DNA from: a virus
Taxonomy: Duplodnaviria; Caudoviricetes
Reading direction: 5' to 3' (one strand)
Virus record (IMG/VR): IMGVR_UViG_2920580016_000002
Location: 1 to 64,000 of that record
Length of the DNA stretch: 64,000 bases
Part shown: piece by piece, positions 1 through 64,000 of the stretch
Layout of the letters: each line of letters begins with the position of its first letter
How positions within the stretch are numbered: position 1 is the stretch's first letter
Notes under the pieces: model-generated
Databases searched by the model: none
What the model was told of the DNA's origin: nothing
What the model saw: the letters and a program-made list of their open reading frames with translations, nothing else
Translations under genes and position numbers: made by a program

Positions 1-540
1 TCACCCGTTCTCCCTATCAGGCTCGTAGGTGTCGCCGTCGAACTCCTGCTCCGCCAGCCAGGCCAGCACCCGGCCCATCCCAATGTCGTCCAGGCCCTTG
101 TACGGGCGCGGATCCTCCAGCAACGTCGGGATGCCGGACGCGGTCCGATCCTCGGCCCAGATGTAGTCCTTGCCGCCGAAGACGTCATCGATCCATATGG
201 TCGGCCGGTCGCCAATGAACTTGGTCACCGGCCCGAACTTCGCCGTATAGCCGAATCCTGTGCCGCCGTACCGGCCGACCTCGATCTGCGGGAGGTCCTC
301 CGGCAACCCGAGTTGCCTGGCCATCCATGCCAGTGCGGACGGCTCCGTCCTCCAGCTCGTCGCCCAGACGGCCTCCACGCGCGGCAGCACCTCGGCCAGC
401 CAATCGGCGTGCGCCGGATTCACCCAGGCGAACCCAGACCGTTCCGGCCCGGAGTACATCCTGCGCTCGTAGCCGTCTGGCGCATCATCAGAAATCGGGT
501 TGAAGACGCCGTCCACATCCATCACCAGATAGGGCTTCAC
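1..540 (-). CDS. HAD-superfamily phosphatase (HAD_SAK_1 / RNA-repair-type HAD domain)
   Basis: N-terminal hhhhDVDGVFN motif I, VWATSW motif II and WIDD motif IV; family assigned from motif recognition only. Confidence 0.75.
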   Translation of the reverse strand: MKPYLVMDVDGVFNPISDDAPDGYERRMYSGPERSGFAWVNPAHADWLAEVLPRVEAVWATSWRTEPSALAWMARQLGLPEDLPQIEVGRYGGTGFGYTAKFGPVTKFIGDRPTIWIDDVFGGKDYIWAEDRTASGIPTLLEDPRPYKGLDDIGMGRVLAWLAEQEFDGDTYEPDRENG

Positions 541-785
541 AGCGAGCCCCCGTTCTTGAGCGGGTCGTCCTTCAGAGCTTCCGCAATCATCTGGTCCATC
601 AGCATCTTGGCTTCGTCGGCCAGCCCCGACATGATGCGCTGGTACTCATGCAGCGCCGCCGTCTGCTCGGCCTGGTTTGCTCCCTGGGCCTTGCCGACGA
701 ACAGGTACACCTTCTTCTGATTCTCCTTGAGTACGTTCCAGGCCGCCTGGACCGCGCGCAGCCGCGCCATCTGCTCGTCGCTCAC
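537..785 (-). CDS. hypothetical protein (helical)
   Basis: 82-aa ORF with 4-bp overlaps to both neighbours, typical of phage operon packing. Confidence 0.7.
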   Translation of the reverse strand: MSDEQMARLRAVQAAWNVLKENQKKVYLFVGKAQGANQAEQTAALHEYQRIMSGLADEAKMLMDQMIAEALKDDPLKNGGSL

Positions 786-1363
786 TCGTCATCCACCACT
801 TCATTCAGCGGGAACTCCTCGGCGCTGGCCATCCAGTCCGTGGTCCAGGCCATTGTCCCGTTCTGCGTTATCCAGACCGTTCCGTCCAGGATCTTCTCGT
901 TCGCGTAGACGGTCACGGCGTTGGACAGTCGCCGCACCGTGAGCTGCTCGCGCTCCTCCCGGCCGCACAGGACCTTGACCACGGCCTTGCGCATCTCCTC
1001 CTCTGTCGTGCACACAGCGACCTGAGTGGGGGCGAACGGCTCCAGTCCGTTCCGCCTGCGGTCGAGCGTCACCACCCACGCCTTCTCCAGCTCTGGCCGC
1101 TTCGCAGGCTCGGGCGTCACCGTCGGCGGCATGCACAACAGCGCGGCGGCCACGTCGTGCAGCGCCTCCATCTCGGCTTCGCGGTACTTGCGCATGTCCT
1201 TGTCGTTGAAGGTGTAGTTGTGCCCACCCCAGAACCAGAGCCGCTCGTACCGCTCGGCGAGTTCCTGCTGGACCGTCTCCATGTAGGCCAGCGCCACGGC
1301 GCTACCGGCCACGAGCGGGCGCAGGTGCCGGAAGATGTCCTTCTCCAGCGTCGGCTTGCTCAC
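782..1363 (-). CDS. hypothetical protein
   Basis: Start moved to GTG 1363 (MSKPTLEKD), which overlaps the stop of the upstream gene. Confidence 0.65.
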   Translation of the reverse strand: MSKPTLEKDIFRHLRPLVAGSAVALAYMETVQQELAERYERLWFWGGHNYTFNDKDMRKYREAEMEALHDVAAALLCMPPTVTPEPAKRPELEKAWVVTLDRRRNGLEPFAPTQVAVCTTEEEMRKAVVKVLCGREEREQLTVRRLSNAVTVYANEKILDGTVWITQNGTMAWTTDWMASAEEFPLNEVVDDE

Positions 1364-1626
1364 GCCGCATCCTCCTCCCACGTAAAGACGGTCTGGTCGG
1401 CCAGCCGCGCGACCTTCCATGTCTCGACCCAGACCTTGCTCCTGTCCTCGTCGGGCCAGCCGCCGTGCTCTGCGTACATTCGCCGGAGCGTCCGGAACAC
1501 GCAAACCTTGTCCTCCGCCAGCTCCAGAACCTCACCGAAATTGATCGTCGGCTTGCCGTAGTGCTGGCCCACGAAGACGACCTTGTCTCCCAGCTCCAGC
1601 TCTTGGCCGATTGCGTCGCGGGTCAC
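1360..1626 (-). CDS. hypothetical protein, SH3/KOW-like beta barrel
   Basis: GTG 1626 start (MTRDAIGQELELGDKVVF..GEV); the D..G.el..GDkV pattern is also seen in ORF 33911-34234. Confidence 0.6.
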   Translation of the reverse strand: MTRDAIGQELELGDKVVFVGQHYGKPTINFGEVLELAEDKVCVFRTLRRMYAEHGGWPDEDRSKVWVETWKVARLADQTVFTWEEDAA

Positions 1627-1988
1627 TTCGCCTCCCTTTCGGCCGCCCACTTGTCGAGCAGCTCGGCCAGCTCTTCGAGCTGCTCCAGGTTGAGCTTGGC
1701 CCCGAAGCGGATGTCGATGTGACGCTCGCGGATGCGCGTCATGGCGTCGGCGTAGCGCACGTCCCGCTCCGCCTGGGCGACCGTCTTGACGTGCGTCCAG
1801 GACTCCTTTTCGTTCTTGTTGCCGGTGTCCAGGCGGAACGTCGCCACGTGCTGGTTGTGGGAACCCCACTCGACGTCAAACAGAGCCCGGCGCACAGACG
1901 TCACCCTGCCCGGCCGTCCACCAGGAGGCTGGCTCTTGTCATAGCGCTGGAAGACGCGGACCTCGTCTCCCTCCTTGACCTCGATCAC
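1623..1988 (-). CDS. hypothetical protein
   Basis: GTG 1988 start (MIEVKEGDEVRV) with 4-bp overlaps. Confidence 0.65.
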   Translation of the reverse strand: MIEVKEGDEVRVFQRYDKSQPPGGRPGRVTSVRRALFDVEWGSHNQHVATFRLDTGNKNEKESWTHVKTVAQAERDVRYADAMTRIRERHIDIRFGAKLNLEQLEELAELLDKWAAEREAK

Positions 1989-2305
1989 GACGCCTCCTGG
2001 CGGGCGAGCTGGAGGAAGGAGCAGGCGTGCTCCGGAAGCGATTCGAGAGACCTCGGTCGCAGGCGAAGACCGCAGTCGTCGCACAGGACACTGCCGGACA
2101 TGGCGAAGTCCCTCTCAGCATCGTAGGAGATGGCCTCCGAGACCATGTCCCGGCTGAGCGTCCACTGGACGTGCCGGGAGTCGTTAGGCGAGATCGGCAA
2201 GAGCGACTCGGCGACGAGTCCCTCATCCCGGTAGTGGATGATGTCGGCCTGCTTGCCTTCGATGATGACGGGCATCCCGGCGTACAAATCAGCATGCGTG
2301 AGCAT
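1985..2305 (-). CDS. hypothetical protein with C-terminal CxxC...H/C zinc-finger-like motif
   Basis: GGAG RBS before ATG; LCDDCG...HAC. Confidence 0.65.
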   Translation of the reverse strand: MLTHADLYAGMPVIIEGKQADIIHYRDEGLVAESLLPISPNDSRHVQWTLSRDMVSEAISYDAERDFAMSGSVLCDDCGLRLRPRSLESLPEHACSFLQLARQEAS

Positions 2306-2391
2306 GGGTCTCCTGAGGGGTGGGGGATTTCAGGAGACCCATCTTCCTCTCCCGGTTTGGTAAACGCAAGCGGGCGCGGAGCGCCCGAAAA

Positions 2392-2850
2392 CTACGCCTC
2401 CACCGTGACGTCCAGGCCCAGCTCCTTCAGCTCAGCCTGGAGGTCGTGCAGAGTGCTCGCCAGGCCCTCCATCTCGTCCTTGGCCTCGGCGAGGGTCTCG
2501 CGGTCGCCCTCCTTGTCAATCCAGGTCGTGGCGTACCCGACGAAGTTCTCCGTCGTCTCGATGTACTCGCCCAGCTTCTCCTCGATCGTTTCGAGGTCGG
2601 CCGTCAGGTTGGCCAGGGCAGTGAGGTGCTCGGCGATCTGCGGGAAGATGCCGCCCAGCTCCTCCAGCGCCTCGGCGTGCTCCACGAGGCTCGGCAGCTC
2701 CGTCTCCGTGAGCGACTGGACCTGAGTACGGCGGATCTCGGCATAGCCGGACAGGGTCTCGAACTCCGCTACGACCTCGGCCGCGTGGTCGCGGTTGTAC
2801 GGCTTGCCCTGGAGCATCTTCTCCAGCGGGGTCAGTTTGGGCATAGGCAT
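2392..2850 (-). CDS. acidic coiled-coil hypothetical protein
   Basis: GGAG 8 nt before ATG 2850 (MPMPKL); heptad-rich, very acidic. Confidence 0.65.
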   Translation of the reverse strand: MPMPKLTPLEKMLQGKPYNRDHAAEVVAEFETLSGYAEIRRTQVQSLTETELPSLVEHAEALEELGGIFPQIAEHLTALANLTADLETIEEKLGEYIETTENFVGYATTWIDKEGDRETLAEAKDEMEGLASTLHDLQAELKELGLDVTVEA

Positions 2851-3527
2851 GCCAAGGGCTCCTGTCGCCAGGTGTGTGTTTGGGATGGCTCCACTCTTGC
2901 AGCCCCCGGCCGCCCGCCGCAACTGACGTCTGCGCAGGTCAAGATGCGTTTCAGAGGCCGTTTTTAAGGCTCGCGCACGCGTAATTAAGCGTTTCCCCAG
3001 CCCGCGAGGACCTCTCCGGCCCGCACTACGCGGGATTCTGGACGTAAACCTCGCCCGCAGCCGCGTAGAGCCACAATGTCACGGTTGCATAACACTGAGG
3101 TCCTGTCCGAGGAGCCGGTTAGGCTCCGGTTATGAACCTGCAAGAGATCATCGCAGCGAAGCGCCGAGAGTACGGAGCGGCCGAGTGGCGGCGCATGGAG
3201 CTGGAGGCCGAGCAGGCGACCGGCACGTGGATCGACTACCGGCGCGGTGTTGAGTGCTGGCGCTGCGGTCACACCAGCCGCCCCTGTGCCTGCCCCGAGT
3301 AGTCGCAAACGCGAAGGCGGACCTCCCGGCGACGTCTTGCTGTTCTTACGGGGAAAGCGCGACGGCAATCCTCGATGAAGGGCCGGGAGGCCCGCCACGT
3401 GCGCGGGAGGTGTTCATGTGGCCATAACCACCGTAAGGCTCTCTCGGGCCTCAATGGAGCCCGCGCACGCAACGAAGATACGCCTGCGCCCATGCTCCGG
3501 CAAGGCAATCACCAGAACTTGACGCCC

Positions 3528-3758
3528 TCACTCTGATTCGACCCAGAAGGTGGACGAGGCTCTGCCCGTGGCGTCGTACGTCAGCTTGACGATCTGCTCC
3601 GAGTCCGGCTGACCCAGGCACAGGCCGAACTCCTCCGCCAGCAGGCCCCGGTACTCCTCGTCCGAGATTGGCTCTCTGTGCCACGTCGAGACCGTGGCTG
3701 TTCCGTCTCCGTGATCACGCAGCACCGTGATCATCGTCTGCGGGTTCCCTCTGGACAC
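3528..3758 (-). CDS. possible small hypothetical protein
   Basis: 76-aa ORF with protein-like composition, isolated in the gene-poor region. Confidence 0.4.
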   Translation of the reverse strand: MSRGNPQTMITVLRDHGDGTATVSTWHREPISDEEYRGLLAEEFGLCLGQPDSEQIVKLTYDATGRASSTFWVESE

Positions 3759-5339
3759 GGGTTCGACCTTTCGCCGAATTAGCCCTAATTAATTGCTAAT
3801 TAGCTCGAAGCGAATTAAATCTATTGCACGTGCAATTAAGGGACTGGCTCCTCGCGGTGTTAGGCGCACAGCAAGGAGCCAGCCGATGCTCCATCCTGCC
3901 AGCTCGACCAGCTCGACGGTCACCGAATCCCCGCAATTCCCCCGATTCGCCGCTTGTGACGTTACGTTAGCTAGCAGGTGCCGCACGTACAGGCCACTGT
4001 CTTCACTCTCTGTACTCCCGCCGCGTGGCTGGTCGGGCCGCTAGGAGGGACCCGCAAGATCATTTAAGGGTGGGGGGTGCCTGTCAAGCGCGAGCGGCTG
4101 TCACAGCGCGTTCTAGACCTGTTGCAGAACGCTAGAGAGACTTGTGAGAATGGCACTACTCACACATAGGACGTGACCAGGCACGATGTCACACAGTGAT
4201 TTCTATACCATACGTGTCAAGCTCACGCTGTGTATCTAGACCAATCTCGGGGAAGCCCTACCGGCCACTGTCAGGAAATGATCTTCGGAGTCTGACAGTG
4301 CTGCCCGACCAACGGGAAACGGGAACGAATCCCCACTACTCTGGTTGGTTAACTGACAGCTATGTAAGGACATAAGCACAAAAGCGCTTGCAAGCCGCTT
4401 GCTCCAGCAATCACGGAATGCGCTTATATAAGTCAATTCGCATAGTTCCGACGGCGCGCGTGGCGCGCACGGAACGGGGGCACGCCGGGAAATCCATAGA
4501 TGCCTCTATGCGTCTCTGTAGTACATCTAGGAGGCTCTATGGGCCTTGTTTGGTAGTCATTCCCCGAGCCCGATTTTCTCGCCTCTATGGTGCCTTGTAG
4601 GCCCGTAAATTCGTTCTCGGAAACCTATTGACTCTCTACTCGGATCGAGTAGTCTATGGATTGTTCGGCCAGCGGGAACGGCCGGACCGGTCGCCCCACG
4701 AGCCACGATCCCCGCAAGGGATACGGGCACGGAAGCGGGTATGAGGGCCGACAATTGCATATGACTATGAGCGTGGAGAGGGCTTGCCCTTCCGTGCCCC
4801 GACTTTTCCAGGATGCTCGCGTTTCAGCCTGCGCATTGCGCGGCGCGCTTGAGCGGTCGGTGACACGCACGGACGGCAAGGGTCTAGCTAGGTCTTATTT
4901 AGTCATGCGCGGGAGTCGGTCAGATTCTTGAGTATTCAATAGTGGATTTGGGAGCACTGGACTTGTACCAATGCCCTGATGTGCCTATCTCGCAGTGTGG
5001 CAAGCGCACTGTGAGACTTGCGCGATGATCTCTCGCCGAGATACGCGGACCGTTGTCTCGCCCCGAAAATTTGGGCTGGTTGACCGGGAGCCGCTGGGTC
5101 AAGTTGTGGGAGCGTAGGCACATGTGGTTAGCCACCACGAAGGGAGCGCGTAAGCGCACGTCGCAAGCCGTAAGTAGGTCTTGGACCGGTGCCCCGGCGC
5201 GGACAGCAACGCACGAACCTTATTCACCGCGCCACACGCTAGAGATTGGCCTAGCGAACCAATCTCTTGTGTGTTCTCTGTACGGGCAGACGCGCGTACC
5301 GGGAATATGCACAAAGGCGAATCGTAGAGAGGTAAGAGA

Positions 5340-5519
5340 ATGATCACTCTCGAATACAACCCGTTCGCGAAGCAATTCGACGTCAAGCGGGATGGCGAAT
5401 ACATCGGTTTGATAGAGGAGAACCACGAGACTTACCGGGCGCGTAAGATCGGCTCAAGTTTCGCGAACACAACACAGAGCATGTGTGACGCAATCGACTT
5501 CATCACTGAGGGGAAGTAG
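5340..5519 (+). CDS. small hypothetical protein (59 aa, MITLEYNPFAKQFDVKRDGEYIG...), absent from the ORF track
   Basis: AGAGGT RBS, ATG 5340 to TAG 5519; apparent first gene of the rightward block. Confidence 0.7.
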   Translation: MITLEYNPFAKQFDVKRDGEYIGLIEENHETYRARKIGSSFANTTQSMCDAIDFITEGK

Positions 5520-5527
5520 GTAGAGGC

Positions 5528-5671
5528 ATGGCAGACAACATCGCTCGGCAAGCGCTTATCAATCGGGCGCGGAAGAACAACCACTACTTGCGGCGCGGGC
5601 TCATCTCATGGGCGGATTGGGCCGAAGAGGTGCGCCATATCCAGGCGTACGCATGGCACGTGGTCGGCTAG
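5528..5671 (+). CDS. small hypothetical protein (47 aa, MADNIARQALINRARKNN...), absent from the ORF track
   Basis: GAGG RBS, ATG 5528 to TAG 5671, followed directly by hammerhead 1. Confidence 0.65.
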   Translation: MADNIARQALINRARKNNHYLRRGLISWADWAEEVRHIQAYAWHVVG

Positions 5672-5674
5672 TGA

Positions 5675-5746
5675 TGGCGAAACGCTCGTCTCCCTAACCG
5701 GGAACGTGCGTCGTGCGTAGTTGGTCACTGCGCACCTGATGAGCCA
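5675..5746 (+). ncRNA. type II hammerhead ribozyme #1, predicted cleavage after C5712
   Basis: Stem II TGGC/GCCA, GAAA 5679-82, stem III CGC/GCG, GUC triplet 5710-12, stem I GTGCG/CGCAC, CTGATGA 5736-42. Confidence 0.88.
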
Positions 5747-5788
5747 AACCCAGCTCACAGCACCAACACACAGAAAGGCGGTAGACCC

Positions 5789-6022
5789 ATGGCACAGGGA
5801 CACATGGCGAACGTGCGGGCCGACGGGTACATGGCGCTCGTGATCGGAGCCGCGTTTTCGGACGGCTGGCATGTGGAGCAGACGGAAGAGGCTACCTACA
5901 TCTTCACCAGAGGTGACGAGACGGTCACACTGCCGTTCGTGGAGAACATGCGCGACGCGTTCGATGTCCTGCACTTCGCCGAGCGCTACGGGCTCATGAG
6001 CAAGATCACTGGCAAGCGCTGA
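5789..6022 (+). CDS. hypothetical protein
   Basis: CACACAGAAAGGCGG leader before ATG. Confidence 0.75.
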   Translation: MAQGHMANVRADGYMALVIGAAFSDGWHVEQTEEATYIFTRGDETVTLPFVENMRDAFDVLHFAERYGLMSKITGKR

Positions 6023-6139
6023 CCTTACTTCCGTGTTTCCCTATGTGCTAGCGTCTACCAAACCGGGAGGCGCTAGCACACAGCTCACACGCCCTCACCA
6101 GGGCATCTCTGTGCCCACACCCCAGAAAGGCGGCAAATC

Positions 6140-6454
6140 ATGGTCTCGTTCCTTCCGGATGGCGCGTACGACCGCGACCGTACCCAGACTCCCTACACGT
6201 GCCGAATCTGCGGAAAGGATAGCTGGGTATACAACCCAACCAACCCGAGCATGTTCCGGAGCACGCCGACGGCACACAGCTCATGTGAGAACGCGATCGG
6301 CTACACCAACGCTGACATGCGGCGTGCCACGCTGGCGGGCGATGAGCTGGGCGCGTTGCACCACTACGGCCGGTACCTCCGTGCATGCGCTGGTAACCCG
6401 GATCCCGACTCATGGGACCTGCCGTCGCTCCAGCAGTATCCCCACATTCGCTAG
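6140..6454 (+). CDS. hypothetical protein with CxxC motif
   Basis: CAGAAAGGCGG leader; CRIC...C...C. Confidence 0.7.
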   Translation: MVSFLPDGAYDRDRTQTPYTCRICGKDSWVYNPTNPSMFRSTPTAHSSCENAIGYTNADMRRATLAGDELGALHHYGRYLRACAGNPDPDSWDLPSLQQYPHIR

Positions 6455-6523
6455 GCGAAACGTGCGTCTACCTAACCGGGACGCGCGTCATGCCGGGATT
6501 GGTTACCCGGCGTCTGACGAGCC
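6454..6523 (+). ncRNA. type II hammerhead ribozyme #2, predicted cleavage after C6489
   Basis: GGC/GCC stem II, GAAA 6457-60, stem III CGTGCGTC/GACGCGCG, GUC 6487-89, stem I ATGCCGGG/CCCGGCGT, CTGACGA 6514-20. Confidence 0.92.
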
Positions 6524-6572
6524 AGACCGCGCACGGCAGAACCCCAACCATCACACAGAAAGAGGGACACCT

Positions 6573-7718
6573 ATGTCTCGCGAGTCCATGACCTGGCTGA
6601 ACACTCAGACTCTCATCGGCTTCGCCGCGAAGCGTGGGAAGGCGTGGCACTACCGGTCGGAGGAGCAGGGCGCGGAGTCGAACCACTACGACGGCGCTAT
6701 CCCGCTGGAGGACGTCAAGCGGCGGCTGTTCCACTGGGAGCCGCTGGAGATGCCCATTTTCACCATCATCCCCGCACAGATCACGGCGGACGGCGTCCAG
6801 CCTGCCCGCATCGTGCGCTTCAAGGACCGTAAGTCCATCCTTCGCTCTGACGAGATGGAGACGGTCGGTATCGACGTCGCCCACATCAGCGCGCTTGCGG
6901 CTAACCCGCATGTGGAGCTGGAAGACCTGGCGGACAAGGGCGTCCTTGCTGGCTTGGACGGCAACGCGCTGGGTGTGTTCATGGACAGCTACCAGCCGCA
7001 CCCGTACGCGCAATGGCTGCTCATGAACGTTGAGCGCATCCTTGACGGCAACCTCTCCATCGGCTCGGCCGGTCTGCTCAAGGGCGGAGCCCAGGCTTGG
7101 GTGTCCGTCGAAGTTCCCGAGAACATCAAGACGCCGGAAGGTGTGGACTTCCGCCCGAATCTGCTGGCCACCACGAGCTTTGACGGCTCGCTCGCCACCA
7201 CATACAAGAACGTGGTCACGGTGGTTGTCTGTGACAACACGCATGCGGTTGCCATGCGAGAGAAGGGGCAGGCGTTCAAGGTTCGGCACAGTTCCAAGAG
7301 TCTGAACAAGATTCAGGACGCGCGGGCCGCGCTGAACATCGTCTACGACACGGCCGACGCGTTCCAGCAGGAGGTTAAGCGGCTGTGCGAGACAACGGTC
7401 ACTGACAAGCAGTGGGCCGCGTTCATGAATGAGCTGGTGCCCGTTCCGACCGACCCGAAGAAGAAGCAGGGCATCACCATGGCGGAGAACAAGCGCGCCG
7501 AGTACGCCCAGCTCTGGAACTGGGATGAGCGTGTCAGCCCGTGGAAGAACACCGCATGGGGCGTTCTCCAGGCGGTCAACACCTACGACCACCACAAGGG
7601 CATCGTGAAGGGTGCCACGCGGGCCGAGCGCAACATGTCCAAGATGGTCAAGAACCACTTTGAAACCCTGCGTACCGACACGCTGGACACGCTGAACAAG
7701 GTTCTCGCGACGGTGTAG
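6573..7718 (+). CDS. DUF932 / phage-plasmid LGT_TIGR03299-type protein
   Basis: Start ATG 6573 after the leader; AWHY, YQPH, SAG.L.GG.Q.WV, TSFDGS..T, VVCDNT, VRHS and TAWG.LQAVNTY.HH motifs. Confidence 0.85.
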   Translation: MSRESMTWLNTQTLIGFAAKRGKAWHYRSEEQGAESNHYDGAIPLEDVKRRLFHWEPLEMPIFTIIPAQITADGVQPARIVRFKDRKSILRSDEMETVGIDVAHISALAANPHVELEDLADKGVLAGLDGNALGVFMDSYQPHPYAQWLLMNVERILDGNLSIGSAGLLKGGAQAWVSVEVPENIKTPEGVDFRPNLLATTSFDGSLATTYKNVVTVVVCDNTHAVAMREKGQAFKVRHSSKSLNKIQDARAALNIVYDTADAFQQEVKRLCETTVTDKQWAAFMNELVPVPTDPKKKQGITMAENKRAEYAQLWNWDERVSPWKNTAWGVLQAVNTYDHHKGIVKGATRAERNMSKMVKNHFETLRTDTLDTLNKVLATV

Positions 7719-7867
7719 GCCGCTCATGGGAGCGTCTCTCTAACCGGGAGATGCTCCCACCCCTTCCCCGATTTCTAGGCGAGCTAGGGGGACGCACGGG
7801 CCGCGTGTCCGTGCCTCCCTCAGTTCGATGTGACGTCGGACTCCCCACACAGAAAGGCGGTAGATCC

Positions 7868-8158
7868 GTGCTGCTCAACAAGCTCCGCACGTCCGATGCG
7901 GTCGCTAAGTTCCTCCGGCAGGCCGGTTGTCTGGGTGTGCAGATGGACAGTAGGACATGCCCGGTCGCGCAGTACATGCGGCGGTGCTATCCGCAGGCAA
8001 AGAACATCTCTGTCGGATTGCGTTTCTCGCACATCAACCTCCGTTCTGGTCTGCTCGTGATCAGGCACTCAGATGCGGTCAAGCTGTTCGTTGAGAGTTT
8101 CGACAGCGGGTATTACCACGACCTGATTAGCAAGCGTAACGACGCCGACCAGCGTTAG
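7868..8158 (+). CDS. hypothetical protein
   Basis: Leader motif followed by GTG 7868; CPVAQY and FV..FDSG.Y. Confidence 0.7.
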   Translation: MLLNKLRTSDAVAKFLRQAGCLGVQMDSRTCPVAQYMRRCYPQAKNISVGLRFSHINLRSGLLVIRHSDAVKLFVESFDSGYYHDLISKRNDADQR

Positions 8159-8160
8159 CC

Positions 8161-8409
8161 ATGCCTGCATATCCGCTCGGATTCATAGAGGCGCTCTCTG
8201 ATGACTCGCCCGAAATCCGAGAGGATGCGGCGCGCTGCATCATCGAAGAACGCGAGGTAGAGCTAGCGGGCCTTCAAGCACGCCTAGCAGTCGCGAACAC
8301 CGCAACCCGACGCCGGAATCTCCAGACGCGTCGCAAAGCCCTTAGAAACAACATCAGCGCTTGGCAGGCGTACATAGATGACGGCTGCCCGCGCTACGCA
8401 CCTTCATAG
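8161..8409 (+). CDS. hypothetical coiled-coil protein
   Basis: Tightly packed ORF. Confidence 0.65.
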   Translation: MPAYPLGFIEALSDDSPEIREDAARCIIEEREVELAGLQARLAVANTATRRRNLQTRRKALRNNISAWQAYIDDGCPRYAPS

Positions 8410-8411
8410 GA

Positions 8412-8711
8412 GTGAGTGTGTCTGAGATCCACGAGAGCACGCCCGAGCAGCCTGTTTATCTGCGGTTCCTGGTCGGCCGAATGGAGTTGCTGCATCAGGT
8501 CACCATTCCGAGCGACAACGCGGGCCGCGTGGAAATGGCGCTGGTTGTTCTGCGACGGGAGCACGACACCACGCCTTACATCGTGTGCTACGTCAGCGAG
8601 CATTCCGCGAAGTTCGGGGAGTGGTTTGAAGGTTTCTACACCTCCGATCACGTCACCGCATACGTGGAAATGGCGCGACGGGCAAAGCTCTACGGCATCG
8701 AAGTCAAGTAG
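8412..8711 (+). CDS. hypothetical protein
   Basis: AGGAG RBS; its stop overlaps hammerhead 3. Confidence 0.7.
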   Translation: MSVSEIHESTPEQPVYLRFLVGRMELLHQVTIPSDNAGRVEMALVVLRREHDTTPYIVCYVSEHSAKFGEWFEGFYTSDHVTAYVEMARRAKLYGIEVK

Positions 8712-8771
8712 GCGAAACGCGCGCTACGGCGCGTGTCGTGTCGGGAGTCGTTACCCGATGCCTGATGAGCC
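8711..8771 (+). ncRNA. type II hammerhead ribozyme #3, predicted cleavage after C8737
   Basis: GGC/GCC stem II, GAAA 8714-17, stem III CGCGCGC/GCGCGTG closed by a cUACGg tetraloop, GUC 8735-37, stem I GTGTCGGG/CCCGATGC, CTGATGA 8762-68. Confidence 0.93.
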
Positions 8772-8795
8772 AGACCACACAGAAAGGCGGGAGAA

Positions 8796-9314
8796 ATGGC
8801 ACCTCGCATTGACAAGAACCTGGTGATCGTTCTGGACCACACGCGATTTCAGGGGTTCGGTCACATCTACGCCAAGCCGTTCGTAGAGAACAACGGGTTC
8901 GAGCCGACCGGTAAGGGTGATCTCCTAGCCCCCGGACTTGGTAGCCGGTGGGGCTGGGAGCGTAATTACAACTGGCTGCGTGATCTCCGAACGTCAGCGC
9001 AATACACCATTGGGCACGCGGACGGAGGCTTGTACGGCTACGACATCCACTATTCACAGCCGTTCAGTGTCCAGCTCTACCAGGCGGAGGCGATGGTTAA
9101 GGCACTCCGCAAGATCCATCGAGAGATGGACAAGCTGAAGAGCACTCACGGCTACCCCGATTCCTATGGGGAGTACGTCGCGCACTTCGCTATAGCTATC
9201 GGCTGCAACCGCTTCGCCACCTGGCAGAACGGCACGCGTAGCTACATGTGGATGAACACAGCCGAGATGCGTACTTGGGTGGAAGGCGTCTTTCGCGAGG
9301 CGGTGGCGGCCTGA
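8796..9314 (+). CDS. hypothetical protein
   Basis: Leader motif before ATG. Confidence 0.75.
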   Translation: MAPRIDKNLVIVLDHTRFQGFGHIYAKPFVENNGFEPTGKGDLLAPGLGSRWGWERNYNWLRDLRTSAQYTIGHADGGLYGYDIHYSQPFSVQLYQAEAMVKALRKIHREMDKLKSTHGYPDSYGEYVAHFAIAIGCNRFATWQNGTRSYMWMNTAEMRTWVEGVFREAVAA

Positions 9315-9315
9315 C

Positions 9316-9549
9316 ATGGAAGACGTACGCGAGGCTGACAGGCCCATGGTGGGCATTGTGGCCTGGTCCAATCAGGTCTGTGTCTACCGTCTCCCCGATT
9401 ACGCCGATTGTTTCCAGTCGATTGCCGTTCTCTGGGGTGAATACCTCTCGGGAACGGTAGTGCTGGAAGTGACGCCGGACGCATGGGAAGCCGAGCGAGA
9501 CGAGCTGCTTTCCGCGCCGGATATCACGGTAGCGACCTTCGGTTTCTAG
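9316..9549 (+). CDS. hypothetical protein
   Basis: Packed ORF with GAGG RBS. Confidence 0.6.
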   Translation: MEDVREADRPMVGIVAWSNQVCVYRLPDYADCFQSIAVLWGEYLSGTVVLEVTPDAWEAERDELLSAPDITVATFGF

Positions 9550-9683
9550 GCGGTCTAGGGGGATGCGCGGACACGCGCCGCGCGTCCCTCAGTCCGATGT
9601 GACTCCGGACTATTCCCCACTGCTAGAAAACCGTGCGTCTCTCAAACCGGGAGGCGTGCGGCGCAACGCCCAAAGGATGAGCC

Positions 9684-10268
9684 GTGACACCTATTCCCCT
9701 CCCGGTTTCTGACGAGACGCACGAGCGTTTCGTGGCCAACATCATCTACACGTACGGCCACGCGACACAGGACCAGTGGGAGCGCGGTAAGACCTGGTAT
9801 CACCAGGCTAACCAGCTCGCCGCGATGATCTCGGGTGGCGACGTAGTGACCGGTGCAGGCGTCATCGCTGCCCTGTCGAGTAACAAGCGGTGGAGCGATA
9901 ACACGAAGCTGGCTGCTCGCGCGTTCCTGCGTGGCGAACCGTCGGGGCACGTCGGTGATGCCCTGACGAAAGCGGCTCGGATCATGGCGGGCGAGCGGCC
10001 TACTGATGTTCTCCCCATGTCCAGCAAAACGGGCCAGTTCTTTCTGTGCATCGCCAATCCGGCCGATCCTCAGGCGGTCTGTGTGGACCGGCACGCGCAC
10101 GACGTAGCCGTTGGCGTGAGGTACGGCAGCGAGAATCGCGGCCTTAGCTCTAAGGCGCGCTACCAGGCCATCGCGGACGCGTACAGAGATGCCGCGCGGC
10201 GGCTTGATGTCCTTCCCCTGACGGTTCAAGCCGTCTGCTGGGTTGTCCAGATCGAAAGCAGCAACTAA
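9684..10268 (+). CDS. HhH/endonuclease III-like phage protein (DUF7178-like putative base-excision enzyme)
   Basis: G..WY..A, AGVIAALS, KT..F, VCVDRHA and Y..IADAY..AA...LP..VQA.CWV motifs. Confidence 0.6.
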   Translation: MTPIPLPVSDETHERFVANIIYTYGHATQDQWERGKTWYHQANQLAAMISGGDVVTGAGVIAALSSNKRWSDNTKLAARAFLRGEPSGHVGDALTKAARIMAGERPTDVLPMSSKTGQFFLCIANPADPQAVCVDRHAHDVAVGVRYGSENRGLSSKARYQAIADAYRDAARRLDVLPLTVQAVCWVVQIESSN

Positions 10269-10286
10269 CACAGAAAGGCGGAAGTT

Positions 10287-10856
10287 ATGTCCACAGAGTT
10301 TCTGACCATGGCTCGCGACGTGGCCCGTGAAATGGGCGGCTGGGATGTGCGGGGCGGTCCCTGGCCGAATCAGTTCTACATCTACGACGGCGACCAAAAG
10401 CTGTGCCTGACGTTCGACGACCTTGACGACACAGGCCGGGTCAACATCAGCACCAGCTACCCGGAACGGTCGGGCGAGGTATACGGCGTGAGGCAGTACA
10501 ACATCGGCGTGTCCTTCAAGCGCGGGGCGGCGGTGATCGCCCGCGAGATCAAGCGGCGGCTTCTGCCTAACTACCTGGCGGAGTTGGAGCGCGTGAAAAA
10601 GGAAATCGCCGAATTCGTAGAGGCGGAGCGCCGACAGGTGGCCAACGCTAAGGCGATAGCTGGCGCTCTCGGCGTGGAGTGTGCGGCGGTTGTTCACCCC
10701 TCCGGCATCTACGTGCGTACCGGATACAGCGGCGACTACCAGGACGTTGGTCGCCCCGAATTCCGCGTGTTGGGAAGCGGAAATGTTGAAATCAAGATCC
10801 ATGCGCGGGCCGACGTCGCGCTGAAGCTCGCCGAATTCATGGCGACAATCAAGTAA
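10287..10856 (+). CDS. hypothetical protein
   Basis: Leader motif before ATG. Confidence 0.75.
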   Translation: MSTEFLTMARDVAREMGGWDVRGGPWPNQFYIYDGDQKLCLTFDDLDDTGRVNISTSYPERSGEVYGVRQYNIGVSFKRGAAVIAREIKRRLLPNYLAELERVKKEIAEFVEAERRQVANAKAIAGALGVECAAVVHPSGIYVRTGYSGDYQDVGRPEFRVLGSGNVEIKIHARADVALKLAEFMATIK

Positions 10857-10946
10857 CAACGGTCGCGAGCGCTTCTGGCATCGCCCGGATTTCCGGGCGG
10901 TGTCAGTGGCACGGCGAACGTGTCAGCCACACACAGAAAGGCGGTA

Positions 10947-11291
10947 ATGATGAAGCTGCTCAGTCTGTTCAAGCGCACGCCGCGCTACATCGTCGAGATC
11001 GCGCACGACGAGCTTTATGCCACATGCCTTAACCCCGACTGCCCGATGGACCTGGAGCAGATCAAGCTCCTAGACAACGGGGATGAGGCGGCCTATCACA
11101 TCGCGGTCTATCAGGTGTGCCCCGATGGCCACGGTAGCGAGTGCCCGCATGCCAATTTGATCGCCGACACCACCTGTATCGCGGACTACGGCCTTCCTAC
11201 GGGGCGATACAGCACCCCGGACGACATCGGCGGATCTGACTATCTACGCGATGTCGCTAGCGGCATCTGGCCTGGAAAGGTGGCGGCGTAA
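10947..11291 (+). CDS. Cys/His-rich hypothetical protein
   Basis: Leader motif before ATG 10947. Confidence 0.7.
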   Translation: MMKLLSLFKRTPRYIVEIAHDELYATCLNPDCPMDLEQIKLLDNGDEAAYHIAVYQVCPDGHGSECPHANLIADTTCIADYGLPTGRYSTPDDIGGSDYLRDVASGIWPGKVAA

Positions 11292-11542
11292 TGAATGAGC
11301 GGTCGCGACTCTGCGTGCCCATCGAGCGGGAGATTTACCGGCTGCTGCTGGAGCGCGTCCCGAACAATGCAGACCGGCTCCCCACGTTCGAGACCATCAA
11401 CGATATGGACGAGCAGGTAGCCCATGCGGCTATGAACTGCATAGAGAACTATCTGGCGGACAACGGAAGCCTGTGGCACTTCACCAGGCGGAGGCGCGTA
11501 CGCGAGTGGGCCGAGAACACCCTTAAGCGATTCGGTCTCTAA
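11291..11542 (+). CDS. hypothetical protein
   Basis: TAATG stop/start overlap. Confidence 0.7.
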   Translation: MNERSRLCVPIEREIYRLLLERVPNNADRLPTFETINDMDEQVAHAAMNCIENYLADNGSLWHFTRRRRVREWAENTLKRFGL

Positions 11543-11558
11543 GAGAAAGGCGGATGTA

Positions 11559-11822
11559 ATGAACGTTGCCCAAATCATCTGGTCTATGTCGCGGAGCCTC
11601 TCCCGATATGAGAATGCCCGCACGATCCTCGGAGAGACGTACGCGAAGCTCAGCCGTACCGATGTGCCCCCGCTAGACAGCGCACGGGAAGCGCTCGCGT
11701 ACGTGACAGACCACATCGGTTATGCACCCGGTCAGTCGCCAGACACCACGCTCAATGACGCGGTGGCTGTGCTGTCCATGTACGTGGCGATTCTCACTTT
11801 GGCCGACAAGTACGAGAGCTAA
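11559..11822 (+). CDS. hypothetical protein
   Basis: AGAAAGGCGG RBS. Confidence 0.7.
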   Translation: MNVAQIIWSMSRSLSRYENARTILGETYAKLSRTDVPPLDSAREALAYVTDHIGYAPGQSPDTTLNDAVAVLSMYVAILTLADKYES

Positions 11823-11838
11823 GGGAAAGGCGGAAGTA

Positions 11839-12141
11839 ATGGCACGCAAGGTAAAGCCGATGTGGACTCTCGTGCAGCACAGCGCTTATGGATGGGACCG
11901 CAAGGAGGGGTTCCGGCACATGGTAGAGACCAGGTCTGTTCTCGATCGTGTCCAGCAGCGGGAGATTGAGCGCCTGGGCGGCCTGCTCTTCGAGAGCTAC
12001 ACCGACGCCGATGAGGCGGAGTACCGGGAGAACTACCCCGAAGGTGCCGATCTCCTCGCCGGGAAGGTACGCGGCACCTTCGCCGAGTACAACCTTGACG
12101 GACTGAAGCTCTACATTCCCGCGAAAGACGACACGGCCTAA
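11839..12141 (+). CDS. hypothetical protein
   Basis: GAAAGGCGG RBS before ATG 11839 (MARKVKP). Confidence 0.7.
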   Translation: MARKVKPMWTLVQHSAYGWDRKEGFRHMVETRSVLDRVQQREIERLGGLLFESYTDADEAEYRENYPEGADLLAGKVRGTFAEYNLDGLKLYIPAKDDTA

Positions 12142-12233
12142 CGGGTCCTCTGGTCACCATGCCTGCCCCGAATTCTGCGGTGGGCATGGGCGGCTGGGGC
12201 GTCCGCTAGGGCGATCACACAGAAAGGCGGGAG

Positions 12234-12491
12234 ATGGGAAAGCACCGCAAGACCAGCATGCCGAATCCGACCAGCAACGTGGCCAACGAGCACGGCGCGA
12301 TGCTGGCGAGGTTCGGAACGACGGCACCCGAGGCCGAAACTCTCCTCCGTTTCGGCTCTTTGGTCCTGTCCAACATCGCTACTGGCTTCGCTCCTGATCG
12401 GGCAACGGCGGCGGCGCTGCGCTCCTTCAGCGATCCGGAAAACGTGGTCGAACTGGGGGCGTCGGTCTGGGAACGCATCGAAACCGAATAA
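12234..12491 (+). CDS. hypothetical protein
   Basis: Leader motif before ATG. Confidence 0.7.
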   Translation: MGKHRKTSMPNPTSNVANEHGAMLARFGTTAPEAETLLRFGSLVLSNIATGFAPDRATAAALRSFSDPENVVELGASVWERIETE

Positions 12492-12511
12492 CACAGAAAG
12501 GCGGTAGAACA

Positions 12512-12892
12512 ATGCGAGACGTTCACCTGGAATTCCGGGACAGCGTCGGCTGGTGCGGGACGGCACCAGAGGATGAGAACAAGATCACGGATGACCGGCA
12601 GCTCGCCACTTGCGACGACTGCCGTACGGCATGGGAGAACTTCGACGCCTCCCACGATGCCGAGCTGCCGGAGGACTACGACGGGTCCGAGCCGGAGCTA
12701 CTGGCCAAGATGCGCAGGATCCAGGCCGGTGTGGCGGGCCGCATCGGAAACACCCTGATCGACATGCAGAGCGCGAACCTCTGGGTGCAGGCATACGAGA
12801 AGGGCAACGACAACACCAAGGCCAAGCTACTGGAGATGGATCCGGGAACGGCGTGCCTTGCGCTCTGGCGCATTGTTGGGCGGTCGAAGTGA
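12512..12892 (+). CDS. hypothetical protein with C...CxxC motif
   Basis: Leader motif before ATG. Confidence 0.7.
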   Translation: MRDVHLEFRDSVGWCGTAPEDENKITDDRQLATCDDCRTAWENFDASHDAELPEDYDGSEPELLAKMRRIQAGVAGRIGNTLIDMQSANLWVQAYEKGNDNTKAKLLEMDPGTACLALWRIVGRSK

Positions 12893-13065
12893 CCGCCCTT
12901 GAGATTGCTGCTCGGGCCGCGTTCTACGCCCGGCAGCGAGAGGCACAGGCGGTCGTGACGGACCTGAGTCGGCGGGAGCGCGCGGCGCGGCGCTCGGGTG
13001 ACCGGGCGCACGTACGAGCCATCCGGCGCGAGGTGCGGCGCATCCGCTCCGAGGCATCGGCCTAA
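12889..13065 (+). CDS. small Arg-rich hypothetical protein (MTALEIAARAAFYARQRE...)
   Basis: GTGA overlap with the upstream stop; fills the gap to the next leader. Confidence 0.55.
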   Translation: MTALEIAARAAFYARQREAQAVVTDLSRRERAARRSGDRAHVRAIRREVRRIRSEASA

Positions 13066-13091
13066 ACACCACACACAGAAAGGCGGTAGTA

Positions 13092-14060
13092 ATGGCAGAG
13101 ATCGAACAGCGGGAGATCCTCCTCCCCGAAGGCAATGTGTTCGTGTCCATCGAAGAGGCTCGGGGTGAGCGCGGGGAGCTGCCCACGTTGCGCGTGGCGA
13201 CGTCAACCCACACAGGCACCGACGCCGTAGAGACCACGGTCAAGATCAAGGCGCACGAGTACACCTTCCTCATGCGGGTCATGCACGGGACGAAGAAAAC
13301 GTGGTTGTACTCCCGCCAGGAGTGGCAGGAGGAGCACGGATGGCACACGGCAGACAACGAGCACATTCGAACGGCGGGCGGTAACGAGCTGGGCCGGTAC
13401 TCTCCTACCGGCGAGCGGCTGGCCAACGTCGCCGTCATCGCAGCACAGGAGTACGAGAAGCTCGTACCTGACTGGCGCGTGCGCAGCAAGATCGCGGCCA
13501 TGCACAAGGCCATGAGAGCCGATTGGCACAGCTACTACCTGAACACGCGCGAGGCGGTAGGGCTGCGGCTGCACTGCGCGGAGTTGGAAGAGGGTATTCG
13601 CGCGCTGCTGCCTGACCTCACTGAGGACCTGCCTCTGCCCGATTTCGCTCTCGACCTCAACCAGCCCCACTTCCGCGAGATCTACGGCGAACACGAGTGG
13701 TGGCACACAGAGGGCGACGTCTACGGAAACCCCGGCATGTGGCACGTGCCTGGCTGCCCGGTGACGTGGCGGGCCGGTGCGGTCCGCAAGGAAACCGCGC
13801 CCATCATGCGACTCCTGGTGAAGGGCGGCGCGCTGTGCGGCTGCGTGCCTGACAAGACCACGGCTGTGGAGATGCCCGACGGCAGCCTGCGATGGCGGCC
13901 AAGCGGCCTGGCCTGGCACCGCTGGGCGGTGGTTGAGAAGGTCGCCGAGGAGTCACGGCTGGTGAGCTGGCACCTGACAGAGGACGACGTCATAGCCGCT
14001 GTCGGGCGAAGCCAGAACCCCACGGCGTGGGCCGCTCGCGCATACCTCACGCAGCCCTAG
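13092..14060 (+). CDS. hypothetical protein (322 aa; C-terminal H..GC / CGC possible metal site)
   Basis: Leader motif before ATG. Confidence 0.75.
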   Translation: MAEIEQREILLPEGNVFVSIEEARGERGELPTLRVATSTHTGTDAVETTVKIKAHEYTFLMRVMHGTKKTWLYSRQEWQEEHGWHTADNEHIRTAGGNELGRYSPTGERLANVAVIAAQEYEKLVPDWRVRSKIAAMHKAMRADWHSYYLNTREAVGLRLHCAELEEGIRALLPDLTEDLPLPDFALDLNQPHFREIYGEHEWWHTEGDVYGNPGMWHVPGCPVTWRAGAVRKETAPIMRLLVKGGALCGCVPDKTTAVEMPDGSLRWRPSGLAWHRWAVVEKVAEESRLVSWHLTEDDVIAAVGRSQNPTAWAARAYLTQP

Positions 14061-14167
14061 CGGGTCCTCTGATCACCGCGCGTCTACCTAACCGGGACAG
14101 GCGCGCGGCCGGTCGGGGCGTCCGCTCGGGCGATCACCAACACACAGAGAAAGGCGGTAGATCCGTC

Positions 14168-14437
14168 ATGCCCAAAGTCCTGATCTTCCCTTACCAGCGT
14201 CCCCAGAGCCGAGTTCCCGACGTGCGCGGCCTGGGCTGGGTGGCCCGTCGCGCCCTCATGATGCGGGCGTCATTCAAGCTGGAACGCCTGGAGAAGGGCA
14301 CGAGCATCCTCATCGGCCAGACCTTCGACGGCGACGAGCGGACCAAGCTCAAGGCGCAGCTCCAGCAGATCAAGGCGGATCTCCGCGCTATCCGGAAGTA
14401 CGCCAGCGATGGTTTCCCGGCTATCCGGGAGGTCTGA
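14168..14437 (+). CDS. hypothetical protein
   Basis: Leader motif followed by ATG 14168. Confidence 0.65.
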   Translation: MPKVLIFPYQRPQSRVPDVRGLGWVARRALMMRASFKLERLEKGTSILIGQTFDGDERTKLKAQLQQIKADLRAIRKYASDGFPAIREV

Positions 14438-15211
14438 GTGCTCGCCCGATTTTTCTGCGGTGCCCCTGAGCTGAGCTGGGCAGAAGAGCACGGCGACATA
14501 GGGCCGTTGTTCATCAGCTTCAACCGCATTTCCCGGTTAAAGTTTCGGCCGATCATCATCACCACGGATTTCGCTATCGACTCAGGCGGCTTCACACAGC
14601 TTTCCAAGGGCGGTTGGCCTGATGGCTGCGAAGAGCCCTACATCGCCGCGATTCGCAGGCTCAAGCGGCACATCTGGAAGGGTGCGCAGCACCTTCAGTG
14701 GATTGCCCCGCAAGACTGGATGTGCGAGGAAGAGCAGCTAGCCAACACCGGCCTTACGGTGCTCGAACACCAGCAGCGCACCGTACAGAACTTCGTTCGC
14801 CTCACCGAACTTGCCCCCGATCTTCCATGGGCCATGGCGGTGCAGGGCACGAAACCGTCTGAGTATCTCCGCATTCTCGACATGTACGCGGATGCGGGAG
14901 TGGATCCCCACGCGCAGAAGATCGTCGGTGTCGGTTCGATCTGTCGTATTCAGCACACAGACCTGGCCGTAGAGATCATCGAGTCCTTGCACAATGCCGG
15001 GCTGCGGAAGCTGCACGGATTCGGGCTGAAGACTGAGGGGCTCGCAAAGGTCGGGCACCTTCTTACCTCCGCCGATTCGATGGCCTGGAGTGAGCACGCC
15101 CGGAAACAAAAGATCCGTCTCGACGGGTGTCCACACAAGCGGTGCGTCTCTTGCCCGAAGTACGCCAAGCAATGGCGGAACAGGCTCATCCAGCGCGGCC
15201 TAGCCGCTTAA
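14438..15211 (+). CDS. DpdA/TGT-like (queuine tRNA-ribosyltransferase-like) base-exchange protein
   Basis: FAIDSGGF, APQDWMCE, VQG, VGVGSICR, LHGFGLK and SADSMAWS motifs plus C-terminal C.H..C..C. Confidence 0.8.
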   Translation: MLARFFCGAPELSWAEEHGDIGPLFISFNRISRLKFRPIIITTDFAIDSGGFTQLSKGGWPDGCEEPYIAAIRRLKRHIWKGAQHLQWIAPQDWMCEEEQLANTGLTVLEHQQRTVQNFVRLTELAPDLPWAMAVQGTKPSEYLRILDMYADAGVDPHAQKIVGVGSICRIQHTDLAVEIIESLHNAGLRKLHGFGLKTEGLAKVGHLLTSADSMAWSEHARKQKIRLDGCPHKRCVSCPKYAKQWRNRLIQRGLAA

Positions 15212-15229
15212 CACAGAAAGGGGAAAGAA

Positions 15230-15475
15230 ATGACGGATCTCAAAGCCTGGCATATGAACGTGCCGGAGCTGGGCGCGTGGAACGAGGTCGCGACCGGTGC
15301 ATGGCAGCTACACAACTTCGGCAAGCAGCTCGACGACATCGCCTTTCAGGTGCTCAAGCAGGCGCGGCACTACCCGAAAGCCGCTGAGCAGGTGATCACT
15401 GGGCTGAACGAGCAGATTGCCCACCTGGTCAAGCTTCGTGACGACCTGACCGCGTTCAACCAGAACCAGCGCTAG
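15230..15475 (+). CDS. hypothetical protein
   Basis: ACACAGAAAGGGG leader. Confidence 0.7.
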   Translation: MTDLKAWHMNVPELGAWNEVATGAWQLHNFGKQLDDIAFQVLKQARHYPKAAEQVITGLNEQIAHLVKLRDDLTAFNQNQR

Positions 15476-15507
15476 CCCCTACCCAATCACACAGAAAGAG
15501 GGAAGTA

Positions 15508-16026
15508 ATGCCCTTCGACAACCCCTCCCTTCTCGTCACCTTCGTTGGTGAGGGTGAGCACCGGCACGAAGAGCTGGAGTTCGACCTGCTTGACGTCGAG
15601 CTGGCGGAGCTGCAAGACGAGATCCGGAAGGCCATTGGGCCGTGCTACACGATCGAGACGGACGACGACGACTGGGAAGGCGTTGCCGTCGCAGAGGCGG
15701 CGTCGGCGCACGACCTGTGGCAGCTCGCCCGGACGGCTCACAAGCTGGACTATTCGGAGGCGTTCTTGGCCTGGGTGGCGCACGTCCGGCCCTACAGCAT
15801 CCGCAGCCTAAACCTGGAGGAGGCGGTTGAGGATTTCGGCAAGGAGTTCGTCGGAGCTTTCGAGAACTTCGAGGCGTACGGGCGTGACTCGCTGGCGGAT
15901 GAGATCTTGCGCTTCCCGGCGCTGGATACGTTCTTCGACTTCGAGGGGTACGGCGAATGGCTGGCTTCCGACTACACATCGGTTGACCTGAACGCGGGCG
16001 GCTTCGCGCTGTTCAGGAAGGTCTGA
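15508..16026 (+). CDS. ardA: antirestriction protein, ArdA family (DNA mimic)
   Basis: Very acidic; EAFLAWV, F.G.FE..E.Y and FFDFEGYG..L motifs with a FALFR C-terminus. Confidence 0.8.
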   Translation: MPFDNPSLLVTFVGEGEHRHEELEFDLLDVELAELQDEIRKAIGPCYTIETDDDDWEGVAVAEAASAHDLWQLARTAHKLDYSEAFLAWVAHVRPYSIRSLNLEEAVEDFGKEFVGAFENFEAYGRDSLADEILRFPALDTFFDFEGYGEWLASDYTSVDLNAGGFALFRKV

Positions 16027-16030
16027 GGCC

Positions 16031-16402
16031 ATGGCCAACAAGGTCATTCGCAAGTCTGACGGTGCGCGCGGCCAGTGGGTCTTGCGGGCTCAGCCGCAGA
16101 ATCACTCCATCTACGAGTGGCACGACACTCAGCCGATGTTCGCCCAAGAGATCCTTCCTCATAGCGATGTGGCCGACCCGCACGACCGCGAGGGCGGGCG
16201 CTGGGGGCAGGTGGCGGAGCTGGCGCAGGCTGCTTCTGGCGCGGCCGGAGTGCTGGGCGAGATCGCCGCACACTGCATGAACGGCGGTTGGTACAACGAG
16301 ACGGAGCGGGACGCCAAGCGGCAGCTTGAGCGGCTGGAGCACATCACGGCTCTGATGCGCGAGCGCGTAGAGGCTGCGTGCTGTACCGGGCGCAATCGCT
16401 GA
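16031..16402 (+). CDS. hypothetical protein
   Basis: Packed ORF with GAGG RBS. Confidence 0.65.
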   Translation: MANKVIRKSDGARGQWVLRAQPQNHSIYEWHDTQPMFAQEILPHSDVADPHDREGGRWGQVAELAQAASGAAGVLGEIAAHCMNGGWYNETERDAKRQLERLEHITALMRERVEAACCTGRNR

Positions 16403-16411
16403 AGGTCTGAC

Positions 16412-16454
16412 CGGGGTTGACTCCTAGAATCGAGTAGAGCTGGAGTCAACCCCG
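16412..16454. promoter_or_regulatory. perfect 13-bp inverted repeat CGGGGTTGACTCC-N17-GGAGTCAACCCCG upstream of the RHH gene
   Basis: Read directly from the sequence; intergenic, 13 nt before the ATG. Confidence 0.55.
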
Positions 16455-16467
16455 ATCGGAGTACACC

Positions 16468-16803
16468 ATGGCGTATTCAACGAGCATGTACCTGCCCGTC
16501 ACAGTCATCAAAGCAATGAACGAGAAAGCGGAGAAGAGCGGCCTTACCCTATCCGCTGTTGCGGCGGCTCTCGTAACGAGAGCACGGAGGGGCGAACTTC
16601 CCGCCGAGTTTCTCATTCCCCCGAAATTCGAGCGGGGCGAGACCAAGAAAACCCAGAACGTCTACCTTTCAGACGATGTCTGGACGGAGGGCGAAGGCGC
16701 TGCAATAATTCCTGAAAAGGACCGCCCGCGATTCGTTACGGCGCTGATGTACGCCTACTCGCGGTGCCTGGTAGACGTGCAGCTAACCGTCACCATTACC
16801 TAA
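16468..16803 (+). CDS. tandem ribbon-helix-helix-like DNA-binding protein
   Basis: Two beta-strand + helix-helix units: STSMYLP..VIKAMNEKAEKSGLTLSAV and TQNVYLSDDVW...PRFVTAL. Confidence 0.55.
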   Translation: MAYSTSMYLPVTVIKAMNEKAEKSGLTLSAVAAALVTRARRGELPAEFLIPPKFERGETKKTQNVYLSDDVWTEGEGAAIIPEKDRPRFVTALMYAYSRCLVDVQLTVTIT

Positions 16804-16829
16804 CACACACAGAAAGAGTAGCGGAGCAT

Positions 16830-17627
16830 ATGAAGGACCGGGAAAGCATCGAGAAGCGGGCACAGGCCATCCTTGCCAAGGCCGAATCCGCAGCCAAGCT
16901 CGGCAACCATGAGGAGGCGCAGACATATTTCGCTGCCCTCTCTGAGATGTTCCACAAGTACGACCTTGACGCGGCAGCGCTGAAGCCGGAGACGGAGGCG
17001 GGCCGCAAGGCAATCAACATCGTCACGTACTCCTTCCAGGTGTCCAACCAAGGCCAGCACGGGCGCGAGCGCGTTGAGGCTCTGTACGAATTCATCTGGG
17101 CCATGGGCTGCGCCGCCTCCGTGTGGGGCTGCAAGCGCAACACCTACGGTGCGCCGATCCGCTTCGAGGTGCTCGGGCCGGATGACGTTATGGAGCGGCT
17201 CAAGGTCCTGATCCCGGCTCTTCTGCTCCAGATGGACGCAGCGGCCAGCCAGTCGGCGAAGGCGTACCGGGAGCGCGAGCGGAAGGGGATGGAGTGGTTC
17301 TACCGCGACTATCCAGGCGAGCTGGCGTACAAGGTCAAGATCTGGTACCGGTCCGTCATCGTCGGCTACGGCAAGGGCGTAGCGCAGAAGGTATACGAGC
17401 GCATGCAGGTCATCCAGGAGGAGGCGGCAGGCACCGGCAAGGACCTGGTCTTGCTGGACCGCAGGACCGCCGTTGAGAAGGCGTACGAGGAACTCTGGCC
17501 GGACCTCAAGCAGATGCGCGAGATCAAGACTCGTGCTGACGCCGTGGAGGAAGGGCGCAAGCTCGGGCGAGCGGCCGACCTGGGAGACCAGCGTCTCGGT
17601 AACGAGCGCACGAGCATCACTGCTTAG
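16830..17627 (+). CDS. DUF2786-domain protein
   Basis: N-terminal I.KRAQAILAKAES....EEA..Y......HKY.L helix hairpin; leader motif upstream. Confidence 0.75.
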   Translation: MKDRESIEKRAQAILAKAESAAKLGNHEEAQTYFAALSEMFHKYDLDAAALKPETEAGRKAINIVTYSFQVSNQGQHGRERVEALYEFIWAMGCAASVWGCKRNTYGAPIRFEVLGPDDVMERLKVLIPALLLQMDAAASQSAKAYRERERKGMEWFYRDYPGELAYKVKIWYRSVIVGYGKGVAQKVYERMQVIQEEAAGTGKDLVLLDRRTAVEKAYEELWPDLKQMREIKTRADAVEEGRKLGRAADLGDQRLGNERTSITA

Positions 17628-17707
17628 CCGGATTCGTGTCGGGGCGGCGTCCTACGATGGGGCGTCGCCTCTCTTCTTCCCCGAAATGCAGCAGATCAGG
17701 AGCAGAT

Positions 17708-18217
17708 ATGAGCACCCCCGACGAGGGCTACGACGAGCCGCGCGAGCCGATCGCCTGGAGCACTTACCACATCCACGGCACCGATGACGCAGCCGAGATG
17801 CACTGGGCCACGAACGACGATGAGGACACCGGATACCCCGGCGTTCACGCGCAGGACACCTACCGCTTCCAGCGGAACGAGCGCGGCACCGCGATTCAGC
17901 AAGCCGTCCGGCAGGCGGGCGGCGGCTCACGTCAGGGTGTCGGCCACAAGGTGTCGGTCTTCATCAACGGCGAGGAGTACAAGGGCGGCAAGGATTACCA
18001 GCCGACTCCGCCCCCGAAAACCTCTGTGCCGCTGGCGTCGGCGGAGATCGACAAGGATGCGTACTCCGGTTCTCCCGCAATTCGCTTCATGGTCCGCGAC
18101 ATGATCGGCAACGCTCACGGCCAGCTCGTCAGCCTGGAAGTGGCGATGAAGTTGCACGAGGAGCTGGGCCGCGCGATCCAGGAGGCGCAGCGGCAGCAGC
18201 GGGAGAGTGGCGAATGA
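17708..18217 (+). CDS. hypothetical protein
   Basis: AGGAG RBS before ATG 17708. Confidence 0.7.
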   Translation: MSTPDEGYDEPREPIAWSTYHIHGTDDAAEMHWATNDDEDTGYPGVHAQDTYRFQRNERGTAIQQAVRQAGGGSRQGVGHKVSVFINGEEYKGGKDYQPTPPPKTSVPLASAEIDKDAYSGSPAIRFMVRDMIGNAHGQLVSLEVAMKLHEELGRAIQEAQRQQRESGE

Positions 18218-18405
18218 GCTACAGCAGCGCAGGACCGAATTACACCCCCTACCTTGAGGCCAACGCGATTCTCGCAGCGCAGGAAAACGACCGTGAAGAG
18301 GTGCGCCGGATACTGCGGGAGATGCTGCCCGGCGAGCGCGAGCGGCTCGCGGATGCATGCGATGTGCTGAGAAACCAGATCGAATACATGAGGGGCGAAG
18401 AGTGA
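18214..18405 (+). CDS. hypothetical protein
   Basis: ATGA overlap. Confidence 0.65.
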   Translation: MSYSSAGPNYTPYLEANAILAAQENDREEVRRILREMLPGERERLADACDVLRNQIEYMRGEE

Positions 18406-18686
18406 ACAAGATTCACCGAAGTGTCATCACGTCGGCTCTGGATAATGCGGGCGTCGATACGACCGCCGAAATTCTCGACACCTACGAGACGCCTACCGAG
18501 CGGAGCGGATTCGGGATCGAATTTAAGTCGCACGGAGACGCCGCCAAGTTCTTCGTCGGCCTCGGAATGTACCTCTACAACGGGGAGGACGAGGACCGCG
18601 CTTACGAGCTGGCGGAGGCTATGGCCACCGGCTACACGGCCCGAAGCCAGGTCTACTTCTTCCCCGGCTGGGAGCTGGAGGACTGA
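18402..18686 (+). CDS. hypothetical protein
   Basis: GTGA overlap (MNKIHRS). Confidence 0.65.
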   Translation: MNKIHRSVITSALDNAGVDTTAEILDTYETPTERSGFGIEFKSHGDAAKFFVGLGMYLYNGEDEDRAYELAEAMATGYTARSQVYFFPGWELED

Positions 18687-19283
18687 ATGAGCGGACATGG
18701 AGAGCACCAAATCTGGGCAGCCGAGACGGTCACCAACTGCCCGAAGTGCGACACCAAGGACATTCGGTCCGGCCCTGATCCCGAGATCTTGGGATGCCCG
18801 GCGTGCAACATAGCCTGGCGAAAGGGCACAGAGCTGTTCGTCTGCACCTGCGGCGGCTTCCTCGGTGACAACGACCAGGCCATCATGCACGCCCGCGAAA
18901 ACGGCGTCTGCGAGACGTGCCTGGGCACGGGCGAGGCAACGCCGATGGGCGGGCCGCACGGCACTTGCACCTCGTGCGCCGGTAGTGGCGTTGGGTACTA
19001 CGGAATCGAGGAGACGGTGACGCTCCAGGTCGTTCTCAAGGTCCGGAGAAGCGACATCAGGCCGAACAGCGACACCAACCAGCCCGCCGAATTCATCCGC
19101 AACGAATTCGCGACGCGAGCGCGGCGGATCCTCAGCGGGCAGTACCCGCCTGGTGATCCATGGGACGGCGTAGTCGTCGGCACCATTGGTCCGGCTGGTC
19201 GTTCGCTCACGATCTACACGGGCCGCGTGGCTGACGTGAAGGTGATGACTAACGAGATCAAGGCGGAGGACGCGGCGAAGTGA
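18687..19283 (+). CDS. zinc-finger protein with DnaJ-type CxxCxGxG repeats
   Basis: CPKC, CPAC, CTCG, CETCLGTG and CTSCAGSG. Confidence 0.65.
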   Translation: MSGHGEHQIWAAETVTNCPKCDTKDIRSGPDPEILGCPACNIAWRKGTELFVCTCGGFLGDNDQAIMHARENGVCETCLGTGEATPMGGPHGTCTSCAGSGVGYYGIEETVTLQVVLKVRRSDIRPNSDTNQPAEFIRNEFATRARRILSGQYPPGDPWDGVVVGTIGPAGRSLTIYTGRVADVKVMTNEIKAEDAAK

Positions 19284-19531
19284 CGTACTACGGATTCCCC
19301 GAAATCCTGGAGAAGGCGGCGGCCGACAAGGGCGTGACGACGGATGACCTCAAGGGGCAGCACGTCAGGGTGACGGTGGAGCTGGCGGAAGGCGACACGG
19401 CGGTGATCACCGGCAGTACGAAGAAGGAGTGGGTCGGGCCGGGCAAGGTCACCTACGTGTTCTGGCCGGATGGTGGAGTCGGTGAGGACGTCATCGAAGG
19501 CGCAACCTACAGGCGGAAGCCGGGTTACTGA
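19280..19531 (+). CDS. hypothetical protein
   Basis: GTGA overlap. Confidence 0.65.
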   Translation: MTYYGFPEILEKAAADKGVTTDDLKGQHVRVTVELAEGDTAVITGSTKKEWVGPGKVTYVFWPDGGVGEDVIEGATYRRKPGY

Positions 19532-19609
19532 GCACTCGCCTTTGTCGCCCGAATTCGGGGCGGGCGGCATTGGGGTCTGCTCAGGACACACAGAGACGGG
19601 AGAAAGAAC

Positions 19610-19999
19610 GTGGCGATACACGGTAACTACGGCCAGCGCGGTGACGCTATGGACTGGGCCTTCGCTCAGATCCGGGCGGGCAAGGGAATGCGCCCGAATG
19701 AGCGGCTCGTGCTGCTCACCATGACGGCACACGCCGTGCGGGCGACCTTCGACGGTGACGGCTACAACTGGATAGAGGTGCCGGAGCTGGTGGAGCTGAC
19801 GGGCCTGACGGAGCTGTTCCTGTCCATGGTGTTCAGGGACCTCACACAGCGCGGCCTGGTGGAGTGGGGCCTGCCCAGCACGCCGTACAAGTATCGCACG
19901 GACCAAATGCTCGGCATCCCGGAAGGAGTGCGGCTGCGGATATCTCGGGCTGCCTTCGAGACGATCAACGTGCCTGAGGAGGCTCTGCGCTATGCGTGA
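19610..19999 (+). CDS. winged-HTH DNA-binding protein
   Basis: ERLVLL.M...IEVPELVELTGLT...S..FRDL..RGLV pattern. Confidence 0.6.
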   Translation: MAIHGNYGQRGDAMDWAFAQIRAGKGMRPNERLVLLTMTAHAVRATFDGDGYNWIEVPELVELTGLTELFLSMVFRDLTQRGLVEWGLPSTPYKYRTDQMLGIPEGVRLRISRAAFETINVPEEALRYA

Positions 20000-20513
20000 G
20001 CGCAAAATCATCGAGCTGTTCGATGACGGTACACAGATTTATGACTGGGACTGGTGGAAGCGGAATTACATCGCAAATCAGAGCCGAGTTTTCCGGGGCG
20101 ACGCAACGGAGTACGAGCGGGAGTTCTGGGGTAAGGCCGTCTACTACGTTCGCGAGGTCGGTTCCCCGGTACTCTCTCCGGCGCTGAAGCTTCGCTGGAA
20201 GGCGATTCTGAAGACACCGTCTGAGCCGTGGAACAACGATTACGCCTGGTTCGAGGACGAGAACGGGAACAACTACGCATATAACGGCGAGGTTCTGAGC
20301 TTCTCCTACAACCCCGAATTCGAGTGCGAGGTGCCTCCGGTCGCGGTCCTGGACGGTCCCCTGACGCGCGAGATCCTGCGGGCGTGGTCGAAATGGTTCT
20401 TCGGTCCGGCCTACCACGTGACCAGAGCCACGCAGTGCGATCACGGATACAGGCTGAGCGACTCGTGCCCTGGCTGCGATGCCGACGAGGAGAGGATGAG
20501 GAAGAGCGCATGA
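19992..20513 (+). CDS. hypothetical protein, C-terminal C.H...C..C
   Basis: Overlapping packing. Confidence 0.65.
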   Translation: MRERKIIELFDDGTQIYDWDWWKRNYIANQSRVFRGDATEYEREFWGKAVYYVREVGSPVLSPALKLRWKAILKTPSEPWNNDYAWFEDENGNNYAYNGEVLSFSYNPEFECEVPPVAVLDGPLTREILRAWSKWFFGPAYHVTRATQCDHGYRLSDSCPGCDADEERMRKSA

Positions 20514-20923
20514 GCGAGAACCTCAAGCAGAAGATCGTGTACGCCTACGTGGAGCATGGGGACTTCGAGCCTCACGGGCTGCTGGTGCGTGCGTCGCTGG
20601 GCGGCGTGACGACCATGACGGTGGCCGCGTACCTGGACGAGCTGACCGACGGCGACATCTACGTTCGGGACGGCAAGCCCATGGGGAACGCCCAGTACTG
20701 GTACAAGGGCATCGGCGATCTGGACCTCATCCCGGTTACTTTCGAGGCGGAGAACGCACTCCACGAGGGCGGCGACACGGGGGCGAAGATCACCATGAAG
20801 ACCGCCGACGGCATGGTGGTTCAGCACTGGTACGCGTGGGGCATGGCCGTCATGACGCGGGGGCCGCTCGGTCAGGCGATCCCGGACCCTAGGCCGATCG
20901 TAGTTGTGAAGGAGAGCGAATGA
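20510..20923 (+). CDS. hypothetical protein
   Basis: ATGA overlap at 20510 (MSENLKQK). Confidence 0.65.
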   Translation: MSENLKQKIVYAYVEHGDFEPHGLLVRASLGGVTTMTVAAYLDELTDGDIYVRDGKPMGNAQYWYKGIGDLDLIPVTFEAENALHEGGDTGAKITMKTADGMVVQHWYAWGMAVMTRGPLGQAIPDPRPIVVVKESE

Positions 20924-21240
20924 ATCCGCGCGGGTACGAGAGCACCGACGCCGTCAGGGACGCCCGGCACATCCGGGATTATCTGGGAGCGGAGTGGGAC
21001 GTCACGGTAGACGCCTTGACCCTCCTCCCGAAAATTCCGGAAGGGGAGACGGCCGAGCACCTCTACGCCCTGGCGTTCTGCTACGAGGCGGGCGAGAACG
21101 TCTACCAGGTCAGGTACGGCCCCTTGGAGCGGCCAAGAGACCACATGCTGCTCTACAGCAAGTCGGGCCAGGCGGATGTGATGGCTCACTATCTCGAACG
21201 CATGGAGAGCTACGTTAACAGCCCTGAAGGCGGCATCTGA
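20920..21240 (+). CDS. hypothetical protein
   Basis: ATGA overlap, AGGAG RBS. Confidence 0.65.
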   Translation: MNPRGYESTDAVRDARHIRDYLGAEWDVTVDALTLLPKIPEGETAEHLYALAFCYEAGENVYQVRYGPLERPRDHMLLYSKSGQADVMAHYLERMESYVNSPEGGI

Positions 21241-21299
21241 GCAAGTGATGGACGGCGGGTAAGATCCTTGCGAGAGTCGGACGAACGAGGATCTACCGC

Positions 21300-21554
21300 A
21301 TGCCTACTCGCAGGGTCGTACATTCCACCACGACGGGCGACCGGCCAGCCGACGAGGGCCGGGACGTCGTACCTACCTGGGACGAGTACAGGCGTCCGTA
21401 CTCGCTCGACTGGGTGAAGTCGCGAGGCAAACTGGACAGCCACATCAAGATCTCTCCCGAACTTCGGCAACGTGCCCAGGAGGAGTGTGCGAGCAGGGGG
21501 TTACGGCTGATCGACTATGTGATCATCGACGAGCACACGGTCTACATCCCTTAA
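21300..21554 (+). CDS. hypothetical protein
   Basis: Last ORF before the terminator; GAGG RBS. Confidence 0.6.
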   Translation: MPTRRVVHSTTTGDRPADEGRDVVPTWDEYRRPYSLDWVKSRGKLDSHIKISPELRQRAQEECASRGLRLIDYVIIDEHTVYIP

Positions 21555-21557
21555 CTC

Positions 21558-21589
21558 AAAAGCCCTCGGCTGACGCCGGGGGCTTTTTT
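21558..21589. terminator. bidirectional intrinsic terminator between the convergent blocks
   Basis: AAAAGCCCTCGGC-TGAC-GCCGGGGGCTTTTTT: GC stem with an A-run 5' and a T-run 3'. Confidence 0.85.
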
Positions 21590-21634
21590 GTTGCTCAAAC
21601 GCGGTTCCACCGCATTTCCCTATGATCCCAGTTA

Positions 21635-23107
21635 CTAACTTTCCCTGATAATTTCGCCAGGGATCACGCCCATCTGCTTCAGCACGTCGTCTGCGGGCAC
21701 GGCCTCGGGGAGCGCCTGCGCCTTCTCGGCGGCCTTGTCTCCGAAGAGCTGGCCAACGAGACCAGTCCCGGCCGCCGCGCGTCCGCTGGCCTTGATGGTC
21801 ATGCTGAAGCCCTCGGCGTCCTGGGACATGACAGTGCTCAGCATCTTGTGCAGGACCTCCACCTCGCGCGTGAGGTTGGGGTCAGCGTAGCCGCCTTCCT
21901 GCTGCTCAGCGGCATACATGGCGGCTACGCGCTGGCTCTGGATCTCGATATACATATCCTGAATGCGGCGCTTCTGCTCGACTGTACGAGCCTCCACCGG
22001 CAGCTTGTAGACGCACGTTGCGCCGGGCTCGAACTCCTGGCATGAGGGGTTCAGGAAGCACGTATCGCAGAGCCGCTGGCTCTCTCCGCTGACATTGATC
22101 AGATTGAGCTTGCGTGTGGTGAAGTTCCCGTCTTCGCCGACAACGCGCTCTTCCACCTCTTCGACCCCGAATCCAGGGGCGATTTTCGCGGCTTCACGAC
22201 GCCTGGGAGTTGCTAGCCTTTTCCGCTTCTCGGAGGGGTCGTTGGCAACTGTTTCGTCGCCTTCTTCCGCAAAACTCCATCTACGGTTTTCAGTGTCCAC
22301 AGTAACTAGCCTTTTCTCATTCAGATGGTCGATGTACCGCTGCCAGCTCCACAGGGAAAGGCGCAACAGCTCGTTGGAGTCGCCGGACTCGATCAGCTCA
22401 GCATCGAACCCGTTCTTGACAAAGAGCTGCCGGTGACGCTTGCGCGCCTGCTCCGCGTATTTCTTGGGATACCTCTTCAGCTCATTTCCGGTCCAGACGA
22501 TCGTGTCGTTGTACTGGCTGGGGGATAGCCACGAGGTACTCGCGGCCGAGTCCCACGGAAGAGCCTCAAGGATGTCCGGCTTCGTCATGGCAACGCCGTG
22601 TAGCTTGATTCCAGAGCGAGCCAGGGTACGGAGTACCGGCATGATGTCCCGGCCGCCCACGCTCGTCTGGGGGACGCCTACGCGCCCGTACGTGTCGGCC
22701 AGTTCCCGCAGGCGCGGCAGGCCGTCCTCTGCGTGCCAGATGGGCAGGTACTTGTCTCCGGCCATCTCGGCGACTTCGAGGTCTGTGAGCGGGTAGCAAG
22801 GGACGTCCCAGCCGCCGATGAGCGAGGCGCGCTCTACGTTGGCGGCGACGAATGCCTTGTACTTCTTCGCGAAGTCCATTAGCTGGTGTTCGCGATACTT
22901 CTCCGGATTGGCCCGTAGGCTGTACCCGCCTGAGTCGAGCAGGATTTCCGTATCATCCCGGAATTTCGTGGATAGGAGCCACGGGCGGACGAATTTGACG
23001 CGTCTGGAGAGTCCGATGAAGGAGAGCGAGACGTGGCGCACTCCCTGCGAGTGCAGGAAGGTACGCCACGATGGAATCTCAGCTCCCGCGTAGTAGAGGC
23101 GGGTCAT
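21635..23107 (-). CDS. TGT/DpdA-like TIM-barrel protein fused to a Cys4 motif and a helical C-terminal domain
   Basis: LLDSGGYS, YLPIWH, KLHGVAMT and DSAASTSW motifs; then CDTC..C..C and a helical tail. Confidence 0.65.
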   Translation of the reverse strand: MTRLYYAGAEIPSWRTFLHSQGVRHVSLSFIGLSRRVKFVRPWLLSTKFRDDTEILLDSGGYSLRANPEKYREHQLMDFAKKYKAFVAANVERASLIGGWDVPCYPLTDLEVAEMAGDKYLPIWHAEDGLPRLRELADTYGRVGVPQTSVGGRDIMPVLRTLARSGIKLHGVAMTKPDILEALPWDSAASTSWLSPSQYNDTIVWTGNELKRYPKKYAEQARKRHRQLFVKNGFDAELIESGDSNELLRLSLWSWQRYIDHLNEKRLVTVDTENRRWSFAEEGDETVANDPSEKRKRLATPRRREAAKIAPGFGVEEVEERVVGEDGNFTTRKLNLINVSGESQRLCDTCFLNPSCQEFEPGATCVYKLPVEARTVEQKRRIQDMYIEIQSQRVAAMYAAEQQEGGYADPNLTREVEVLHKMLSTVMSQDAEGFSMTIKASGRAAAGTGLVGQLFGDKAAEKAQALPEAVPADDVLKQMGVIPGEIIRES

Positions 23108-23112
23108 CGTGG

Positions 23113-24798
23113 TTAGTCGGCGCTCCGGCCCAGGCGCTTGCTCCGGGTCTCGACCTCTTCAACGCTGGGGGAGCGGTAGCCCGGTGTCTTGGCGGCAGCC
23201 ATGCGGGTTTCCCTGGGGATGCCGGGAACGAGGGCATCGACGTGGGTCCCGTATTCCTTGGCGTCCGGTGTGTCCTGATGGGACCAGGACGCCTTGACGC
23301 CGCTGCGGCCGGACGCGTCGATCCGCTGTGTTCCCCCGATCTGACGGGTCTGAACGGGGCGCTGGTGGAGCTGGGACACGGGGGTGCCTCCTCTTGGAGC
23401 CGGATTCTTGGTGGGGGTAGTGGACGGGCGGACGTCAAGGGCCTGCTGACCCGCGCCGACGGCGGGCTTTCTGGTCCTGCTGGACTTCGGCCTGGGAGCC
23501 TTGGGCGCGGCGGGCTCTGGCTCGCGGGTCGGTGCCGGGATCTGCTGCTGATTGACGGGGGAGGGCTGTACGGCGGCAGACTTGGGCGAGCTGAGGGGGC
23601 CGTAGCTGCGGGTAGAGCCGCCGGTCACCGGCTTGGGCTCGGCCGCTACCTTGGTGGCCTTTGGCTTGGGCTCAGCAGGCAGCGCACCGCCCAGCCTCCT
23701 GCCCGGCGTGATGGTGGGCTCGGTTGCCCGGATCTGACGAGCGTTGACGTTGCCCTGGGCGCGGATCTGTGCGGCACGAGCGTCTCCCTCTGCCCGGATT
23801 CGCGCTGCTGCCGCCTCGTGGTCAGCGATGCCGGGGGCAGCGGAGGCAGCGTCGAGCTTGCCACGCGCGATCTTGCGGGTAGCGTCGGCGCGGCCCTGGC
23901 CGACCTTGCGGGCGGCGTCGGCGGTGCCCTGTGCACGAATTAGGGTGGCCTCGGCCTGGTGGCCAGCGGCGGTGACGTCGTCGCGGGCGGCTCCGATGCG
24001 GGCGCGGGACTTGATCCGCTCGGCGTCGGCGGTGCCTCGGGCACGCAGGCGGGTTGCCTCGGCCTCGTGGTCGGCGGTGGTGAGTCCGATCTTCGCGGAG
24101 GCGGCCTTGCCCCGTGCCTTGATCTTGTCCGCGTCGGCAATGCCCGTGGCCCTGGTGCGGCTCGCGTCGGCATCTGCCGCTGCGTGCATGCGGATGTTGT
24201 CGGCCCTGACCTGGCCCTGCATCTGCGCGCCGTCGGCGACGCCCTTTCCCTTGCCGTAGGTGGTGGAGTAGGAGACGTTGAAAGCCGTCTCCGCCTTGGC
24301 TTCGCCCACCTTCCGGACAGCCTCGGCGTTGATGTCGCCCATGGTCGCTGCGTGGCTCTGGGCGGTGCGGTTCATCGCGTCCTCGTGGGACACGCGCTGC
24401 GACTGGAAATCCCCGGTGTGGCGGAGCTTCTGAGCGTGCTGGAATTCCGCACGGCGACCACCGGTAACCGTCGAAATATCCGCCTGTGCTTCGGAGTCGC
24501 GGAATGCTGCCCAGCGCTCGCGTGAGCGCGCCTGCGCCTTGGCCGCGTCGTGCGCCCGTGCGGCATCCCAGCGGATTCGCTGGATGTGCTGCTCCTTCTC
24601 GATGTCCTTGCCAACGCTGTAATCGCGCCTGTCGTAGAAGTCCTGCTGCCTGGTGCGGCGGACTTCCTCGCGGTATCGCTTCTCCCGCCTTTCCTTGAAT
24701 GTGGTGAAGCCCCACTTCTGGGAACTCTTGGTTGCGGTGTTCTTGGCGTTCGTGCCCGGCGAAGACACCGTCGAGTAGTTAAAAGGGGATGCGGACAC
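23113..24798 (-). CDS. low-complexity Ala/Arg-rich repeat protein with a Pro-rich tail
   Basis: 561-aa ORF with repeated DHEA.A.RIRA.G.ADA units. Confidence 0.6.
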   Translation of the reverse strand: MSASPFNYSTVSSPGTNAKNTATKSSQKWGFTTFKERREKRYREEVRRTRQQDFYDRRDYSVGKDIEKEQHIQRIRWDAARAHDAAKAQARSRERWAAFRDSEAQADISTVTGGRRAEFQHAQKLRHTGDFQSQRVSHEDAMNRTAQSHAATMGDINAEAVRKVGEAKAETAFNVSYSTTYGKGKGVADGAQMQGQVRADNIRMHAAADADASRTRATGIADADKIKARGKAASAKIGLTTADHEAEATRLRARGTADAERIKSRARIGAARDDVTAAGHQAEATLIRAQGTADAARKVGQGRADATRKIARGKLDAASAAPGIADHEAAAARIRAEGDARAAQIRAQGNVNARQIRATEPTITPGRRLGGALPAEPKPKATKVAAEPKPVTGGSTRSYGPLSSPKSAAVQPSPVNQQQIPAPTREPEPAAPKAPRPKSSRTRKPAVGAGQQALDVRPSTTPTKNPAPRGGTPVSQLHQRPVQTRQIGGTQRIDASGRSGVKASWSHQDTPDAKEYGTHVDALVPGIPRETRMAAAKTPGYRSPSVEEVETRSKRLGRSAD

Positions 24799-24806
24799 TT
24801 TCTCTC

Positions 24807-25247
24807 CTAGGCGGCATTCGCTTCGAGCTGGCGCGTGGTGTCGATGACGTGCTCCAGGTCGGCCCAGGCTCGAAGTCCGGGGCGGTGCCGCAGGTGGGTG
24901 TACCGGGGATGGCTGTAGAGCAGGGTTGCCTGGCCGACGTTGAACAGGTCAGCGCAGACGCGGGGATCGGGATCCACAACGAGGTCGAGAGGTCCGCCCG
25001 CGCGGAGCTGGGCGACCTGATAGAGGCGCTCGTCATGCATCGGGTGTCCGGGGCGGGGGAGGCTGAGCGATACGTAGCCGGTGAACTTCTCCAGGCGCAG
25101 CCACTCTTCGTCGGCCGGTTCGTCGGCGAGCAGGTGTACGCGGTAGCCCTGCATGAGGGAAGCAAGCAGGGTGCGGCCATGGTCGCTTGGCTGGCGGCTG
25201 ATGGGGTCGCGGAGGATGCCCCAGATGGTGAGGGCGCAGGAGATCAC
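24807..25247 (-). CDS. degenerate HAD-like hypothetical protein
   Basis: Rossmannoid pattern with LVVDPDP; similar in type to 51124-51561. Confidence 0.5.
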   Translation of the reverse strand: MISCALTIWGILRDPISRQPSDHGRTLLASLMQGYRVHLLADEPADEEWLRLEKFTGYVSLSLPRPGHPMHDERLYQVAQLRAGGPLDLVVDPDPRVCADLFNVGQATLLYSHPRYTHLRHRPGLRAWADLEHVIDTTRQLEANAA

Positions 25248-26194
25248 AGGCGTACTCCGGGAATGGATGCGAGTTGGGACTTGAGCAGCTCGTTGTGGAT
25301 GTCCTCGATCGACATGCTGGGCCGGTCGCGGAGCTGGGAGATTGCGCGGAGCGCGTTGACGACGCCGTTCTTCTTGTGGCTCTGCCAGCGGAAGTTGGCC
25401 CAGTCCGAATAGCCCGCTCCCTGGTCGGAGAAGGCAGCTCGACGGCCGGTGTGGATGTCCTCGAATAGGGCGGCGGCCTGAGCCTCAGCGAGGTTCATGA
25501 CGGCTCGGGCGTTCGTCCAGGCCCCCGAATTCGGCTGCGCCTGCTCGGCGTCTACGGCGGCCTTGTGGAAGCGCTTGACGATCTGGGCAGCCTGGCGAGC
25601 CTCCGTGGCGATGGCGGACTTCCATGCAGGCGGGAACAAGCTGGCCGGGTCGCTGGGAAGCTTCGGCGGCCGGACGCTCCACGTGTCGGTGGTCAGGTCA
25701 TACGCCGCATAGGGCCTGATGCTCCTGATGTCCAGGCCCGTGTTGACGTTGACGTAGAAGGTCAGCTCGTAGAACTGCTTCCCGAAACGCGTATGAGCGG
25801 TGCGCGGCCACAGGTGGTCACGGAGCAGGGTGTTGATGAGCGTGGCCGCTTCGCTATTGCCCAATCCCGCGTAGTTCGGGTTGTGCTTGCGGAAGGCTAT
25901 CCAGTCCACGCCGAAAAGGCAGTCGAGGTCACCATTTCCGCGCCCGGCTGCCCACTGATAGGAGACGCCGGAACCGGCAATCCAGACCTTGCTCCATGCC
26001 TGTGGCCGGTGGAAGTGCTGGGACAGAAATCCGTACAGGGTATTGAGGACGTGAGTCCTTACCTCGGGCCGGATTTTCTGGCCCTGGAAGATGTTCGGGT
26101 CGAGATCGTTTCGTGGCGTCGAGAAGTAGCCGGATTCGCCTTGTGTGATAGCTATTCCGGCTGCTTGGCGGAGGTATTTGTTCTCGATGGCCAC
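25244..26194 (-). CDS. Pol-beta-superfamily nucleotidyltransferase
   Basis: hhGS...GDLDC(h) signature (WIAGSG...GNGDLDCLFG) and a third acidic residue in ELTFY. Confidence 0.75.
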   Translation of the reverse strand: MAIENKYLRQAAGIAITQGESGYFSTPRNDLDPNIFQGQKIRPEVRTHVLNTLYGFLSQHFHRPQAWSKVWIAGSGVSYQWAAGRGNGDLDCLFGVDWIAFRKHNPNYAGLGNSEAATLINTLLRDHLWPRTAHTRFGKQFYELTFYVNVNTGLDIRSIRPYAAYDLTTDTWSVRPPKLPSDPASLFPPAWKSAIATEARQAAQIVKRFHKAAVDAEQAQPNSGAWTNARAVMNLAEAQAAALFEDIHTGRRAAFSDQGAGYSDWANFRWQSHKKNGVVNALRAISQLRDRPSMSIEDIHNELLKSQLASIPGVRL

Positions 26195-26260
26195 ATTCCA
26201 AGCCTACCTTTTTAGGCTTTTAGCTCGTTAGTGCAGAAAGCGCCGGTCGCCCGGCGCTTT

Positions 26261-26509
26261 CTATATGGCAGCGTGGCTGATGACCTTCAATCCCATGAGT
26301 TTCAGTGACGCAACATATGCGAGCAGTTCGGTCATGTCGCGTCTGTCGTAGAAGCCTGGTCCGATCACGATGATCGCGTCTTGCCCCACGCCCTGAAGCC
26401 GGGTCAAATCATGCGCGTAATCAGCGTGGTGGCCCAGCTCCTTGAGCTTCCTTATGGTGGGCTCGGCGTAGCGGTAACTGCCTGCGATTATGACGAAGCG
26501 TTTGATCAC
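26261..26509 (-). CDS. hypothetical protein
   Basis: GTGA overlap start (MIKRFVIIAG). Confidence 0.55.
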   Translation of the reverse strand: MIKRFVIIAGSYRYAEPTIRKLKELGHHADYAHDLTRLQGVGQDAIIVIGPGFYDRRDMTELLAYVASLKLMGLKVISHAAI

Positions 26510-26832
26510 TGGCCGGGCATCCGCATGTTCTGCATGATCTGCTGCGTCATGGCCTGCTCCTGAGAAGCTCGCGCAGCGGCCATCATGCCGTGGTGGACCT
26601 GCGCCGCCGTCTTCTGGGCCGCGATATCCGTGCGGGTGGTCGCGCACGCGCCGTCGATCTCATCAGCCGTCGGCTGGCGAACGGGCTTGATCTTGTCAGC
26701 CAGCATCGACGGGTCATCCGTCGTGACCACCATGCCCTGCGGCGTCATTAGGGTGACGTACGCCCAGGTGACCTGAAGCTCCTCGGTCTCCGGCCTCGTC
26801 TCGCCGATATTCGCAGCACCGCCAGTGTTCAT
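26506..26832 (-). CDS. hypothetical protein
   Basis: Packed ORF. Confidence 0.65.
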   Translation of the reverse strand: MNTGGAANIGETRPETEELQVTWAYVTLMTPQGMVVTTDDPSMLADKIKPVRQPTADEIDGACATTRTDIAAQKTAAQVHHGMMAAARASQEQAMTQQIMQNMRMPGQ

Positions 26833-27182
26833 CAGGCGTCACCTCCGGCGCTCGTGACGAGCTTGGTGTCCACCGGGAGACCCCACTCGGCGGCGACCAG
26901 CTCCCGAGCAGCAGCGTCGGAGAAGTCGGTCAGACGGCGGCGCAAACCGGCAGACTCACCACGGAGGTACGCGGCCTCCGCGTCGGCCTTGTACTCCGGA
27001 GTCATCTGGAGCTGCTCAGCTCGTGCCCGCCAGCGACCGGTCTCCCTCTTGGCGGCCTCAGCCTCGCGGTAGGCGTTGTCACGATCGCGGTAGGCGGTGT
27101 CGCGAGCACCCTGAGCAATGGCCAGGTCGTAGCGCAGATCATCCACGATCCGTTCGTGCTTCGATTTCCTAATGAACCACAT
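26832..27182 (-). CDS. hypothetical coiled-coil protein
   Basis: TGATG overlap, AGGAG RBS. Confidence 0.65.
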   Translation of the reverse strand: MWFIRKSKHERIVDDLRYDLAIAQGARDTAYRDRDNAYREAEAAKRETGRWRARAEQLQMTPEYKADAEAAYLRGESAGLRRRLTDFSDAAARELVAAEWGLPVDTKLVTSAGGDA

Positions 27183-27191
27183 ATCTTGCTC

Positions 27192-27683
27192 CTATTCGTT
27201 GTAGTCGTAATACTTGGCCTTGTTGCGCCGCTGCTCGACGATCTGGTGGTAAGGGCAGAAATTGCAGAGGAAGGTGTTGGGCCGGTTCTTGTAGTCGAGC
27301 CCGGCTTCCTTGCGCTCAGCTCGGGTGTCCGGCAGAAGGCGCTTGCGGTCTGACATGTAGTCGCCGCAGTTCTTCGTCCTGTTGTGCTCTTTCCAGCACT
27401 TGCCAGCGTCTTCCTGGAAGGTGTTCTTCGAGTCGTAGAAGTGGTTGCCGAGACCCTCAGCGGTCCGGGCGTCGATTTGCTGGATGATCTGCTGGCGGAT
27501 CTGCGGATCGGCCCAGTGCTCCTCCTTGATGTCCCGAATCAGCAGCCCGCCACCGTGCTCAGCACCCGACGGGAAACGGTGGCGGGAAACGAGGACATCA
27601 AGGAGATGGTCACCCTCAACGGGGCCTTCGTAGTCCGGCAGCTCCTCCATGGAGCCGCATGTGCCGCAAAGCAGTAGACGCAT
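27192..27683 (-). CDS. conserved phage hypothetical protein with Cys motifs
   Basis: C..C, C..H..C and LC.FC. Confidence 0.65.
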   Translation of the reverse strand: MRLLLCGTCGSMEELPDYEGPVEGDHLLDVLVSRHRFPSGAEHGGGLLIRDIKEEHWADPQIRQQIIQQIDARTAEGLGNHFYDSKNTFQEDAGKCWKEHNRTKNCGDYMSDRKRLLPDTRAERKEAGLDYKNRPNTFLCNFCPYHQIVEQRRNKAKYYDYNE

Positions 27684-27703
27684 AGTGGTTCGGGTATTCC
27701 TTC

Positions 27704-28522
27704 TCAGGTGATGGGGGCGGTCCAGAAGAGGGGCCAGGTACGGGCACCAACGAGGCCGTCTGCCTTGACGCCCTTATCCGCCTGGAAGTCCATGACGATG
27801 GCCTTGGTCTGGGGGCCGAATTCGCCGTCAACGGTGATCTTCCAGCCGCGTTCCTTCAGCCGGGACTGGAGAAGCCGGATGTTCTTCTTGTCCACGGGCG
27901 TGGTGCCAGCGTGACATTCCGGAATGGCGGACTTGATGCCGAAATAGTGGCCGGAGGGAAGCGGAAACTTTGGCGCGGTCTTGACGCTCGGCTTGTCATC
28001 CTTCGCAGGCTCGGGCTCGACCTGGCCGGGCTCCGCGTACGAGGGGTAGCCGAAGCCAACGATGTTTCGGTAGCTGCGGTAGAGCTTCCTGAAGCCGTTG
28101 CTGACGTTGCCCTCATAGGTGATGAGCAGGCCGTCAGAGGTCCTACCGGCGACGACGCCGACGTGGTCAATGGCGGAGATGCCCTTGCTCGCGCCCCAGT
28201 CGAAATAGACGAAGGCACCCTTCCGGGCCTGGGTGCCGAAACGGCCCTTCTTGGCGAACCACTGGGCATGCCACACGGTGTAGGCGAAACATCCGGCCTG
28301 CTTGAGGGCGTTCTCTGCGACCTGCTCGCCGCCCTTACGCCTGCCCGCCTCGTAGGCGATCCACGCGAGGCTCATGTCACACCAGGCGGCGGCGTCGAAG
28401 GCAGCGTTCGCGACGCGGTCCCCGTACCACTTGCCGTACTTAGTGACGCCGCCCTTACCTTCGGTCGTGCCGATCTGCTCCTTGGCCACGGCCAGGAATT
28501 CGGCGGAGCTGATGCCGATCAA
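27704..28522 (-). CDS. endolysin, CHAP catalytic domain + C-terminal PG_binding_1 domain
   Basis: AWCDM and DHVGVV/EGN catalytic motifs; LQSRL...VDG.FGP.T...V..FQ...ADG.VG..TW. Confidence 0.9.
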   Translation of the reverse strand: MIGISSAEFLAVAKEQIGTTEGKGGVTKYGKWYGDRVANAAFDAAAWCDMSLAWIAYEAGRRKGGEQVAENALKQAGCFAYTVWHAQWFAKKGRFGTQARKGAFVYFDWGASKGISAIDHVGVVAGRTSDGLLITYEGNVSNGFRKLYRSYRNIVGFGYPSYAEPGQVEPEPAKDDKPSVKTAPKFPLPSGHYFGIKSAIPECHAGTTPVDKKNIRLLQSRLKERGWKITVDGEFGPQTKAIVMDFQADKGVKADGLVGARTWPLFWTAPIT

Positions 28523-28671
28523 TGCCGGTACTCCTCAACCCACTCAGGAAGCTCCAGCTCGTCCACGATGTGGATGGCCGGGTCGCGGTCGTGCTCGGTC
28601 AGGCCAGCGCCGTGCTTCGGCCGGACGGGGACGGGTTCCATGGGTGCTCCTTATCCCGGTTAGATAGACGG

Positions 28672-28827
28672 TCAGCGGACGCCGTAGCTGCGCCGGTAAG
28701 CGCGGAACTCGATGGCAGTGGGCGCGGAAACGGCACCATCGCGATTCGGCGTCGGGTCGTACTCAGCGCCCTCGCGCACGCCCTTAGCGAGGCTGGCGTT
28801 CATGGATCGCGGCTGCGGATAAGCCAT
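28672..28827 (-). CDS. small hypothetical protein
   Basis: GAGGA RBS before MAYPQPRS. Confidence 0.55.
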   Translation of the reverse strand: MAYPQPRSMNASLAKGVREGAEYDPTPNRDGAVSAPTAIEFRAYRRSYGVR

Positions 28828-28902
28828 GTCCGGTCCTCTTCCATTGCTGACGATGAAACGTACAAGCAATAGGTTATGGGGAGGAACCGGACTTTTTATA
28901 AT

Positions 28903-29409
28903 TCAGCCGAGACGCCAGCTCGGGAGAAACTCGGCCAGCCGGTGAGAGGTGTACTGACTGGTCGAGAACTTGTCTTCCTTCTTGCGCATTTCCACGGGGC
29001 CGAGAACTTCCGTCTTCCCGTTATTCACGAGGTGCTCTTCCGGTGCTCCCTTCGGAGCCCACTTCTTCCCCTGTGCCTGGTGTTCGAGCGACGTCGCCAT
29101 ATTGAAGTCGCTCGGCCAGTCGTAATCGTCAGGCGAGATCCGGATACCGGCATGAACACCAGTCGGCCCAGGCCGCGAGTTGATCTTCAGCTTGACGCGG
29201 TCGAGCAGCCGGTCACCACGCCTGGACGGCACGTTGCCCAGATAGCCGTCCGGGTACTGGGCCTCCGGCGTACGCGGATCGTCACCACTCCGGCGCGCGT
29301 CCAGGACGTCCCGCCAGTTGACGGGCAGGCTCCCGCCTCCGCCTGTGGCCAGAGCCTCACTCTGGCCCTGCGGGACGTACCAGGAGTTAGCGGAGTACTG
29401 GCGGGCCAT
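28903..29409 (-). CDS. conserved phage hypothetical protein
   Basis: P.AQYPDGYLG motif; overlapping packing. Confidence 0.65.
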   Translation of the reverse strand: MARQYSANSWYVPQGQSEALATGGGGSLPVNWRDVLDARRSGDDPRTPEAQYPDGYLGNVPSRRGDRLLDRVKLKINSRPGPTGVHAGIRISPDDYDWPSDFNMATSLEHQAQGKKWAPKGAPEEHLVNNGKTEVLGPVEMRKKEDKFSTSQYTSHRLAEFLPSWRLG

Positions 29410-29684
29410 CAGATCCAGATCGATCGCTGCTCGGTCTGCTGCGGCTGTTCAGGCTGTCCGCCGTTGCCGCCCAGGCTGCTGACGCCGCTGACGATGTTGC
29501 TGGTAGCCGAATTCGCGAACTCGCCGACGCGAGAAGCGGTTCCGGCCGACGCGCCCATGCGGGTAGCGCCGCTGGCAGCCGTACGCGCGACTGCGCCACC
29601 GGCAGCACTGGCAACACCGCCAGCCTCACCAGCCAGCATGGGCAGCACACGAGAGGCGATTGCTGCGATTGCGGGAAGCGGCAT
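29409..29684 (-). CDS. Ala/Gly-rich hypothetical protein
   Basis: TAATG overlap. Confidence 0.55.
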   Translation of the reverse strand: MPLPAIAAIASRVLPMLAGEAGGVASAAGGAVARTAASGATRMGASAGTASRVGEFANSATSNIVSGVSSLGGNGGQPEQPQQTEQRSIWI

Positions 29685-30019
29685 TACATCCCCTGCCCGT
29701 ACTGGCGCTTCGCCCAGAAGTCGCGGTTGCCGACGGCCGACCGGACGATCCGGGTGTTACGCAGGTTTGCCGACTCGGCCGGGTCGTTGCCGACGACCAT
29801 CTGAGCACGCGGAGCGTAGGTCGCGCCGTGACGCTCGTGGGTCTGACGCCGGACGCCCTCACTCAGCGCGGCCTCGATCATGCCGCCCTTGGCATTACCG
29901 GACTTCCGAACGGGCTTGGTGTACGAGGACGGAGCGCCGGAGACGTTGCGGACGTTGGCCGCCTCCGTACCCATGGTCGGGAACTTGGTCGTGGTCTTGT
30001 CACCCACGATTTCCTCCAA
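29684..30019 (-). CDS. hypothetical protein (possible virion protein)
   Basis: Packed ORF; start uncertain. Confidence 0.55.
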   Translation of the reverse strand: MEEIVGDKTTTKFPTMGTEAANVRNVSGAPSSYTKPVRKSGNAKGGMIEAALSEGVRRQTHERHGATYAPRAQMVVGNDPAESANLRNTRIVRSAVGNRDFWAKRQYGQGM

Positions 30020-30024
30020 AACGG

Positions 30025-30207
30025 TTATTGGAACCAGAGCAGCTTTTGATACGTGGACTCTGATACGCCGTTTCTAGAGGGAAGCACTTGGCCCGGCAGG
30101 AGCCTGTTTCTCTCCGATTCCCCGAATCCCAGAGTGCTGGGCTGGATCTGCTCCAGCACCGAAGTAGGCCGGTAGCCACCCTGATAAGGGCGCGTGCCAG
30201 ACGACAT
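30025..30207 (-). CDS. small hypothetical protein (MSSGTRPYQGGY...)
   Basis: Fills the gap between SpoVS and the next ORF. Confidence 0.45.
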   Translation of the reverse strand: MSSGTRPYQGGYRPTSVLEQIQPSTLGFGESERNRLLPGQVLPSRNGVSESTYQKLLWFQ

Positions 30208-30279
30208 GGCCGAAGATGCGAAGGCTTCGGTTCTGTTCTCCACTGCGCTCCTTAGCAACGGGTCTCTATCAGCCTACGG

Positions 30280-30573
30280 TCAATCGACGAGAATCTTGTA
30301 AACCAGCGCACTGACCTTGCCGTCCGCCATTTCTACCGTCGTGAAGCCGATCCTCGCGGCCAGCGTGATGCCGCGCGAGCCGACGTACGACTGAGCGATG
30401 GCGATACCCTTCGAGGTCTGATTCACCGCACCCGCCCCAATGGCTCGAAGGCTGACCTGCTTGCCGTTGTAGATGGCGTGGGCGATGGCGCTCGCAAGCT
30501 TCGCAGCGTCGCTGCTGGCAGACACGCGGAGCAGCACCGACTTGTCGTCATTCTCTTCAATCTCGGAAACCAT
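30280..30573 (-). CDS. spoVS: stage V sporulation protein S-like (Alba fold)
   Basis: LLRVSASS....LASAIAH......V.LRAIGAGAVNQ..K.IAIA..Y, essentially the SpoVS consensus. Confidence 0.88.
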   Translation of the reverse strand: MVSEIEENDDKSVLLRVSASSDAAKLASAIAHAIYNGKQVSLRAIGAGAVNQTSKGIAIAQSYVGSRGITLAARIGFTTVEMADGKVSALVYKILVD

Positions 30574-30651
30574 GTGTTTCTCCTTTTCGGGTTTCCCAAT
30601 CTGAGCCGTCTGTTTCAGATTAGGGAAAAGGAGCGCAAGGTTTATAACGAG

Positions 30652-30684
30652 AAAAGCCCCCGCCCGCTCAAGCGGGTCGGGGGC
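30652..30684 (-). terminator. intrinsic terminator ending the ruvC-containing transcript
   Basis: Minus strand GCCCCCGACCCGC-TTGA-GCGGGCGGGGGC-TTTT. Confidence 0.75.
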
Positions 30685-30694
30685 CTCTCCCAGG

Positions 30695-30717
30695 GATCAC
30701 CAACACACACAGAAAGG
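30695..30717 (-). ncRNA. candidate 3'-UTR sRNA seed antisense to the early-gene leader
   Basis: Minus RNA CCUUUCUGUGUGUGUUGGUGAUC is complementary at 22/23 nt to the leader at 14132-14154 and to the shared CACACAGAAAGG core. Confidence 0.45.
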
Positions 30718-30750
30718 AAAGTGCATGACTCCAGTCCGATCTGTGTCCTA

Positions 30751-31299
30751 TTATGCCACACGTTCTGTGTGTAGCACTACCTCCTTGATTGCCCGAATTT
30801 CGTGGAGGCGGGCGTCAGAGCCGTATCCCTCGGTGAGATACTTAGCCATTCTGGCGAGAGTGTAGGAGTCGGCCTCGTTGTCGTTCTTGCACTCGATTCC
30901 CCACCTTTCCTTCACGCCGTCGATCACCTCCTGTTTGCTGGCGTTCCCCTTTCCGGAAGCAAAGAGTTTGACCTTGGTCGGAGCGATGATCGTGGGGTAG
31001 CAGGCTGGCTCGGGAAGGTGCCAGCGCAGTACCCGCTTTACCGCGTAGGCGAGAGATCCGGCCTCTTCCCGCCGGTTCTGGGAGTCGCGCGAGAATCCCT
31101 CCATCGCCACGTGAACCGGATACTCCGGCAGCAGACAGATCTGCTCCCCCAACCACCGTTCAACGTGCATGAGCCGGTCCACGCCCTTGCCGTACTTGGT
31201 CGCGGTGAATTTCACCACGGAGATATCGGCGTAGCCGTCGTACAGTCGCGTCAGGCCGAAGCCACCAAAGGACTGGTCGATCCCCAAAAAGAGGCTCAC
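30751..31299 (-). CDS. ruvC: RuvC-like Holliday junction resolvase
   Basis: FLGIDQS, hAMEG, PTKVKLFASGKGNASK and DNEADS motifs. Confidence 0.85.
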   Translation of the reverse strand: MSLFLGIDQSFGGFGLTRLYDGYADISVVKFTATKYGKGVDRLMHVERWLGEQICLLPEYPVHVAMEGFSRDSQNRREEAGSLAYAVKRVLRWHLPEPACYPTIIAPTKVKLFASGKGNASKQEVIDGVKERWGIECKNDNEADSYTLARMAKYLTEGYGSDARLHEIRAIKEVVLHTERVA

Positions 31300-31901
31300 C
31301 AGGTCTCCACCAGCTCGGCCAGCTCACGCACCTTGAGCGGCATGTCGGACAGGTCAGTGGCCGAGAGGTCGAGCAGGTGGTCTTCCGTCCCTGGCGAGAA
31401 GTACTCGCTAACGTGATCGTTGACGGGTCCTACGCCATCGCGATGAACGCGAACCACCTTGAACTGACCGCGAAGCATGTGGACACGATCGCTCAGGGCC
31501 TTTGCCTCGTGGAGGAAGCGCACGTCGGAGATCACCACCCGCCCCGAGTTCGGGAGCTGCTCAAGTACCTGGCCAACCCAGACATACGGGTTGATCAGGC
31601 TCTTGACGGCCTCCCCGGTGACCTGGAGCAAACGACGGACCTCCGGGAACTTGCGCTTGGCGTCGTCCCATCCGAGATCCTCTACAAGATCGCTCACACG
31701 GCGGCAGGACCAGTCGAGCGGCACTCCACGGGTGTCCTCGAAGCCGGGAGCATCAATGATGGGGTCGATCTCCAGCAACAGCTCTTTGAGCCGGTCGGCG
31801 AAGGCAAACTTCCTGTAGCCGTGCTCACGGACCAGAAGGTCGGCTACCGTGTCCTTCCCCGCGCCCGCGTATCCGCTCAGGCCGATAATCCGGAGACTCA
31901 C
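31296..31901 (-). CDS. deoxynucleoside monophosphate kinase
   Basis: IIGLSGYAGAGKDT P-loop, FAFADRLK, RRLLQ..G and VVISDVRF..E. Confidence 0.88.
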   Translation of the reverse strand: MSLRIIGLSGYAGAGKDTVADLLVREHGYRKFAFADRLKELLLEIDPIIDAPGFEDTRGVPLDWSCRRVSDLVEDLGWDDAKRKFPEVRRLLQVTGEAVKSLINPYVWVGQVLEQLPNSGRVVISDVRFLHEAKALSDRVHMLRGQFKVVRVHRDGVGPVNDHVSEYFSPGTEDHLLDLSATDLSDMPLKVRELAELVETW

Positions 31902-32221
31902 TTCGGCACCTCGTCATCAGGAATGCGCTGAATGCCGAAGTAACCGCTGCGCTTGACGACTCGCCACCACCCGACAACTACGCCCTTCCCGAGATAGATG
32001 TCCGGAAGCATCTTGTCGAAGTCGCTCCAGAACATCGGGAATTTGTGGCCGTTCCGGTCTTCCCAGAGAATCGAGAACGACGACGTCCGCCGGTCATATC
32101 CGGCGTACATCAGAGTCGCCAGGAAAGGCGTGACAGTGCGGCGAGTGATTCCCTGTATCCAGGACGTATCACGCACCATGTTGCCCTTCGAGTCGAAAGG
32201 CACGTCTTCGAGAATCATCAT
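31898..32221 (-). CDS. hypothetical protein
   Basis: Overlapping packing. Confidence 0.65.
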   Translation of the reverse strand: MMILEDVPFDSKGNMVRDTSWIQGITRRTVTPFLATLMYAGYDRRTSSFSILWEDRNGHKFPMFWSDFDKMLPDIYLGKGVVVGWWRVVKRSGYFGIQRIPDDEVPK

Positions 32222-32550
32222 CAGCCGCCCGAACCTCCGCGTCCGCCGCCACCGAATCCGCCCCGAGAAATAACCGTTCCGGAACGGGTAGAGATGTTGG
32301 CGTTCGACGGCCGGATGGTGGTTCCGCCACGGACATATCCGCCATGGCTGGAGCCGCCGTAGATGTAGTAGAAAGCGCTGTGGCCTCTGTCGCAGTTCTC
32401 GTCAGCCACGATTCGATGCGTACCGTCCGGCTGCGGGGTACGTTCTACGCAGTCGGCGACCACGTCAGGTCCGGACGAGCAGGCCGTCATCACCAGGGCG
32501 GCAATGGTGGCGATGCTCGCGAGTTCGATCTTCTTGGAGGACTTTTTCAT
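32221..32550 (-). CDS. lipoprotein with Gly-rich RGGFGG tail
   Basis: Signal peptide and lipobox LVMTA-C; two further Cys; RGGFGGGG end. Confidence 0.7.
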   Translation of the reverse strand: MKKSSKKIELASIATIAALVMTACSSGPDVVADCVERTPQPDGTHRIVADENCDRGHSAFYYIYGGSSHGGYVRGGTTIRPSNANISTRSGTVISRGGFGGGGRGGSGG

Positions 32551-32897
32551 TCGCCCGACTTTCTGGAACGCGGCCCCGGTCCCTGTGCTCGCACAGCGAG
32601 TTGACGGAGCTTAATTTCAGCCTGGTCAGGGTGCGTTCTCATGACACTCCTGAAGTCATCGCTGAGCACGCACGCCACCAGATCGTTGATGGCCTTGCTC
32701 TGGCGCACCAGCTCCGGAGCGACCTCGCGCATGACCAGGTAGAAGGTGAGGTCTCGGCCGTATTCGTCGTCGGTCAGGCGCAGGCCGTCAGGGAAGCGCC
32801 TGGCGGTGAACTCCGGGTCTCCCGGCTTGCCGGGCCAGAAGTCCTGGACAACCTCATCCGCCAGCTTCTCCAGGTAATTGAGCGTCTCAGCGTTCAC
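32547..32897 (-). CDS. hypothetical protein
   Basis: Overlapping packing. Confidence 0.6.
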   Translation of the reverse strand: MNAETLNYLEKLADEVVQDFWPGKPGDPEFTARRFPDGLRLTDDEYGRDLTFYLVMREVAPELVRQSKAINDLVACVLSDDFRSVMRTHPDQAEIKLRQLAVRAQGPGPRSRKSGE

Positions 32898-33562
32898 GCC
32901 GCCTCCAACAGCAGGTTCTTGGCGCGGACCATGAGATTGGCCGCCTTGGCTTCCCAGCTCTGGTCACCGCTCGACCGCAGCCATTCGCCGGAGGCCAGCT
33001 CCACGAGCAGGTCCAGCGTCGGCCGGTTCAGCTCGGCCTCGTACTGGGTGAGGAAGTCGCCGATCTCCTTGTTCCAGCGGGCGTCGTACAGCGCGTGGTG
33101 GACGATGCCCTGCTGGTCGGGGAGCTTCGGCCTTCCGAGCCTGCGGGCCTCCGTCATCAGGTCGTTCGTATACATGGGGACGTGCTTGGGAAGCTCCGCC
33201 ATCGGCCCGAAAATCTGGGCCAGGCCGACGTGATCGTAAGCGCCGAAGTAGGCGAACAGCTCCGGGTGCGGCGTGTCGGCAACGAACTTGGAGACAGCCT
33301 CACGCATCTGGCTCTGGTACAGGACCTTGGACATGTCCTGGTGCTGGAAGTCCCAGCACTCCCAGCCGTCGGCCTCGGTCAGGCGCACTGGCAGGTGCGG
33401 GGCGACGTGCTCACGCAGGAACGCGTGCTCCTGGAGCGCGGTGTACGGCAGTTCTGCGCTGATCGCGTACAGTTCACGCCCATCGTCAGCGACCATGCCG
33501 ATCGAGATCAGGTCGATCACGCGGCCGGAGTCGTAGAACTCCAGGTCGTAGTAGATCCTCAC
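32894..33562 (-). CDS. DEDDh 3'-5' exoribonuclease (Rv2179c/RNase AS-like)
   Basis: YDLEF...LISIGMV, AYDHV and HHAL.DARW motifs. Confidence 0.88.
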   Translation of the reverse strand: MRIYYDLEFYDSGRVIDLISIGMVADDGRELYAISAELPYTALQEHAFLREHVAPHLPVRLTEADGWECWDFQHQDMSKVLYQSQMREAVSKFVADTPHPELFAYFGAYDHVGLAQIFGPMAELPKHVPMYTNDLMTEARRLGRPKLPDQQGIVHHALYDARWNKEIGDFLTQYEAELNRPTLDLLVELASGEWLRSSGDQSWEAKAANLMVRAKNLLLEAA

Positions 33563-33849
33563 GCGTCCTCTCCCTCTTTGGTAGACGCGTCCTGCGGGAG
33601 GATGAAGCGGTCAGTGACGTCCACCCAGCCGGAAAGGCCGTAGTGGATCCCCGTCCATGTGGCGTACACCTTCGTCCTTTCCAGCTCGGCGTCCGACATG
33701 GCGTTGAGACGCTGGGTGAGGTGACCCTTGGTGGTGTAGGGCCGGTCGCGGTTGCTGCCAACGAGCAGGTAGATGGTCTTGGGGAGCTTCTCGTCCACGA
33801 TGCGCGGGGAGCGGTCGAAGGGCGGGACGTCGAGAACGGTGTCAGACAC
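33559..33849 (-). CDS. hypothetical protein
   Basis: GTG 33849 start, overlapping stop. Confidence 0.55.
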   Translation of the reverse strand: MSDTVLDVPPFDRSPRIVDEKLPKTIYLLVGSNRDRPYTTKGHLTQRLNAMSDAELERTKVYATWTGIHYGLSGWVDVTDRFILPQDASTKEGEDA

Positions 33850-33910
33850 AGGGATTCCTTTTAGAGTTCGAGTGAGAGGCCGCGCCGGGCGGCGCGGCCT
33901 GCGGGGGTGG

Positions 33911-34234
33911 TCAGCCAACGACGGTGAGGTTCTCGATCCGAGAGATGGTCACGGTGTCGGCCTGGTAGTACCGACCGTTGCCACGCGAGCGACGCTCCGG
34001 CTTGACGGTGACCTTGGTGACCGTCTTGTCGCTCTCCCAGGACCAGCCCTTCCGGGTGACGATCTTCGTGACCTCACCTTCGACCATGGAGTAGGAGGAT
34101 CCGTACTCGGAGGCGTAGAGGACCTTGCTGCCGACGGTGATGTCCCTACCGCGCCAGTCCTTGATCACGATGTTCACTTCGACGGTGGGCTCAGCAGCAG
34201 GGGGAGTGAGGTAGGAAGGCAGGAAGCTGTTCAT
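33911..34234 (-). CDS. hypothetical protein, SH3/KOW-like
   Basis: KDWRGRDITVGSKVLY..GEV; GGAG RBS. Confidence 0.6.
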   Translation of the reverse strand: MNSFLPSYLTPPAAEPTVEVNIVIKDWRGRDITVGSKVLYASEYGSSYSMVEGEVTKIVTRKGWSWESDKTVTKVTVKPERRSRGNGRYYQADTVTISRIENLTVVG

Positions 34235-34245
34235 TTCAGTTCTCC

Positions 34246-34935
34246 TTAGATGAGGTCCGCGAAGGCGGCCGAGTCGATTTCGGACAGGACAGTGAGCGCC
34301 ATACGCGCGAATTGCTGAATTTCGGCGTCGGCAGCGGGAGCGATGCGACGCTGGATGACCTCGCGCCAGGCCCGGAAATTGCCGGTGACGACCATTTCGA
34401 CGGGCGTCATGTTCGGCAGGACGGCGCGGGCGGCTTCGCGCGCCTGCTTGCGCTTGAGGCCCTTGGAGATGAGTTCTGTGGCGAGGGAGTTGTACCAGCT
34501 CAGCATTTCCTCATAGCGAGCGGTAAGGGCCATGACCAGCTCGTGATCCCCGGCGATAGCGGGCGGAATGACCGGCTTGTCATCCGGCGCGCAGTAGCGC
34601 TGGCTGATGACGCTGAAGGACAGGTGCCGGTGTCTGGTGATCTCCGCCAGGAAGGCCCTGGAGACGTCCTGCACGTACAGCGTGGCGGAGGAGTGCTCCA
34701 GGATGGACAGGTGTCCCTGGGCGATGATGTGGGCGACGTAGTCGGCGTTCTTCTGCGTCGCCGGGTTCTTCTTCTCCCAGCTCTGGTAGCACAACCTTCC
34801 CGCGAATTCCGTCAGGGATTCGGTGTGGCCTGGCCAGCCGCCATCCGGCTTAGGATCGACTGGCAAGTACTTGAGCTTCTCATCCACGACCCTCCCGCCG
34901 TTGAGGCGAGTGGAGGCAATTACAGTGACTTCCAA
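34246..34935 (-). CDS. thyX: FAD-dependent thymidylate synthase
   Basis: AGR.CY.S, H.S.LEH, RHRHLSFS..SQRY, AREAAR.VLPN, GNFRAW and EIQ motifs. Confidence 0.95.
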   Translation of the reverse strand: MEVTVIASTRLNGGRVVDEKLKYLPVDPKPDGGWPGHTESLTEFAGRLCYQSWEKKNPATQKNADYVAHIIAQGHLSILEHSSATLYVQDVSRAFLAEITRHRHLSFSVISQRYCAPDDKPVIPPAIAGDHELVMALTARYEEMLSWYNSLATELISKGLKRKQAREAARAVLPNMTPVEMVVTGNFRAWREVIQRRIAPAADAEIQQFARMALTVLSEIDSAAFADLI

Positions 34936-34947
34936 ATTGTGCTCCGG

Positions 34948-35463
34948 TTAGTTGTTCCAGCGATTGTTTCTGGCCTCGCGATCGGCGCGGCCGGTCCTTC
35001 TGGTGAGTTCGCGGGAGACGAGGAAGACATCCCTTTCCAGGGCCTCGTAAACGGTCTCCGTGAGTTTCCGAACGGCGTAGGCGTTGGTCACGACCTGGCG
35101 GGCCTCTACAACGTCGGGGTCTTCATCGGCGGCGGCTTTTGCGGCGGAGACTGATTTCGCGGCTTTGCCGCTGATGAGAACCCGAGCCCGGCGCACGTCC
35201 AGCTCTGCCTCCGCGTCCTTCTCATCGATCGCCGCCAGACTGAGTTGGCCTCCGGCGTAGGCGACCCATGCGTTGAGCAGGGCGAACAGCTCCATCAGCT
35301 CGGCGTCCGCCAGCTCCGTCAGGTCCTTCGGCAGTCGCGGCCGGGACTCGTCGGGCTGCTCGGGCAGCTCCAGTCCGGCGGCTTCCAGCGCGAGCGTTGC
35401 TGCGCGACTTGCTTGGCTGGTCGGCTTCGTCTCGGACGTCTTGGTTCTGCTGATTCGGCGCAA
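34948..35463 (-). CDS. helical hypothetical protein
   Basis: GGAG RBS before TTG 35463; track start is 35562; start uncertain. Confidence 0.6.
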   Translation of the reverse strand: MRRISRTKTSETKPTSQASRAATLALEAAGLELPEQPDESRPRLPKDLTELADAELMELFALLNAWVAYAGGQLSLAAIDEKDAEAELDVRRARVLISGKAAKSVSAAKAAADEDPDVVEARQVVTNAYAVRKLTETVYEALERDVFLVSRELTRRTGRADREARNNRWNN

Positions 35464-36451
35464 CGTCGCTCCAGCACTGGGAGAAGTAGGGGCAGGCTTT
35501 ACAAGTGGAGGAATCGCGGTCGAATTCGCGCTCTGGGATCGTCCCGGTTTGGTAGACGGCATCCTTGATCGCGGTGGCCTTCTCCAGAAGAGGCTCTACG
35601 ACGGACAGGTCCAGCGTGATCCCGAATTCCTTCGTCGCCTGGTTGGGCTTGAATTCGTAGATGAAGGAGCCGCGCCGGACCTCCAGGCCCATGAGGCGCA
35701 TCGTGATGTAGAGGTATATCTGGAGCTGGCGGACATGGCTAGGCAGCGGCTCCTGAAGGTCGGCCCACAAGCCGTCCAGGTCGTAGAGCTTCTTGCCCGC
35801 CTCTTCGCTCTCGAAGTAGTACTTCTGGAGCAGCTTGGGCGCGTCCATGCGGAGGGTTCCCATGCCGATCGTCTTGATTTCGATCAGCCGGGCCTTCTTC
35901 AGCAGCATGCCGTCGGAGTGGCCCTCAATCAGGAATTCCTTCTCGGCCCGAATCGGCACCTCGGCATACCGCACGGCCGGGGATTTGCACTGTGGGCAGG
36001 TGACCGGGTCGAGCTGAATGCCGGTAAGCCAGCCGCAGTGCATGCACTTCCACTGGCCGTAGAGGTCGCCACCCAGTCGGAGCCAACCCTGCCATTTGTC
36101 GTGGAGCGCGTGTCCTGTGGCGAAAATGCCTTCCTGCTGGAAGTTGAACTCGCCCTTGGTCATCAGCTTACCGGCGCGGGCGTTCATGATCCGGTAGAAG
36201 GTGTTGCGGGCGCACCAGTCGTCCTTCGCCATCTCCGAGGGGTGGATGACGTCGGTACGGCGGTCGATCGGCTTGAGGTGCTCGGCGGCCAGGTCGTTGG
36301 AGATGTCCCCGAGAACGTCCCAGTGCGTTCCCTTGCGCTTGCTGATTTCGGCGAGAGTGCCGGTCAGCTTTACGGCAGGTCGTCGTCCTCGTCCGCTGCC
36401 TGCGCCAGGATTTCTTCCTCCGGCGCGTCCGGTTCCGTTGGCGGGTGCCAT
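35222..36451 (-). CDS. Cas4-like PD-(D/E)xK exonuclease with 4-Cys cluster
   Basis: HPS....WC.R, G..H, GH.DG, EIKT, QLQ.Y and C..CPY..QC; start and C-terminal extension uncertain. Confidence 0.8.
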   Translation of the reverse strand: MAPANGTGRAGGRNPGAGSGRGRRPAVKLTGTLAEISKRKGTHWDVLGDISNDLAAEHLKPIDRRTDVIHPSEMAKDDWCARNTFYRIMNARAGKLMTKGEFNFQQEGIFATGHALHDKWQGWLRLGGDLYGQWKCMHCGWLTGIQLDPVTCPQCKSPAVRYAEVPIRAEKEFLIEGHSDGMLLKKARLIEIKTIGMGTLRMDAPKLLQKYYFESEEAGKKLYDLDGLWADLQEPLPSHVRQLQIYLYITMRLMGLEVRRGSFIYEFKPNQATKEFGITLDLSVVEPLLEKATAIKDAVYQTGTIPEREFDRDSSTCKACPYFSQCWSDVAPNQQNQDVRDEADQPSKSRSNARAGSRRTGAARAARRVPAATAEGPDGAGGRRADGAVRPAQRMGRLRRRPTQSGGDR

Positions 36452-36759
36452 TCCCAGTTCACCTCCTTCAGGGGAATCCCTGTGGCCTTAGCCTCTTGCC
36501 GCAATTTGTGCCGATCGTGGGGGAGCATTCCGCCCCACGTTCCGGCGCTTTCGTTGTTCACACAGGCGAATCTCAGGCAGTAGTCCCGAGCAGGGCAGGG
36601 GCCGTCGTAGACGTCGTTGCCGTTACAGACGCCCAGGACTTCCGGGTACTGCGCGGGGTCGAACCAAGGGTCGTCGTCGATATGTGGCCTGGCGTGGTGC
36701 ACGCAACGAGCCCCGGCAGACCCCCAGTTGATCGATGGGATACGGAGACGCAGAACCAC
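36370..36759 (-). CDS. whiB: WhiB-family Fe-S transcription factor
   Basis: C....PWF, VC.....CP.R..CL.FA....E..GTWGG. Confidence 0.88.
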   Translation of the reverse strand: MVLRLRIPSINWGSAGARCVHHARPHIDDDPWFDPAQYPEVLGVCNGNDVYDGPCPARDYCLRFACVNNESAGTWGGMLPHDRHKLRQEAKATGIPLKEVNWEWHPPTEPDAPEEEILAQAADEDDDLP

Positions 36760-37061
36760 TACTCACCGACCATCTCGCGTAGATCTTCGTCGGCGATGAC
36801 GTCCCACTTTCGGCCGCACATTTCGATCTGGAAGACCATGGTTCTGCCGTCCATGAGCGCTATCTTCTCCGCTTCCCGCAATTCCTTGTCCGTGAGCCGG
36901 TAGGAGGCGGCGGAGGTGGTTTTGCATTCGATGGAGAAGCGCGCGGATCTGACGTCGTTTTTTCTGACCCAGCCGTTTCCAGAACCCGAGTTTCGAGTGC
37001 CTTCCCACTGCTTGGCCGTCCGCTTCTCTTGGTTCTGAGAGGCTCGGTGTATCTTGCTCAC
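36759..37061 (-). CDS. PD-(D/E)xK nuclease, archaeal-type Holliday junction resolvase-like
   Basis: QEKR.A, SGSG, K.DV and IECKTT motifs; AGGAG RBS before GTG 37061. Confidence 0.7.
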   Translation of the reverse strand: MSKIHRASQNQEKRTAKQWEGTRNSGSGNGWVRKNDVRSARFSIECKTTSAASYRLTDKELREAEKIALMDGRTMVFQIEMCGRKWDVIADEDLREMVGE

Positions 37062-37270
37062 TTCTGCTGACTCCTGCGCATCAGCCGCTCGGTGAGCCAA
37101 CCCATCATGATGACGAAGACGGCGAGGTTCTCGGCGATCCGCACCACATTCCACTGGAAGATCCCAGCGACGACCGCCATGGCAGCCCACATGGCCATGA
37201 ACCCCAGAACAGCGGACACGAAATCGAGCTGGTCCAGCCAGGTGGCCAAGGTCATGAGACGCTTACGCAT
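37058..37270 (-). CDS. small membrane protein
   Basis: Two hydrophobic segments. Confidence 0.6.
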   Translation of the reverse strand: MRKRLMTLATWLDQLDFVSAVLGFMAMWAAMAVVAGIFQWNVVRIAENLAVFVIMMGWLTERLMRRSQQK

Positions 37271-37505
37271 TAGCGGCCTCCTTCACCCACGCCGCCGGAA
37301 GTTCGCCCTCGCGGGGCTTGCCCCAGAGGATCTGGTTGCCAGACGTGTGGAGGGCTTCCAGACCGACCTGTCTTGGCGGCCAGCACTCGCCGCCCTTGTG
37401 GTGCACGTCGAAGGCCGTGATGCCAGTAAAGGTCCGGTGACAGCCGGAGCAGTGAGCGCGGGTTTCTCCGCCCCACTCAGCAGGGCAACCGCCGCAGGTA
37501 ATCAT
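37263..37505 (-). CDS. FDXHR-type zinc-binding protein
   Basis: CGGC...AHCSGCHRTF..ITAFDVH..C. Confidence 0.7.
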   Translation of the reverse strand: MITCGGCPAEWGGETRAHCSGCHRTFTGITAFDVHHKGGECWPPRQVGLEALHTSGNQILWGKPREGELPAAWVKEAANA

Positions 37506-37734
37506 CAGAGCACCACCAGCACAACAAACAGAGCGATGAGACCGAGGATGAGCGCGCCGACGCCTGCGAGGATCCACACCACGCCGTCTTCGACACGGCG
37601 ATCTCTTCTGTGAGCGGACATTCAGCACTCCCCGTTTTCGCAGCGCTTGCGCATGTCCTCGTATGCGCTCCAGATGGCGTCAGCGGCCAGGAGGGTGAGC
37701 ATTCCGGCCAGCAGGCCGAGACCGAGGATTACCT

Positions 37735-38031
37735 TCATCGCGTGATCTCCCTGTGTGGGTGGGTCCAGTCGCAGGAGGGGCCACCTGCGCGGTAGCCGTC
37801 GTAGATCACGCACGTCACGTACCAGCCGTCAGACAGCCGTATCTGTGTCTCGGCCCAGAAGTTTCCGCCTGTGTCCTCGTGCGTCCAGGAGTAGATCACT
37901 GGGGGGTTCTGCTGGGCCACAGCCGGGGTGTTGGTGCTGCATCCAGCCACGATGCCGACCACAGCGCCAGCGGCAGCGGCGATCAGCCAGCCGGGCCTCA
38001 CTAGTCTCTCCACATCTTCAGGCCGATCCAC
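37735..38031 (-). CDS. putative lipoprotein
   Basis: Hydrophobic segment ending VAG-C; start uncertain. Confidence 0.5.
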   Translation of the reverse strand: MDRPEDVERLVRPGWLIAAAAGAVVGIVAGCSTNTPAVAQQNPPVIYSWTHEDTGGNFWAETQIRLSDGWYVTCVIYDGYRAGGPSCDWTHPHREITR

Positions 38032-38095
38032 GCCATGCCGAGGAGGAAAGCGCAGAGGAGCAGCAATCGCAGGGTGTAGAAGATCTCAGCAGCCA

Positions 38096-38380
38096 TTACT
38101 TGCCCACCTTCACCTGCGGCTTGGGCGGCTCCACCTTGGGAGGCGTGACGATCTTGGGCTGCGTCTGCACCTTCGGTGGGGTCACTACCTTCGGCTGCGC
38201 CTGCGTCGGCCGGACTGGCACGTAGCGGGTGGCGGTGGGGCGGTGGTTGATGTCGAACTCGATCTCGACGCCACCATCTCCACTCGCGCCCGTGTCGGTG
38301 TAGCAGGCGTCATTCGACCCGCAGGCCGACAAGGTCAGGGCCGCCGCAGCGGCGAGACCGGCGATGAGAGGGCGATTCAC
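38096..38380 (-). CDS. lipoprotein with Pro/Lys repeat tail
   Basis: Lipobox LSA-C; QPK(V/I)VTPPKV occurs twice. Confidence 0.65.
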   Translation of the reverse strand: MNRPLIAGLAAAAALTLSACGSNDACYTDTGASGDGGVEIEFDINHRPTATRYVPVRPTQAQPKVVTPPKVQTQPKIVTPPKVEPPKPQVKVGK

Positions 38381-38760
38381 TGGGGGTTCTCCATGATCTG
38401 GGTGAGTAGGTCGATTGCTTCGGCCCGAAATTCTTCAGTCTTGGTCGGCTCGCCGGAGGTCCACTGGAGCGTCTGGAGGTAGTCCCGCATCGCGCGGGCG
38501 TTGTGCTTCCAGACGATGTCCCGGCGGATACCTGTAAGCAGCCGGTCGGCCTGCTCCTGGGTCCGGCACACGGCGGCGAGGTAGCAGCCGGAGCAGCCCT
38601 CCAGGTTGACCACGCCGTACCGGCCTTTCGTGTCACGAAGAAGCAGACGGGTGTTTCCCCTGTAGAAGCCGTCTTCGACTCGGAGGAGTACTTCGTGGCC
38701 GAGAACCTTGATGAACTCCTCCAGGCCGCCGAATTCGTCGCTCCAGTCGAGTTCGCTCAT
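38377..38760 (-). CDS. hypothetical protein
   Basis: Y.G.T.LLL...GSCSGC-like pattern; overlapping packing. Confidence 0.65.
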   Translation of the reverse strand: MSELDWSDEFGGLEEFIKVLGHEVLLRVEDGFYRGNTRLLLRDTKGRYGVVNLEGCSGCYLAAVCRTQEQADRLLTGIRRDIVWKHNARAMRDYLQTLQWTSGEPTKTEEFRAEAIDLLTQIMENPQ

Positions 38761-38854
38761 CGACTACCGATCATGTAAGCGAGCAGGACGTAGACAACAG
38801 CAGCGACGTAGCAAAAGCCGATGCCAGCGAAGATGTAGACGATGATGTCCCAGA

Positions 38855-39928
38855 TCATTCGGATTCCTGCTCTCTCATGCGCTCGGAGTCGGGCTTTGCG
38901 GCCTCGATGAGAATCTTCGAGCGAAGCTCTTCTTGCAGGTCCAGCTCCTCGCGGATGCTGCCGAGAAGATCTTCCTTGCCCTTCCACTTCCGATCGCCGT
39001 AGGTGTAGATAGCACCGCCACGGCGGATGACGTCGTACAGAACGGCGTACACGAGGTATTCCTTGGCCAGGTCGTAGTCCCCCCGGAAATATCCGAGAAG
39101 GGGCGCGTCGGCGAAGTAGAAGTCCACGCTCGCGACCCGCTGCGGGGGAGCGCTCTTGTTCTTAACCGTCTTCGCCTTGATGACCTGACCGACGCGCACC
39201 TTGCCCTTTCCGGGGCGGGCTTCGTCGATGAACTCGTCTCGTGTGATCTCGACCCGGCACCAGAAGGCGTAATTCTTGGCGTTGCCGCCGGGCGTTGTTT
39301 TCGGTGTTCCGCGCGGGCTGTATCCGCCGATCTGGTCGCGCCACTGGTTGATGAAGAAACAGGTGAGTGCCCTGTCGCTGCCATCCATGCTGCGGATCAT
39401 GGCCTCACCGACCTTGCGGAAGAACTTCCCGGTCAAGCGAGCGCCGACCGCCATGACGGCCTCGCTCATTTCCTTTTCCGACTCCTCAGAGGGAGTGAGG
39501 GCGGGGTAGGAGTCCAGGACTATGCAGTCAACGGTGCGCGAGGCCGCGAATTCCAAGATGGTCTGGTAGGCGAATTCCATCGCCTGCGTAGGGATGACGA
39601 TTACTCGATCATTGTCTACTCCCAACTCTTCCGCGCGTTCGCGGTTGTAATGCTCGGCGGCTATCCAGAGGGTGGTGAATTCTGGGTTGAGAGCCTGGTT
39701 GGCCGCGATGGTCTTGAGGACGATCGTGGTCTTCCCGTGGCTTTCCTTCCCGATGATTTCGGTCCACTTGTTCGTGGGCCACCCGCCGCCGAGCATTACA
39801 TCCAGCGCAAGGGACCCGCTGGTGATGTACTGCCCAGTCGCGATGTCGGAAGCGAGGGTGATCGAATTCTCCCCGTGCGTCTTCCGAACCTTGGCGATCA
39901 GCGCGAGTGCATCGCTATCGAGTCCCAT
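38855..39928 (-). CDS. recA: RecA-like recombinase
   Basis: TGSLALD-like ITSGSLALD..LGGG.P, EI.G.ES.GKTT, VLDS, FINQ.R and TPGG motifs. Confidence 0.93.
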   Translation of the reverse strand: MGLDSDALALIAKVRKTHGENSITLASDIATGQYITSGSLALDVMLGGGWPTNKWTEIIGKESHGKTTIVLKTIAANQALNPEFTTLWIAAEHYNRERAEELGVDNDRVIVIPTQAMEFAYQTILEFAASRTVDCIVLDSYPALTPSEESEKEMSEAVMAVGARLTGKFFRKVGEAMIRSMDGSDRALTCFFINQWRDQIGGYSPRGTPKTTPGGNAKNYAFWCRVEITRDEFIDEARPGKGKVRVGQVIKAKTVKNKSAPPQRVASVDFYFADAPLLGYFRGDYDLAKEYLVYAVLYDVIRRGGAIYTYGDRKWKGKEDLLGSIREELDLQEELRSKILIEAAKPDSERMREQESE

Positions 39929-40025
39929 GAGTGAGTTCCCTTTACTGACCATCGGCTTTGAACACGATCAACGCTATTGGGTCCGCTCGCCCCGGTTCCA
40001 CTAACCTAGTAACTGGTTAAACGAG

Positions 40026-40056
40026 GAAATCCCCGCACCAACTGGCACGGGGATTC
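40026..40056 (-). terminator. probable terminator hairpin after RNR
   Basis: Minus strand GAATCCCCG...CGGGGATTTC stem followed by a pyrimidine-rich tail. Confidence 0.5.
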
Positions 40057-40072
40057 TCTGAGAAATGGCTAT

Positions 40073-42199
40073 CTACTGCACGTCGCAGCCCGCTGCGGAG
40101 CAGGCGTACTCCTGGCTGCCGGTCGTCATGTCGTCGAACTCATAGAAGCTGAGGTCGGCCCAGCGGACGGACGGCATGGCCGCGACGGCGGCTTCGTACT
40201 CCTCCTTCGTGACCTCCTGGTAGGGGGCCTGCTTGTACGTGTGATCGGAGAAGGGGAGGAAGGAAACGCCGGACAGGTCGGCCCGGTGCTCCCAGACCCA
40301 CTCCCGAACTTCGTCCCACTCGTAGGTGTAGGAGACCAGGGAGCGCATGAAGCTCAGAGCGTCGCCCTTGTCCGGGTCGTAGCCCTTGAGCAAGGCCGGG
40401 TTGTCACCGGCCATTCTCATGAGGGTGACCTTGTCTTCCAGCGTCAGGGCGTGAGCGATGAGCCGGAGTGCGAGGTCCTCGGGGAAGGGGCCGGGATCGG
40501 TGACCTTCGCGCCGCGAACCGAAACGGTGATGCTGGGCTTGTGCTCGCACCAGTACTTCTGGAACGCGAGCCACAGTTCGAGGTGCTCGATGGCGGTCAT
40601 GTCCTTGCGGGTCAGTGCGCCCTTTGGAGCCCGCATGGGGAAGGTGAAGACCCAGTTGCTCGGCTGCATCACGTCGCGCTCGTGCGGAATCCCGGCGTCG
40701 ATCATGAGAGCGGCCAGCGGGTCCTTCTCATCCGCCCGGACCGTGCGCAGGTAGTACGGCGCGTGGTAGGCGTGGATGCCAGCCGAGACGCCAGCGGCGG
40801 AGCTGGCGGTACCGGAGGGCTTGACACAGGTCGCGGCGGCGCTGGCCGGAATGCCGATCTCGTCGGCGAGGTTGAGGTTGACCCAGCGAACCGCGTCGCG
40901 GAGGTCCTCCAGCTCCGCCCAGGACCAAGGGTCGCCCTGACCGGCGGCCACGAAAGCGGGGCTGTTGACGATGCCCGTCTGGCTCACGCCCAGCAGGCGC
41001 TCATCTTCCGCGTTCTTCGTCCACTCCGGGCGCAGGATGTCGGTGTTGAACTTGGTCAGGGTGGACTGCCAGGTGCCGAGAATGGCGGCGATCCTGGCCT
41101 TACGCAGCAGGTCTTCGTGGGTGTCACGGCTCTGGACGACGACCTCGGACAGGTTGCACAGGCCATAAGGTCGCATAACAATTTCGCTACAAGGGTTGAC
41201 ACCATACTCAATATTGGGGTTACGGCGGCCCCAGCGGGAGGCGGTCCGGCGCAGAGCGTCACGGTTGATCAGGCCACGCTCACCGCTGCCGGAGGCGACC
41301 AGGTTGTCCCACTCCTTGTCGAATTGCTCGCGCGTGAGGCTGTCGTAGATGACGGCGGAGTTGTTGGCCAGGCTGCGGTGGGGAGCGACCGTCCACCACT
41401 CGCCCGACTTTGCCTTGGCCATGTCGGTGTCTTCGAGGTCGGACAGGCTGATCATCGCCGACCGGCGCACACCGCCCACGACGACGACGCTGGCGATCTT
41501 GCAGGCCAGGTCGTGGACTTCGAGGGACGTGAGCTGGCGGCCCTGGGCCTCCCACAGCAGCTCGGCGGTGTACGCAAACAGCTCGGCCAGAGGTCCGGGG
41601 CCGGAGGCCCTGCCACCGAAGGTCTTCAGCCGCGCTCCGGCCGGGCGGATCAGCGACAGGTCCCAGCCCGGCTGCTTGCCCTCGATCCACATGCTGCGCA
41701 GCAGCTCGCGGTAGGCGATGGCCCAGCCCTCCTTGGAGTCCTCCACGACGATCACGGTCTCTGGCGTCTCGAAGATCTCGGCCACGGCCGGGAGCTGGGA
41801 GATGTAGCGGTGCTCGACGGAGAATCCCACACCCGTGCCACACATGAGGATGTAGAGGATCTCGTGGAAGGCGGCCAGGTCGGCGATGGGGAGATAGCTA
41901 CAGTTGAAAGCCGCCATGTTCTCCCGCTGAAGCGCGGGGCCAGCCGTCATGAGCGCTCTCATGGACGGCAGGACTTCCATCTCGCGAATCGCCTCGCGAA
42001 CCTCGGCGTAGGTGTCAGCCGGAATCTCATAGGCGAACTTCTCGGCGAGGTGACCGCGCATGAAGTTCATGTAGCGGTCTACGGTCTCGGCCCACGTCTC
42101 GCGACGGCCTTCCTCCTCCAGCCACCTGGCATAGCGGGAAAGGACGATGTAGTTGCGAAACGGGTCCTTGAGGGAACCATCGGGGTTAAGAATGGTCAC
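40073..42199 (-). CDS. nrdJ: class II (AdoCbl-dependent) ribonucleoside-triphosphate reductase
   Basis: PSMRAL, FNCS, GTGVGFSV, GGVRRSA, NPCSEI, CNL.E, TCVKPSGT, EHKPS and C-terminal CSAAGC. Confidence 0.93.
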   Translation of the reverse strand: MTILNPDGSLKDPFRNYIVLSRYARWLEEEGRRETWAETVDRYMNFMRGHLAEKFAYEIPADTYAEVREAIREMEVLPSMRALMTAGPALQRENMAAFNCSYLPIADLAAFHEILYILMCGTGVGFSVEHRYISQLPAVAEIFETPETVIVVEDSKEGWAIAYRELLRSMWIEGKQPGWDLSLIRPAGARLKTFGGRASGPGPLAELFAYTAELLWEAQGRQLTSLEVHDLACKIASVVVVGGVRRSAMISLSDLEDTDMAKAKSGEWWTVAPHRSLANNSAVIYDSLTREQFDKEWDNLVASGSGERGLINRDALRRTASRWGRRNPNIEYGVNPCSEIVMRPYGLCNLSEVVVQSRDTHEDLLRKARIAAILGTWQSTLTKFNTDILRPEWTKNAEDERLLGVSQTGIVNSPAFVAAGQGDPWSWAELEDLRDAVRWVNLNLADEIGIPASAAATCVKPSGTASSAAGVSAGIHAYHAPYYLRTVRADEKDPLAALMIDAGIPHERDVMQPSNWVFTFPMRAPKGALTRKDMTAIEHLELWLAFQKYWCEHKPSITVSVRGAKVTDPGPFPEDLALRLIAHALTLEDKVTLMRMAGDNPALLKGYDPDKGDALSFMRSLVSYTYEWDEVREWVWEHRADLSGVSFLPFSDHTYKQAPYQEVTKEEYEAAVAAMPSVRWADLSFYEFDDMTTGSQEYACSAAGCDVQ

Positions 42200-42232
42200 A
42201 GAAAGCGGCTTTCTCTGCGAAATTGCGGGGGG

Positions 42233-42667
42233 TTAGCTGACCGATCCGTTCGGTCCGATGTGCGCGAATACGTTGCCGAAGCTGAAATTGTTCGCGGTGC
42301 TGACCTGTCGAGCGGGCGCGACTGGCGCTCCAGGCTCGGTCGGCACATGCATGCCGGACGTGGAGTGCTCCACGGGATAGCCACAGGCGGTGCAGCGCGG
42401 CCGGATGTTGGGCTGGCCGGGCACTGGCAGGAGCGTGTCCTTGTAGCAGGACGGGCAGGTGGTCTCAGCCTGCGCGCTCTTGGCCTGGTGAGGCTTGTAC
42501 TCCTGCGGCTGCTCAGGCTGATGCTGGGGCTGAGGAGCTGGGACGGGCTGCGGGCGCTGGGGGATGCCCTGCTGCCACCATGCCTGGCTTGCGGCCTGGG
42601 CAGGCTGAGCGGCCGGTGCCTGCTGCGGCCGGGCCTGGGCGAGACGCTGCTTCCAGAAGTCGCTCAC
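42233..42667 (-). CDS. Gln/Pro-rich protein with CPxC..C..CG zinc ribbon
   Basis: TCPSC...RCTACGYP. Confidence 0.65.
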   Translation of the reverse strand: MSDFWKQRLAQARPQQAPAAQPAQAASQAWWQQGIPQRPQPVPAPQPQHQPEQPQEYKPHQAKSAQAETTCPSCYKDTLLPVPGQPNIRPRCTACGYPVEHSTSGMHVPTEPGAPVAPARQVSTANNFSFGNVFAHIGPNGSVS

Positions 42668-43065
42668 TTCTGCATGCCTCCCTTGCGGACCATGGAGCGA
42701 AGTCCGGACGCTTCGTCGGCCATGAGGTTGCCGATGATCGCCGACGAGCAGATGGAGATGATCTGCGTGTAGCTGGCCTTGAGGGCGGCGAGCTGCTCGG
42801 GCTCCAGGTCCTCCAGGTCGGAGGGGTCCAGCACCTTCATGAGGATGATGTCCGTGCAGATCTGGGACATCAGCTCGATGCGCGGCTCGTAATGCTCGAC
42901 GGCCTCGGACCGGGCATGGGAGTGGGCGTGCTCCATGTCGGCGGTGTCGCCGGACGGGGGAGTCAGACCCATGGCGATCATGCCCTGCACGGCCTCGTCA
43001 CACGGGAGCAGGTCATATGCGAGGCGCGTCTGGTACATGGGCTTGGCGTTGATGTAAGCGGTCAT
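42664..43065 (-). CDS. hypothetical protein
   Basis: Overlapping packing. Confidence 0.65.
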   Translation of the reverse strand: MTAYINAKPMYQTRLAYDLLPCDEAVQGMIAMGLTPPSGDTADMEHAHSHARSEAVEHYEPRIELMSQICTDIILMKVLDPSDLEDLEPEQLAALKASYTQIISICSSAIIGNLMADEASGLRSMVRKGGMQK

Positions 43066-45017
43066 TTGGCTTCGCTCCAGCGGTCTACGACTTTAGTGTC
43101 TGATTCAAGGGGGACGGATATGAGGTTCTTGATTCCCTCGCCAAGCATTCCCTCGTGGATTGCCACGCGAGCTTCTTCGATAAGGGTGTCGGGTACTAGT
43201 GTGACCAATTCGTCGTGAACAGTGAGAATGAGCTTCGCTCCCTCGGGCAGAAGCGAGTGTGTTCTCACCATCGCGATTTTGATGATGTCGGCAGCGCTGC
43301 CCTGAATGTGGCTGTTAATGATCTGCCGCTCTGCCTTCTGCCGAATCCACTTCGTGGGAGAGATCACATCCGGTACCCGGCGGATGCGGCCGGTGAGAGT
43401 GCGGATGTGCGGCGGGTTGCGCGAGCGCGCGACAGATAGCAGCTTCTTCTTGTAGGCGTAGATCTCCGGGAAGCTCGCCTCGTGCTGTCCAATGATGTTC
43501 TGGGCCTCGGTCAGCGGGATTTTCGCGACTTCGGCGAGGAGGTGTTCGCCTCCGCCGTATCCGATGAGGAAGTTGATTCTCTTCCCGTAGTCGGTGCGCT
43601 GCTCGCCAGTAACCTGGTCGTGCGGCAGATTAAGGATCCCGGCGGCGGTAATAGTGTGCGGGTCAATGCCGTCCAGGAAACCTTGATGCAGTGCGCCAGG
43701 TCCAGCGAAGTGAGCCAGAATGCGCAGCTCAATCTGTGAGTAGTCCGCTACGATGAGCTTGTAGCCGGGCGGCGCGATAAATAGCCCGCGAATACGCTTG
43801 CCGAGATCAGTACCGGGCCTAGGGATGTTCTGAAGGTTCGGCTCGGAGGAACTGAAGCGGCCAGTGACCGTCCCGTACTGTTTGAAATTCGTGTGAATCT
43901 TGCCGGAGTGGATCTGGCAGGGCCGGTCCTTGGCCGTGGCGTCGCCCAGGTAGCCGTAGACGTACGTGGACAAGAGCTTGCTGGATTCCTTGAAAGCCAG
44001 CAGAGCGTCCACCACCGGATTGCCTGCGGCCTTCTCCAGTGCATCGGCGTCCGTGGTGTAGTCCAGGAAGGTGACCCTCTCGCCCGCCTGCTTCTTCTTC
44101 TTGCCTCCGGCCGTGAGCTTGGTGGGCTTGATGCCCTGACCGCCCTTGGCCTTGGGGGAGTAGAGGACCTCGGCGACCTGGCGCGGGGCGTTGAGGTTGA
44201 ACGCCTTACCGGCGCTCCGATAAACGTCCGCCTCCTGCTGCTCGATCAGCTTCTCCAGGTGGTCCTTGAGGCTGTGGAGCGCGGGAACGTCGAGAGGTGC
44301 TCCCTCCATGCCCATGGAGAGCAGGACTTCGAGGACGTCCATCTCCAGCCGGAAAACAGGGAAGAGACGCTGATCTTCGAGCCCCTTGAGGTTGCGGTTG
44401 CGCAGCCAGCGCGTGAAGCGGGTGTCGAGCAGGTTGTAGCGGGCGACGTCGTTGAAGAGGGTGGTGGCGATGTGCTTGCCGGTCTTGCCCTGGTCGTAGT
44501 CGGAGCCGAATTCCTCCCGGACGCGGGGCTTCAAGCCGTTCAACCGGTTCTCGTCAAGGAGCCACGAGGAGACCAAGGTGTCGTGGAACGGGGGCTTCGG
44601 CAACGAGCCGCCACGGTGCTTGGCGATCGAGATGGCGTCAAAGGTCAAGTTCTGGGCGACCTTCTCCCGGTCGCTCTCGAACAGCTCGTACGTCTCCTCG
44701 AAGACGATTGACGGGCGGAGCTGGGGAGGCGGCTCGTCCCATACAGGAACGCGGAAGTTCCGAACCTTGCCGTTCTTGTCGGTGCGCGGTTCCTTGCGCT
44801 CCCCGATGATCTTGTTGCCGATCGGGTGGCGCATGGGGATGACGGCGTCCACGCCGGGCGCGGAGAACGCGATCCAGGCGACATCATTTCGGATGGGCGT
44901 GGTCGCGTACTCGCCGATGGTCTCGATGTCCCACGCAAAGTGGTCGTGTCGGGAGATCTCCTTGACGACGTGCCGCAGGTGCTCGACGTCGGAGACGATG
45001 TGTCGTGCCAGGCGCAT
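43062..45017 (-). CDS. polA: family A DNA polymerase with 3'-5' exonuclease domain
   Basis: WDIET, DT, Y..D exonuclease motifs; TGR.SS..PNLQNIP, DYSQIELR, K.INF...YG, IQGSAADI and TVHDEL; GGAG RBS before ATG 45017. Confidence 0.95.
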   Translation of the reverse strand: MRLARHIVSDVEHLRHVVKEISRHDHFAWDIETIGEYATTPIRNDVAWIAFSAPGVDAVIPMRHPIGNKIIGERKEPRTDKNGKVRNFRVPVWDEPPPQLRPSIVFEETYELFESDREKVAQNLTFDAISIAKHRGGSLPKPPFHDTLVSSWLLDENRLNGLKPRVREEFGSDYDQGKTGKHIATTLFNDVARYNLLDTRFTRWLRNRNLKGLEDQRLFPVFRLEMDVLEVLLSMGMEGAPLDVPALHSLKDHLEKLIEQQEADVYRSAGKAFNLNAPRQVAEVLYSPKAKGGQGIKPTKLTAGGKKKKQAGERVTFLDYTTDADALEKAAGNPVVDALLAFKESSKLLSTYVYGYLGDATAKDRPCQIHSGKIHTNFKQYGTVTGRFSSSEPNLQNIPRPGTDLGKRIRGLFIAPPGYKLIVADYSQIELRILAHFAGPGALHQGFLDGIDPHTITAAGILNLPHDQVTGEQRTDYGKRINFLIGYGGGEHLLAEVAKIPLTEAQNIIGQHEASFPEIYAYKKKLLSVARSRNPPHIRTLTGRIRRVPDVISPTKWIRQKAERQIINSHIQGSAADIIKIAMVRTHSLLPEGAKLILTVHDELVTLVPDTLIEEARVAIHEGMLGEGIKNLISVPLESDTKVVDRWSEAK

Positions 45018-45127
45018 GTGTGAGGACTCCGGGGGTGGCGAGGCCCCCACGACCTACCGTCCGGCTGGGGGGTTACCGGGCGGAAAAGGGTTTGGGTCGT
45101 GGGGGCCTGGTTGTGTGGAAGAGCTGA

Positions 45128-45964
45128 CTAGGCCGCGAGTCCTTCGGCCAGCTCTTCCAGGTCCTCTACGGGGTCGATGCGGACGGTGCCCTCAGCGTCG
45201 AACAGGTTCTCCATCAGCTCGTCGCGCTCCGCCTGGGTGAGCGGATCGATGTCCCACTCTTCCGCCAGGTCACGGGCCTTGACGGGGACGATGCTGTAGT
45301 CATACTTCGTCTGGCCGCCCGACTTCTTTTCGATGCGCTTGATGGCCCAGTACAGGTCCGGCTTGCCGTCGGCGTCGTCGAAGCGGTTGATGGGGCTGGT
45401 CTTCTCGCTGGTGGCCCAGTCGTGGATCAGGTCAGAAAGCTGCACGCCAGCGCGGAGGATGACGACCTTCGGGTCCCCGTCGTCGAAGGTCACGACGTTG
45501 AAGAGAACCCGTAGTGCGGGCTTCTTGTCCGTGACCTCGCACAGCGGACAGACGTTAACCTCCTTGCCCTTGGAGTCCCGCTCCGTGCCGTGGCAGGTGA
45601 ACGACTGGCGGCCCTCCTGCTTGATCCAGTGCTCGCGGTAGACGGCGAACGGTTCGTCCTCCAGGAAGGCGATGATCTTGGGCTCGGAGCCGACCTTCAG
45701 GTTCTCACCGAAGGACTTACCGCCCTTGGCCTTCTCCTCGTTGTATCCGCCCCAGCCGCCAGCAGCGGAGGGGCCGACGTTGCGCTTCCCCTTGCTGGTG
45801 GCGCGCGGGGCCTCGTCGTCGGCGGAGCGGTTGATCTTACGGAAGGTGGGGCGCTGGGGCTTGGCCTCGGGGCTCTCGTGCTGCTCGTCGGTGTCGGGCT
45901 CGGGGGTGTACTGGCTGGCAGTGGGGGTGCTGGTCGCGCTACGGCGGGAAATGGAACGTGCCAT
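45128..45964 (-). CDS. gp32-like single-stranded DNA-binding protein
   Basis: FLEDEPF..Y.EHW, C...CPLC, FNVV and an acidic C-terminus; real start ATG 45964. Confidence 0.75.
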   Translation of the reverse strand: MARSISRRSATSTPTASQYTPEPDTDEQHESPEAKPQRPTFRKINRSADDEAPRATSKGKRNVGPSAAGGWGGYNEEKAKGGKSFGENLKVGSEPKIIAFLEDEPFAVYREHWIKQEGRQSFTCHGTERDSKGKEVNVCPLCEVTDKKPALRVLFNVVTFDDGDPKVVILRAGVQLSDLIHDWATSEKTSPINRFDDADGKPDLYWAIKRIEKKSGGQTKYDYSIVPVKARDLAEEWDIDPLTQAERDELMENLFDAEGTVRIDPVEDLEELAEGLAA

Positions 45965-45984
45965 GGTTGGGGGTGTTGCCTCTC

Positions 45985-46221
45985 TCAGGCTGCTTCTTGG
46001 TCGTGAACGTGGGAGCGGTTGATGGCCAGGTCGCGGAGCCGGATGATGTCGTCGGCCAGGAACGTGTTGACGATGTTCTTGGCGCGGTTCAGAAGCTCTT
46101 CGGCGGTCAGGTCGCTCTCGTCCGGGAAGTCGGTGTCGGCCAGCTTGACCTGGCCCCCGTTCTCCTCCCACTCGAACTGACCGAGATTCGTGCGGATGAC
46201 GCGGCGGTAGCTGACTTCCAT
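45985..46221 (-). CDS. hypothetical protein
   Basis: Packed ORF. Confidence 0.65.
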   Translation of the reverse strand: MEVSYRRVIRTNLGQFEWEENGGQVKLADTDFPDESDLTAEELLNRAKNIVNTFLADDIIRLRDLAINRSHVHDQEAA

Positions 46222-46222
46222 G

Positions 46223-46654
46223 TCAGGCGGCCACCTTCTGTGCCAGGGCGGCTTGCGCCGCGTCGAAAAGGGCTTGAACGCGGCGAGTGAAGGCCGTGCG
46301 TGTGATCTGGACGTTGTAGCGCTCCAGGACGCCCTCTTCGCGGGCGATGCGCACGATGCCGAGCATCATGTCTTCGCTGTAGTAGTAGCGGATGCCGTGC
46401 TTGGAGCCGGTGGCCGTCGTGGCGATGTTCTGCCAGAACGGAGAGCGCGGGAGCGTGCCGTTGGATCTCCAGAGGCGGATGACGCTGGGCTTGCGGTTGA
46501 GCATCTCGGCCAGAGCCGCGATCTCCCAGAACTTGATGGTCTTCGTAACGCCGCGCACCGTGACTTCCCGCTCGATGTAGGGAAGCTCGTACAGGCGGGC
46601 GCGGTCTTCGTCGGCCGGAAGGGCAGACCAGAGAGGGCGACCAGGGTGTTCCAT
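46223..46654 (-). CDS. MerR-like HTH DNA-binding protein
   Basis: IAALAEMLNRKPSVIRLWRSNG.LP and R.Y. Confidence 0.7.
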   Translation of the reverse strand: MEHPGRPLWSALPADEDRARLYELPYIEREVTVRGVTKTIKFWEIAALAEMLNRKPSVIRLWRSNGTLPRSPFWQNIATTATGSKHGIRYYYSEDMMLGIVRIAREEGVLERYNVQITRTAFTRRVQALFDAAQAALAQKVAA

Positions 46655-46661
46655 GTGCGGC

Positions 46662-47120
46662 TCAGATCCTCTTGATCGTGTACGTAGTGGAGCTGGTGAA
46701 GAGCGATTGCAGCTCTTCGCGGGTGATCAGCCCTTCCTGCTGGAGGGCGAAGAGGGCGTCCTGGTCGATCTCCTCGATCTCGACCTTGCGGATGACCCGG
46801 TCCAGGAGGCCCTTCTCCTCTGCGAGGTCGTAGACGGCGTCCTCATCCAGGCGGATGCTCTCGCTGCGCTGGCGGACGAAGCCCTTGACCTGCTTCCCGC
46901 CGATTTCGATGGGCTCGGAGAAGCGGACCCTGCGGTGACCTTTGGCGTCAGTAACCCCCGCCTTGGCCGCGTAGGCGTCCATCGCATCCCGCAGGGTCTT
47001 GACCCGCTCCCCGAGCCTCTTGACGTCCTCGTCGAGGGCGAACTTCTGCCGTGCCGTCACCGTGATCTCCTCCAAGCTCGGCAGCGGCGCTGAGCTGGTC
47101 GGATTGCGGCGGATGGGCAT
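46662..47120 (-). CDS. hypothetical protein (coiled-coil plus beta region)
   Basis: GAGGA RBS; composition typical of phage DNA-metabolism accessory proteins. Confidence 0.65.
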   Translation of the reverse strand: MPIRRNPTSSAPLPSLEEITVTARQKFALDEDVKRLGERVKTLRDAMDAYAAKAGVTDAKGHRRVRFSEPIEIGGKQVKGFVRQRSESIRLDEDAVYDLAEEKGLLDRVIRKVEIEEIDQDALFALQQEGLITREELQSLFTSSTTYTIKRI

Positions 47121-47238
47121 GGGGGTCGTCCTCGTAGGGCTCGTCGGCAGAAACTATTAGAAATCTACCCCGATATTGCCCCAGTTACTTAACCCCCACC
47201 GGTAACGATCCGGACATCGAGGTTAGTAACTGTCCAGA

Positions 47239-48870
47239 TCACCCGGCGGCTGCCTGCTCAGCATGCCGGGACAGGCTTCCGACCAGCGCAGACACGCTGC
47301 CGTCGGCGTCGGCTCCGTGACCATCCACGATGGCTGAGGCAACCGTGCCCTTGACTTGGAGCCGGTCGTACTGCCGGATCTCGATCGTGTCCAACGTCGG
47401 CACATCCACGATCGTCACGGTCTCATGCTTGCTGCTCGCCCGGCGGATCCGACCGTTGATTTGGATACGCTGACCTGCGGAAAGAGGCGGGTCGTAGTTG
47501 ATCAGATGGGAGCCTCCGGGCAGGTCAACGCCATAGGCTCCGGCGTGACTCATCAAGATCACCCGAGTATCGGGGTCGCGATTGAAGGCATCAGCGGCCT
47601 CCTCTTTAGCTGCCTCCGACAGCTCCCCGTGGTACGCGACGATTCCGATATCAGGCCCGATATTGGACCGGAAAATCTGCTCCATACCCCGGTACCTACT
47701 GACAATCACCACCTTGTACGCCGGGTCAGCCGCCAAGATCTCCCGAACCTTGGTCGTGACCAGGTCCAGCTTGGGCGAGCTGGCCAGCTCCTTCAGGTGG
47801 TAGGCGGTGGCGAACTTCGCGGCGTACGCGGAGCCGGGAAGGTCCTTGGGGACCTTGCCTCCGGCCTCCTTCCTCGCCTGTGCCTGCTCGTACTCAAAAG
47901 CCGACGTCACCACCAACTGCGGGTGGTTGATGAGCATCTGCATCGTGCTGTAGACGGCCATCGCCTTACCGGCCTTGGAGGTCTCGTCGTAGCCGCCGTA
48001 GTAGGCCGCCAAGTCAAAGTCGCCAGAGCCGCTGACCTGCGCCAACTCGTAGGACAGGTCGGCCGCCGCCTGCCCGTACAAGGTGCGCGTCGCAACGTCC
48101 ATGGTCACTGGCCACGTCTCGTAGAGCGTCTTGGGCATGTACGCGGCGACATCGGGGTCCTCGATCCGCAGCCGGATCATGGCCGGGGAGAGCTTCCGGT
48201 GCAGCGTCGGCAGGTTTCTGTACCGCCTCGGCCGTCCCCAGTGATCACGGACAATGTACGCCTTGTCGAAGTCTGAAGCGTCTCCAAGCAGCTTGTCGTC
48301 TACCCACTCCATGATCCCGAAAATGTTCTCCGGCCGGTGCTCCACAGGAGTCGCCGTCAGTGCCAACCGGAAGGCGGCCTTGACCGTGCGCAGCCGCTTT
48401 GCCCGTGTGGAGGTACGGCTGGACAGGACCGTGGCCTCATCGAGAATCACCATGTCGGCCAGGTGCTTGAACTTCCTGATGTCGCGGGCAACCGTCTCGT
48501 AACCGGCGATGACGTACTGCGGGCGGCGCTCGATCACGTCGGCGATCTGCCGCTTGCGCTGCTCGGGTGTGCCGCCGACGATTACGCACCACCGGTCGGT
48601 CGGGACGGTGATCTCGCGCTTGCCGACCTTCTTCGTGGTGGTCTCCACGTCGGTGTGCTCGGCGATGGCGCGAGCCCACTGGAGCCGGAGAGAAGCCGGG
48701 CAGATGATCAGGACCAGCGTGTCGTTACCGGCCTCCAGGATCTTCTCTGCCATGGCGATGCTCGTGACGGTCTTGCCCAGACCGGTGTCATAGGCAAGCA
48801 AGAGATTTCCCCGATCGGAAAAGCGGGGAACAGCGGGAGCTTGGTAGGGAAACAGGTGTGTGAGAAGCAT
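47239..48870 (-). CDS. SNF2/SF2 DEAD-like helicase
   Basis: GLGKT, ICPASL..QW, ILDEA, LTATP, GVDL and QINGRIRR; start ATG 48870. Confidence 0.9.
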   Translation of the reverse strand: MLLTHLFPYQAPAVPRFSDRGNLLLAYDTGLGKTVTSIAMAEKILEAGNDTLVLIICPASLRLQWARAIAEHTDVETTTKKVGKREITVPTDRWCVIVGGTPEQRKRQIADVIERRPQYVIAGYETVARDIRKFKHLADMVILDEATVLSSRTSTRAKRLRTVKAAFRLALTATPVEHRPENIFGIMEWVDDKLLGDASDFDKAYIVRDHWGRPRRYRNLPTLHRKLSPAMIRLRIEDPDVAAYMPKTLYETWPVTMDVATRTLYGQAAADLSYELAQVSGSGDFDLAAYYGGYDETSKAGKAMAVYSTMQMLINHPQLVVTSAFEYEQAQARKEAGGKVPKDLPGSAYAAKFATAYHLKELASSPKLDLVTTKVREILAADPAYKVVIVSRYRGMEQIFRSNIGPDIGIVAYHGELSEAAKEEAADAFNRDPDTRVILMSHAGAYGVDLPGGSHLINYDPPLSAGQRIQINGRIRRASSKHETVTIVDVPTLDTIEIRQYDRLQVKGTVASAIVDGHGADADGSVSALVGSLSRHAEQAAAG

Positions 48871-48872
48871 GA

Positions 48873-49880
48873 TCACCAACGCATGAGGGAGAAGGGCATG
48901 GCTCGTTCGAGCTGGGCATGGATTTGCTTGGAGGTGAGGAGGACGGTGTTGCCGTCGGCGTCCTTGTAGCCGCCGGGATCGCAGCCCCAAGGCAAGTCCT
49001 CGTGGGTGACGACGGCGACGGAGGTGTAGCGCTTGTGCAGCTCCCAGCCGACGTATTCGGCGGAACGCCAGCCCGCCTCGTCGTTGTCCATCCAGACAAT
49101 GACCCGCCGGAACCTGCTCAGCAGGGCGATCTGAGCGGCGGAGACCTTCGCTCCGAACGTCGCCACGGGGTACTCCACACCGAACGTCGCCAGGACAGCG
49201 CAGTCCAGCGGGGATTCGATCAGGACGCCGGTACCCGGCACAGGCGGCGTCAGATGCAGACCGAAGACGGTTTCGCTCTTCTTGACGCCGTACGGCCGGT
49301 TGCGCACGTAGCCGGACGACTTGGTCTGCCAGCCCATGAGCCTGCCGGAGACGTCGCGGATGGGGGTGATCCACGCGGAGTGCTTGGGGTCCCAGAGGAT
49401 CCCGAATTTCCGGGCCGCCTCCAGGAAGATGCCGCGCTTGTCCAGCTCGTCAGCCGGTGGATCGACGTACAGCGCGAGCGAGGCTTCGCTGATCTTCTTG
49501 CGCTCCGGCTCCGGCTCGCGCTCTTCGTACATGCGGGTGACGGCGGCCACGGTGCCTTTGCTGCGGATCCACGCGACGGCCTGGCCGTGCTCGACCCCGA
49601 GTACATAGGCGACCAGCTCGGCGAAGCGGCCGGAGAAGCCGCACGAGAAGCAATTGAACTTCCCATGATCGGCGTTGACCGAGAAGGACGGGTTCCGGTC
49701 CTCGTGGCCGAGACGCTCCAGGTGTGCTGGGCAGCGGGCGGAGACCTCGCCGTACTCCTCGCTGAGGATCTCCAGGCCAAGGGCTCCCATGGCAGCGGCC
49801 ACGTCTCCGGGTACGACGTCGGCGAAGGCGTCCCAGCCCTTCGCGATCTTTTCCCGGTTAGGTAGACGGTTAGAAGCCAT
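48873..49880 (-). CDS. DNA primase (CHC2 zinc finger + TOPRIM)
   Basis: CP.H...F.CFSCG..G, IESPLD and MDND.AG. Confidence 0.9.
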   Translation of the reverse strand: MASNRLPNREKIAKGWDAFADVVPGDVAAAMGALGLEILSEEYGEVSARCPAHLERLGHEDRNPSFSVNADHGKFNCFSCGFSGRFAELVAYVLGVEHGQAVAWIRSKGTVAAVTRMYEEREPEPERKKISEASLALYVDPPADELDKRGIFLEAARKFGILWDPKHSAWITPIRDVSGRLMGWQTKSSGYVRNRPYGVKKSETVFGLHLTPPVPGTGVLIESPLDCAVLATFGVEYPVATFGAKVSAAQIALLSRFRRVIVWMDNDEAGWRSAEYVGWELHKRYTSVAVVTHEDLPWGCDPGGYKDADGNTVLLTSKQIHAQLERAMPFSLMRW

Positions 49881-51123
49881 GGTTGTCGTCCGCGTCATCG
49901 TCGTCGCCGAAGGGGTTGTGCTCCAGCTCGTAGAACTTGCCTTGGACCCAATTCCGGTAGAACCAGAAGTCCATCGGGCTACCGTTGCGGCAGGCCAGGA
50001 TCTTGATCATGGCAATGATCGGGTCCTCGGTCACCTGCACACCGATGAGCACGTCCGCCCACTGCTGGAAGCCGGAGGAGTAGCCGAAGCTGGCGAGGGT
50101 GACTTCCTCGCCATGCATCTTGGACTGGAGCATCTGGGTTGAGGCCAGGATGGGGATGTTCCGCCGCATCGCCCCGAATTTCAGGTGGGCGCAGATGTGA
50201 CGCAGGGCCTTGTCCGAGCCGACATCCTCCCCAAGATCGTCCTGCATCATGTAGAGCCCGTCCACGACAATCAGGTCCGGCTTGAGCATGTCGGCCATGG
50301 CCAGGATCCCACTCGGGGTCGTGGAAGTATCAGGGTCGGTCGCAAGCCAGAAGTTCGGGAACAGCTCCATGCCCCTGACAGCGCGTTCGACCTTGCGGAA
50401 TTCCTTGAGAGCGAGCGAGCCGTCCCGCAAGGCGTTATGAGCAACCATGGCCTCGATGGCGTCCAGGCGCTCTTCCTGCTCCTCGCGCGACATCTCGAAG
50501 CCGACGAACAGGATCTTCTTGCCCGCCTTCCACGCGGCAATGGCCGCCAGCAGCAGGAACGTAGACTTCCCGCTCTTGGGCCTGCCACCGAAGACGACGA
50601 AGTTCCCTCCACGCCAACCGCCGATGGCCTCGTTGAGCAGTTGGAACCCGGTAGTGATGCCCTTGAGCGCACCGTCATGGTCGCGGAGTTCCTGGTAGCG
50701 GTCCAAGCGCTCTTGGCCGTTTGCGGTGACGTCCACAGCCACCGACGTGGGCACGTCGGCCATCACGCCCGCCACGGCGGCGGCCAGGCCCTTGAGCGCC
50801 CCTTGGGTGTTGCCCGCCTGAAGGTCGTGAGCGGCGCGGTAGACCGCTGTGTCGAGCAGGAACCCCGTCCGCTTGTCGCGGGCCTGCTCCAGGACGTACT
50901 CCAGCGGCTCCAGCTCGGAGTCCAGCTCGTAGTTCGGGTACTCGCTGGCGAAGACGCGCTGGGAAGGAACCTTCCCGTAGCGGCCGTAGTACTCCAGGAT
51001 GAAGTCCCAGGCGTCCTGGGCGGCGGGATCGGCGAACCATTCGCGCTTGACCCCGGCGTCCACGGCGGCCTTGAGGCCGTCGGCCCAGACGGTGTGGCTG
51101 ATGATCTGCCGGAAGATGTCCAT
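49870..51123 (-). CDS. dnaB: DnaB-like replicative helicase
   Basis: ITTGF..LN...GG, GRPKSGKS, FEM, VDG, STQ and ACRNG. Confidence 0.92.
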   Translation of the reverse strand: MDIFRQIISHTVWADGLKAAVDAGVKREWFADPAAQDAWDFILEYYGRYGKVPSQRVFASEYPNYELDSELEPLEYVLEQARDKRTGFLLDTAVYRAAHDLQAGNTQGALKGLAAAVAGVMADVPTSVAVDVTANGQERLDRYQELRDHDGALKGITTGFQLLNEAIGGWRGGNFVVFGGRPKSGKSTFLLLAAIAAWKAGKKILFVGFEMSREEQEERLDAIEAMVAHNALRDGSLALKEFRKVERAVRGMELFPNFWLATDPDTSTTPSGILAMADMLKPDLIVVDGLYMMQDDLGEDVGSDKALRHICAHLKFGAMRRNIPILASTQMLQSKMHGEEVTLASFGYSSGFQQWADVLIGVQVTEDPIIAMIKILACRNGSPMDFWFYRNWVQGKFYELEHNPFGDDDDADDNHGF

Positions 51124-51561
51124 TCAGAATGCCCCGAGAAATTGCTTGTTGTGGCTGGTCACGATGCGGGTCCGGTTGCCGTAAGTGAACTGGCGGACAG
51201 GATCGCCGTCGTAGACAGCGCTGACGTACGGCATGTAGGCGAGCTGGCGGGCCAGGGCCTCCGGGCTGTCGGCTGCCCAGGCAGTACGGGCTGGGAAGTT
51301 CTGGGTACGGAGCACTTCCCGGATGCTGGAAGCGACTTCCTCCCCCATGAAGGTCACGAGTTCCACGTTGACGTCGGCCCGGAGGGTGAGCCGCCACAGC
51401 GCGGCCTCTGCCGTCTGGTCCCAGGCGAAGGCGTCGGCGGCCGGAGGCTTGGCCTTGCGCCAGCGGCGCGTGGGACCGGCGGCCGGAGGCGTGGCGATCA
51501 CGGTCTCGAAGACCACGAGGACGGTCGGCAGCACCTCCGACGAGAGGTCACCGCCCTGCAT
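51124..51561 (-). CDS. degenerate HAD-like hypothetical protein
   Basis: hhVVFE at motif I position; YDGDP. Confidence 0.5.
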   Translation of the reverse strand: MQGGDLSSEVLPTVLVVFETVIATPPAAGPTRRWRKAKPPAADAFAWDQTAEAALWRLTLRADVNVELVTFMGEEVASSIREVLRTQNFPARTAWAADSPEALARQLAYMPYVSAVYDGDPVRQFTYGNRTRIVTSHNKQFLGAF

Positions 51562-51787
51562 CGTCGTCCATCTCCAAGATGGTGCCGGTGAAGGTCACCG
51601 TGATGTGGATGTGGTCGCCTTTCGGCGCGTGGAAGATCTCGCCCTGGGCGTTGTGAAAGCCCTCACTGGCGGCCTTCTCGTACAGGTAGCGGCCCATGTT
51701 CGCCTGCACAACATGGAAGTTCTCCAGGTCAAGCCAGCGCGGGAGGGTGGCTGTGGCGGTGAAGACCTTCCGGGTGATCTTAGGCAC
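51548..51787 (-). CDS. hypothetical protein
   Basis: GTG 51787 start, overlapping packing. Confidence 0.55.
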   Translation of the reverse strand: MPKITRKVFTATATLPRWLDLENFHVVQANMGRYLYEKAASEGFHNAQGEIFHAPKGDHIHITVTFTGTILEMDDDAGR

Positions 51788-52400
51788 GGCGCATGTCCTT
51801 TCCGGCGAGATGGATGATCGTGAAAGCCTGGTGGGCGAAGGACGACATGCTGGCGTCATACATCTCGTCCCACTTCTCCAGCTTCTCGTTGGTGCTGGCC
51901 ACGGTGGGCAGGCCGTCTTCGTACCGGCCGCGAATCAGGTCGGTGATCTGGGAACCGACGTAGCCAGATTCGGTGCGGTACTCCTTGCCGACGTCATCGA
52001 TCACCAGCAGGCCGACCGTCCGCAGGCGCTTGATCCGCTTGGCGATCTTCGGCCCGGCGGTGCCAGCCACGACGGCGCGCATGTCGGAGAGCATGCGGCT
52101 GGCCTTGTAGTACAAGATCGTGTTGTCGTGCGTCCAGTGCACTTCGCTGGCGGTCATGCAGGCGAGCGTGGTCTTGCCGGTGCCGTGGGAGCCGATGAGG
52201 AGGATCCCCTTGCCGACGCGCGAGCGGTCCGTGGACGTCCGGCCGTAGTGCTGGTCGAAGTCGGCCGCGAACTTGGCGCAGGTGGCGATGGCCTGCTCGC
52301 TGGACGGGTTGTGGATCTTCCAGTCGTCGAAGCCTCGTCCCCGGCATTCGTGGGGGATCTGCGCGGTCTCCCAGCGCCAGGCGTAGTCAATGGGCAGCAT
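51780..52400 (-). CDS. DnaC/IstB-like AAA+ helicase loader
   Basis: GSHGTGKT, LLVIDDVGKE, IRGRY..LPT..STN. Confidence 0.9.
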   Translation of the reverse strand: MLPIDYAWRWETAQIPHECRGRGFDDWKIHNPSSEQAIATCAKFAADFDQHYGRTSTDRSRVGKGILLIGSHGTGKTTLACMTASEVHWTHDNTILYYKASRMLSDMRAVVAGTAGPKIAKRIKRLRTVGLLVIDDVGKEYRTESGYVGSQITDLIRGRYEDGLPTVASTNEKLEKWDEMYDASMSSFAHQAFTIIHLAGKDMRRA

Positions 52401-53400
52401 TGGCGGCCTCCCGTTCGGCCTTGAGTTCGGCCCAGGTCTTGGGGGTGTCGTATTCGGTGACGTCGTCTTGGCTCAGGCCCCAGCTCTCGGCGTAGCCGTC
52501 GGCGGCCGGGTTGAAGTGGGTGTCGGCCTCCTCCTGCGCCTGGAGGCGCTCGGCCAGCGCGGCGCGGCGAGCCAGGAAGGAGACCCAGGCGACGCGGCCC
52601 CTGAGGTGGAGGCTGGGGTCGCTGGCGTAGATGTCGATCATGGCCCGGATCTGGTCCGGCGTGACGCCTGCCTGCTTCCAGCCGTTCAGGCTCTTAGCCA
52701 AAGCCGGAAGATTGACCGTGCCAACCTTGGCGGCGAGGTCGTCGCTGGCGCGCATGGTCTTCTGGAAGTAGTGGGCGAGGCCCAGGCCGGTGTCTGGGTT
52801 GATGAGCCGGTCCTTGGGAGCCGGTACGACCTCGGTCATCGGGAAGAGGCCCAGGGCCTTAGCCGGGTCACGCTCCGAGTCGCTCTCCCGGTTAGGGAGA
52901 CGGTCCTTGGACCGGCTTCCCTTCGCCGCTCGCGCGGAGCGCGAGTGTGTGTTCTTACTACCTTCAGTACTTGGTACAACTCCGTAATTACTAAGGCCCG
53001 GATTTCCCGGATCCGGGTTTCCCGTATCCGGCTTTTCAGGACGTCGGCTCTGACCTGCGGTTTCTTGGGTGGGTTCCACGGGGAACTTGCCCTCGTTGTC
53101 GCAGAGCATCCTGTAGAGCTTGCGCGGGCGCTTGGTGGTCTCGTCGTACACGTTCTCGATGGCCATGTATCCGGCGTCTACCAGCTCCTTTAGTGCCGTG
53201 TAGATGGCGTCGCGACCCTCGACGAATCTGTTCATGAGGTCGCTCACCCGGCAGACCCAGTTGTCAGGGCGGGTCACGAGGTAGACCAAGATGCCGTAGG
53301 CGCGGGCGGAGATGATCCCGTCTTCGAGCAGGTCGTTCGCGAGAACTGTGTAGCCGCTGCGGCGGCGGCCAATGCGGATCTCGGAGGAGGCGTCAGCCAC
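52387..53400 (-). CDS. replication initiator protein (N-terminal HTH)
   Basis: YTVL.N..L.D..IS..A.GIL.YL..PD.W, G.DAI..ALKEL..AGY; lies upstream of the loader and DnaB. Confidence 0.85.
   Translation of the reverse strand: MADASSEIRIGRRRSGYTVLANDLLEDGIISARAYGILVYLVTRPDNWVCRVSDLMNRFVEGRDAIYTALKELVDAGYMAIENVYDETTKRPRKLYRMLCDNEGKFPVEPTQETAGQSRRPEKPDTGNPDPGNPGLSNYGVVPSTEGSKNTHSRSARAAKGSRSKDRLPNRESDSERDPAKALGLFPMTEVVPAPKDRLINPDTGLGLAHYFQKTMRASDDLAAKVGTVNLPALAKSLNGWKQAGVTPDQIRAMIDIYASDPSLHLRGRVAWVSFLARRAALAERLQAQEEADTHFNPAADGYAESWGLSQDDVTEYDTPKTWAELKAEREAANAAH
52950..53040. repeat. 15-bp tandem repeats plus AT-rich tract inside the initiator gene (putative ori)
   Basis: ATTTCCCGGATCCGG (53002-16) and GTTTCCCGTATCCGG (53017-31) with partial flanks, next to an AT-rich stretch. 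Confidence 0.5.
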
Positions 53401-53517
53401 GTGTGGTGCTCCAGGAGTTTGAGCTTGAATATCGGCCTCGATATCTAAAGATTAGCTTGCGCTTGGCCGATTTATCCGGTAATGTCCGGATTGTTGATGG
53501 AGACAACACCTTGCCTT

Positions 53518-53553
53518 AGCGGGGGTCCCTTTCCTTGATCGGGGACCCCCGCT
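53518..53553. terminator. strong GC hairpin GCGGGGGTCCC...GGGACCCCCGC after gene 53563-54588
   Basis: 11-bp perfect inverted repeat; U-tail weak. Confidence 0.55.
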
Positions 53554-53562
53554 TCGTGCTTT

Positions 53563-54588
53563 CTAGGCGGCCTCGTCCGCCAGCAGGTTCAGCTCCTCGG
53601 CCTCGGTGCGGCTGATCTGCACCTTCTGCGCGCCCCTGGGCAGGCGGCCCGGCTTGAGCCGCGCGTAGCTGCCGTCCGCCTTGCGGATCACGGTGACCAT
53701 GTCCTCGGCGGCGCGCGGCTTGCCGGGAGCGGTGTTGGCGGCGATGACCTCCTCGCGCTTTTGGGCCTCCTGACGCTGCGCCTCCCGGCGGTCCAGCTCC
53801 CTGGTCACGCGCTCGGCCACGATGGCGTCCACCATGCGGTAGAAGTCCACGATCACGTCGGCGGCCAGGTTGGTGATGCCGTCCTCGGTAGCCGTCAGCG
53901 GGCGCTCGGTCTGCGCTTCGTCCGGAGCGGCCCTGGGAGCCTCGATCTCGGGCTGGGGGTCCTCCGATACCGGGGACGGGCTGTTCTCCTCTGAGATTTT
54001 TGCGGTGCGAGCGTTTCGGGGCATCTCCGGCTCGTCCTCTTCCTCGGTTTCGGGTGCTTCCTCCTCGGCCGGAGCTTCTTCCTCCTCGTCGAACTCGATG
54101 TCGTCCAGGCCGGTGCTGCTCAGGGCCTTGACCTTGATGCCCCTCCCGGCCGCCTCGGTGGCGATCTCCTCCATGGGGCCGTCGTCGGTACCCTCCTCCC
54201 ACAGCAGGATGAGCCAGCGGTCGGCCTCGCCCAGCTCAGTGTTGACGAGCTGGTCCAGCAGCTCGGAGACCAACGTCGAGCCGTCGATCTCGACTACCTG
54301 TTCGGCGCTCTCCGCGATAGCTCGTCCGCGCACGCCGAGCGTCTTGCTGGCCACAGCGCGGCGGATGTCGTTCTCGGTGCTGAAGTACTCGGCGACGGCG
54401 GCGACGCCGGGCGTGGTGTAGGTCCGGTCGGCAGGCAGCCAGACGTGGACCTGGACGTCGGCGTCCTCCGGTGCGATGGAGTCGATCCAGTCGGTGAGGG
54501 CCTGGTCGATGAGTTCCTGCTTCGGGTTGGCGGTTCCGAGCACGCCAACGGCAAGGGTGTAGTCAGACAAAGGGGATCCTCGACTCAT
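53563..54588 (-). CDS. hypothetical protein (alpha/beta N-domain, acidic linker, basic C-terminus)
   Basis: 341-aa ORF. Confidence 0.65.
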   Translation of the reverse strand: MSRGSPLSDYTLAVGVLGTANPKQELIDQALTDWIDSIAPEDADVQVHVWLPADRTYTTPGVAAVAEYFSTENDIRRAVASKTLGVRGRAIAESAEQVVEIDGSTLVSELLDQLVNTELGEADRWLILLWEEGTDDGPMEEIATEAAGRGIKVKALSSTGLDDIEFDEEEEAPAEEEAPETEEEDEPEMPRNARTAKISEENSPSPVSEDPQPEIEAPRAAPDEAQTERPLTATEDGITNLAADVIVDFYRMVDAIVAERVTRELDRREAQRQEAQKREEVIAANTAPGKPRAAEDMVTVIRKADGSYARLKPGRLPRGAQKVQISRTEAEELNLLADEAA

Positions 54589-54711
54589 GTGGTCGGATTG
54601 GGCACGGACAGTTCTACCCTCTCAGCGATGCATTTGGAAAGTCACCACGATATCGATCGTGAAACTGCGAAGCCCCCGGCGCAGGGCACCAGGGGCTCAC
54701 GGGGCAGGTGA

Positions 54712-54990
54712 TCAGGGCATGCGGGTGGTAGGCCGGATCATGACGGGACGCTCGGTTCGCTCGACCCAGACTGATGCCAGACGCAGCACCGCCACGAGAG
54801 CGGCAACAGTGCCCGTGTCCATCACCAGGGGCCACGGGCACCAGAGCAGGCCGACCGCCACGGCGATCACGAGAAGCGACTGCACGATGGTGGGAAGTCG
54901 GGAAGTTCCCGCAGCTAGGAGAACTTCCCAGACGACCCAGCACGTCAGCGCGGCCTGCGCTAGCGTGAGAAGATCAGCTTCAGGCGGCAA
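54712..54990 (-). CDS. membrane protein (holin-associated)
   Basis: Three hydrophobic segments. Confidence 0.6.
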   Translation of the reverse strand: MPPEADLLTLAQAALTCWVVWEVLLAAGTSRLPTIVQSLLVIAVAVGLLWCPWPLVMDTGTVAALVAVLRLASVWVERTERPVMIRPTTRMP

Positions 54991-55297
54991 GGTCCTGCCG
55001 GTCCTTCACGAGCGAGTTCTTGGCCCAGTCAGACACGCCGGTCGGCTTCCACAGACCGAAGTGCGAAGCGACCGCGCCGACGAAGGCCGTGAAGGCGGTG
55101 ATGAGCGCGCTCCGCCAGTCCCAAGCGACGCCAGCGTTGACGGCGTCCAGGGCGCTGGCGACGACACCACCGGCCACCGACAGCAGCGCGAGCAGGACGG
55201 CGCGCGTGCCGCCGCTCACGCTGGCCTTGGTGACCAGGCCGACCAGGACCGGAAGGACAGTGGAAATGGCAACGGTGAGAAGCTGGACGGTATACAC
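54980..55297 (-). CDS. holin
   Basis: LP.LVGLVTK and hydrophobic helices ending VASHFGLWKPTGVS, typical of actinophage holins. Confidence 0.75.
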   Translation of the reverse strand: MYTVQLLTVAISTVLPVLVGLVTKASVSGGTRAVLLALLSVAGGVVASALDAVNAGVAWDWRSALITAFTAFVGAVASHFGLWKPTGVSDWAKNSLVKDRQDLAA

Positions 55298-55304
55298 CTG
55301 ACTC

Positions 55305-57560
55305 CTAATTGTCGAGGTACGGGATCTTCCCGAATTCCGGGAACTCGACGATGACTCCTGTTGGCGCGGATTCGTCGAGCGCCTGCTTCAGAATGTAGCT
55401 GCGGCGCGCGAAGTCTTTGTAATGGAATGTGCCGCCGGAAGCGTCGGTGTATCCGTATCTGCGCCAGAGGTCGATGTTGCCTTCCTTCCAGAAGAAGTAC
55501 GGTTCCATCGCGATTCCCTCTTCGAGAAGATGGCCTGCCACGAGGAAGTCTTCATCCCCTATCTGCGGCTGGGTGATCTGCGGTTCCCACAGCATGCGAA
55601 CTCCGCCGTCCGCAGGTGCCTGGAAGACGGTGACAATGCGCTTCCACCCTTCCCCGGCTTCCGGAGCATCGATGCCGTCGGCGTAGGAAGCGGTCTTCCC
55701 GAGCTGCGCGCCCGTGGCCGGGTTGTAGACCTTCAGGTGCAGATCATCCATCCCCTCTGACTTGTAGATGTAGGCGGAGACGGTGTACCAGGCGTTGCCG
55801 CGCAGAATGTCGTAGGAGGTGAAGATCTGCTGTTGGACATCGAGCGGGCATACCACCCATTGAGCAGACTGCGTGTCATCAGGGAACGGAGACGGCACGT
55901 CGAAAGAACTCGACTCCACGCCGTCAGCACTGATACGCAGATCGGTAGCGGCGATGTTCAACCGGTCCGGGTACACGTACGGGACCAGCGAATTGGCCAT
56001 GCGATAGAGCGTCGGTCCATTCGGGCCGGAAACTTGGACCTGGTACATGGTGAACTGCTGCCAGTTCGTGGCCGCGACATTATCGAATCGGATACCTGGT
56101 ACGACGTAGGCGGCGCGCTTCCACAGGGTGCCGTCGGAGGTCGTAACGTCCTCGGGCGCGACGAAATCGCAGTAGATCCTCACCCACTCAGCGCCGTTCG
56201 CGCCCGTATTGGTGCCGCCATTGGAGCGGGCACGGACTGACAGGAGCGGGTCCGTCTCGGTCACCCCGAAAACCGCGAAGTCAGCGAAAGCGCCAGGCGG
56301 AATTGCCTGCCCCAGGTCCAGGCTTCCGGAGGAAGACCCGATGCCATGCCCGGCCGTCTGCCCAGCGATGGCGGCGGTCAGATCACCCGTGGAAGAGCTG
56401 GTGCCGCTGGCCTGAAGCTCGGGCGGGAAGGTGAGTTCCGCACTTCCCGTGCTGCTTCCCGTGCCGGACAGCGAAATCGGGTAGGTGATGTCCAGCATCA
56501 AGCCGCCGTCGGAAGTTCCGTCGCCGACTGCGCCGATGTAGATCACCGGGTAGGCGTCGAGGCTTCCGACGGAATCGGCGCTTCCGCTGGCACCCATGGG
56601 GCCGTACGGCCACAGTGCGAGCTTTCCAGTGGAGGAGGCCGTCCCCTTGGCTTCCATGCCGACAAGATCGCCGTCCAGGGAGCCGGTGGAAGAGGCGGTG
56701 CCTGCCAGGGTCGGCAGCAGCACTGTGAAGGTATCGAGGCTTCCTGTGGAGTTGGCAGTGCCGGAAGCCTGGGCATAGGCGATGCCCAGAGTGGCCGACG
56801 CGTGCGGGGTGCCTGACCATACGTGGCCAGGCGAGTCGCCATCCACATACGCCGTCTCGACACTCCCGCGTTCGAGCTGGAGGGCGTCAAGCCAGCCGTT
56901 CGCGGTACCGCCGTTGACCTCGGGAGACCACGTTAGCTCGTAGTACGTGACCTCGTAGTATCCGGTTCCGTCGCCGGATGGGCCGACGGAACCGTAGCCG
57001 TTGATAGTGGAGTTGTACTTCGAGTTCGCGAAGCTTGTGGTGGCAGACCAATGCGATTCGTAGTCCGGGTAGTCGCTGCCGTAGAAGCGGCGGTAGTAGG
57101 GGCCGGTCTGTACCCACTCCCCGGCCTTGAAGTACGTGTTGCCCATCGCCAGCCGCGCGACCAGGCGGTTAGCTCCCGCGCGTGGGGTCAGGTTGCGCAG
57201 CGCCCATCGGCCGGTCGCCGTGACCGTGAGCGTGCCGACCTGCTGCCGCTGGGCGTTGGTCTCCTCGGGCAGCATGTCGTAGACGGTGACGATCAGCCTG
57301 TTGTAGGTGGCACCGTTGGCGGCGGCGCGCGTGATCAGGTAGCCGCTCAGGGTGAGCGGCGCGGTTCCAGGGTCGATGGCGACCGTGGTCTCCATGCCCT
57401 TGGTCTGCGTGCTCGTCGTCGAGACGGAGAGCTGGAGGCCGTAGGAGCCGATCTGCTTCTGCGTGGTGCCGCGTGTCAGGGTCGCGCCGTCGCTGCTGGC
57501 CCAGCTCGTGGTGTTCGTCTCGAAGCTGGGGTTAGTCAGATAGTTCGCGTAGACGGTCAC
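55305..57560 (-). CDS. tail fibre / minor tail protein with carbohydrate-binding-like domains and a G/S/T repeat shaft
   Basis: NYLTNPSFE, DALQLE.G...T.Y.DG and about 8 G.A.S.G.L repeats. Confidence 0.75.
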   Translation of the reverse strand: MTVYANYLTNPSFETNTTSWASSDGATLTRGTTQKQIGSYGLQLSVSTTSTQTKGMETTVAIDPGTAPLTLSGYLITRAAANGATYNRLIVTVYDMLPEETNAQRQQVGTLTVTATGRWALRNLTPRAGANRLVARLAMGNTYFKAGEWVQTGPYYRRFYGSDYPDYESHWSATTSFANSKYNSTINGYGSVGPSGDGTGYYEVTYYELTWSPEVNGGTANGWLDALQLERGSVETAYVDGDSPGHVWSGTPHASATLGIAYAQASGTANSTGSLDTFTVLLPTLAGTASSTGSLDGDLVGMEAKGTASSTGKLALWPYGPMGASGSADSVGSLDAYPVIYIGAVGDGTSDGGLMLDITYPISLSGTGSSTGSAELTFPPELQASGTSSSTGDLTAAIAGQTAGHGIGSSSGSLDLGQAIPPGAFADFAVFGVTETDPLLSVRARSNGGTNTGANGAEWVRIYCDFVAPEDVTTSDGTLWKRAAYVVPGIRFDNVAATNWQQFTMYQVQVSGPNGPTLYRMANSLVPYVYPDRLNIAATDLRISADGVESSSFDVPSPFPDDTQSAQWVVCPLDVQQQIFTSYDILRGNAWYTVSAYIYKSEGMDDLHLKVYNPATGAQLGKTASYADGIDAPEAGEGWKRIVTVFQAPADGGVRMLWEPQITQPQIGDEDFLVAGHLLEEGIAMEPYFFWKEGNIDLWRRYGYTDASGGTFHYKDFARRSYILKQALDESAPTGVIVEFPEFGKIPYLDN

Positions 57561-60016
57561 TATGCCTCCACGGCGATGCCGAATTTGGTATTGGCCTGGT
57601 TGAAAGTGCTTGTCGCCGTGGCGACCTGCACGCCGTTGCGAAGCACGGTGATCGACGTACCGCTAGCCTTGACGGTCAGCCGGTCGCCGTCCTTGACCGG
57701 CGTGGAGTAGGTGACGAGGTCCGTGATCGCCGCGCCGTTGACCGTCTGTACCTTGGTCCTGGTCGCGCGGATGTAGCTCGTGGTGCTGGCGGCCCGGAGG
57801 ATGAGCGCCTGCACCATGCCCGTGGGTGCGTTGGTGGAGAAGGTGGCGGCCACCGTGGCGTTACCGCTGCCGTAGTCGAGCAGGGCAAAGGATCGCGCGG
57901 CCGGATCGGTGGGGCGGACGACGCCGTACAGATAGGAGTCGCGCTGGAAGCCGAGCATGCCATCGCCCACACTCCAGACCTTGCTGCCGTACTCGGTGGT
58001 CCGCCCGGACAGACGGCTGAGGGCTGAGATACCAGTGGGAGTGATCTTCATGCTCGGTGCGGAGGCATGGCCGATGGTTGAGCTGAGGGCCAACGTACCG
58101 CCATAGGTCATGTGCCAGTTGCCCACGCCGCTGGAGAAGGTGCTGTTGGGGTTGATCGGCACCGTGGGCGCGGCGGTGGTGGCGAGCTGGATCTCATCGA
58201 CGTAGAGCGGCTGCGTCTGGACCGCGCCGCCCTTGTAAATGATCACCATCTCGGCCTGTGCGGCTCCGGCCGGTGCGTTCACTGACCCTGTGGTGACCTG
58301 TGTCCACGTCGCCAGCGCCGGAGTGATACCGACGATCGTGGAACTGATGTAGCCGCCCGCGCTGGTGAGCCAGTTGATGAACAGCTCCAGGTACAGGGAG
58401 CTGGACGGCTGGTAGAGCCACGCGGTTCCGGTGTAGGCGGTGCCTGCGGTGACAGGGAATCGGTCACAGACAACCATGGTGGTGTCGGTGACATGGTGGG
58501 TGGTGAAGGTGTCCAGCACGCGAGTGTCCGTCGCCGCCCCGAATTCGCGGCCCAGGAATGCGCCGCGCTCGTCGTAGAACTCCGCGTACACCTGTGCCGG
58601 GTTTACCGGCTTCGAGGTCGCCGTGTGCGGCTGGTGGGTGTAGGCGCTCAGGGTCAGCCTGACGCGCGTGTCGGTGCCGACCACCTGCCAGCGGTCGGAG
58701 ATGCGCGGCGCGACGCCGAGACGGCCAGGCCGCACAGCCGTATACAGCCGTCCCTGGAAGGTCACCAGAGAGCCAGCCGGATACTCAGTCGTGGCGTCCC
58801 ATGGCTGCGGCTTGGGGATGGGGATGCCGTGCGTGATCGCCGTCAGCGGCTTGACGGGCTGCCCGGCCGCCTCGGGCAGGCAGCGAGCGCCGATGTTGGC
58901 AGCAGCCGTGTGGTTGTTCTTCACTGTCACGGCATTGATGCTCAGGTGGGTTTCGAGCGGCTTTGGAGCGCCCAGCACCAGTTCCGTGGCGATCTTGTCA
59001 TCTGTCGTCACGCTGAACGCCTGTGGTGCCCATCCGTGCTGGGACCGGCTGGTCGGATCGTAGGCCGCCGTCGCTGCGTCGAGCACGAGCAGCGGGTCCC
59101 ACCAGGTGTTGCTCACGCGCTCGCCAGCGGGCGGCATCTGCGCATATCCGGTGGCTCCGGCGACCTTGCAGACGAAGTGCGCGCCCTCCAACTCAACGCG
59201 GTCGCCTACCTTGTAGATGATCGTCGGGTCCCACTCGCGTGGGCGGGGGTTGAGCATCTGGGAGCGGTCGGCCGTGAGCATGAGATTCGGTGACGGGCGC
59301 AGGGCGAGATCCCAGCCGGACGCGGCTCGCGCCTCGGCGATCATCGCGTCCATGGTGCCGCGCCGGGCCAGAAGGCTTGCGGCGTCGCGGACGAAGGCTC
59401 GCTTGCGTGCGCCGGACAGGCCGGGATAGGCGGGCAAGCCGAACTGCTGGATGAGAAGGTCGATACTTCCGATGTGCGCGAACGCCGGGTCCTGGCTGCG
59501 CCATGCGGCGGCGAAGGACGTGCGGACCTTATCCAGGCCCCACCCGATCAGCCCCAGATACCGCATGAGGGTCGAGTTGGTGTCGGCTTCGAGGTCGAGC
59601 CGGTTTCCTCGCATGATCTGGTAGTGGATCGGCAGACGCGACCACAGCCATGCCGCGCTCTTCATGTCGGCGATGTGCAGGCATGAGGCTGTGGCCGCCC
59701 ACATCCACTGCCCGCCGAGCTGGAGGAACGCGGAGTAGTAGACGAAATGGCCGGGGGCTACGTAGATGTCGTTGTAGGAGTTCTCCGGTGTTTCCGAATC
59801 GAGCAGGATTTCGCCGTCGATCTCCGAGACGGGGTAACCCCACCGGTTCTTCAGCAGCCGGAAGCGCGTGAACTCGCCGGTTGGCGGATCCCAGGTGATG
59901 TGAACGGTCCGGTAGTCGCGGCTGTAGGCGATGAAGGAGTCCGGATTGAAGTTCGGCAGGTCCGGCTCAGGGCCGTAAAACCTGGTGCCGTAGTTATGCG
60001 TTAGATAGATGGCCAA
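57560..60016 (-). CDS. baseplate/tail protein (P2 gpI-like domain, CBM-like and chitin-binding-type repeats)
   Basis: FN3-like N-terminus, L.RYL..IG..LD, ..RRGT, WD....Y..G..V repeats. Confidence 0.72.
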   Translation of the reverse strand: MAIYLTHNYGTRFYGPEPDLPNFNPDSFIAYSRDYRTVHITWDPPTGEFTRFRLLKNRWGYPVSEIDGEILLDSETPENSYNDIYVAPGHFVYYSAFLQLGGQWMWAATASCLHIADMKSAAWLWSRLPIHYQIMRGNRLDLEADTNSTLMRYLGLIGWGLDKVRTSFAAAWRSQDPAFAHIGSIDLLIQQFGLPAYPGLSGARKRAFVRDAASLLARRGTMDAMIAEARAASGWDLALRPSPNLMLTADRSQMLNPRPREWDPTIIYKVGDRVELEGAHFVCKVAGATGYAQMPPAGERVSNTWWDPLLVLDAATAAYDPTSRSQHGWAPQAFSVTTDDKIATELVLGAPKPLETHLSINAVTVKNNHTAAANIGARCLPEAAGQPVKPLTAITHGIPIPKPQPWDATTEYPAGSLVTFQGRLYTAVRPGRLGVAPRISDRWQVVGTDTRVRLTLSAYTHQPHTATSKPVNPAQVYAEFYDERGAFLGREFGAATDTRVLDTFTTHHVTDTTMVVCDRFPVTAGTAYTGTAWLYQPSSSLYLELFINWLTSAGGYISSTIVGITPALATWTQVTTGSVNAPAGAAQAEMVIIYKGGAVQTQPLYVDEIQLATTAAPTVPINPNSTFSSGVGNWHMTYGGTLALSSTIGHASAPSMKITPTGISALSRLSGRTTEYGSKVWSVGDGMLGFQRDSYLYGVVRPTDPAARSFALLDYGSGNATVAATFSTNAPTGMVQALILRAASTTSYIRATRTKVQTVNGAAITDLVTYSTPVKDGDRLTVKASGTSITVLRNGVQVATATSTFNQANTKFGIAVEA

Positions 60017-61008
60017 TGGATTCCGCTTTCTACAACGTTATCGGCAGTTGTCCAGGCTCCGCGCCAGCCGGTCATCTGGTACCACAGCTCGTCCCGGTAT
60101 TCCATGACCTCGTCCAGCGTCGAGAATTCCGGGTGCGGGGACAGGTCGTAGAACCGATGCGAGTTGTCGATGATCTGAATCCGCGACAACGCCGAACCGC
60201 CTCGCGCGATATCAACGCGAGGAACCTGCCGCAATCCCTCGTATGTGCAGTACACGGTGTAGCGGCATTCGTCCGGCGGCGGGATGGGGATGCAGACTGG
60301 TGGTCGATCGCCCGGCACCTGGTCGGGCAGTGGGTCAAAAGGGACCGACTCACCCTCTCCCTTGTACTCGTTGCACCGGACCAGATGGGCTCGCAGATAG
60401 CAGTGCGCATCCAGCTCGCGCGTGGACGCATTCAGGTTCGTGCGGATTCCCATGCTGATCCGCGTGCCCTTGTCGAGCGTCTCCGTCCACGTGATGTGCT
60501 GGTGCAGGGCGCTGCGGTTATGGCTGCCCTCTTCCAGGACATGGCGCACGCCGATGTCATTGCCGTTGACTTCCAGGCGCAGCAGCCGGATCGCCTCATA
60601 GCGCTGTGTATCGTTGTTGGCCTGCCAGTCAACTTTGATGGTGAAGCACCACAAGCCGGATTCATTGAGCCGAATTCCGGTGCCGGTGCTCATGCCGAAA
60701 GGATCTTCGTCGGCGCGCAAGGTCGGCCGCTGCCAGATGTTCGGAGTCACGTCGAACTCGCGGATGCTTCCCCGGAAGTAGGGAACGTGCTCGCCTCGCG
60801 CCACTGACTGAATGCGGGCAGCGACAGTCCCGTGATCCGGCGTGAGGCCGCCAGGGTTGTTCGTGGCGCGCTGCGGCACGATTCCAAGCGTTCGCTGAAT
60901 CGCCTCGATTTCTTCCTGGACGCGATTCATGTGGTCGGCCCACACGATATCGACGTAGTTGCGCTTGGTCGTCCATACGGGGATGGACTGTGGGTATGAA
61001 GCGGTCAC
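60001..61008 (-). CDS. tail/baseplate-associated protein, paralog of 61018-61995
   Basis: Shared N-terminus (YP..W.TKR...N..Q.E..AI.RTLG..PQRATNNP). Confidence 0.7.
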   Translation of the reverse strand: MTASYPQSIPVWTTKRNYVDIVWADHMNRVQEEIEAIQRTLGIVPQRATNNPGGLTPDHGTVAARIQSVARGEHVPYFRGSIREFDVTPNIWQRPTLRADEDPFGMSTGTGIRLNESGLWCFTIKVDWQANNDTQRYEAIRLLRLEVNGNDIGVRHVLEEGSHNRSALHQHITWTETLDKGTRISMGIRTNLNASTRELDAHCYLRAHLVRCNEYKGEGESVPFDPLPDQVPGDRPPVCIPIPPPDECRYTVYCTYEGLRQVPRVDIARGGSALSRIQIIDNSHRFYDLSPHPEFSTLDEVMEYRDELWYQMTGWRGAWTTADNVVESGIHWPSI

Positions 61009-61017
61009 AGTGCTTTC

Positions 61018-61995
61018 CTAAAAGCCGTAATGGACATAGCCGGGGAACCCCGTACGGAGATCGATATTGGAGTGCGTCCCGTCCCACCTGCCCGAATAGA
61101 GTGTGCCAGCGTTGGGAGACCTGTGGATTTCTACGACATTGCCGCACGAGTCGTAGGTGGCGCTGGTATTCAGATAGGGATGCCATCGAATGCTGTAGGG
61201 CTGCCCACATGGCCCTTGCGGCTGATAGCCGGTGTGATTGAGGCAGCCGTCATCCGGATAATGCTCCTGGCATCCGTCATCTGGAGGAGGCGGCGGAGGA
61301 GGCGGCGGATCAGGATCGAAGTTCGGGTTGGGCAGGCCAGGCCCACCCTGTCTCAGGCATCGCACCAAATGCGCGCGAAGATAGACGTTGACCGGCTCCA
61401 CGATGCGCTCGGTGTCGGCGAGAATCGCGTGCAACGCAACGGTGATATCCGTGCCCTCCACGAGGTTTTCTTGCCACGTGACCGTGGTGGTCATGGAGTC
61501 GCGGTTTTTGTCGCTCTCCAGGAGAACGTCACGCAGGCCAACATCGCGCTGATTGATCTCCAGCGACAGCATGCGGGAGGTGATCTGCCGCTGGGACGCT
61601 GAGGTGGCCAGCCAGTCAGCTTTGGCCGTGATCATCCAATAGCCCGTCTGGTTGATCCGGAAGCCCGTGTTGTGCGCCATGCCGTGGGTGTCTTCAACGG
61701 CGGTGAGGCGCGGCCGGAAATACTCGTTGGGGATCACTTGAGCGCCGATGTGTGTTCCCCGGTAGGCGATCATCGGCTCGCCACGGGCGGAGGCCAGGAT
61801 GCGAGCGGTCACCGTGCCGTAGTCGGGCGTCCTGCGGGCCGGGTTGTTGGTGGCCCGCTGCGGCATCAGGCCCAGCGTCCGCTCAATCGCCGCCAGCTCG
61901 TCTTGCGTCTGGTTGAAGTTCGCGGCGAAGATCGGATCCTGGAAGTCCCTCTTCGTGCTCCAGCCGCGCAGCGCTGCGGGATAGGTGGCTGGCAT
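61018..61995 (-). CDS. tail/baseplate-associated protein, paralog of 60001-61008
   Basis: Same N-terminal motif; jelly-roll-like middle and poly-Pro linker. Confidence 0.7.
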   Translation of the reverse strand: MPATYPAALRGWSTKRDFQDPIFAANFNQTQDELAAIERTLGLMPQRATNNPARRTPDYGTVTARILASARGEPMIAYRGTHIGAQVIPNEYFRPRLTAVEDTHGMAHNTGFRINQTGYWMITAKADWLATSASQRQITSRMLSLEINQRDVGLRDVLLESDKNRDSMTTTVTWQENLVEGTDITVALHAILADTERIVEPVNVYLRAHLVRCLRQGGPGLPNPNFDPDPPPPPPPPPDDGCQEHYPDDGCLNHTGYQPQGPCGQPYSIRWHPYLNTSATYDSCGNVVEIHRSPNAGTLYSGRWDGTHSNIDLRTGFPGYVHYGF

Positions 61996-63458
61996 CAGAC
62001 CACCCCGCCCGAGGTCGCCATGGTGATGGTGCCGAGCTGGGGCAGCTCGTAGGCGGCCATGACCGCGTCGGCCAGCACCGTCTGCGCGGCGTCGTGCCTG
62101 GCCAGTACCGGGATGGTGATGTTGACGACGCCGGGGATCGCGGTGAGCGCGCCGTAGACCTCGCCGATCGTGATCCGGCTGCCGAAGCCGTTGTCCGGGC
62201 TGTTGACCAAGCTCGTGAGGGTGTTGCGGACGTTGGTCTCCACCTGGAAACGGCGGTATGTCGGGGCCACGGTGAGCTGCATCGGAGTCGCCTCCGACCC
62301 GAAATTGACCTTGATGATCGTCGGGCCTTGGACGTTGACGCGCACACCGGCCGCGCTCGCGGAGGTGAGCTGCGCCGTCACGGAGTTGATCAGATCCACG
62401 CTCGGGGTCGTCCGGCCAGGACCGGCGATGTAGACAACCACGGAGCTGCTGACGTTGCTCACCGCATTGGCCGCGCTGACGCCGGGTACCGTGAGCGCGA
62501 TCTTGCTGTAGTCGGCCAGCGTGATCGCACGGCCGAAAGCCGCATACGCGAGCGAGGCGTTACGCCGGATCTCCTCGATATCCTCGCGGTCGCCGCCGCC
62601 GACCATGGCCGTGGAGATCGGCGCACCCGCCGTGTCCGTGGCGATCGTGACGCCGTCAACGCCATCGGACATGGTCCAGATCTGGCCTGCGCCGAGATTT
62701 CCGTTGCGGCCCTCGCCGCTTCGATAGGTGGCGTAGACGCGGCTGCCGAGCGGAGGAATCATGCCGTTGACGCCGTCGCCGAAGTAAATGCTGGTGGTCC
62801 CCTCAGGGTCCGGCCGGACTGTGAAAACGGGGTCAGTCGGGCCGGAGTAGATCATCCGGGCGACGTAGGTCCACTCGATATCCGCGTACGGCGCTTCGAC
62901 GTGGACGCGGATGCTGCCGTCGATCACCCCGATATTTGGGATGGCGAATCGCTGAAGCTCGGTGCCGTCCGAGGCTCCGAGCAGCAGCTTGGTCGTGGTC
63001 CGGCCTTCGGCCACGGGGACCTGGACCGTGCCGCCGTTGGCGGGAACGGTGACGTCCTGCGTGGACTCGAAGCGCAGGACGCCGTCGATCGCCTCCAGGT
63101 AGCGTGACGCGAAGCCTGTGCCTTTGGGGACGGTGACGGCCGGGCCGTCCGGATCGGTGACGAGAGTGACAGTGCCGGTGGCGGGAGTGGCGTTGTGCGC
63201 GACATAGCCGAGCACGTCGGCGATGGTCATGACCGCGTGCATCGTGGTCGCCGTAGGCAGGTAGCTCTCCGCCAGCAGGCGATCGATGCTGTAGTTGTTC
63301 AGGTCGGCGGCATGCGAGAACAATTCCGCCAACACAACGCCAAAGTCTGCCTCTGACCTGCTGGTCCATTCCGGGAGCAGGATCTCGGCGTGCCGCAGGA
63401 GGTCTCTCTTGATCTCCTGGTAGTCGGCGCTGGTGTAGTCGATGGGGACGTCAGCCAC
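61995..63458 (-). CDS. baseplate J-like wedge protein
   Basis: IDYT..DY..I...PEWT....DFG.VL.ELF, FGDG..G.IPP, GG.D.E..E.IR and RA.T..DY. Confidence 0.9.
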   Translation of the reverse strand: MADVPIDYTSADYQEIKRDLLRHAEILLPEWTSRSEADFGVVLAELFSHAADLNNYSIDRLLAESYLPTATTMHAVMTIADVLGYVAHNATPATGTVTLVTDPDGPAVTVPKGTGFASRYLEAIDGVLRFESTQDVTVPANGGTVQVPVAEGRTTTKLLLGASDGTELQRFAIPNIGVIDGSIRVHVEAPYADIEWTYVARMIYSGPTDPVFTVRPDPEGTTSIYFGDGVNGMIPPLGSRVYATYRSGEGRNGNLGAGQIWTMSDGVDGVTIATDTAGAPISTAMVGGGDREDIEEIRRNASLAYAAFGRAITLADYSKIALTVPGVSAANAVSNVSSSVVVYIAGPGRTTPSVDLINSVTAQLTSASAAGVRVNVQGPTIIKVNFGSEATPMQLTVAPTYRRFQVETNVRNTLTSLVNSPDNGFGSRITIGEVYGALTAIPGVVNITIPVLARHDAAQTVLADAVMAAYELPQLGTITMATSGGVV

Positions 63459-63870
63459 GCAGGCGCTCCCGCAGTCGGCCGCGCGAGTCGATCGACGCGG
63501 TATGGATGGAGCGCGCCAGCCCGTCAGGGGAGTCGGGCGCGTCGGTGCGCGTGTAGCGGATGTCGATGACGGCGATGCTCTGCTGGTCGGCCTTCGGGAT
63601 CGGCTTGACGTCGTTGACGATCACGCCGGGTTCCCACATCGCCATCTGCGCCTTCGTGCGTTCGGTCAGCTCGACCGCGACCAGGCCGCCGCCCGGCTCG
63701 AAGATGTAGTCGTTCACGGGCACGCCGAACTGAGGCAGCATCACCCTCTCCTCGGGCTCAGTGCCGACGACCGTGACGATCCTCTGGACGATCTGCTTGG
63801 CCGGGTCATGGGTGGTGGCGATGCCGCCGTCCGCGCCGATCCGGAAGGGCAAGTCCATCGCTACCGGCAT
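63451..63870 (-). CDS. baseplate wedge subunit, gp25/GPW-like
   Basis: LPFRI...G, T.P.ERVM.P.FG and WEP.V.V. Confidence 0.88.
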   Translation of the reverse strand: MPVAMDLPFRIGADGGIATTHDPAKQIVQRIVTVVGTEPEERVMLPQFGVPVNDYIFEPGGGLVAVELTERTKAQMAMWEPGVIVNDVKPIPKADQQSIAVIDIRYTRTDAPDSPDGLARSIHTASIDSRGRLRERLRG

Positions 63871-64000
63871 CAGGACGCCCCGTACTGACCCCAGCCGATA
63901 GCCTCTCCCGGTTTGGGAGACGCATCCTGGCCAGGAGCGGACTCCGCTGGACGGTACAGGAGCACGAGCGTCTCCAGCTCGCGAATCCGCGCGTGCGCGG

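Follow-up and report, generated by a model that had tools for sequence, protein, structure and literature searches.

Introduction

In phage T7, early mRNA is processed at RNase III hairpins, and in phage T4 the proteins RegA and RegB control early mRNAs. Small RNAs derived from 3' UTRs act as translational repressors that base-pair across the ribosome-binding site.

Two other kinds of element bear on the locus reported here. Clustered hammerhead ribozymes flank prophage genes, including ardA, and cleave in vitro; the examples tested came from Clostridium, Azorhizobium, and Agrobacterium (Perreault et al, 2011; PMC3088659). Start-associated sequences have been described in actinophages, single orphan copies included (Pope et al, 2011, PMC3203893; PMC7302621).

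Here we analyze a 64,000-nt stretch of Caudoviricetes DNA (the window). A preliminary description had proposed that ribozymes cut a rightward early transcript into units and that the leader common to these units is later silenced by an antisense RNA encoded in trans. We find that comparison with one relative supports the hammerhead and leader parts of this proposal, whereas the antisense shut-off part is not supported. The explanation that we consider probable joins three elements: an operon cut by hammerheads of a known kind, a conserved leader at its ribosome-binding sites, and a stray orphan copy of that leader.

Results

The prophage and its relative

The window lies within an integrated prophage of ~107 kb, as judged from the prophage limits and a step in base composition (63% G+C against 70-74% G+C in the chromosome). 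The host chromosome is of the Streptosporangium type; together, host and prophage make up the 12.4-Mb genome that we searched for leader copies. The collections searched held a single relative, a 109-kb Streptosporangium contig (G061) that is 70-80% identical, so that conservation here always means one comparison. The integrases present in this relative, together with the prophage limits, show that the phage is temperate.

The rightward block (Table 1) is probably read as one long RNA or a few. We assign the labels "early" and "middle" to groups of genes by inference from gene content alone.

Table 1. Positions of the features discussed in the text (numbering of the window).
Feature	Coordinates	Strand	Details
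Rightward block	5340..21554	+	~36 small genes, presumed early or anti-defence; GC3 frame analysis; Pfam, PHROGs matches
Type II hammerhead 1	5675..5749	+	C17 at 5712; 17-nt motif in stem III; Rfam 27.9 bits, E 0.077, under cut-off; intact core and stems; own model 89 bits
Leader copy	5767..5778	+	10 nt ahead of ATG 5789
Spacer hairpin	6044..6080	+	17-nt motif in apical part; no hammerhead core
Type II hammerhead 2	6453..6531	+	C17 at 6489; overlaps stop codon of upstream gene; 17-nt motif in stem III; Rfam 37.1 bits
Leader copy	6552..6563	+	1 mismatch; DUF932 gene ATG 6573
DUF932 gene	6573-7718	+	Pfam/PHROGs match
Spacer hairpin	7727..7759	+	17-nt motif
Leader copy	7846..7857	+	GTG 7868
Type II hammerhead 3	8710..8779	+	C17 at 8737; leader begins 5 nt past stem II; Rfam 42.8 bits
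Leader copy	8776..8787	+	ATG 8796
Spacer hairpin	9631..9661	+	17-nt motif; weak hammerhead-model match comes from hairpin alone
DUF7178 gene	9684-10268	+	Pfam/PHROGs match
Leader copy	10267..10278	+	1 mismatch; ATG 10287
Leader copy	10930..10941	+	ATG 10947
Leader copy	12216..12227	+	ATG 12234
Leader copy	12490..12501	+	1 mismatch; ATG 12512
Leader copy	13072..13083	+	ATG 13092
Spacer hairpin	14076..14108	+	17-nt motif; within repeated spacer module C
Leader copy	14143..14154	+	1 mismatch; ATG 14168
DpdA gene	14438-15211	+	Pfam/PHROGs match
Leader copy	15210..15221	+	1 mismatch; ATG 15230
Leader copy	15488..15499	+	1 mismatch; ArdA gene ATG 15508
ArdA gene	15508-16026	+	Pfam/PHROGs match
Leader copy	16806..16817	+	1 mismatch; ATG 16830
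Terminator-like hairpin, strong	21558..21587	+	Closes rightward block; only strong + terminator-like site, at block's end
SpoVS-family gene, downstream	30280..30573	-	Pfam SpoVS, E 9e-19
Terminator hairpin with T-run	30644..30683	-	3' of RuvC-like gene; conserved in relative
Orphan	30660..30717	+	3' part of spacer module C plus leader (12-mer 30706-30717); - strand reading is the proposed anti-leader
RuvC-like resolvase gene	30751..31299	-	3' UTR contains orphan; PHROG 159, E 4.7e-21; homologue in relative 78% identical

Three hammerhead ribozymes in the rightward block

The three hammerheads claimed for the rightward block all match the Rfam Hammerhead_II model (RF02276), their cores are intact, and their predicted C17 positions agree with those proposed. 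Two of them (8710 and 6453) reach the gathering score of 37 bits, and the copy at 5675 falls short. All three, like all five hammerheads in the relative, contain CUGAnGA, GAAA, and the GUC cleavage triplet (NUH); in each window copy, stems I and III are loop-closed and stem II is open, which is the type II pattern. When the eight hammerheads (three from the window and five from the relative) are aligned, 94% of cells are paired compared to at most 52% in slid controls, in an alignment that was fitted to the structure, which favors this score. Both sides of the pair change at 7 of 17 stem pairs, a result matched by none of 500 shuffles. A pairing of 3-4 bp between loop I and the 3' tail can be drawn by eye in every hammerhead, and its partners co-vary across copies (UUGG/CCAA, GGUU/GACC, GAUC/GAUC). 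The relative carries 11 start-associated leaders along with its five hammerheads, which lie in the corresponding block, and their compensatory stem changes, which argues that both elements are real and under selection. Judged by sequence, the three window hammerheads are genuine members of the self-cleaving type, with predicted cleavage. The U-U mismatch in stem III of hammerhead 1, together with its score under the Rfam cut-off, is a point that counts against the joint explanation.

All three window hammerheads sit directly after stop codons, 58-83 nt ahead of the next start. They most likely cleave the rightward RNA at 5712, 6489, and 8737; the upstream product would have the stem III hairpin and a 2',3'-cyclic phosphate at its 3' end, and the downstream product a 5'-OH followed by the stem I hairpin at its 5' end. 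With stem III at the 3' end and stem I at the 5' end, each RNA piece would have a structural cap at either terminus. The five compensated hammerheads in the relative lend support to the earlier suggestion that hammerheads process a long early transcript.

A leader shared by early gene starts

The leader CACACAGAAAGG, allowing at most one mismatch, occurs 14 times in the window, always on the + strand, where 0.21 copies are expected. Thirteen of the 14 copies lie 5-13 nt upstream of + strand gene starts between 5789 and 16830, and 12 of these 13 starts are ATG. With ~3 weaker copies the total rises to ~16, so the earlier count of about 17 leader genes was slightly generous, although the common leader itself is borne out. 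These copies span 5767-16817, a single orphan lies at 30706-30717, and there are none elsewhere in the 12.4 Mb; the exact 12-mer is found seven times in the genome, all seven within the window.

At eight orthologous sites, 91 of 96 leader positions are conserved between the window and the relative, compared to ~58% in the 60 nt upstream, as would be expected of the common translation leader that had been proposed. The 3' end of the host 16S rRNA, GGATCACCTCCTTTCT, was found in the genome, and the leader consists of CACAC and a 9/10 complement to this end. The leader is probably an unusually conserved ribosome-binding site, in which AGAAAGGCGG can pair with the final 10 bases of the host 16S rRNA at all positions but one; its layout is CACAC-AGAAAGG-(CGG), with a structure-poor, CA-rich extension. 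It is present at every gene in the first 12 kb that is not translationally coupled to its neighbor. By its sequence characteristics, the leader belongs in kind with the start-associated sequences known from actinophages of Clusters K and EF.

Spacer hairpins and a 17-nt motif

As the preliminary description had noted, several spacers fold far better than shuffled sequences, and better on the + strand than on the - strand: z-scores are -6.6 versus -0.9 for 7719-7867, -3.3 versus +0.4 for 9550-9683, and -4.3 versus -2.0 for 10857-10946. A 17-nt motif recurs in hairpin loops of the spacers and in stem III of two hammerheads (Table 1), and it also occurs genome-wide; there are 13 copies in the window compared to 0.23 in shuffles. 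All 13, on either strand, point in the direction of local transcription, including a copy within a coding region at 35558. In the relative, the copies at homologous places all have a variant that differs from the one in the window.

The excess of this motif and its orientation rule could mean that much of the conserved spacer sequence acts on DNA, with the motif and perhaps the leader serving as stoperator-like regulator sites or as a phage-specific promoter, and with the hairpins being secondary. Concerted change of the motif between the phages is expected of a trans factor co-evolving with its site, L5-type stoperators have a similar asymmetry and orientation rule (PMC9283540), and the temperate lifestyle also fits. 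In the rightward block, however, all six copies lie in hairpins whose arms diverge in sequence but still pair, which points to RNA structure. An operator would be expected in the divergent control region (3790-5340), but no copy of the motif lies there; a non-exhaustive search of the neighboring ORFs recognized no cognate repressor. No single-subunit RNA polymerase was identified either, but the control for that search was silent, so its result is uninformative. The leader positions, moreover, are exactly those of ribosome-binding sites. Taken together, action on DNA seems to us rather unlikely. It is conceivable that a phage factor binds the motif in hammerhead stem III and gates ribozyme cleavage.

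The orphan copy and the proposed antisense RNA

The complement of the leader was said to lie in the 3' UTR of a leftward gene just before a terminator, and the orphan is indeed placed this way: its 12-mer falls within the 67-nt gap between the stop codon of the RuvC-like gene and the leftward terminator hairpin. Because a + strand copy here lies between a leftward gene and its terminator, the leftward transcript would bear the leader's complement (the anti-leader). According to the model built on this placement, the RuvC 3' UTR gives rise to a small leftward RNA, made up of the anti-leader and the terminator, that pairs with the common leader and silences the early genes jointly in a protein-free switch from early to middle genes. 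In another version, orphan copies (the one in the RuvC 3' UTR and perhaps a second near the integrase) are transcribed antisense and titrate or mask the common leader, again shutting off early genes without a protein.

The complementarity is exact over 12 nt and reaches 22 of 23 nt with the copy at 14132-14154, a real terminator lies right downstream, and the predicted duplex energies with the 13 leaders range from -27 to -48 kcal/mol, internal structure being ignored. The absence of the 12-mer from the rest of the genome was also counted in favor of a shut-off RNA, as was the presence of a phage ProQ C-terminal-like domain in a protein encoded at 1623-2114.

The relative, however, argues against the small leftward RNA. 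It retains the terminator, the 5' region of the SpoVS gene (30574-30640, nearly invariant in the alignment), and the full leader and hammerhead system, yet the orphan is missing from its syntenic RuvC-SpoVS spacer, where unrelated sequence interrupts an otherwise highly conserved spacer. The only other leader copy in the relative lies at a different location and reads in the same direction as the genes beside it. In addition, pairing with an internal ACACAGA in the 3' UTR is predicted for 8 of the 12 anti-leader bases, with an unpaired probability of ~0; according to the prediction, nothing but a cut immediately 5' of the seed would free it. A search inside the 3' end of the RuvC gene found no leftward promoter-like site, which speaks against a separate small RNA. 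Finally, homology to the whole spacer module accounts for the orphan, which aligns with four copies of module C, two in the window (12142, 14061) and two in the relative. Lack of conservation in close relatives had been named beforehand as grounds for refuting the proposal; the hammerheads and the leader were kept in the relative and the orphan was absent. We regard the small leftward RNA as very improbable, and titration or masking by orphan copies as no less so.

Most likely, the proposed antisense "shut-off RNA" corresponds to a stray copy of a spacer from among the early genes, and this copy is not conserved. The copy at 30706 would be a partial duplicate of an early spacer module, comprising its 3' hairpin arm, GGGCGATCACCAACA, and the leader, that landed beside the RuvC terminator, most likely a by-product of recombination among GC-rich spacers and not a dedicated regulator.

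An exact 12-mer and a 22 of 23 match to an early leader are a lot for a neutral relic. Cluster K phages too keep single reversed start-associated copies, whose role is unknown (PMC3203893); this favors a shut-off RNA and counts against a stray copy. A second orphan, near the integrase, is common to both phages, so orphan copies may have some role.

Are the hammerheads relics?

The hammerheads might instead be selfish or relic elements that have no regulatory role, either inactive or cleaving without consequence, since their number and positions differ between the phages (3 vs 5), the copies are alike across positions as in mobile modules, and no type II hammerhead was found in 109 further genomes of the genus or in the four actinophages sampled, but the intact core in all eight, the compensatory changes in all three stems, the constant setting (stop codon, then ribozyme, then leader), and the self-cleavage of comparable clusters elsewhere in vitro and in vivo (PMC3088659) make this highly unlikely.

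Discussion

Our analysis adds an actinomycete prophage to the known phage operons punctuated by hammerheads, and it places ribozymes and a start-associated leader together in one operon, an arrangement conserved in a second phage. The earlier statement that nothing like this had been described is too strong for the hammerhead and leader parts, since both belong to described kinds. Of the parts proposed, the antisense shut-off would have stood out most, and comparison lends it no support. Being compact, the locus lends itself to experiments on the reason phages cut their early transcripts and on the function of start-associated sequences. The 17-nt motif, oriented with transcription and changing in concert between phages, may be the more productive lead.

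How does this locus compare with known systems? As in T7 RNase III processing and T4 RegA/RegB control, a polycistronic early RNA would be cut post-transcriptionally at structures in its spacers, and early genes would be controlled jointly through a common ribosome-binding region. Here, in contrast, the cutting would be the RNA's own, and we identified no protein like RegA or RegB. The anti-leader resembles 3'-UTR-derived sRNAs in that a target-complementary, anti-Shine-Dalgarno seed adjoins the mRNA's own intrinsic terminator, offering many possible targets for one seed match. It differs in that this seed is predicted to be paired and is not conserved in the only relative, which keeps the targets; it also has CCUUUCU in common with the 16S rRNA 3' end.

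The 17-nt motif shares with L5-type stoperators (PMC9283540) its asymmetry, multiple copies, location at gene junctions, orientation tied to transcription, and phage-specific variants. Unlike stoperators, it is 17 rather than 13 nt long, no cognate repressor was found, the presumed early promoter has no copy, and the copies in the early block sit in RNA hairpins.

The leader is closer to the SAS and ESAS of Cluster K mycobacteriophages (PMC3203893) and Cluster EF Microbacterium phages (PMC7302621). All are asymmetric 12-13 nt motifs with a Shine-Dalgarno core, a few nt upstream of mostly ATG starts, and are found at non-structural genes only, in a single orientation, with virtually none in the host genome. 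They are kept between related phages even ahead of unrelated genes, are often preceded by structured or repeated sequence, and include single orphan copies without a linked start. The sequences differ (CACACAGAAAGG here, GGGATAGGAGCCC or GGGAAAGGACCCC there), indicating the same kind of element but not the same family by descent. The extra conserved part of our leader is CA-rich and lies 5' of the Shine-Dalgarno core, whereas SAS and ESAS have a GGG...CCC frame, and here the leader is combined with ribozymes.

The hammerheads are most similar to the clusters of Perreault et al (2011; PMC3088659): in both cases they lie close together in a prophage, flanking single genes or short blocks in an anti-restriction (ardA) neighborhood, and are of type II topology; the loop I-3' tail pseudoknot of those clusters has a putative counterpart here, drawn by eye. 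The proposed role is also the same, to turn a long phage transcript into gene-length mRNAs. Our ribozymes, known from sequence alone, differ in having an actinomycete host and, in two copies, a stem III that contains a genome-wide 17-nt motif; each is then followed by a conserved leader.

A prophage with a rightward block of small genes

The window lies at G000:C1:654950-718949 in a 12.4-Mb, 72-contig genome, where the G+C content drops from 0.70-0.74 to about 0.63 over window coordinates -18.5 kb to +89 kb. This low-G+C stretch has a syntenic counterpart, 66-91% identical in nucleotides (mostly 70-82%), in G061, the only relative found (IMG/VR UViG_2935054407_000001, 108,967 bp; protein source, Streptosporangium sp. 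NPDC050855), which encodes tyrosine integrases. From the G+C step, the synteny and these integrases, we identify the stretch as a temperate prophage, about 107 kb long and integrated in a host of Streptosporangium type. Leftward genes with replication, recombination and structural functions flank the rightward block on both sides; we infer the labels "early" and "middle" from gene content.

Features of the rightward block and of its leftward surroundings
Feature	Position	Strand	Remarks
Rightward block	5340-21554	+	small genes incl. DUF932, DUF7178, DpdA, ArdA
Hammerhead 1 (Hammerhead_II)	5675-5749	+	Rfam 27.9 bits, E 0.077
Hammerhead 2 (Hammerhead_II)	6453-6531	+	Rfam 37.1 bits
Hammerhead 3 (Hammerhead_II)	8710-8779	+	Rfam 42.8 bits
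Hairpin module	rightward spacers	+	17-nt motif in apical part
Repeated structured spacer module	7772-7848, 9543-9620
Module C	12142-12219, 14061-14137		outer arms conserved, inner hairpin variable
Terminator-like site, strong	21558-21587	+	at the end of the block
17-nt motif	5687, 6052, 6465, 7733, 9636, 14081	+
17-nt motif	2366, 28670, 33587, 35558, 49868, 52902, 63922	-
Leftward genes		-	RNR, PolA, DnaB, primase, RecA, RuvC-like, SpoVS, baseplate J

Several neighboring features merit mention. The early promoter region has a candidate operator in the near-perfect palindrome TAGAGATTGG...CCAATCTCT (5238-5270), which lies just 5' of the first rightward gene. ORF 1623-2114 (-) scores above the cut-off, at 36 bits, for a phage ProQ C-terminal-like domain. 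The neighboring ORF 1-645 (-) matches, below threshold, the HAD domain found in "Swiss Army Knife" RNA repair proteins; both are possible RNA-handling proteins adjoining the ribozyme operon. Within 14438-16026 (+), in the leader-bearing block, DpdA (E 5e-66), a transglycosylase of 7-deazaguanine DNA modification, is encoded one small gene 5' of ArdA; no deazapurine synthesis genes were seen among the scanned ORFs.

Hammerhead ribozymes are conserved in the related phage

All three hammerheads of the block have the GAAA, GUC and CUGAnGA core elements together with closed stems I and III, although hammerhead 1 scores below the Rfam cut-off for Hammerhead_II (37 bits). Each starts at most 4 nt from the upstream stop codon or overlaps it, and the predicted cleavage residues C17 (5712, 6489 and 8737) agree with those of the preliminary description. 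The homologous block of G061 contains five hammerheads, three of them above the cut-off. Across the eight copies, in an alignment that was fitted to the model and is thus biased towards structure, 94% of cells are paired, compared with no more than 52% for slid partners; changes on both sides occur in 7 of 17 pairs, a number equalled by none of 500 shuffles. A pairing between loop I and the 3' tail, drawn by eye, also has partners that vary in step between copies. From the intact cores, the paired cells and the both-side changes, we conclude that, as far as sequence can tell, the hammerheads are genuine and under selection.

A fourth candidate at 9625-9725 was rejected: its weak model match reflects a hairpin alone, lacking stem II and the core. 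Searches of 3500-32000 for other ribozyme classes and known sRNAs gave nothing at E up to 5. Hammerhead_II was also absent among the candidates scored in 109 other genomes of the genus and from four sampled actinophages carrying DUF932 or RuvC homologues, and no RtcB was found in G061.

The spacers of the rightward block are composed of repeated modules. Both the module at 7772-7848 and 9543-9620 and module C are present in G061, and Rfam has no matching family for either one at E up to 5. Several spacers fold far better than shuffled sequences, and better on the + strand than on the - strand, bearing out the strand-specific hairpins noted earlier. The spacer at 16403-16467 contains a hairpin with a 13-bp perfect stem, folds equally on both strands (z about -6 each) and, unlike other spacers, has no leader. 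A terminator scan inside the block yielded a single weak + site (17641-17671); the absence of a strong one before the end of the block fits long transcripts.

An asymmetric motif of 17 nt, CGTCT-N-Y-C-W-M-ACCGGGA, is present in 13 copies, versus 0.23 in shuffles. Its orientation always follows local transcription, with + copies in the rightward block only and - copies in leftward blocks only. The copies lie at gene junctions, save one within a coding region, and those in the early block always form part of hairpins, among them stem III of hammerheads 1 and 2. The homologous places in G061 have a different variant throughout, CGTCTTTCACACCGG[GCT]A, so the motif has changed in concert. It could be a stoperator-like, promoter-like or protein-binding RNA site. 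It resembles L5-type stoperators (PMC9283540) or a phage-specific promoter. Neither a repressor nor an operator copy of the motif was found in the ORFs and control region examined, and a search for a T7-type RNA polymerase gave no match but was uninformative, since its control gave none either.

A conserved leader precedes early-block start codons

Allowing one mismatch, there are 14 copies of the leader CACACAGAAAGG, every one of them on the + strand, versus 0.21 expected, and 13 of these copies precede start codons (5789-16830) at 5-13 nt. With about three weaker versions the total is about 16, slightly below the "about 17" first proposed. Genes lacking a leader either lie past about 17 kb or have translational coupling to the gene before them. 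The exact 12-mer is found seven times in the whole 12.4-Mb genome, every time within the window. The host 16S 3' end is GGATCACCTCCTTTCT, and therefore AGAAAGGCGG is complementary to nine of its last ten bases; only CACAC falls outside this Shine-Dalgarno pairing. Start-associated copies number 11 in G061, and across eight orthologous sites 91 of 96 leader positions are identical, compared with about 58% for the 60 nt upstream. These comparisons point to a ribosome-binding sequence under selection.

The comparison with G061 thus upholds the ribozyme and leader parts of the original proposal, showing, at the level of sequence, ribozyme motifs with selected structure alongside the selected leader. 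Long early RNAs would be cut by their own ribozymes after selected genes, each fragment ending in stem III and a cyclic phosphate and beginning with a 5'-OH and stem I. Such structured ends should slow exonucleases and 5'-end-dependent decay, while the CA-rich leader would leave the ribosome-binding site accessible among GC-rich hairpins and give strong de novo initiation.

An orphan leader copy is absent from the related phage

The remaining leader copy, the orphan at 30706-30717 (+), lies in the 67 nt between the RuvC-like stop codon (30751) and a leftward terminator (30644-30683). As the preliminary description stated, any leftward RNA across it would contain the leader's complement, the anti-leader, and such an RNA was proposed to shut off the early genes in trans. 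The orphan does match the leader exactly. A second orphan (one mismatch), on the - strand near an integrase, is common to both phages, and single reversed start-associated copies are also kept by Cluster K phages (PMC3203893). However, the orphan belongs to a stretch of about 58 nt (30660-30717) that aligns with module C, in its 3' part, together with the leader. It is a duplicate of a whole spacer piece, which by itself accounts for the 22/23 match to 14132-14154. In G061, the sequence between terminator and RuvC stop is unrelated and leader-free, though all proposed targets are kept; the shut-off thus fails the sole comparative test. In addition, the predicted fold of the 3' UTR pairs the anti-leader with an internal ACACAGA (unpaired probability about 0 for 8 of 12 bases), and a search for a promoter-like site that could drive a separate leftward small RNA found none. 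We therefore consider antisense shut-off very improbable and favor duplication of a spacer piece.

The second orphan (L136:16130-16141 (-), at about -13859, outside the window; 8985-8996 (-) in G061) follows a conserved hairpin, is not start-associated and has the sense of the flanking leftward ORFs; it is no more conserved than the surrounding sequence. A 46-aa + strand ORF after the first orphan (30725-30865) was rejected as a gene, being antisense to RuvC and absent in G061. Both the terminator and the SpoVS 5' region have hardly changed between the two phages. Given that the phages are otherwise 70-80% identical, the 5' region (30574-30640), in which AATCTGA...TCAGATT forms a 7-bp hairpin, probably contains a promoter or leader under strong constraint.

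Searches for further relatives, using 5300-17000 and 29800-31500, gave no near-DNA match in the phage collection, where protein matches were all below 45% identity. DUF932 genes were the sole DNA matches in 60 related genomes, RuvC matches in 110 genomes of the genus were distant, and two metagenome scans found no relatives. A hammerhead-to-leader pattern gave 37 single matches in genome contigs of unrelated taxa, which we read as chance. The protein database held RuvC homologues at 78% and 53% identity. The latter (JGI contigs) keeps the RuvC-SpoVS order and a terminator, with no anti-leader and no hammerhead within the 20 kb read; this relative is too remote to inform the anti-leader question.

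Comparison with known systems

The ribozymes and the leader are both real and of described kinds. Clusters of hammerheads flanking prophage genes, some adjacent to ardA, have been reported, with cleavage in vitro and in vivo (Perreault et al, 2011; PMC3088659); the hammerheads here, known from sequence, belong to this kind. A full-text literature search found no paper joining hammerheads and actinobacteriophages. The leader resembles start-associated sequences published for Cluster K mycobacteriophages (PMC3203893) and for Cluster EF Microbacterium phages (PMC7302621): like them it is asymmetric, conserved, rare in the host genome and confined to non-structural genes, and its position is similar. 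In contrast, its sequence differs from theirs, and so it shares a kind with these elements rather than a family by descent. What is new, as an instance, is the combination of ribozymes and leader in an actinomycete prophage.

Follow-up and report, generated by a model that had tools for sequence, protein, structure and literature searches.

The spacer between the second and third genes of a prophage early operon carries what is, on sequence grounds, a real type II hammerhead ribozyme (RF02276), designated hammerhead 1, that is predicted to cleave after C5712. It is quite likely that the ribozyme cuts the early operon transcript, that the resulting units become end-protected single-gene mRNAs, and that a phage-specific factor reads the tip of stem III. 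In itself, a hammerhead in a spacer between phage genes is ordinary, the class, its type II topology and its clustered prophage context having been described in 2011. This lineage shows a ribozyme helix carrying a genome-wide, phage-specific signal, changed in step at four positions across about 16 sites between two sister phages, and no description of a ribozyme helix as the carrier of such a signal was found in the literature searched.

The window, which is the whole 64,000-nt stretch of DNA that was analysed (G000:C1:654950-718949), comes from a 12.4 Mb genome with a GC content of 70.3%; coordinates without a contig name refer to it. A prophage island of ~110 kb and ~63% GC extends roughly from C1:635000 to 745000. 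A tyrosine integrase, an Lsr2-like protein and several HTH regulators are encoded at its left end, and the island also encodes DNA polymerase I, ribonucleotide reductase, DnaB, a UvsX-like recombinase and a baseplate J protein. By this gene content (integrase, replication, baseplate J), the island is the integrated genome of a large tailed phage of a high-GC actinomycete. The closest named phages, judged by DNA polymerase, are the Streptomyces phages GiJojo, pSt2308, LuckySocke and BRock (~113 kb), whose polymerases are ~45% identical to that of the prophage at the amino acid level. The Rfam model Hammerhead_II had no match in these four BRock-like phages, and megablast of 4000-10000 against the INPHARED phages also returned no match.

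Genes are directed rightward from ~5340 to 21554 and leftward on either side of that block. The rightward block encodes DUF932, DUF7178, DpdA and ArdA, a gene content by which it is an early anti-restriction operon. Hammerhead 1 is the first of three hammerheads in this operon. The 47-aa ORF upstream of it ends with TAG at 5669-5671, followed by an in-frame TGA at 5672-5674; its coding statistics are good, and it has no homologue in the sister phage described below or in 109 genomes of the genus. The features of the locus are as follows.

5528-5671, plus strand: upstream 47-aa ORF, the second early gene, from the list of open reading frames (GC3 0.79; AGAGG Shine-Dalgarno before the ATG)
5648-5661, plus strand: possible anti-ribozyme strand UACGCAUGGCACGU in the last codons of the 47-aa ORF, pairing with 5704-5719
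5675-5753, plus strand: hammerhead 1, with all defining type II parts and a predicted cut after C5712
5675-5678, plus strand: stem II 5' strand UGGC; U5675-C5678 pairs with G5743-A5746
5679-5681, plus strand: core G12 A13 A14, invariant in 31 of 31 aligned hammerheads
5682-5711, plus strand: stem III, from A15.1 to U16.1, 12 bp with a UAACC loop, assigned from the fold and from family covariation
5687-5703, plus strand: 17-nt phage-wide motif CGTCTCCCTAACCGGGA, which is the top of stem III and recurs across the prophage
5712, plus strand: C17 of the GUC triplet, with self-cleavage predicted 3' of this base from its position in the hammerhead fold
5713-5735, plus strand: stem I, 5713-5721 with 5727-5735, 9 bp, loop UGGUC
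5736-5742, plus strand: core CUGAUGA (C3-A9), read from the sequence and the Rfam alignment
5743-5746, plus strand: stem II 3' strand GCCA; the 4-bp stem II is left open
5747-5753, plus strand: 3' tail AACCCAG, which may form a pseudoknot with loop I (GGU/ACC or UUGG/CCAG)
5754-5788, plus strand: CA-rich leader and GAAAGG Shine-Dalgarno of the 77-aa gene, common to hammerheads 2 and 3 and to the sister-phage hammerheads
5789-6022, plus strand: downstream 77-aa gene, the third early gene, with a weak Pfam Y4YQ_C match
6453-6531, plus strand: hammerhead 2, Rfam 37.1 bits, motif in stem III, 5' of the DUF932 gene 6573-7718
8710-8779, plus strand: hammerhead 3, Rfam 42.8 bits, UACG tetraloop, without the motif

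A first-pass annotation of the sequence had described a type II hammerhead with all core elements at this site, and the description was borne out by the sequence itself, by the minimum free energy (MFE) fold, by a descriptor search, by a subfamily covariance model and by an orthologue. Every coordinate that it gave was correct, including the start of the core 4 nt after the upstream stop, and the motif does lie inside the extended stem III at 5687-5703. Stems I and III are closed by loops while stem II is open, the layout of the type II circular permutation. Stem III has two flaws, a U.U mismatch (5686/5707) and a bulged C5690; its closing pair, A5682-U5711, is followed by the non-G base C5712, giving the triplet GUC. 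The MFE structure of the 81-nt stretch was exactly the hammerhead fold, with an ensemble frequency of 0.37 and z = -2.8. This fold supports the proposed position of the predicted cut, after C5712 and 76 nt 5' of ATG 5789. The pairing between loop I and the 3' tail, a pseudoknot that has at least 4 bp in most type II members, amounted to 3-4 bp, no better than with shuffled tails.

The same annotation had proposed a search with the Rfam hammerhead models as a check. Hammerhead_II did align with hammerhead 1 from end to end, but the score of 27.9 bits (E 0.0011 in 401 nt, 0.17 in the 64-kb window) was below the gathering cut-off of 37 bits and the lowest among the three hammerheads of the window. 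The shortfall is due mainly to an 11-nt insertion in stem III and also to the U.U mismatch and a 3-nt deletion in the tail. A covariance model, R1, trained on hammerheads 2 and 3 and two sister-phage copies, with hammerhead 1 excluded, gave 60.8 bits (E ~3e-13 in 239 kb). The Rfam threshold thus misses real members with a stem III insertion, while a subfamily model recovers them cleanly. A descriptor that demanded, in order, GAAA, stem III (4 bp or more), U and any base but G, stem I (4 bp or more), CUGANGA and stem II (3 bp or more) matched four times in the 12.4-Mb genome (24.9 Mb counting both strands), and three of the four matches were hammerheads 1-3, on one strand and within 3.1 kb. Chance resemblance was rejected on the strength of this genome-wide rarity and the R1 score. 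Elsewhere in the genome there are two weak hammerhead-like sites, at G000:C2:1075688-1075800 (minus strand) and G000:C11:253508-253556 (plus strand), one a descriptor match with stems of 5, 3 and 6 bp and the other an Rfam match of 25.8 bits. A looser pattern, run on a collection of genome contigs, gave at least 119 matches, almost all of them chance matches in coding DNA.

The sister phage, IMGVR_UViG_2935054407_000001 (108,967 bp), has syntenic early genes that are 52-78% identical to those of the prophage and five type II hammerheads in the same operon (L050, record segment 21948-33560). The orthologue of hammerhead 1, L050:5165-5236, scored 27.6 Rfam bits and lies just 5' of the 66%-identical orthologue of the 77-aa gene; the genes flanking the two ribozymes share about 66-72% protein identity. 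The core positions are intact in both. All nine pairs of stem I are retained in the orthologue through three double compensatory and two single changes, and the loop is identical. Between hammerhead 3 and its orthologue, compensatory changes are seen in each of the three stems, stem II being GGC/GCC in one and GCC/GGC in the other. The junctions that bear hammerheads differ between the two phages, so ribozymes have been gained and lost.

The subfamily pattern GGCGAAAC...GUC...CUGAYGAGCCARACC matched 12 IMG/VR contigs, among them the sister phage. In an alignment of 31 hammerheads to the model, 97% of the pair cells were standard and 162 cells were changed on both sides, a count to be read with the caveat that the alignment was fitted to the model; none of 500 shuffles reached the real value, and slid controls paired at 30-42%. 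Complementarity between loop I and the tail was found across the family, with a mean best helix of 4.57 bp versus 3.32 bp for shuffled tails, and covariation of this pseudoknot is clear in other members, e.g. UUCAGC/GCUGAA. Three related actinobacterial phage contigs with DUF7178, IMG/VR 2974781553, 2767802072 and 3300046558_000076 (L220, L222 and L216), each have 7-11 type II hammerheads within a stretch of 6-16 kb, so that almost no gene junction is without one. A filtered search of 110 genomes of the genus for hammerheads found a match in this genome only, and the DUF932-containing loci of the genus had no hammerhead. A pattern search of metagenomes returned 14 matches, of which 13 were chance and one was an unrelated hammerhead, and no motif-bearing relatives.

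The placement of the ribozymes relative to the genes was uniform. All eight hammerheads of the two sister phages start 0-9 nt after the upstream stop codon, and all eight have the same CA-rich leader and GAAAGG ribosome-binding site on their 3' side. Of the two products of hammerhead cleavage, one bears a 2',3'-cyclic phosphate and the other a 5'-OH. Hammerhead 1 would cut its own transcript after C5712 and so separate the message of the 47-aa ORF from that of the 77-aa gene. The upstream piece would retain its stop codon and have the long stem III hairpin, with the 2',3'-cyclic phosphate, as its 3' end. The downstream piece would have a 5'-OH at its start, where the stem I hairpin lies ahead of the shared CA-rich leader and the ribosome-binding site. 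With both pieces hairpin-ended and stop codon and leader retained, each gene would obtain its own end-protected mRNA, if these ends protect the pieces.

The anatomy and the literature together point to a role for hammerhead 1 in mRNA processing or stabilisation. Perreault et al. (2011) reported hammerheads clustered around single prophage genes, including a triple array flanking ardA, demonstrated cleavage of such arrays both in vitro and in vivo, noted that the loop I-tail pseudoknot is important for speed, and proposed that processing of long phage transcripts yields mRNAs of one gene each (PMC3088659). The anatomy here fits that proposal, and by analogy the most likely role is the cutting of the early anti-restriction transcript (DUF932, DpdA, ArdA) into hairpin-ended single-gene mRNAs. 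The likeness to these RF02276 prophage clusters (PMC3088659) extends to the type II topology, the full core, a design with a candidate loop I to 3'-tail pseudoknot, the short spacers flanking single genes, the ardA operon and the presence of several copies within a few kb. In contrast to them, hammerhead 1 is below the cut-off, has a 12-bp stem III tipped by a phage-wide motif and has a weak pseudoknot.

The three DUF7178-bearing contigs have the same early region and the same hammerhead subfamily, with ribozymes placed straight after stop codons and before ribosome-binding sites. Their hammerheads, however, are 7-11 minimal ones (62-65 nt, with a short stem III) per 6-16 kb, whereas the prophage and the sister phage have only 3-5, most of them with a long, motif-bearing stem III. 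The division of a transcript into hairpin-protected units with standardised 5' leaders is familiar from the early mRNA of T7, which is cut by RNase III, and from synthetic ribozyme insulators of the RiboJ type. As in those systems, a polycistronic early transcript would be cut between genes, but here the RNA itself would do the cutting rather than a host enzyme, and the arrangement is natural, not engineered.

The motif at the top of stem III is not confined to the ribozymes. Twelve copies were found in the window, where 0.15 were expected, and in the whole genome matches with two or fewer mismatches fell only within C1:644793-718871, except for one 2-mismatch match on contig C3. The count for the prophage is 15 copies, which includes two 3-mismatch variants. 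The motif is asymmetric, most copies are intergenic, and all 15 are co-oriented with the local genes. Two copies overlap head to head at C1:644793-644824, near the left end of the prophage and about 10.1 kb left of the window start, where they make up a 32-nt near-perfect palindrome between convergent genes. A search with the motif pattern gave one match in IMG/VR, which was unrelated, and in 110 genomes of the genus the pattern occurred in this genome and as one single match besides.

In the early operon, the motif is associated with hairpins. All six early-operon copies cap hairpins whose stems are far better than those of flank-shuffled controls, and the sense strand folds better than the antisense. 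Eight of the 12 early-region copies of the two phages share one register, and in the alignment of these eight, from which four copies with indels were left out, 96% of the cells were paired and 12 were changed on both sides, values that none of 500 shuffles reached. The covariation lies in the outer pairs, and many of the pairs are U.G pairs that are valid only in the sense RNA. Late-region copies are mostly without a stem (28654, 49852 and several in the sister phage). Motif-capped stand-alone hairpins that follow stop codons and have no ribozyme core were observed at 6045-6079, 7727-7755, 9631-9660 and 14076-14107; two of these match the hammerhead model weakly, at 14069-14144 and 9628-9721, through the motif alone.

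The motif lies at an offset of 12 nt from the hammerhead 5' end in two of the three hammerheads here and in four of five in the sister phage. In the sister phage, a variant of the motif, CGTCTTTCACACCGG(G/C/T)A (CGTCTTTCACACCGGNA), occurs 16 times and follows the same orientation rule; stem III contains it in four of the five hammerheads there. Positions 6, 7, 9 and 10 of the motif differ in step between the two phages, at sites that are orthologous and have nearly identical flanks; in the hairpin, they fall at the start of the loop and in the two pairs next to it. The coordinated change at four positions across orthologous sites implies that the motif is read by a phage-specific factor that has co-evolved with its sites. 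From the sequences compared, the top of stem III is dispensable for catalysis, since a UACG loop takes its place in hammerhead 3 and in the orthologue of hammerhead 3. Two phages, two motif variants and natural UACG-loop controls make this a tractable system in which to study the purpose of phage hammerheads and whether any trans factors act on them.

What the factor reads may be DNA or RNA. There is an appreciable chance, although somewhat short of even, that the motif is a DNA operator or stoperator at which the prophage repressor blocks transcription of the early and late operons in the lysogen; the ribozyme would then be real but unrelated, and the motif would lie in stem III only because the tip of the helix is the sole free part of a crowded spacer. 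The stoperators of Cluster A mycobacteriophages (L5 gp71, TipsytheTRex repressor) are asymmetric sites present in many copies, mostly in short intergenic regions, and oriented with transcription (PMC9283540, PMC6550527). Such sites are bound by the phage immunity repressor, which has an HTH and a stoperator domain, and elongation is thereby blocked. The motif here is likewise an asymmetric, multi-copy, transcription-oriented sequence (15 copies, C1:644793-718871), and, for the motif considered by itself, the likeness to the published stoperators (PMC9283540) includes the many asymmetric, mostly intergenic copies, the strict orientation and the difference in sequence between relatives. Several observations favour the operator, 1) the asymmetric copies are restricted to the prophage and all co-oriented with transcription, 2) the late-region copies lack a flanking stem, 3) a double copy stands head to head at the convergent junction C1:644793-644824, 4) the four positions change coordinately between the sister phages, as immunity specificities do, and 5) the integrated prophage encodes an integrase and several HTH regulators. 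However, the motif is 17 nt long versus 13 in Cluster A, its sequence is unrelated and it is a predicted site, and the early copies form part of covarying RNA hairpins and ribozyme helices. A hairpin is no requirement for a pure double-stranded DNA site, yet all six early copies are at hairpin tips that are favoured in the sense strand, and the stems of the eight same-register early copies covary with many G.U pairs.

A repressor of the Cluster A type was not recognised by Pfam and PHROGs among the candidates in the ORFs scanned, which covered part of the prophage only, and this also counts against the operator. A degenerate motif copy, CGTTTCTCTAACCGGTA, is located at G000:C1:654239-654255 (window -710, minus strand), ~35 nt 5' of a GntR-family regulator gene (C1:653596-654204), and the arrangement is conserved in the sister phage; the GntR-family regulator is a candidate reader of the motif. 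A promoter for a phage RNA polymerase, an idea that came from the GGGA end of the motif, was considered unlikely because no phage RNA polymerase was found, and it is kept as a minor possibility. PF00940 had no match in the genome, although the control for this search was uninformative, and no giant ORF was found, the large unknown proteins being tail- or baseplate-like.

A second possibility, which must be regarded as tentative, is that the motif is an RNA hairpin (CGUCU..NNACC..GGGA) to which a phage-specific factor binds, thereby labelling early messages at their 3' ends; on hammerheads 1 and 2, such a factor could influence cleavage or what becomes of the 5' product. The preservation of the hairpin by covariation, with sense-only U.G pairs, argues for recognition as RNA, as do the better folding of the sense strand in all six early copies and the constant 12-nt offset in most hammerheads of both phages. 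Moreover, it is at the start of the loop and in the two pairs under it that the phages differ. Other features fit an RNA site poorly. Several copies of the motif are without any stem, and the sequence of the 5' arm does not vary whereas that of the 3' arm is unconstrained, as would suit the reading of a contiguous 17-mer. In addition, the 12 bp of stem III place its tip at a long distance from the catalytic core, where no effect on catalysis would be expected, and no binding factor was found among the prophage ORFs scanned. A protein encoded nearby, at 1623-2084 on the minus strand in the leftward block beside the early region, has a phage ProQ C-terminal-like domain (PF24203, E 1e-8) and is a possible RNA-binding protein; for an RNA reader it is a lead only.

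In the most far-reaching reading, which is unlikely, the stem III tip of hammerheads 1 and 2, and of four of the five in the sister phage, would be the recognition site of a co-evolving phage-specific trans factor. If the factor acted on RNA, these would be natural hammerheads with cleavage or product fate under protein control, and if on DNA, the DNA coding for a ribozyme helix would double as a stoperator-like operator. In either case, control of transcription and RNA self-processing would be merged in one 75-nt spacer.

The stop codon that precedes hammerhead 1 by 4 nt had led to the suggestion in the first-pass annotation that cleavage is gated by a terminating ribosome. The ribosome translating the 47-aa ORF could cover stem II and GAAA, or it could melt a helix between 5648-5661 and 5704-5719. 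This competing helix was present in the MFE structure of a 201-nt context, and with upstream context the predicted probabilities of stems I and III fell from ~0.98 and 0.87 to ~0.03 and 0.02, respectively. Shuffled upstream sequences had the same effect in only 0-3 of 40 cases and the other seven hammerheads showed none. In the thermodynamic model, an alternative fold therefore dominates in one context but not in the other, since the 81-nt MFE is the hammerhead whereas the 201-nt context favours the competing helix with the upstream ORF. A duplex-energy test of the upstream sequence against hammerhead 1 was not significant (50 of 300 shuffles), and the helix was not seen in the sister-phage orthologue, which also lacks the 47-aa ORF. 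With eight hammerheads tested, one marginal result is expected by chance, and the helix is statistically marginal in the models used.

Adjacency to a stop codon is also general in the ribozyme family, as 17 of 31 type II hammerheads from assorted phages start 0-9 nt after one. It looks like a family-wide consequence of tight intergenic packing and is therefore no evidence of regulation at hammerhead 1. Translation termination is, moreover, fast relative to hammerhead cleavage rates. For these reasons gating by translation of the 47-aa ORF is improbable, and the suggestion was not supported as something special to hammerhead 1; if the competing helix is real and matters, the model predicts that translation would promote rather than block cleavage.

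That hammerhead 1 is a decaying or very slow relic, a hairpin scaffold for the motif with little cleavage in vivo, is similarly improbable: the lowest Rfam score of the three, the U.U mismatch in stem III, the weakest pseudoknot, the predicted upstream helix and the likewise low score of the orthologue (27.6 bits) could be taken as signs of decay, but every core position is intact in both phages, stem I has been kept by compensatory changes since the divergence recorded in the flanking genes (about 66-72% protein identity), and the long stem III insertion accounts for most of the shortfall in score, the family model giving 60.8 bits.

No further hammerheads or tRNA were found in the rest of the prophage. 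A weak match to twister-sister at 53615-53691 on the minus strand (22.2 bits versus a cut-off of 34, E = 3) is probably due to chance. To the left of the operon, no Pfam domain was found in the 10 ORFs of 2985-5340 (2.4 kb). The last ~1.6 kb 5' of the early operon, 3760-5340, lacks a convincing ORF, is lower in GC (57%), with AT-rich stretches around 3780-3850, and could hold promoters, an origin or the ends of the phage genome.

Follow-up and report, generated by a model that had tools for sequence, protein, structure and literature searches.

Natural type II hammerhead ribozymes were described in 2011 by Perreault et al., who also described the pseudoknot between loop I and the 3' tail and its importance for the speed of cleavage (PMC3088659). 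The same study reported clusters of prophage hammerheads that flank single genes, one of them around ardA; three clusters cleaved in vitro, and the ardA cluster also cleaved in vivo (PMC3088659). As regards short repeats between phage genes, the cluster A stoperators, for which binding by the repressors of L5 and TipsytheTRex is proven, are 13-bp DNA sites, with a copy also at the early promoter (PMC9283540). In the cluster K mycobacteriophages, start-associated sequences (SAS) and extended SAS (ESAS) have been described, and their function is not known there either (PMC3203893). Our literature search found no paper that links hammerheads with DUF932 or with actinobacteriophages.

The locus compared here with these systems lies in a window of 64,000 nucleotides (G000:C1:654950-718949), the whole stretch of DNA that was analysed. 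It contains a hammerhead, termed HH2, with a neighbouring hammerhead on either side (HH1 and HH3), and the analysis covers the fold, covariation and positional conservation of the ribozyme and the statistics of a motif carried in its stem III. HH2 resembles the ribozymes of RF02276 and of Perreault et al. in its permuted topology, with stems I and III capped and a stem II that is open and 3 bp long, and it has the same core and the same loop I/tail pseudoknot as the latter (PMC3088659). HH1 to HH3 also resemble the published clusters in that several hammerheads lie close together and flank prophage genes, and ArdA is encoded in the block here too. Unlike the published hammerheads, those found here are in an actinomycete host with a 70% GC genome, the stem III of HH2 is lengthened and tipped by a 16-17-nt phage junction motif, and the first base of HH2 is also the final base of the upstream stop codon. 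The earlier work thus covers nearly all of the finding (PMC3088659), and calling the ribozyme brings little novelty of its own; new are the actinomycete host, the link to an early block and a stem III that contains the junction motif. The features are collected in Table 1.

Table 1. Features of the HH2 locus and of the neighbouring hammerheads and motif hairpins, in order along the window.
Feature	Position	Strand	Evidence or remark
HH1, motif in stem III, predicted cut after 5712	5675..5749	+	RF02276 27.9 bits (below threshold); R1 70.5 bits
Free-standing motif copy, tip of 15-bp junction hairpin, no ribozyme	6053..6068	+	orthologue L048:8803
Upstream early ORF, 104 aa, TAG stop 6452-6454	6140..6454	+	no Pfam family
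HH2, type II hammerhead, whole Rfam match	6453..6531	+	RF02276 37.1 bits against a cut-off of 37; own model R1 86.7 bits
Stem II 5' strand GGC	6454..6456	+	partner is GCC 6521-6523
Core GAAA (G12 A13 A14 A15.1)	6457..6460	+	invariant, 9/9 homologues
Stem III hairpin (A15.1-U16.1 plus 8-9 bp, loop ACCUAACCG)	6460..6488	+	both-side changes in 7/9 pairs among homologues
17-nt prophage-wide motif CGTCTACCTAACCGGGA, tip of stem III of HH2	6465..6481	+	
Cleavage triplet GUC	6487..6489	+	predicted cut between C6489 and A6490
Stem I hairpin (8 bp, loop AUUGGUUA at 6498-6505)	6490..6513	+	both-side changes in 8/8 pairs among homologues
Core CUGACGA (C3 to A9)	6514..6520	+	CUGA-N-GA invariant, 9/9 homologues
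Stem II 3' strand GCC	6521..6523	+	read from sequence
3' tail GACCG, pseudoknot partner of loop I (UGGUU, 6500-6504)	6525..6529	+	known family feature
Leader shared by early genes, with ribosome-binding region (CACACAGAAAGAGGG...), before DUF932 start	6549..6572	+	
DUF932 gene, 381 aa from ATG 6573	6573..7718	+	Pfam PF06067 E 1.4e-44
Free-standing motif hairpin, 16 nt after DUF932 stop	7734..7749	+	
HH3, stem III cUACGg-capped, without motif, predicted cut after 8737	8710..8779	+	RF02276 42.8 bits
Free-standing motif hairpin; weak hammerhead-like match 9628-9722	9637..9652	+	
Free-standing motif hairpin, 22 nt after stop codon	14082..14097	+	orthologue L048:17436

The prophage and its rightward block

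The GC content falls from 72-74% in the flanks to 62-64% over some 110 kb of the contig (roughly C1:636-746 kb). Encoded there are a tyrosine integrase, Baseplate_J, gp25, a family A DNA polymerase (PolA), DnaB, a DnaG-like primase, an SNF2 helicase and a class II RNR, together with a CHAP/PG-binding protein that is probably the lysin. The integrase, the phage genes and the GC step identify the region as a large temperate prophage of ~110 kb. Judged by its DNA polymerase, the prophage is closest among sequenced phages to ~113-kb Streptomyces phages such as BRock and GiJojo (about 45% identity).

A span of 3.1 kb holds all three hammerheads, each of them between genes and on the coding strand. 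They stand at the beginning of a block of small rightward genes that extends from 5340 to about 21550. The block includes the genes for DUF932, DUF7178, DpdA (14438-15211) and ArdA (15508-16026), a gene content which suggests that it is an early block of the anti-defence type. The divergent non-coding gap at 3760-5340 (1.6 kb) has an AT-rich palindrome of its own. Apart from HH1, HH2 and HH3, no match to RF02276 above 26 bits was found in the whole 12.4-Mb genome; the sequence at 9628-9722 was considered as a fourth hammerhead and rejected, as it reaches only 22 bits and lacks U16.1.

The position of HH2 directly upstream of a DUF932 gene, noted in the first-pass annotation, is borne out by the Pfam match of that gene and by a hammerhead in the equivalent place in a related phage (see below). 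The public call for the gene is 376 aa long, which by our own reading puts its start five codons later, at ATG 6588. On the other side of HH2, the 104-aa protein has one homologue only (62% identity) in 5.8 billion proteins; the short contig that bears this sole homologue has no hammerhead, and in the related phage the slot of the ORF is filled by a non-homologous gene. No public sequencing run, RNA or otherwise, was listed as containing 5500-9500.

Fold and covariation of HH2

From 6453 to 6531 on the + strand, HH2 has the layout AGGCGAAAC-(stem III)-GUC-(stem I)-CUGACGA-GCC-AGACC. When the sequence was re-read, every element of the proposed fold was present at the coordinates first assigned to it, including the overlap of the 5' strand of stem II with the upstream TAG, in which G6454 is both the last base of the stop codon and the first base of the stem. 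Stem II is made up of G6454-C6523, G6455-C6522 and C6456-G6521 (3 bp), the middle pair being exchanged from G-C to C-G in two homologues. In stem III, CGUGCGUC (6461-6468) pairs with GACGCGCG (6480-6487), including one G-U, and the helix comes to 9-10 bp if A6460-U6488 and a possible U6469-G6479 are added; stem I is formed by AUGCCGGG (6490-6497) and CCCGGCGU (6506-6513). The core is flanked by matched pairs throughout, namely G6521-C6456 (10.1-11.1), A6490-U6513 (1.1-2.1) and A6460-U6488 (15.1-16.1), and core position 7, which the consensus leaves free, is C. Loop I GGUU (6501-6504) could pair with the GACC of the tail (6525-6528), and a U-G would extend this pseudoknot to 5 bp. The predicted cut falls 35 nt past the upstream stop and 83 nt ahead of ATG 6573.

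By sequence, HH2 has what defines a type II hammerhead: the order of the core, the core-adjacent pairs, three helices (I and III looped, II open), the loop I/tail pseudoknot and, marginally, a score above the Rfam threshold. The Hammerhead_II model (RF02276) gives it 37.1 bits against a gathering score of 37, with an E value of 6.6e-4 in the window and 3e-5 in the whole genome. The margin of 0.1 bit is so small because the long loop of stem III is penalised.

Comparison with relatives supports the fold. Among 5.8 billion sequences, the closest DUF932 protein (67% identity) is encoded on a 109-kb contig, L048, from Streptosporangium sp. NPDC050855. This contig is syntenic with the prophage, and its homologous block carries five type II hammerheads, at 8431, 9193, 9887, 11900 and 13697; that at L048:9887 has its predicted cut 75 nt before the DUF932 start of that phage. 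A metagenome contig, L049, has a hammerhead (L049:3056) immediately after its DUF932 gene. A covariance model, R1, was built from these nine sequences (three from here, five from L048 and one from L049), and it scores all nine at 68-95 bits, with no comparable match in the rest of the genome.

In the alignment of the nine homologues, which was fitted to the model so that its pair counts are somewhat inflated, 97.7% of the pair cells are standard and 16 of the 20 pairs show changes on both sides. These covariation values were reached by none of 500 shuffles, and partners slid by 1-3 columns pair in 24-48% of cells. A plain MAFFT alignment already gives the same helices and the same invariant core. 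The pairing of loop I with the tail is possible in all nine: it is of the GGU/ACC type in most, GUC/GAC in two, GAUC/GAUC in L048:9193 and UCCGCUU/AAGCGGA in L049. The mean pairing of each loop with its own tail is 4.06, compared to 3.23 +/- 0.26 with shuffled tails, and only 0.3% of the shuffles are as high. The pseudoknot that the first-pass annotation had proposed is therefore plausible, as it covaries in the relatives and corresponds to a tertiary contact already known in type II hammerheads (PMC3088659). Together, the Rfam match, the covariation and the changes in step between loop and tail give good support both to the pseudoknot and to the assignment of HH2, originally described as a canonical fold, as a genuine type II hammerhead that is predicted to cut itself.

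The thermodynamic minimum of the RNA contains a 5-bp alternative helix between GUCUG (6512-6516) and CAGAC (6523-6527), a rival of the core and of the pseudoknot tail, which could slow cleavage. A 10-bp helix around HH2 (6419-6428 with 6529-6539) was also considered; 1.7% of shuffles give one as good and it is absent from the other eight hammerheads, so it is compatible with chance.

Megablast of 5500-9500 against the phage collection gave no match. Among 400 genomes of this family searched by DNA, only the DUF932 gene was found, and 19 such loci lack a hammerhead. RF02276 has no match in 109 other genomes of the genus, and R1 gave hammerhead matches in four of 150 family genomes, none of them with the motif. 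No hammerhead was found in three BRock-like Streptomyces phages or in the five actinophages with the closest DUF932 genes. The combined pattern of hammerhead plus motif was absent from the species genomes and metagenome contigs searched, and a relaxed version of it gave nine matches, none of which fits the hammerhead model.

The junction motif inside and outside the ribozymes

The repeat that had been recognised in stem III is indeed there, at 6465-6481. In the window, the motif GTCTNYCWAACCGGGA occurs in 12 copies with at most one mismatch (0.04 expected) and in 13 with at most three (0.10 expected), a number that none of 100 shuffles reaches. In the whole genome, there are 15 copies with at most one mismatch, 14 of which fall between C1:644793 and C1:718870, in the prophage. 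All 12 copies in the window are co-oriented with the local genes and 10 are outside coding sequence, the exceptions being the copy at 35542, inside a Cas4-like gene, and that at 49852, which overlaps the first codons of the primase. Six of the 14 prophage copies are concentrated in 8.4 kb of one operon. Of the six in the rightward block, five lie 12-31 nt after a stop codon and the sixth (9637) at 88 nt; all six cap hairpins of 13-15 bp, the flanking arms of which differ from copy to copy, and two of these hairpins are the stems III of HH1 and HH2.

Two of the early-block hairpins have energies of -21.8 and -26.8 kcal/mol in the sense strand versus -9.2 and -17.9 kcal/mol in the antisense strand; the sense strand folds better because G-U pairs are used. 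No convincing hairpin was found at the leftward copies (28654, 35542 and 49852). Outside the window, two copies lie head to head, ~20 nt after the stop of a zinc-finger gene, and the relative has a matching arrangement. The motif is absent from the 27 kb past the right end of the window, expected by synteny to carry structural genes, and from the divergent gap at 3760-5340, where the early promoters would be expected.

The related phage on L048 has its own variant of the motif, GTCTTTCACACCGGNA, present 13 times in 39 kb, four times in the stem III of a hammerhead; the difference between the two phages consists of TTCACACC in the relative and ACCTAACC here. In the orthologous hairpins (6053 and L048:8803; 14082 and L048:17436), the flanks are nearly unchanged and the motif has been swapped to that of each phage. 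All copies in one genome share the variant of that genome, and this argues for a trans-acting reader of the motif, with the copies in stem III under the same constraint. Whatever the register of pairing, two blocks, GTCT and ACCGGGA, are invariant; their centres are some 10 bp from each other, and the middle varies. Six of the eight hammerheads of the two phages contain the motif. HH3 and L048:11900, both with a cUACGg-capped stem III, lack it, as does L049:3056. The genes between the junction modules are non-homologous in the two phages and the modules are conserved, so the modules also mark the boundaries of cassettes. Since the nesting of the motif in stem III occurs in two genomes only, shared ancestry rather than selection could explain it.

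Several other identities for the motif or its hairpins were considered. A promoter for a T7-type phage RNA polymerase finds no counterpart in a PF00940 match in six frames of the whole genome; the control genomes lack the family too, so that the sensitivity of this search is unproven. No canonical intrinsic terminator is present on the + strand between 3500 and 15000, and the prophage has no CUGANGA-hairpin-GAAA unit with arms matching the motif, as a trans-acting hammerhead would have. A scan of IMG/VR for the motif gave 16 single matches, which were taken as chance.

Proposed processing of the early message and putative reader of the motif

To our knowledge, the biological role of bacterial and phage hammerheads is not settled, nor has a benefit from the cutting of messages been established for any bacterial one. 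The explanation that we consider probable as a whole is that an ordinary type II hammerhead processes an early transcript and that the motif is a separate module of gene junctions. HH2 would be an ordinary, probably constitutively active hammerhead, transcribed as part of the rightward early message of a temperate prophage that resembles actinophages. After transcription, the RNA would fold into stems I, II and III, the loop I/tail pseudoknot would lock the active shape, and self-cleavage would follow between C6489 and A6490. Acting together, HH1, HH2 and HH3 may split a polycistronic early message into mRNAs of a single gene or a few genes. The upstream fragment would then carry stem III and a 2',3'-cyclic phosphate at its 3' end, and the DUF932 message would open with a 5'-OH and stem I, its start codon following after 83 nt. 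Any effect of this 5'-OH on how stable the message is would depend on the RNases of the host. The motif would be the standard gene-junction element of the prophage, read by a putative phage-specified factor, and the stem III of HH2 would double as an ordinary junction hairpin. Since stem III is the usual junction hairpin, the upstream fragment would keep that hairpin at its 3' end, along with anything bound to it.

The reality of the ribozyme is scarcely in doubt. One might suspect that HH2 matches by chance or is a relic without activity, and that the region is just a junction hairpin with its flanks, given an Rfam score barely over the gathering threshold, the predicted competing helix of 5 bp and the defective hammerhead-like sequence nearby at 9628-9722. 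However, all the invariant nucleotides of the core and all three core-adjacent pairs are present, compensatory changes keep the helices in nine homologues, and a hammerhead also lies upstream of DUF932 in a phage in which this protein is only 67% identical, all of which makes a relic or chance match extremely improbable. A different question is whether the motif acts on the ribozyme that contains it. The first-pass annotation suggested a protein-modulated ribozyme; in this reading, a phage factor on the WAACC loop of the stem III RNA would switch cleavage and so regulate the DUF932 message during infection. In both phages, the motif in stem III follows the genome-specific variant and so seems to be still functional inside the ribozyme, most of the hammerheads of the two phages carry it, and the G-U pairs and the greater stability of the sense-strand hairpins in the early block point to a role at the RNA level; a Phage_ProQ_C_like protein is encoded in both phages, here on the minus strand at 1623-2084, and regulated cleavage in phages has been proposed as a possibility (PMC3088659). 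On the other hand, a stem III of 9-10 bp is stable unaided, motif-less hammerheads occur in the same arrays (8710 and L048:11900), and only two of the 12 copies in the window are inside hammerheads, the motif also capping free-standing hairpins, while three copies (28654, 35542 and 49852) have no hairpin at all. The binding partner is purely hypothetical, and no precedent was met in the literature compared. A switch of this kind thus seems quite improbable, and stem III as an ordinary gene-junction hairpin is both the simpler and the more likely reading. Somewhat less improbable, but still unlikely, is that the hammerheads of this lineage were built around the docking hairpin of a phage RNA-binding factor, which would either stay on the new 3' end or gate cleavage; cutting and recognition would then form one device, with a specificity that shifts in step between phages.

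The strongest competitor, although we hold it to be rather unlikely, is that the motif is a DNA site, namely an asymmetric, stoperator-like operator for a regulator of the prophage, which would block transcription at the junctions in lysogeny; the hammerhead would still be real and the placement of the motif in its stem III incidental. Like the cluster A stoperators, the motif is short and asymmetric (16-17 bp), has many copies, lies mainly in short intergenic spaces, is oriented with transcription and differs between related phages; its 14 copies are confined to the prophage, and those in the window are co-oriented and mostly intergenic, which are the defining traits of stoperators (PMC9283540). 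The spacing of GTCT and ACCGGGA would suit a protein on two successive major grooves, the variant differs in a concerted manner between the two phages, and copies without a hairpin exist. Candidate DNA-binding proteins are also encoded in the prophage, among them a 127-aa protein with two HTH hits beside the integrase and proteins of the LuxR, GntR and Lsr2 types. Unlike stoperators, this putative binding site has no copy in the 1.6-kb regulatory gap, and its early copies cap RNA-type hairpins, two of which belong to ribozymes. Moreover, a site serving to silence the prophage would sit uneasily with the absence of copies in the 27 kb beyond the right end of the window and with the crowding of six of the 14 into one operon, where the copies are always at hairpin tips with varied flanks and sense-strand G-U pairs, none of which a DNA site needs. 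A reader at the RNA level is also favoured by the position of copies behind stop codons and within a helix of a ribozyme, and by their absence from the gap at 3760-5340.

The locus is a compact case in which to separate an ordinary processing hammerhead with a junction module from these alternatives: three ribozymes lie in one putative early anti-defence block (DUF932, DpdA and ArdA), a second phage is available for comparison, and a junction motif that co-evolves is found in the ribozymes as well as apart from them. Reading of the motif on RNA would link self-cleavage to a protein partner, and the docking-hairpin version, if true, would make HH2 a natural hammerhead coupled to a protein. Reading of it on DNA would extend stoperator-like silencing beyond the cluster A mycobacteriophages.

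A conserved, asymmetric leader, CACACAGAAAGGCGG, directly precedes many start codons, as the cluster K SAS does. The motif and leader together also resemble the ESAS of cluster K, in that a repeat of ~17 bp with an inverted-repeat arrangement and a consensus that differs by sub-lineage often precedes the leader. The sequences in cluster K are different, no ribozymes are reported there, and the conserved part consists of the arms of the inverted repeat, whereas here one asymmetric motif sits between variable arms.

Junction modules and the composition of HH3

Between conserved junction modules, the gene content of the two phages compared, namely the prophage and its syntenic relative (L048, a 109-kb contig from Streptosporangium sp. 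NPDC050855), is unrelated (window 6140-6454 versus L048 8881-9886); the L048 interval holds a different 102-aa gene and an extra 194-aa gene with a hammerhead on each side. The third type II hammerhead of the window, HH3 (8710-8779), has a stem III that resembles that of the hammerhead at L048:11900 and a stem I and tail identical to those at L048:13697. HH3 thus composed looks like a mosaic, and recombination may have its boundaries at the junction modules.

In HH2 (6453-6531), a 5-bp helix is possible between GUCUG (6512-6516) and CAGAC (6523-6527), and it is found in the predicted minimum-energy fold; such a helix is in competition with both the core of the hammerhead and the tail that pairs in the pseudoknot. 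A by-eye check of two other hammerheads, HH3 and L048:11900, found the corresponding helix limited to 3 bp.

Repeated spacer elements and the conserved leader

Other spacer sequences are also repeated (see the table). A search of Rfam with the spacer element of around 75 nt matched no family at E up to 1; its two copies occupy the same type of location as the hammerheads, and it could be a structured RNA that has so far not been described. A third repeated piece is placed immediately 5' of a conserved leader, and is likewise present in L048 from about 17460, 3' of the orthologous motif hairpin. The leader itself far exceeds a ribosome-binding site in length and lies immediately 5' of many start codons in the rightward block of small genes; in HH3, the pseudoknot tail is followed by this leader without a gap.

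Features in the window, in L048 and in L054, the stretch of G000:C1 (the contig holding the window) that extends to its left
Feature	Position	Strand	Pattern or detail
Spacer element, ~75 nt, two copies	window 7769-7842 and 9540-9611		CTAGGCG.. CTAGGGGGA ... CCCTCAGT.CGATGTGAC..CGGACT
Third repeated spacer piece	window 12188-12218 and 14107-14137		GG.CGG..GGGGCGTCCGCT.GGGCGATCAC
Conserved leader, about 13 sites	window 5764-14165 (e.g., 5764, 7843, 8773, 10264, 10927, 13069, 14140)		CACACAGAAAGGCGG(T/G/A)AG
Head-to-head motif pair	G000:C1:644793-644824 (about window -10156 to -10125; L054 9794-9825)		two abutting copies
Phage ProQ C-terminal-like domain protein (PF24203)	window 1623-2084	-	36.3 bits
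Phage ProQ C-terminal-like domain protein (PF24203)	L048 4082-4447	-	31.6 bits
127-aa protein	L054 5581-5964	-	two separate helix-turn-helix hits (residues ~18-45, ~68-101)
Integrase	L054 4297-5580		adjoins the 127-aa protein gene

The divergent gap and candidate motif-reading proteins

The leftward and rightward blocks are separated by a 1.6-kb gap (3760-5340) with few genes, a lower GC content and AT-rich palindromes (e.g., ATTGCACGTGCAAT at 3823-3836), which is probably a regulatory switch region and which contains zero copies of the junction motif, the 16-17-nt asymmetric sequence repeated at prophage gene junctions. The relative has a comparable gap of 2.2 kb.

The PF24203 protein is common to both phages and is a candidate RNA-associated factor; its gene in the window is close to the motif copy at 2350. 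The two-helix-turn-helix architecture of the 127-aa protein could fit a monomer that reads an asymmetric DNA site.

The head-to-head motif pair lies some 20 nt 3' of the stop of a Phage_zn_bind_8 gene, and together its two copies make a long, perfect palindrome; 5' of the pair is a 600-nt non-coding stretch, itself downstream of a LuxR-type gene, and a resembling motif arrangement occurs in the relative.

Follow-up and report, generated by a model that had tools for sequence, protein, structure and literature searches.

A type II hammerhead in an intercistronic gap of an actinomycete prophage operon

Genes and signals at the locus

The window, the whole stretch of DNA that was analyzed, comprises 64,000 nucleotides (positions 1 to 64,000 of the IMG/VR virus record IMGVR_UViG_2920580016_000002). 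Its GC content is about 63%, compared to 70.3% for the actinomycete genome, and its phage genes include those for a family A DNA polymerase (PolA), a DnaB-type helicase, RecA, a class II ribonucleotide reductase, an SNF2 helicase, and baseplate J. The rightward strand from about 5.3 to 17.6 kb encodes DUF932, DUF7178, DpdA, and ArdA. Because the operon carries DUF932, DpdA, and ArdA, the transcript is early or anti-defense in character. Three hammerheads lie in this operon, numbered 1 to 3 from left to right. Hammerhead 3, at 8710 to 8779 on the + strand, is the subject of this report.

Upstream of hammerhead 3 is a tight block of three genes (7871 to 8158, 8161 to 8409, and 8412 to 8711). In the ORF list, the last of these, on the + strand, encodes 99 amino acids from GTG 8412 to a TAG stop at 8709 to 8711. 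Its GC content by codon position (0.62/0.37/0.77) is typical for coding sequence of the element, and both ORFs flanking the ribozyme show the codon-position GC pattern of real genes. GTG 8412 comes directly after the preceding stop; GTG 8418, with AGGAG 5 nucleotides upstream, is a more plausible start and would give 97 amino acids. The ESM Atlas record of this protein starts at residue 3 (GTG 8418) and is grouped with small viral hypothetical proteins. Pfam and PHROG searches returned no match for ORF 8412 to 8711.

Downstream, the ORF list places a 172-amino-acid protein at 8796 to 9314 (+), with the next ORF (9316 to 9549) directly after it. A homologue of the 172-amino-acid protein (51 to 52% identical) is encoded directly 3' of a hammerhead in the related element G301, a 108,967-bp viral contig whose proteins are recorded from Streptosporangium sp. 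NPDC050855. The same genome as the window also encodes a 48% identical paralogue at C20:152060-152578 on the − strand, with no hammerhead upstream or nearby, and this paralogue may reside in a second mobile element. For the proteins on either side of hammerhead 3, Pfam, PHROGs, and the ESM Atlas yielded nothing usable on function.

The 84-nucleotide intergenic gap is essentially filled by hammerhead 3 and a Shine-Dalgarno site. The first-pass annotation described the ribozyme as fused to an upstream stop codon and a downstream leader. The stop codon fusion is as described: TAG 8709 to 8711 ends ORF 8412 to 8711, and stem II starts on its G. The distance of 58 nucleotides from the cut to ATG 8796 was likewise correct. 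As for the leader, the motif CACAGAAAGG does begin at 8778, and it occurs 18 times in the window versus 3.0 expected, nearly all of these copies being on the + strand ahead of starts in the 5.7- to 16.8-kb region; the leader CACACAGAAAGGCGG precedes most rightward genes. What adjoins the ribozyme is, however, largely an extended Shine-Dalgarno sequence, and its proximity is a trait of the family rather than of hammerhead 3. Within the CA-rich leader (8776 to 8795, + strand), AGAAAGGCGG lies at 8781 to 8790 and is followed by a 5-nucleotide spacer. Nine of its 10 positions are complementary to the host 16S rRNA at its 3' end (...CACCUCCUUUCU; anti-Shine-Dalgarno CCUCCUUUCU). The leader, with AGAAAGGCGG as its core, is therefore an extended Shine-Dalgarno site after a CA-rich tract. 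A regulatory RNA site beyond the Shine-Dalgarno was considered and is not established, as the 16S complementarity explains the conserved core.

Structure and conservation of hammerhead 3

Rfam cmscan matched Hammerhead_II (RF02276) to 8710 to 8779 (+) over its full length (model positions 1 to 66). The score of 42.8 bits lies above the gathering score of 37 and makes hammerhead 3 a member of the family, with an E value of 2.1e-5 for the window and 9.4e-7 for the 12.4-Mb genome. The clade-specific covariance model R1 gave 77.5 bits. A descriptor of the core only, with no pairing requirement, found three sites in the window versus 0.19 expected, and none of 100 shuffles reached three.

Reading from 8710, the element consists of A, GGC, GAAA, CGCGCGC-UACG-GCGCGUG, UC, the predicted cut, GUGUCGGG-AGUCGUUA-CCCGAUGC, CUGAUGA, GCC, and AGACCACA. 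The 5' strand of stem II (GGC, 8711 to 8713) takes its first G from the stop codon and pairs with the 3' strand G8769-C8770-C8771. Core residues G12, A13, A14, and A15.1 (GAAA) follow at 8714 to 8717 in the Rfam alignment. The stem III hairpin (8717 to 8736) contains one G.U pair and is capped by a cUACGg tetraloop at 8724 to 8729 (C8724-UACG-G8729). The same alignment puts the cleavage triplet GUC at 8735 to 8737 and the predicted cut between C8737 and G8738. Stem I is a hairpin at 8738 to 8761 (8738 to 8745 paired with 8754 to 8761) with two wobbles and the 8-nucleotide loop I AGUCGUUA at 8746 to 8753; folds and covariation support stem I and stem III alike. Core residues C3 to A9 (CUGAUGA) occupy 8762 to 8768, and the 3' tail AGACC, with which loop I is predicted to form a pseudoknot, is read directly at 8772 to 8776. 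The first-pass annotation had assigned 8711 to 8776 to a hammerhead, and the Rfam score, the complete core, and the minimum free energy (MFE) fold all bear this out. Each part that it named (GGC/GCC, GAAA, the UACG tetraloop, GUC 8735 to 8737, an 8-bp stem I, and CTGATGA) is present where it was placed. Its 7-bp stem III is also present, but the helix has 8 bp once A15.1-U16.1 is counted.

The invariant core of the family is C3 U4 G5 A6 N7 G8 A9, G12 A13 A14, and a cleavage triplet N-U16.1-H17. Hammerhead 3 has CUGAUGA at 8762 to 8768, GAA at 8714 to 8716, and GUC at 8735 to 8737, with all 11 invariant nucleotides intact. The acceptance rule of Perreault et al. is that A15.1-U16.1, N10.1-N11.1, and N1.1-N2.1 must be Watson-Crick pairs (PMC3088659). 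The three core-adjacent pairs of hammerhead 3 (A8717-U8736, G8769-C8713, and G8738-C8761) are intact and all Watson-Crick.

The MFE fold of the 71-nucleotide element (8709 to 8779) reproduces the hammerhead three-way junction exactly (−29.8 kcal/mol), with 3 bp in stem II, 8 bp in stem III, and 8 bp in stem I. This energy is unexceptional versus shuffled sequences (z of −1.79). [quoted passage not shown] In a 171-nucleotide context, the MFE fold loses the 3-bp stem II to pairing with the upstream coding sequence and stems I and III persist; this longer fold ignores tertiary contacts, cotranscriptional folding, and ribosomes.

The pseudoknot between loop I and the tail is only 3 bp in hammerhead 3 and can form in two registers. 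G8747-U8748-C8749 could pair with G8773-A8774-C8775 or, in the register usual for the family, G8750-U8751-U8752 could pair with the same GAC, wobble included. In most type II hammerheads this pseudoknot has at least 4 bp, and the k_obs of a published model ribozyme fell about 20-fold or more when it was shortened (PMC3088659). Because of the 3-bp pseudoknot and this published loss of rate, hammerhead 3 may cleave slowly at physiological Mg2+, slower than its sibling hammerheads. The loop AGUCGUUA recurs in the hammerhead at G301:32378.

Covariation gave stronger support than the first-pass annotation, made from the window sequence alone, could have seen. The positional orthologue of hammerhead 3 is G301:30581-30651, which lies directly upstream of the homologue of ORF 8796 to 9314 and keeps the UACG tip. 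Compared with hammerhead 3, one pair in every stem has undergone a compensatory change on both sides: stem III has A-U for G-C, stem I has C-G for U-A, and stem II has G-C for C-G. Three further changes, each on one side only, switch a pair between wobble and Watson-Crick, and no pair is broken. In an alignment of the eight copies from the window and G301 (A2), 89.9% of cells were paired, compared to 29 to 47% in slid controls, and 8 pairs showed double changes. A larger alignment (A3) comprised 60 distinct sequences aligned to the clade model. Of its cells, 91.7% were paired versus 35 to 49% in slid controls, and 21 of 23 pairs showed double changes; the fit to the model somewhat inflates these pair counts, and the slid controls share the same bias. 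No shuffle reached the observed values. We left a MAFFT alignment of 22 pattern matches (A1) out of the counts, as it was out of register around GUC.

Across the 60 sequences, stem III was paired in 99.2% of cells, and the A15.1-U16.1 pair and the cleavage-site C were invariant in 60 of 60. The core columns were invariant or varied only at N7. The middle pair of stem II varied among GC, CG, AU, and UA. The pseudoknot was paired in 78% of cells, with GGUC/GACC alternating with GGUU/AACC.

Could this be an inactive relic or a chance look-alike, namely, two GC-rich hairpins that only stabilize the RNA or bind a protein, with a core kept by descent and no catalysis? The short pseudoknot and the loss of stem II in the long-context fold would fit such a reading. 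So would the composition of the operon, where equivalent gaps hold hairpins that are not ribozymes (carrying a 17-nucleotide motif, at 6047 to 6077, at 7728 to 7758, and near 14077) and where a degenerate hammerhead-like site exists at 9629 to 9715. Perreault et al. also allow for nonfunctional members among clustered hammerheads (PMC3088659). However, the 11 core nucleotides and the three core-adjacent pairs are all intact, the score exceeds the curated Rfam threshold, and the 0.19 sites expected by chance are far below the three observed. The substitutions relative to the two closest relatives are all compensatory or wobble, which is unexpected for a decaying relic. We therefore hold a relic or look-alike to be very improbable. 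Taken together, sequence, structure, covariation, conservation of position, and operon context identify window 8710 to 8779 as a complete, genuine-looking type II hammerhead.

Sister hammerheads and related elements

Hammerhead 1 (5675 to 5749, +) scored 27.9 bits with RF02276, below the gathering score, and 82.5 bits with R1. Its stem III carries the 17-nucleotide motif and one U.U mismatch, and a positional orthologue is present in G301. Hammerhead 2 (6453 to 6531, +; RF02276, 37.1 bits) lies upstream of the DUF932 gene, has the position 7 variant core CUGACGA, and also carries the 17-nucleotide motif in stem III. The three co-oriented copies (5675, 6453, and 8710) lie within 3.1 kb and are the only credible RF02276 matches in the 12.4-Mb assembly. 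Thus, the window shows the clustered prophage arrangement, with three + strand hammerheads in 3.1 kb among phage genes. Since no terminator-like site was found on the + strand from 3000 to 17640, all three ribozymes are probably in one long transcript.

Other candidates were rejected. The fourth Rfam match (25.8 bits, contig C11) has GAAC instead of GAAA in its core and a vestigial stem I. A scan of the window with R1, filters off, found no hammerhead beyond the three. Weaker R1 matches (9629 to 9715, 14068 to 14147, 6047 to 6077, and 7728 to 7758) were driven by the hairpin of the 17-nucleotide motif, which the model inherited from stem III of the siblings. The 9629 to 9715 site (+) follows a stop codon and reads UAG-AAAAC, a stem with the 17-nucleotide motif, GGC, a short hairpin, and GGAUGAGCC. 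It has neither the A15.1-U16.1 pair nor a proper CUGAUGA, and its R1 score of 22.5 bits owes most to the motif hairpin. The site could be a decayed ribozyme that overlaps the GTG start of the DUF7178 gene.

The motif itself, GTCTNYCWAACCGGGA (16 to 17 nucleotides; 17-nucleotide motif GUCUNYCWAACCGGGA), occurs 11 times in the 12.4-Mb genome, always inside the window (range 5688 to 63921) and always co-oriented with the local genes. Six sites are on the + strand (5688 to 5703, 6053 to 6068, 6466 to 6481, 7734 to 7749, 9637 to 9652, and 14082 to 14097), and five are on the − strand between 28.6 and 63.9 kb. In most places the motif makes up the tip of a GC-rich hairpin whose loop is UAACC or AAACC. 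In hammerheads 1 and 2 it is part of stem III; in other intergenic gaps it occurs by itself. G301 has the variant GUCUUUCACACCGG. The motif is absent from hammerhead 3 and from its positional orthologue. It is a candidate site for binding or processing by a phage factor.

A pattern made from the three window copies matched 26 viral contigs as well as 4 bacterial genomes, of which two are from Streptomyces and one each from Mycolicibacterium and Thermoactinomyces. G301 is collinear with the window at about 70 to 80% DNA identity, and its coding sequences are 43 to 88% identical in amino acids. It holds five type II hammerheads in 5.3 kb of the syntenic region (27112, 27874, 28568, 30581, and 32378). 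In three of the five, an extra C or U follows A9 of CUGAUGA ahead of stem II, two of these still scoring above the Rfam threshold, and one of the five reads CUGAGGA. Arrays also occur elsewhere: 8 copies in about 6.5 kb in G302, 11 in about 9 kb in G303, 3 in G304, and 8 R1 matches each, within an 8-kb locus, in Streptomyces sp. NBC_01506 and Streptomyces sp. BBFR102. With about one ribozyme per gene, the arrays of 8 or 11 copies, in phage contigs of the 50-kb class and in Streptomyces chromosomes, are much denser than the triples illustrated in 2011 (PMC3088659).

Other searches returned little. Phage collections held no match to the locus DNA (megablast of 5000 to 12000 and blastn of 8600 to 8900). 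By PolA, the closest named phages are GiJojo and BRock of Streptomyces (about 45% amino acid identity); we set them aside as comparators, as neither has a type II hammerhead. Viral contigs searched with the 172-amino-acid protein gave no relative of the locus, and the same search with the DUF932 protein gave one distant locus only, with no hammerhead. In 300 same-family genomes, the 172-amino-acid protein found only its C20 paralogue in the same genome. A single relative of the element's lineage was found among 5.8 billion protein clusters.

The position of hammerhead 3 between genes is shared by its relatives. In 56 of 60 family members, an open frame of 40 codons or more lies upstream and ends near the ribozyme. 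In 18 of these 56 the stop codon lies 2 to 4 nucleotides before stem II, and in 9 of the 18 this stop is a TAG whose G also belongs to stem II. The start codon usually comes 46 to 63 nucleotides after the cut, mostly 57 to 60. Thus, fusion to a stop codon and a leader is a trait of a compact intercistronic family of phage hammerheads and is not specific to hammerhead 3.

The comparison with G301 also led to a rival account of hammerhead 3. Outside the stem III tip, 66 of 68 positions are identical to the nonsyntenic copy G301:32378-32458, versus 53 of 69 for the positional orthologue; the two differences from the nonsyntenic copy place U.G against C-G. The similarity to the nonsyntenic copy runs exactly from TAG 8709 to the Shine-Dalgarno at 8786, and the flanking coding DNA is only about 70 to 77% identical. 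Hammerhead 3 therefore combines the body of the nonsyntenic copy with the UACG tip of the positional orthologue and looks like a mosaic of one module's body and another's tetraloop tip. The neighboring genes differ as well, with ORF 8412 to 8711 having no G301 homologue and G301 having two extra genes at about 31948 to 32829.

In this account the hammerhead is real, but its main significance would lie elsewhere than in plain mRNA segmentation. The unit of stop codon, hammerhead, and Shine-Dalgarno would be a portable junction module that passes from one intergenic site to another and from phage to phage, either as a substrate for recombination or as a part carried along with gene cassettes. 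The overlap of stop codon and stem II would let ribosomes terminating on the upstream ORF gate folding and cleavage. Both the stop codon spacing in the 18 of 56 family members and the remark of Perreault et al. that flanked genes "are not constant" (PMC3088659) fit it.

The region 8709 to 8786 (versus G301:32377-32465) is one of several intergenic modules more conserved than coding DNA (about 70 to 77%), others being 10858 to 10926 (versus G301:32828-32896, 91%) and 7774 to 7842 (versus G301:31226-31292, 87%). Some modules match nonsyntenic positions, and this points to exchange or homogenization of the intergenic punctuation elements. High identity could alternatively come from purifying selection on a small structured RNA or from gene conversion between paralogues, and the 91% at 10858 to 10926 shows that conservation above that of the genes extends to other intergenic modules. 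Proximity to a stop codon is expected for any compact phage genome, and the sample is only two related elements. We consider a portable junction module quite unlikely; it would in any case be compatible with, and not exclusive of, the mRNA segmentation that we favor (below).

An elaborated form of this idea, which we rate as unlikely, is an exchangeable punctuation cassette of actinophage early operons whose cleavage would depend on translation termination and whose stem III tip could be swapped. The cassette would move among intergenic sites and phages, hammerhead 3 being 97% identical to a nonsyntenic Streptosporangium copy, and, if this is true, it would mark breakpoints in the shuffling of accessory or anti-defense genes. 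The stem III slot would then hold either a plain UNCG loop (hammerhead 3, unregulated) or the 17-nucleotide hairpin (hammerheads 1 and 2), which a phage factor may bind, tuning cleavage.

Proposed role and comparison with known hammerheads

Our preferred reading is that 8710 to 8779 is probably a functional type II hammerhead that cuts the long rightward polycistronic prophage transcript into hairpin-capped units. The transcribed RNA would fold into the three-way junction, loop I would dock on the 3' tail AGACC through the short pseudoknot, and internal transesterification would cleave the RNA between C8737 and G8738. The cut would part the gene block 7871 to 8711 from the block 8796 to 9549. 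The upstream product would end in a 2',3'-cyclic phosphate 26 nucleotides past the stop codon, directly behind the GC-rich, UACG-capped stem III. The downstream product would carry its 5'-OH at the foot of stem I; after the stem I hairpin would come about 34 nucleotides that include the extended Shine-Dalgarno, and then the ATG. Because both new ends would be hairpin capped, they should be poor substrates for exonucleases or for RNases that depend on a 5' monophosphate, and the phage could thereby set the stability and translation of each gene block independently. In a fold of the isolated 3' product, part of the tract after stem I pairs with the downstream coding sequence. Cleavage at 8737/8738 and its effects on mRNA stability, translation, and expression are inferred.

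Activity of this class has published support. Perreault et al. proposed an mRNA-segmenting role for clustered prophage hammerheads, and multicopy prophage type II hammerheads, including ones that flank ardA, cleave in vitro and in vivo (PMC3088659). In Desulfovibrio vulgaris, three type II hammerheads cleave in vivo, and cyPhyRNA-seq on them sets a precedent in living cells for the 2',3'-cyclic phosphate and 5'-OH ends predicted here (PMC8782182). These belong to the same Rfam family as hammerhead 3, and the illustrated locus also lies among genes of phage origin. The D. vulgaris copies are at three separate genomic loci, whereas those in the window are arrayed in one operon.

The closest published systems are the RF02276 prophage hammerheads, such as the ardA triple of Agrobacterium tumefaciens (PMC3088659), which have the same permuted topology, core, and short stem II as hammerhead 3. 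Common to them and our locus are several copies, co-oriented in one phage operon, that flank single genes or short blocks of variable identity; their pseudoknot between loop I and the 3' tail has a putative counterpart in hammerhead 3. An ArdA gene is in the operon in both the A. tumefaciens case and the window, but in the window it is 6.7 kb away on the downstream side, and no hammerhead flanks it directly. Hammerhead 3 further differs from the published family in that this putative pseudoknot is reduced to 3 bp and in its unusual loop AGUCGUUA in place of AUUGGUYA. The host lineage is also different, a high-GC actinomycete related to Streptosporangium, and the siblings of hammerhead 3, unlike hammerhead 3 itself, have the element-specific 17-nucleotide hairpin at the tip of stem III.

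The arrays in G302, G303, G304, NBC_01506, and BBFR102 share with the window the subfamily signature (A)GGCGAAAC ... GUC ... CUGAUGAGCCAGACC. Like hammerhead 3, these actinomycete arrays have a UNCG- or GNRA-capped stem III, a stop codon a few nucleotides upstream, and a start codon about 46 to 63 nucleotides after the cut. Their elements are about 50 to 60 kb or unsized and are not syntenic with the window. In contrast to these arrays, the window element and the approximately 109-kb G301 have the distinctive CACACAGAAAGG leader and the 17-nucleotide motif.

Hammerhead 3 belongs to an already described class. The class, the pseudoknot, and the multicopy prophage arrangement have been known since 2011 (PMC3088659), so that hammerhead 3 taken alone is of modest interest and leaves knowledge of hammerheads unchanged. 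It does add a well-supported example from a rarely sampled lineage of actinomycete prophages, and it extends the known arrays of type II hammerheads that punctuate phage operons with anti-restriction genes. The locus also offers a natural test set, with three ribozymes graded by pseudoknot length (3 or 4 bp), by the base at position 7 (U or C), and by a tetraloop or the 17-nucleotide motif in stem III. The five hammerheads of G301 enlarge this set for studying the effect of cleavage on the stability and translation of adjacent cistrons.
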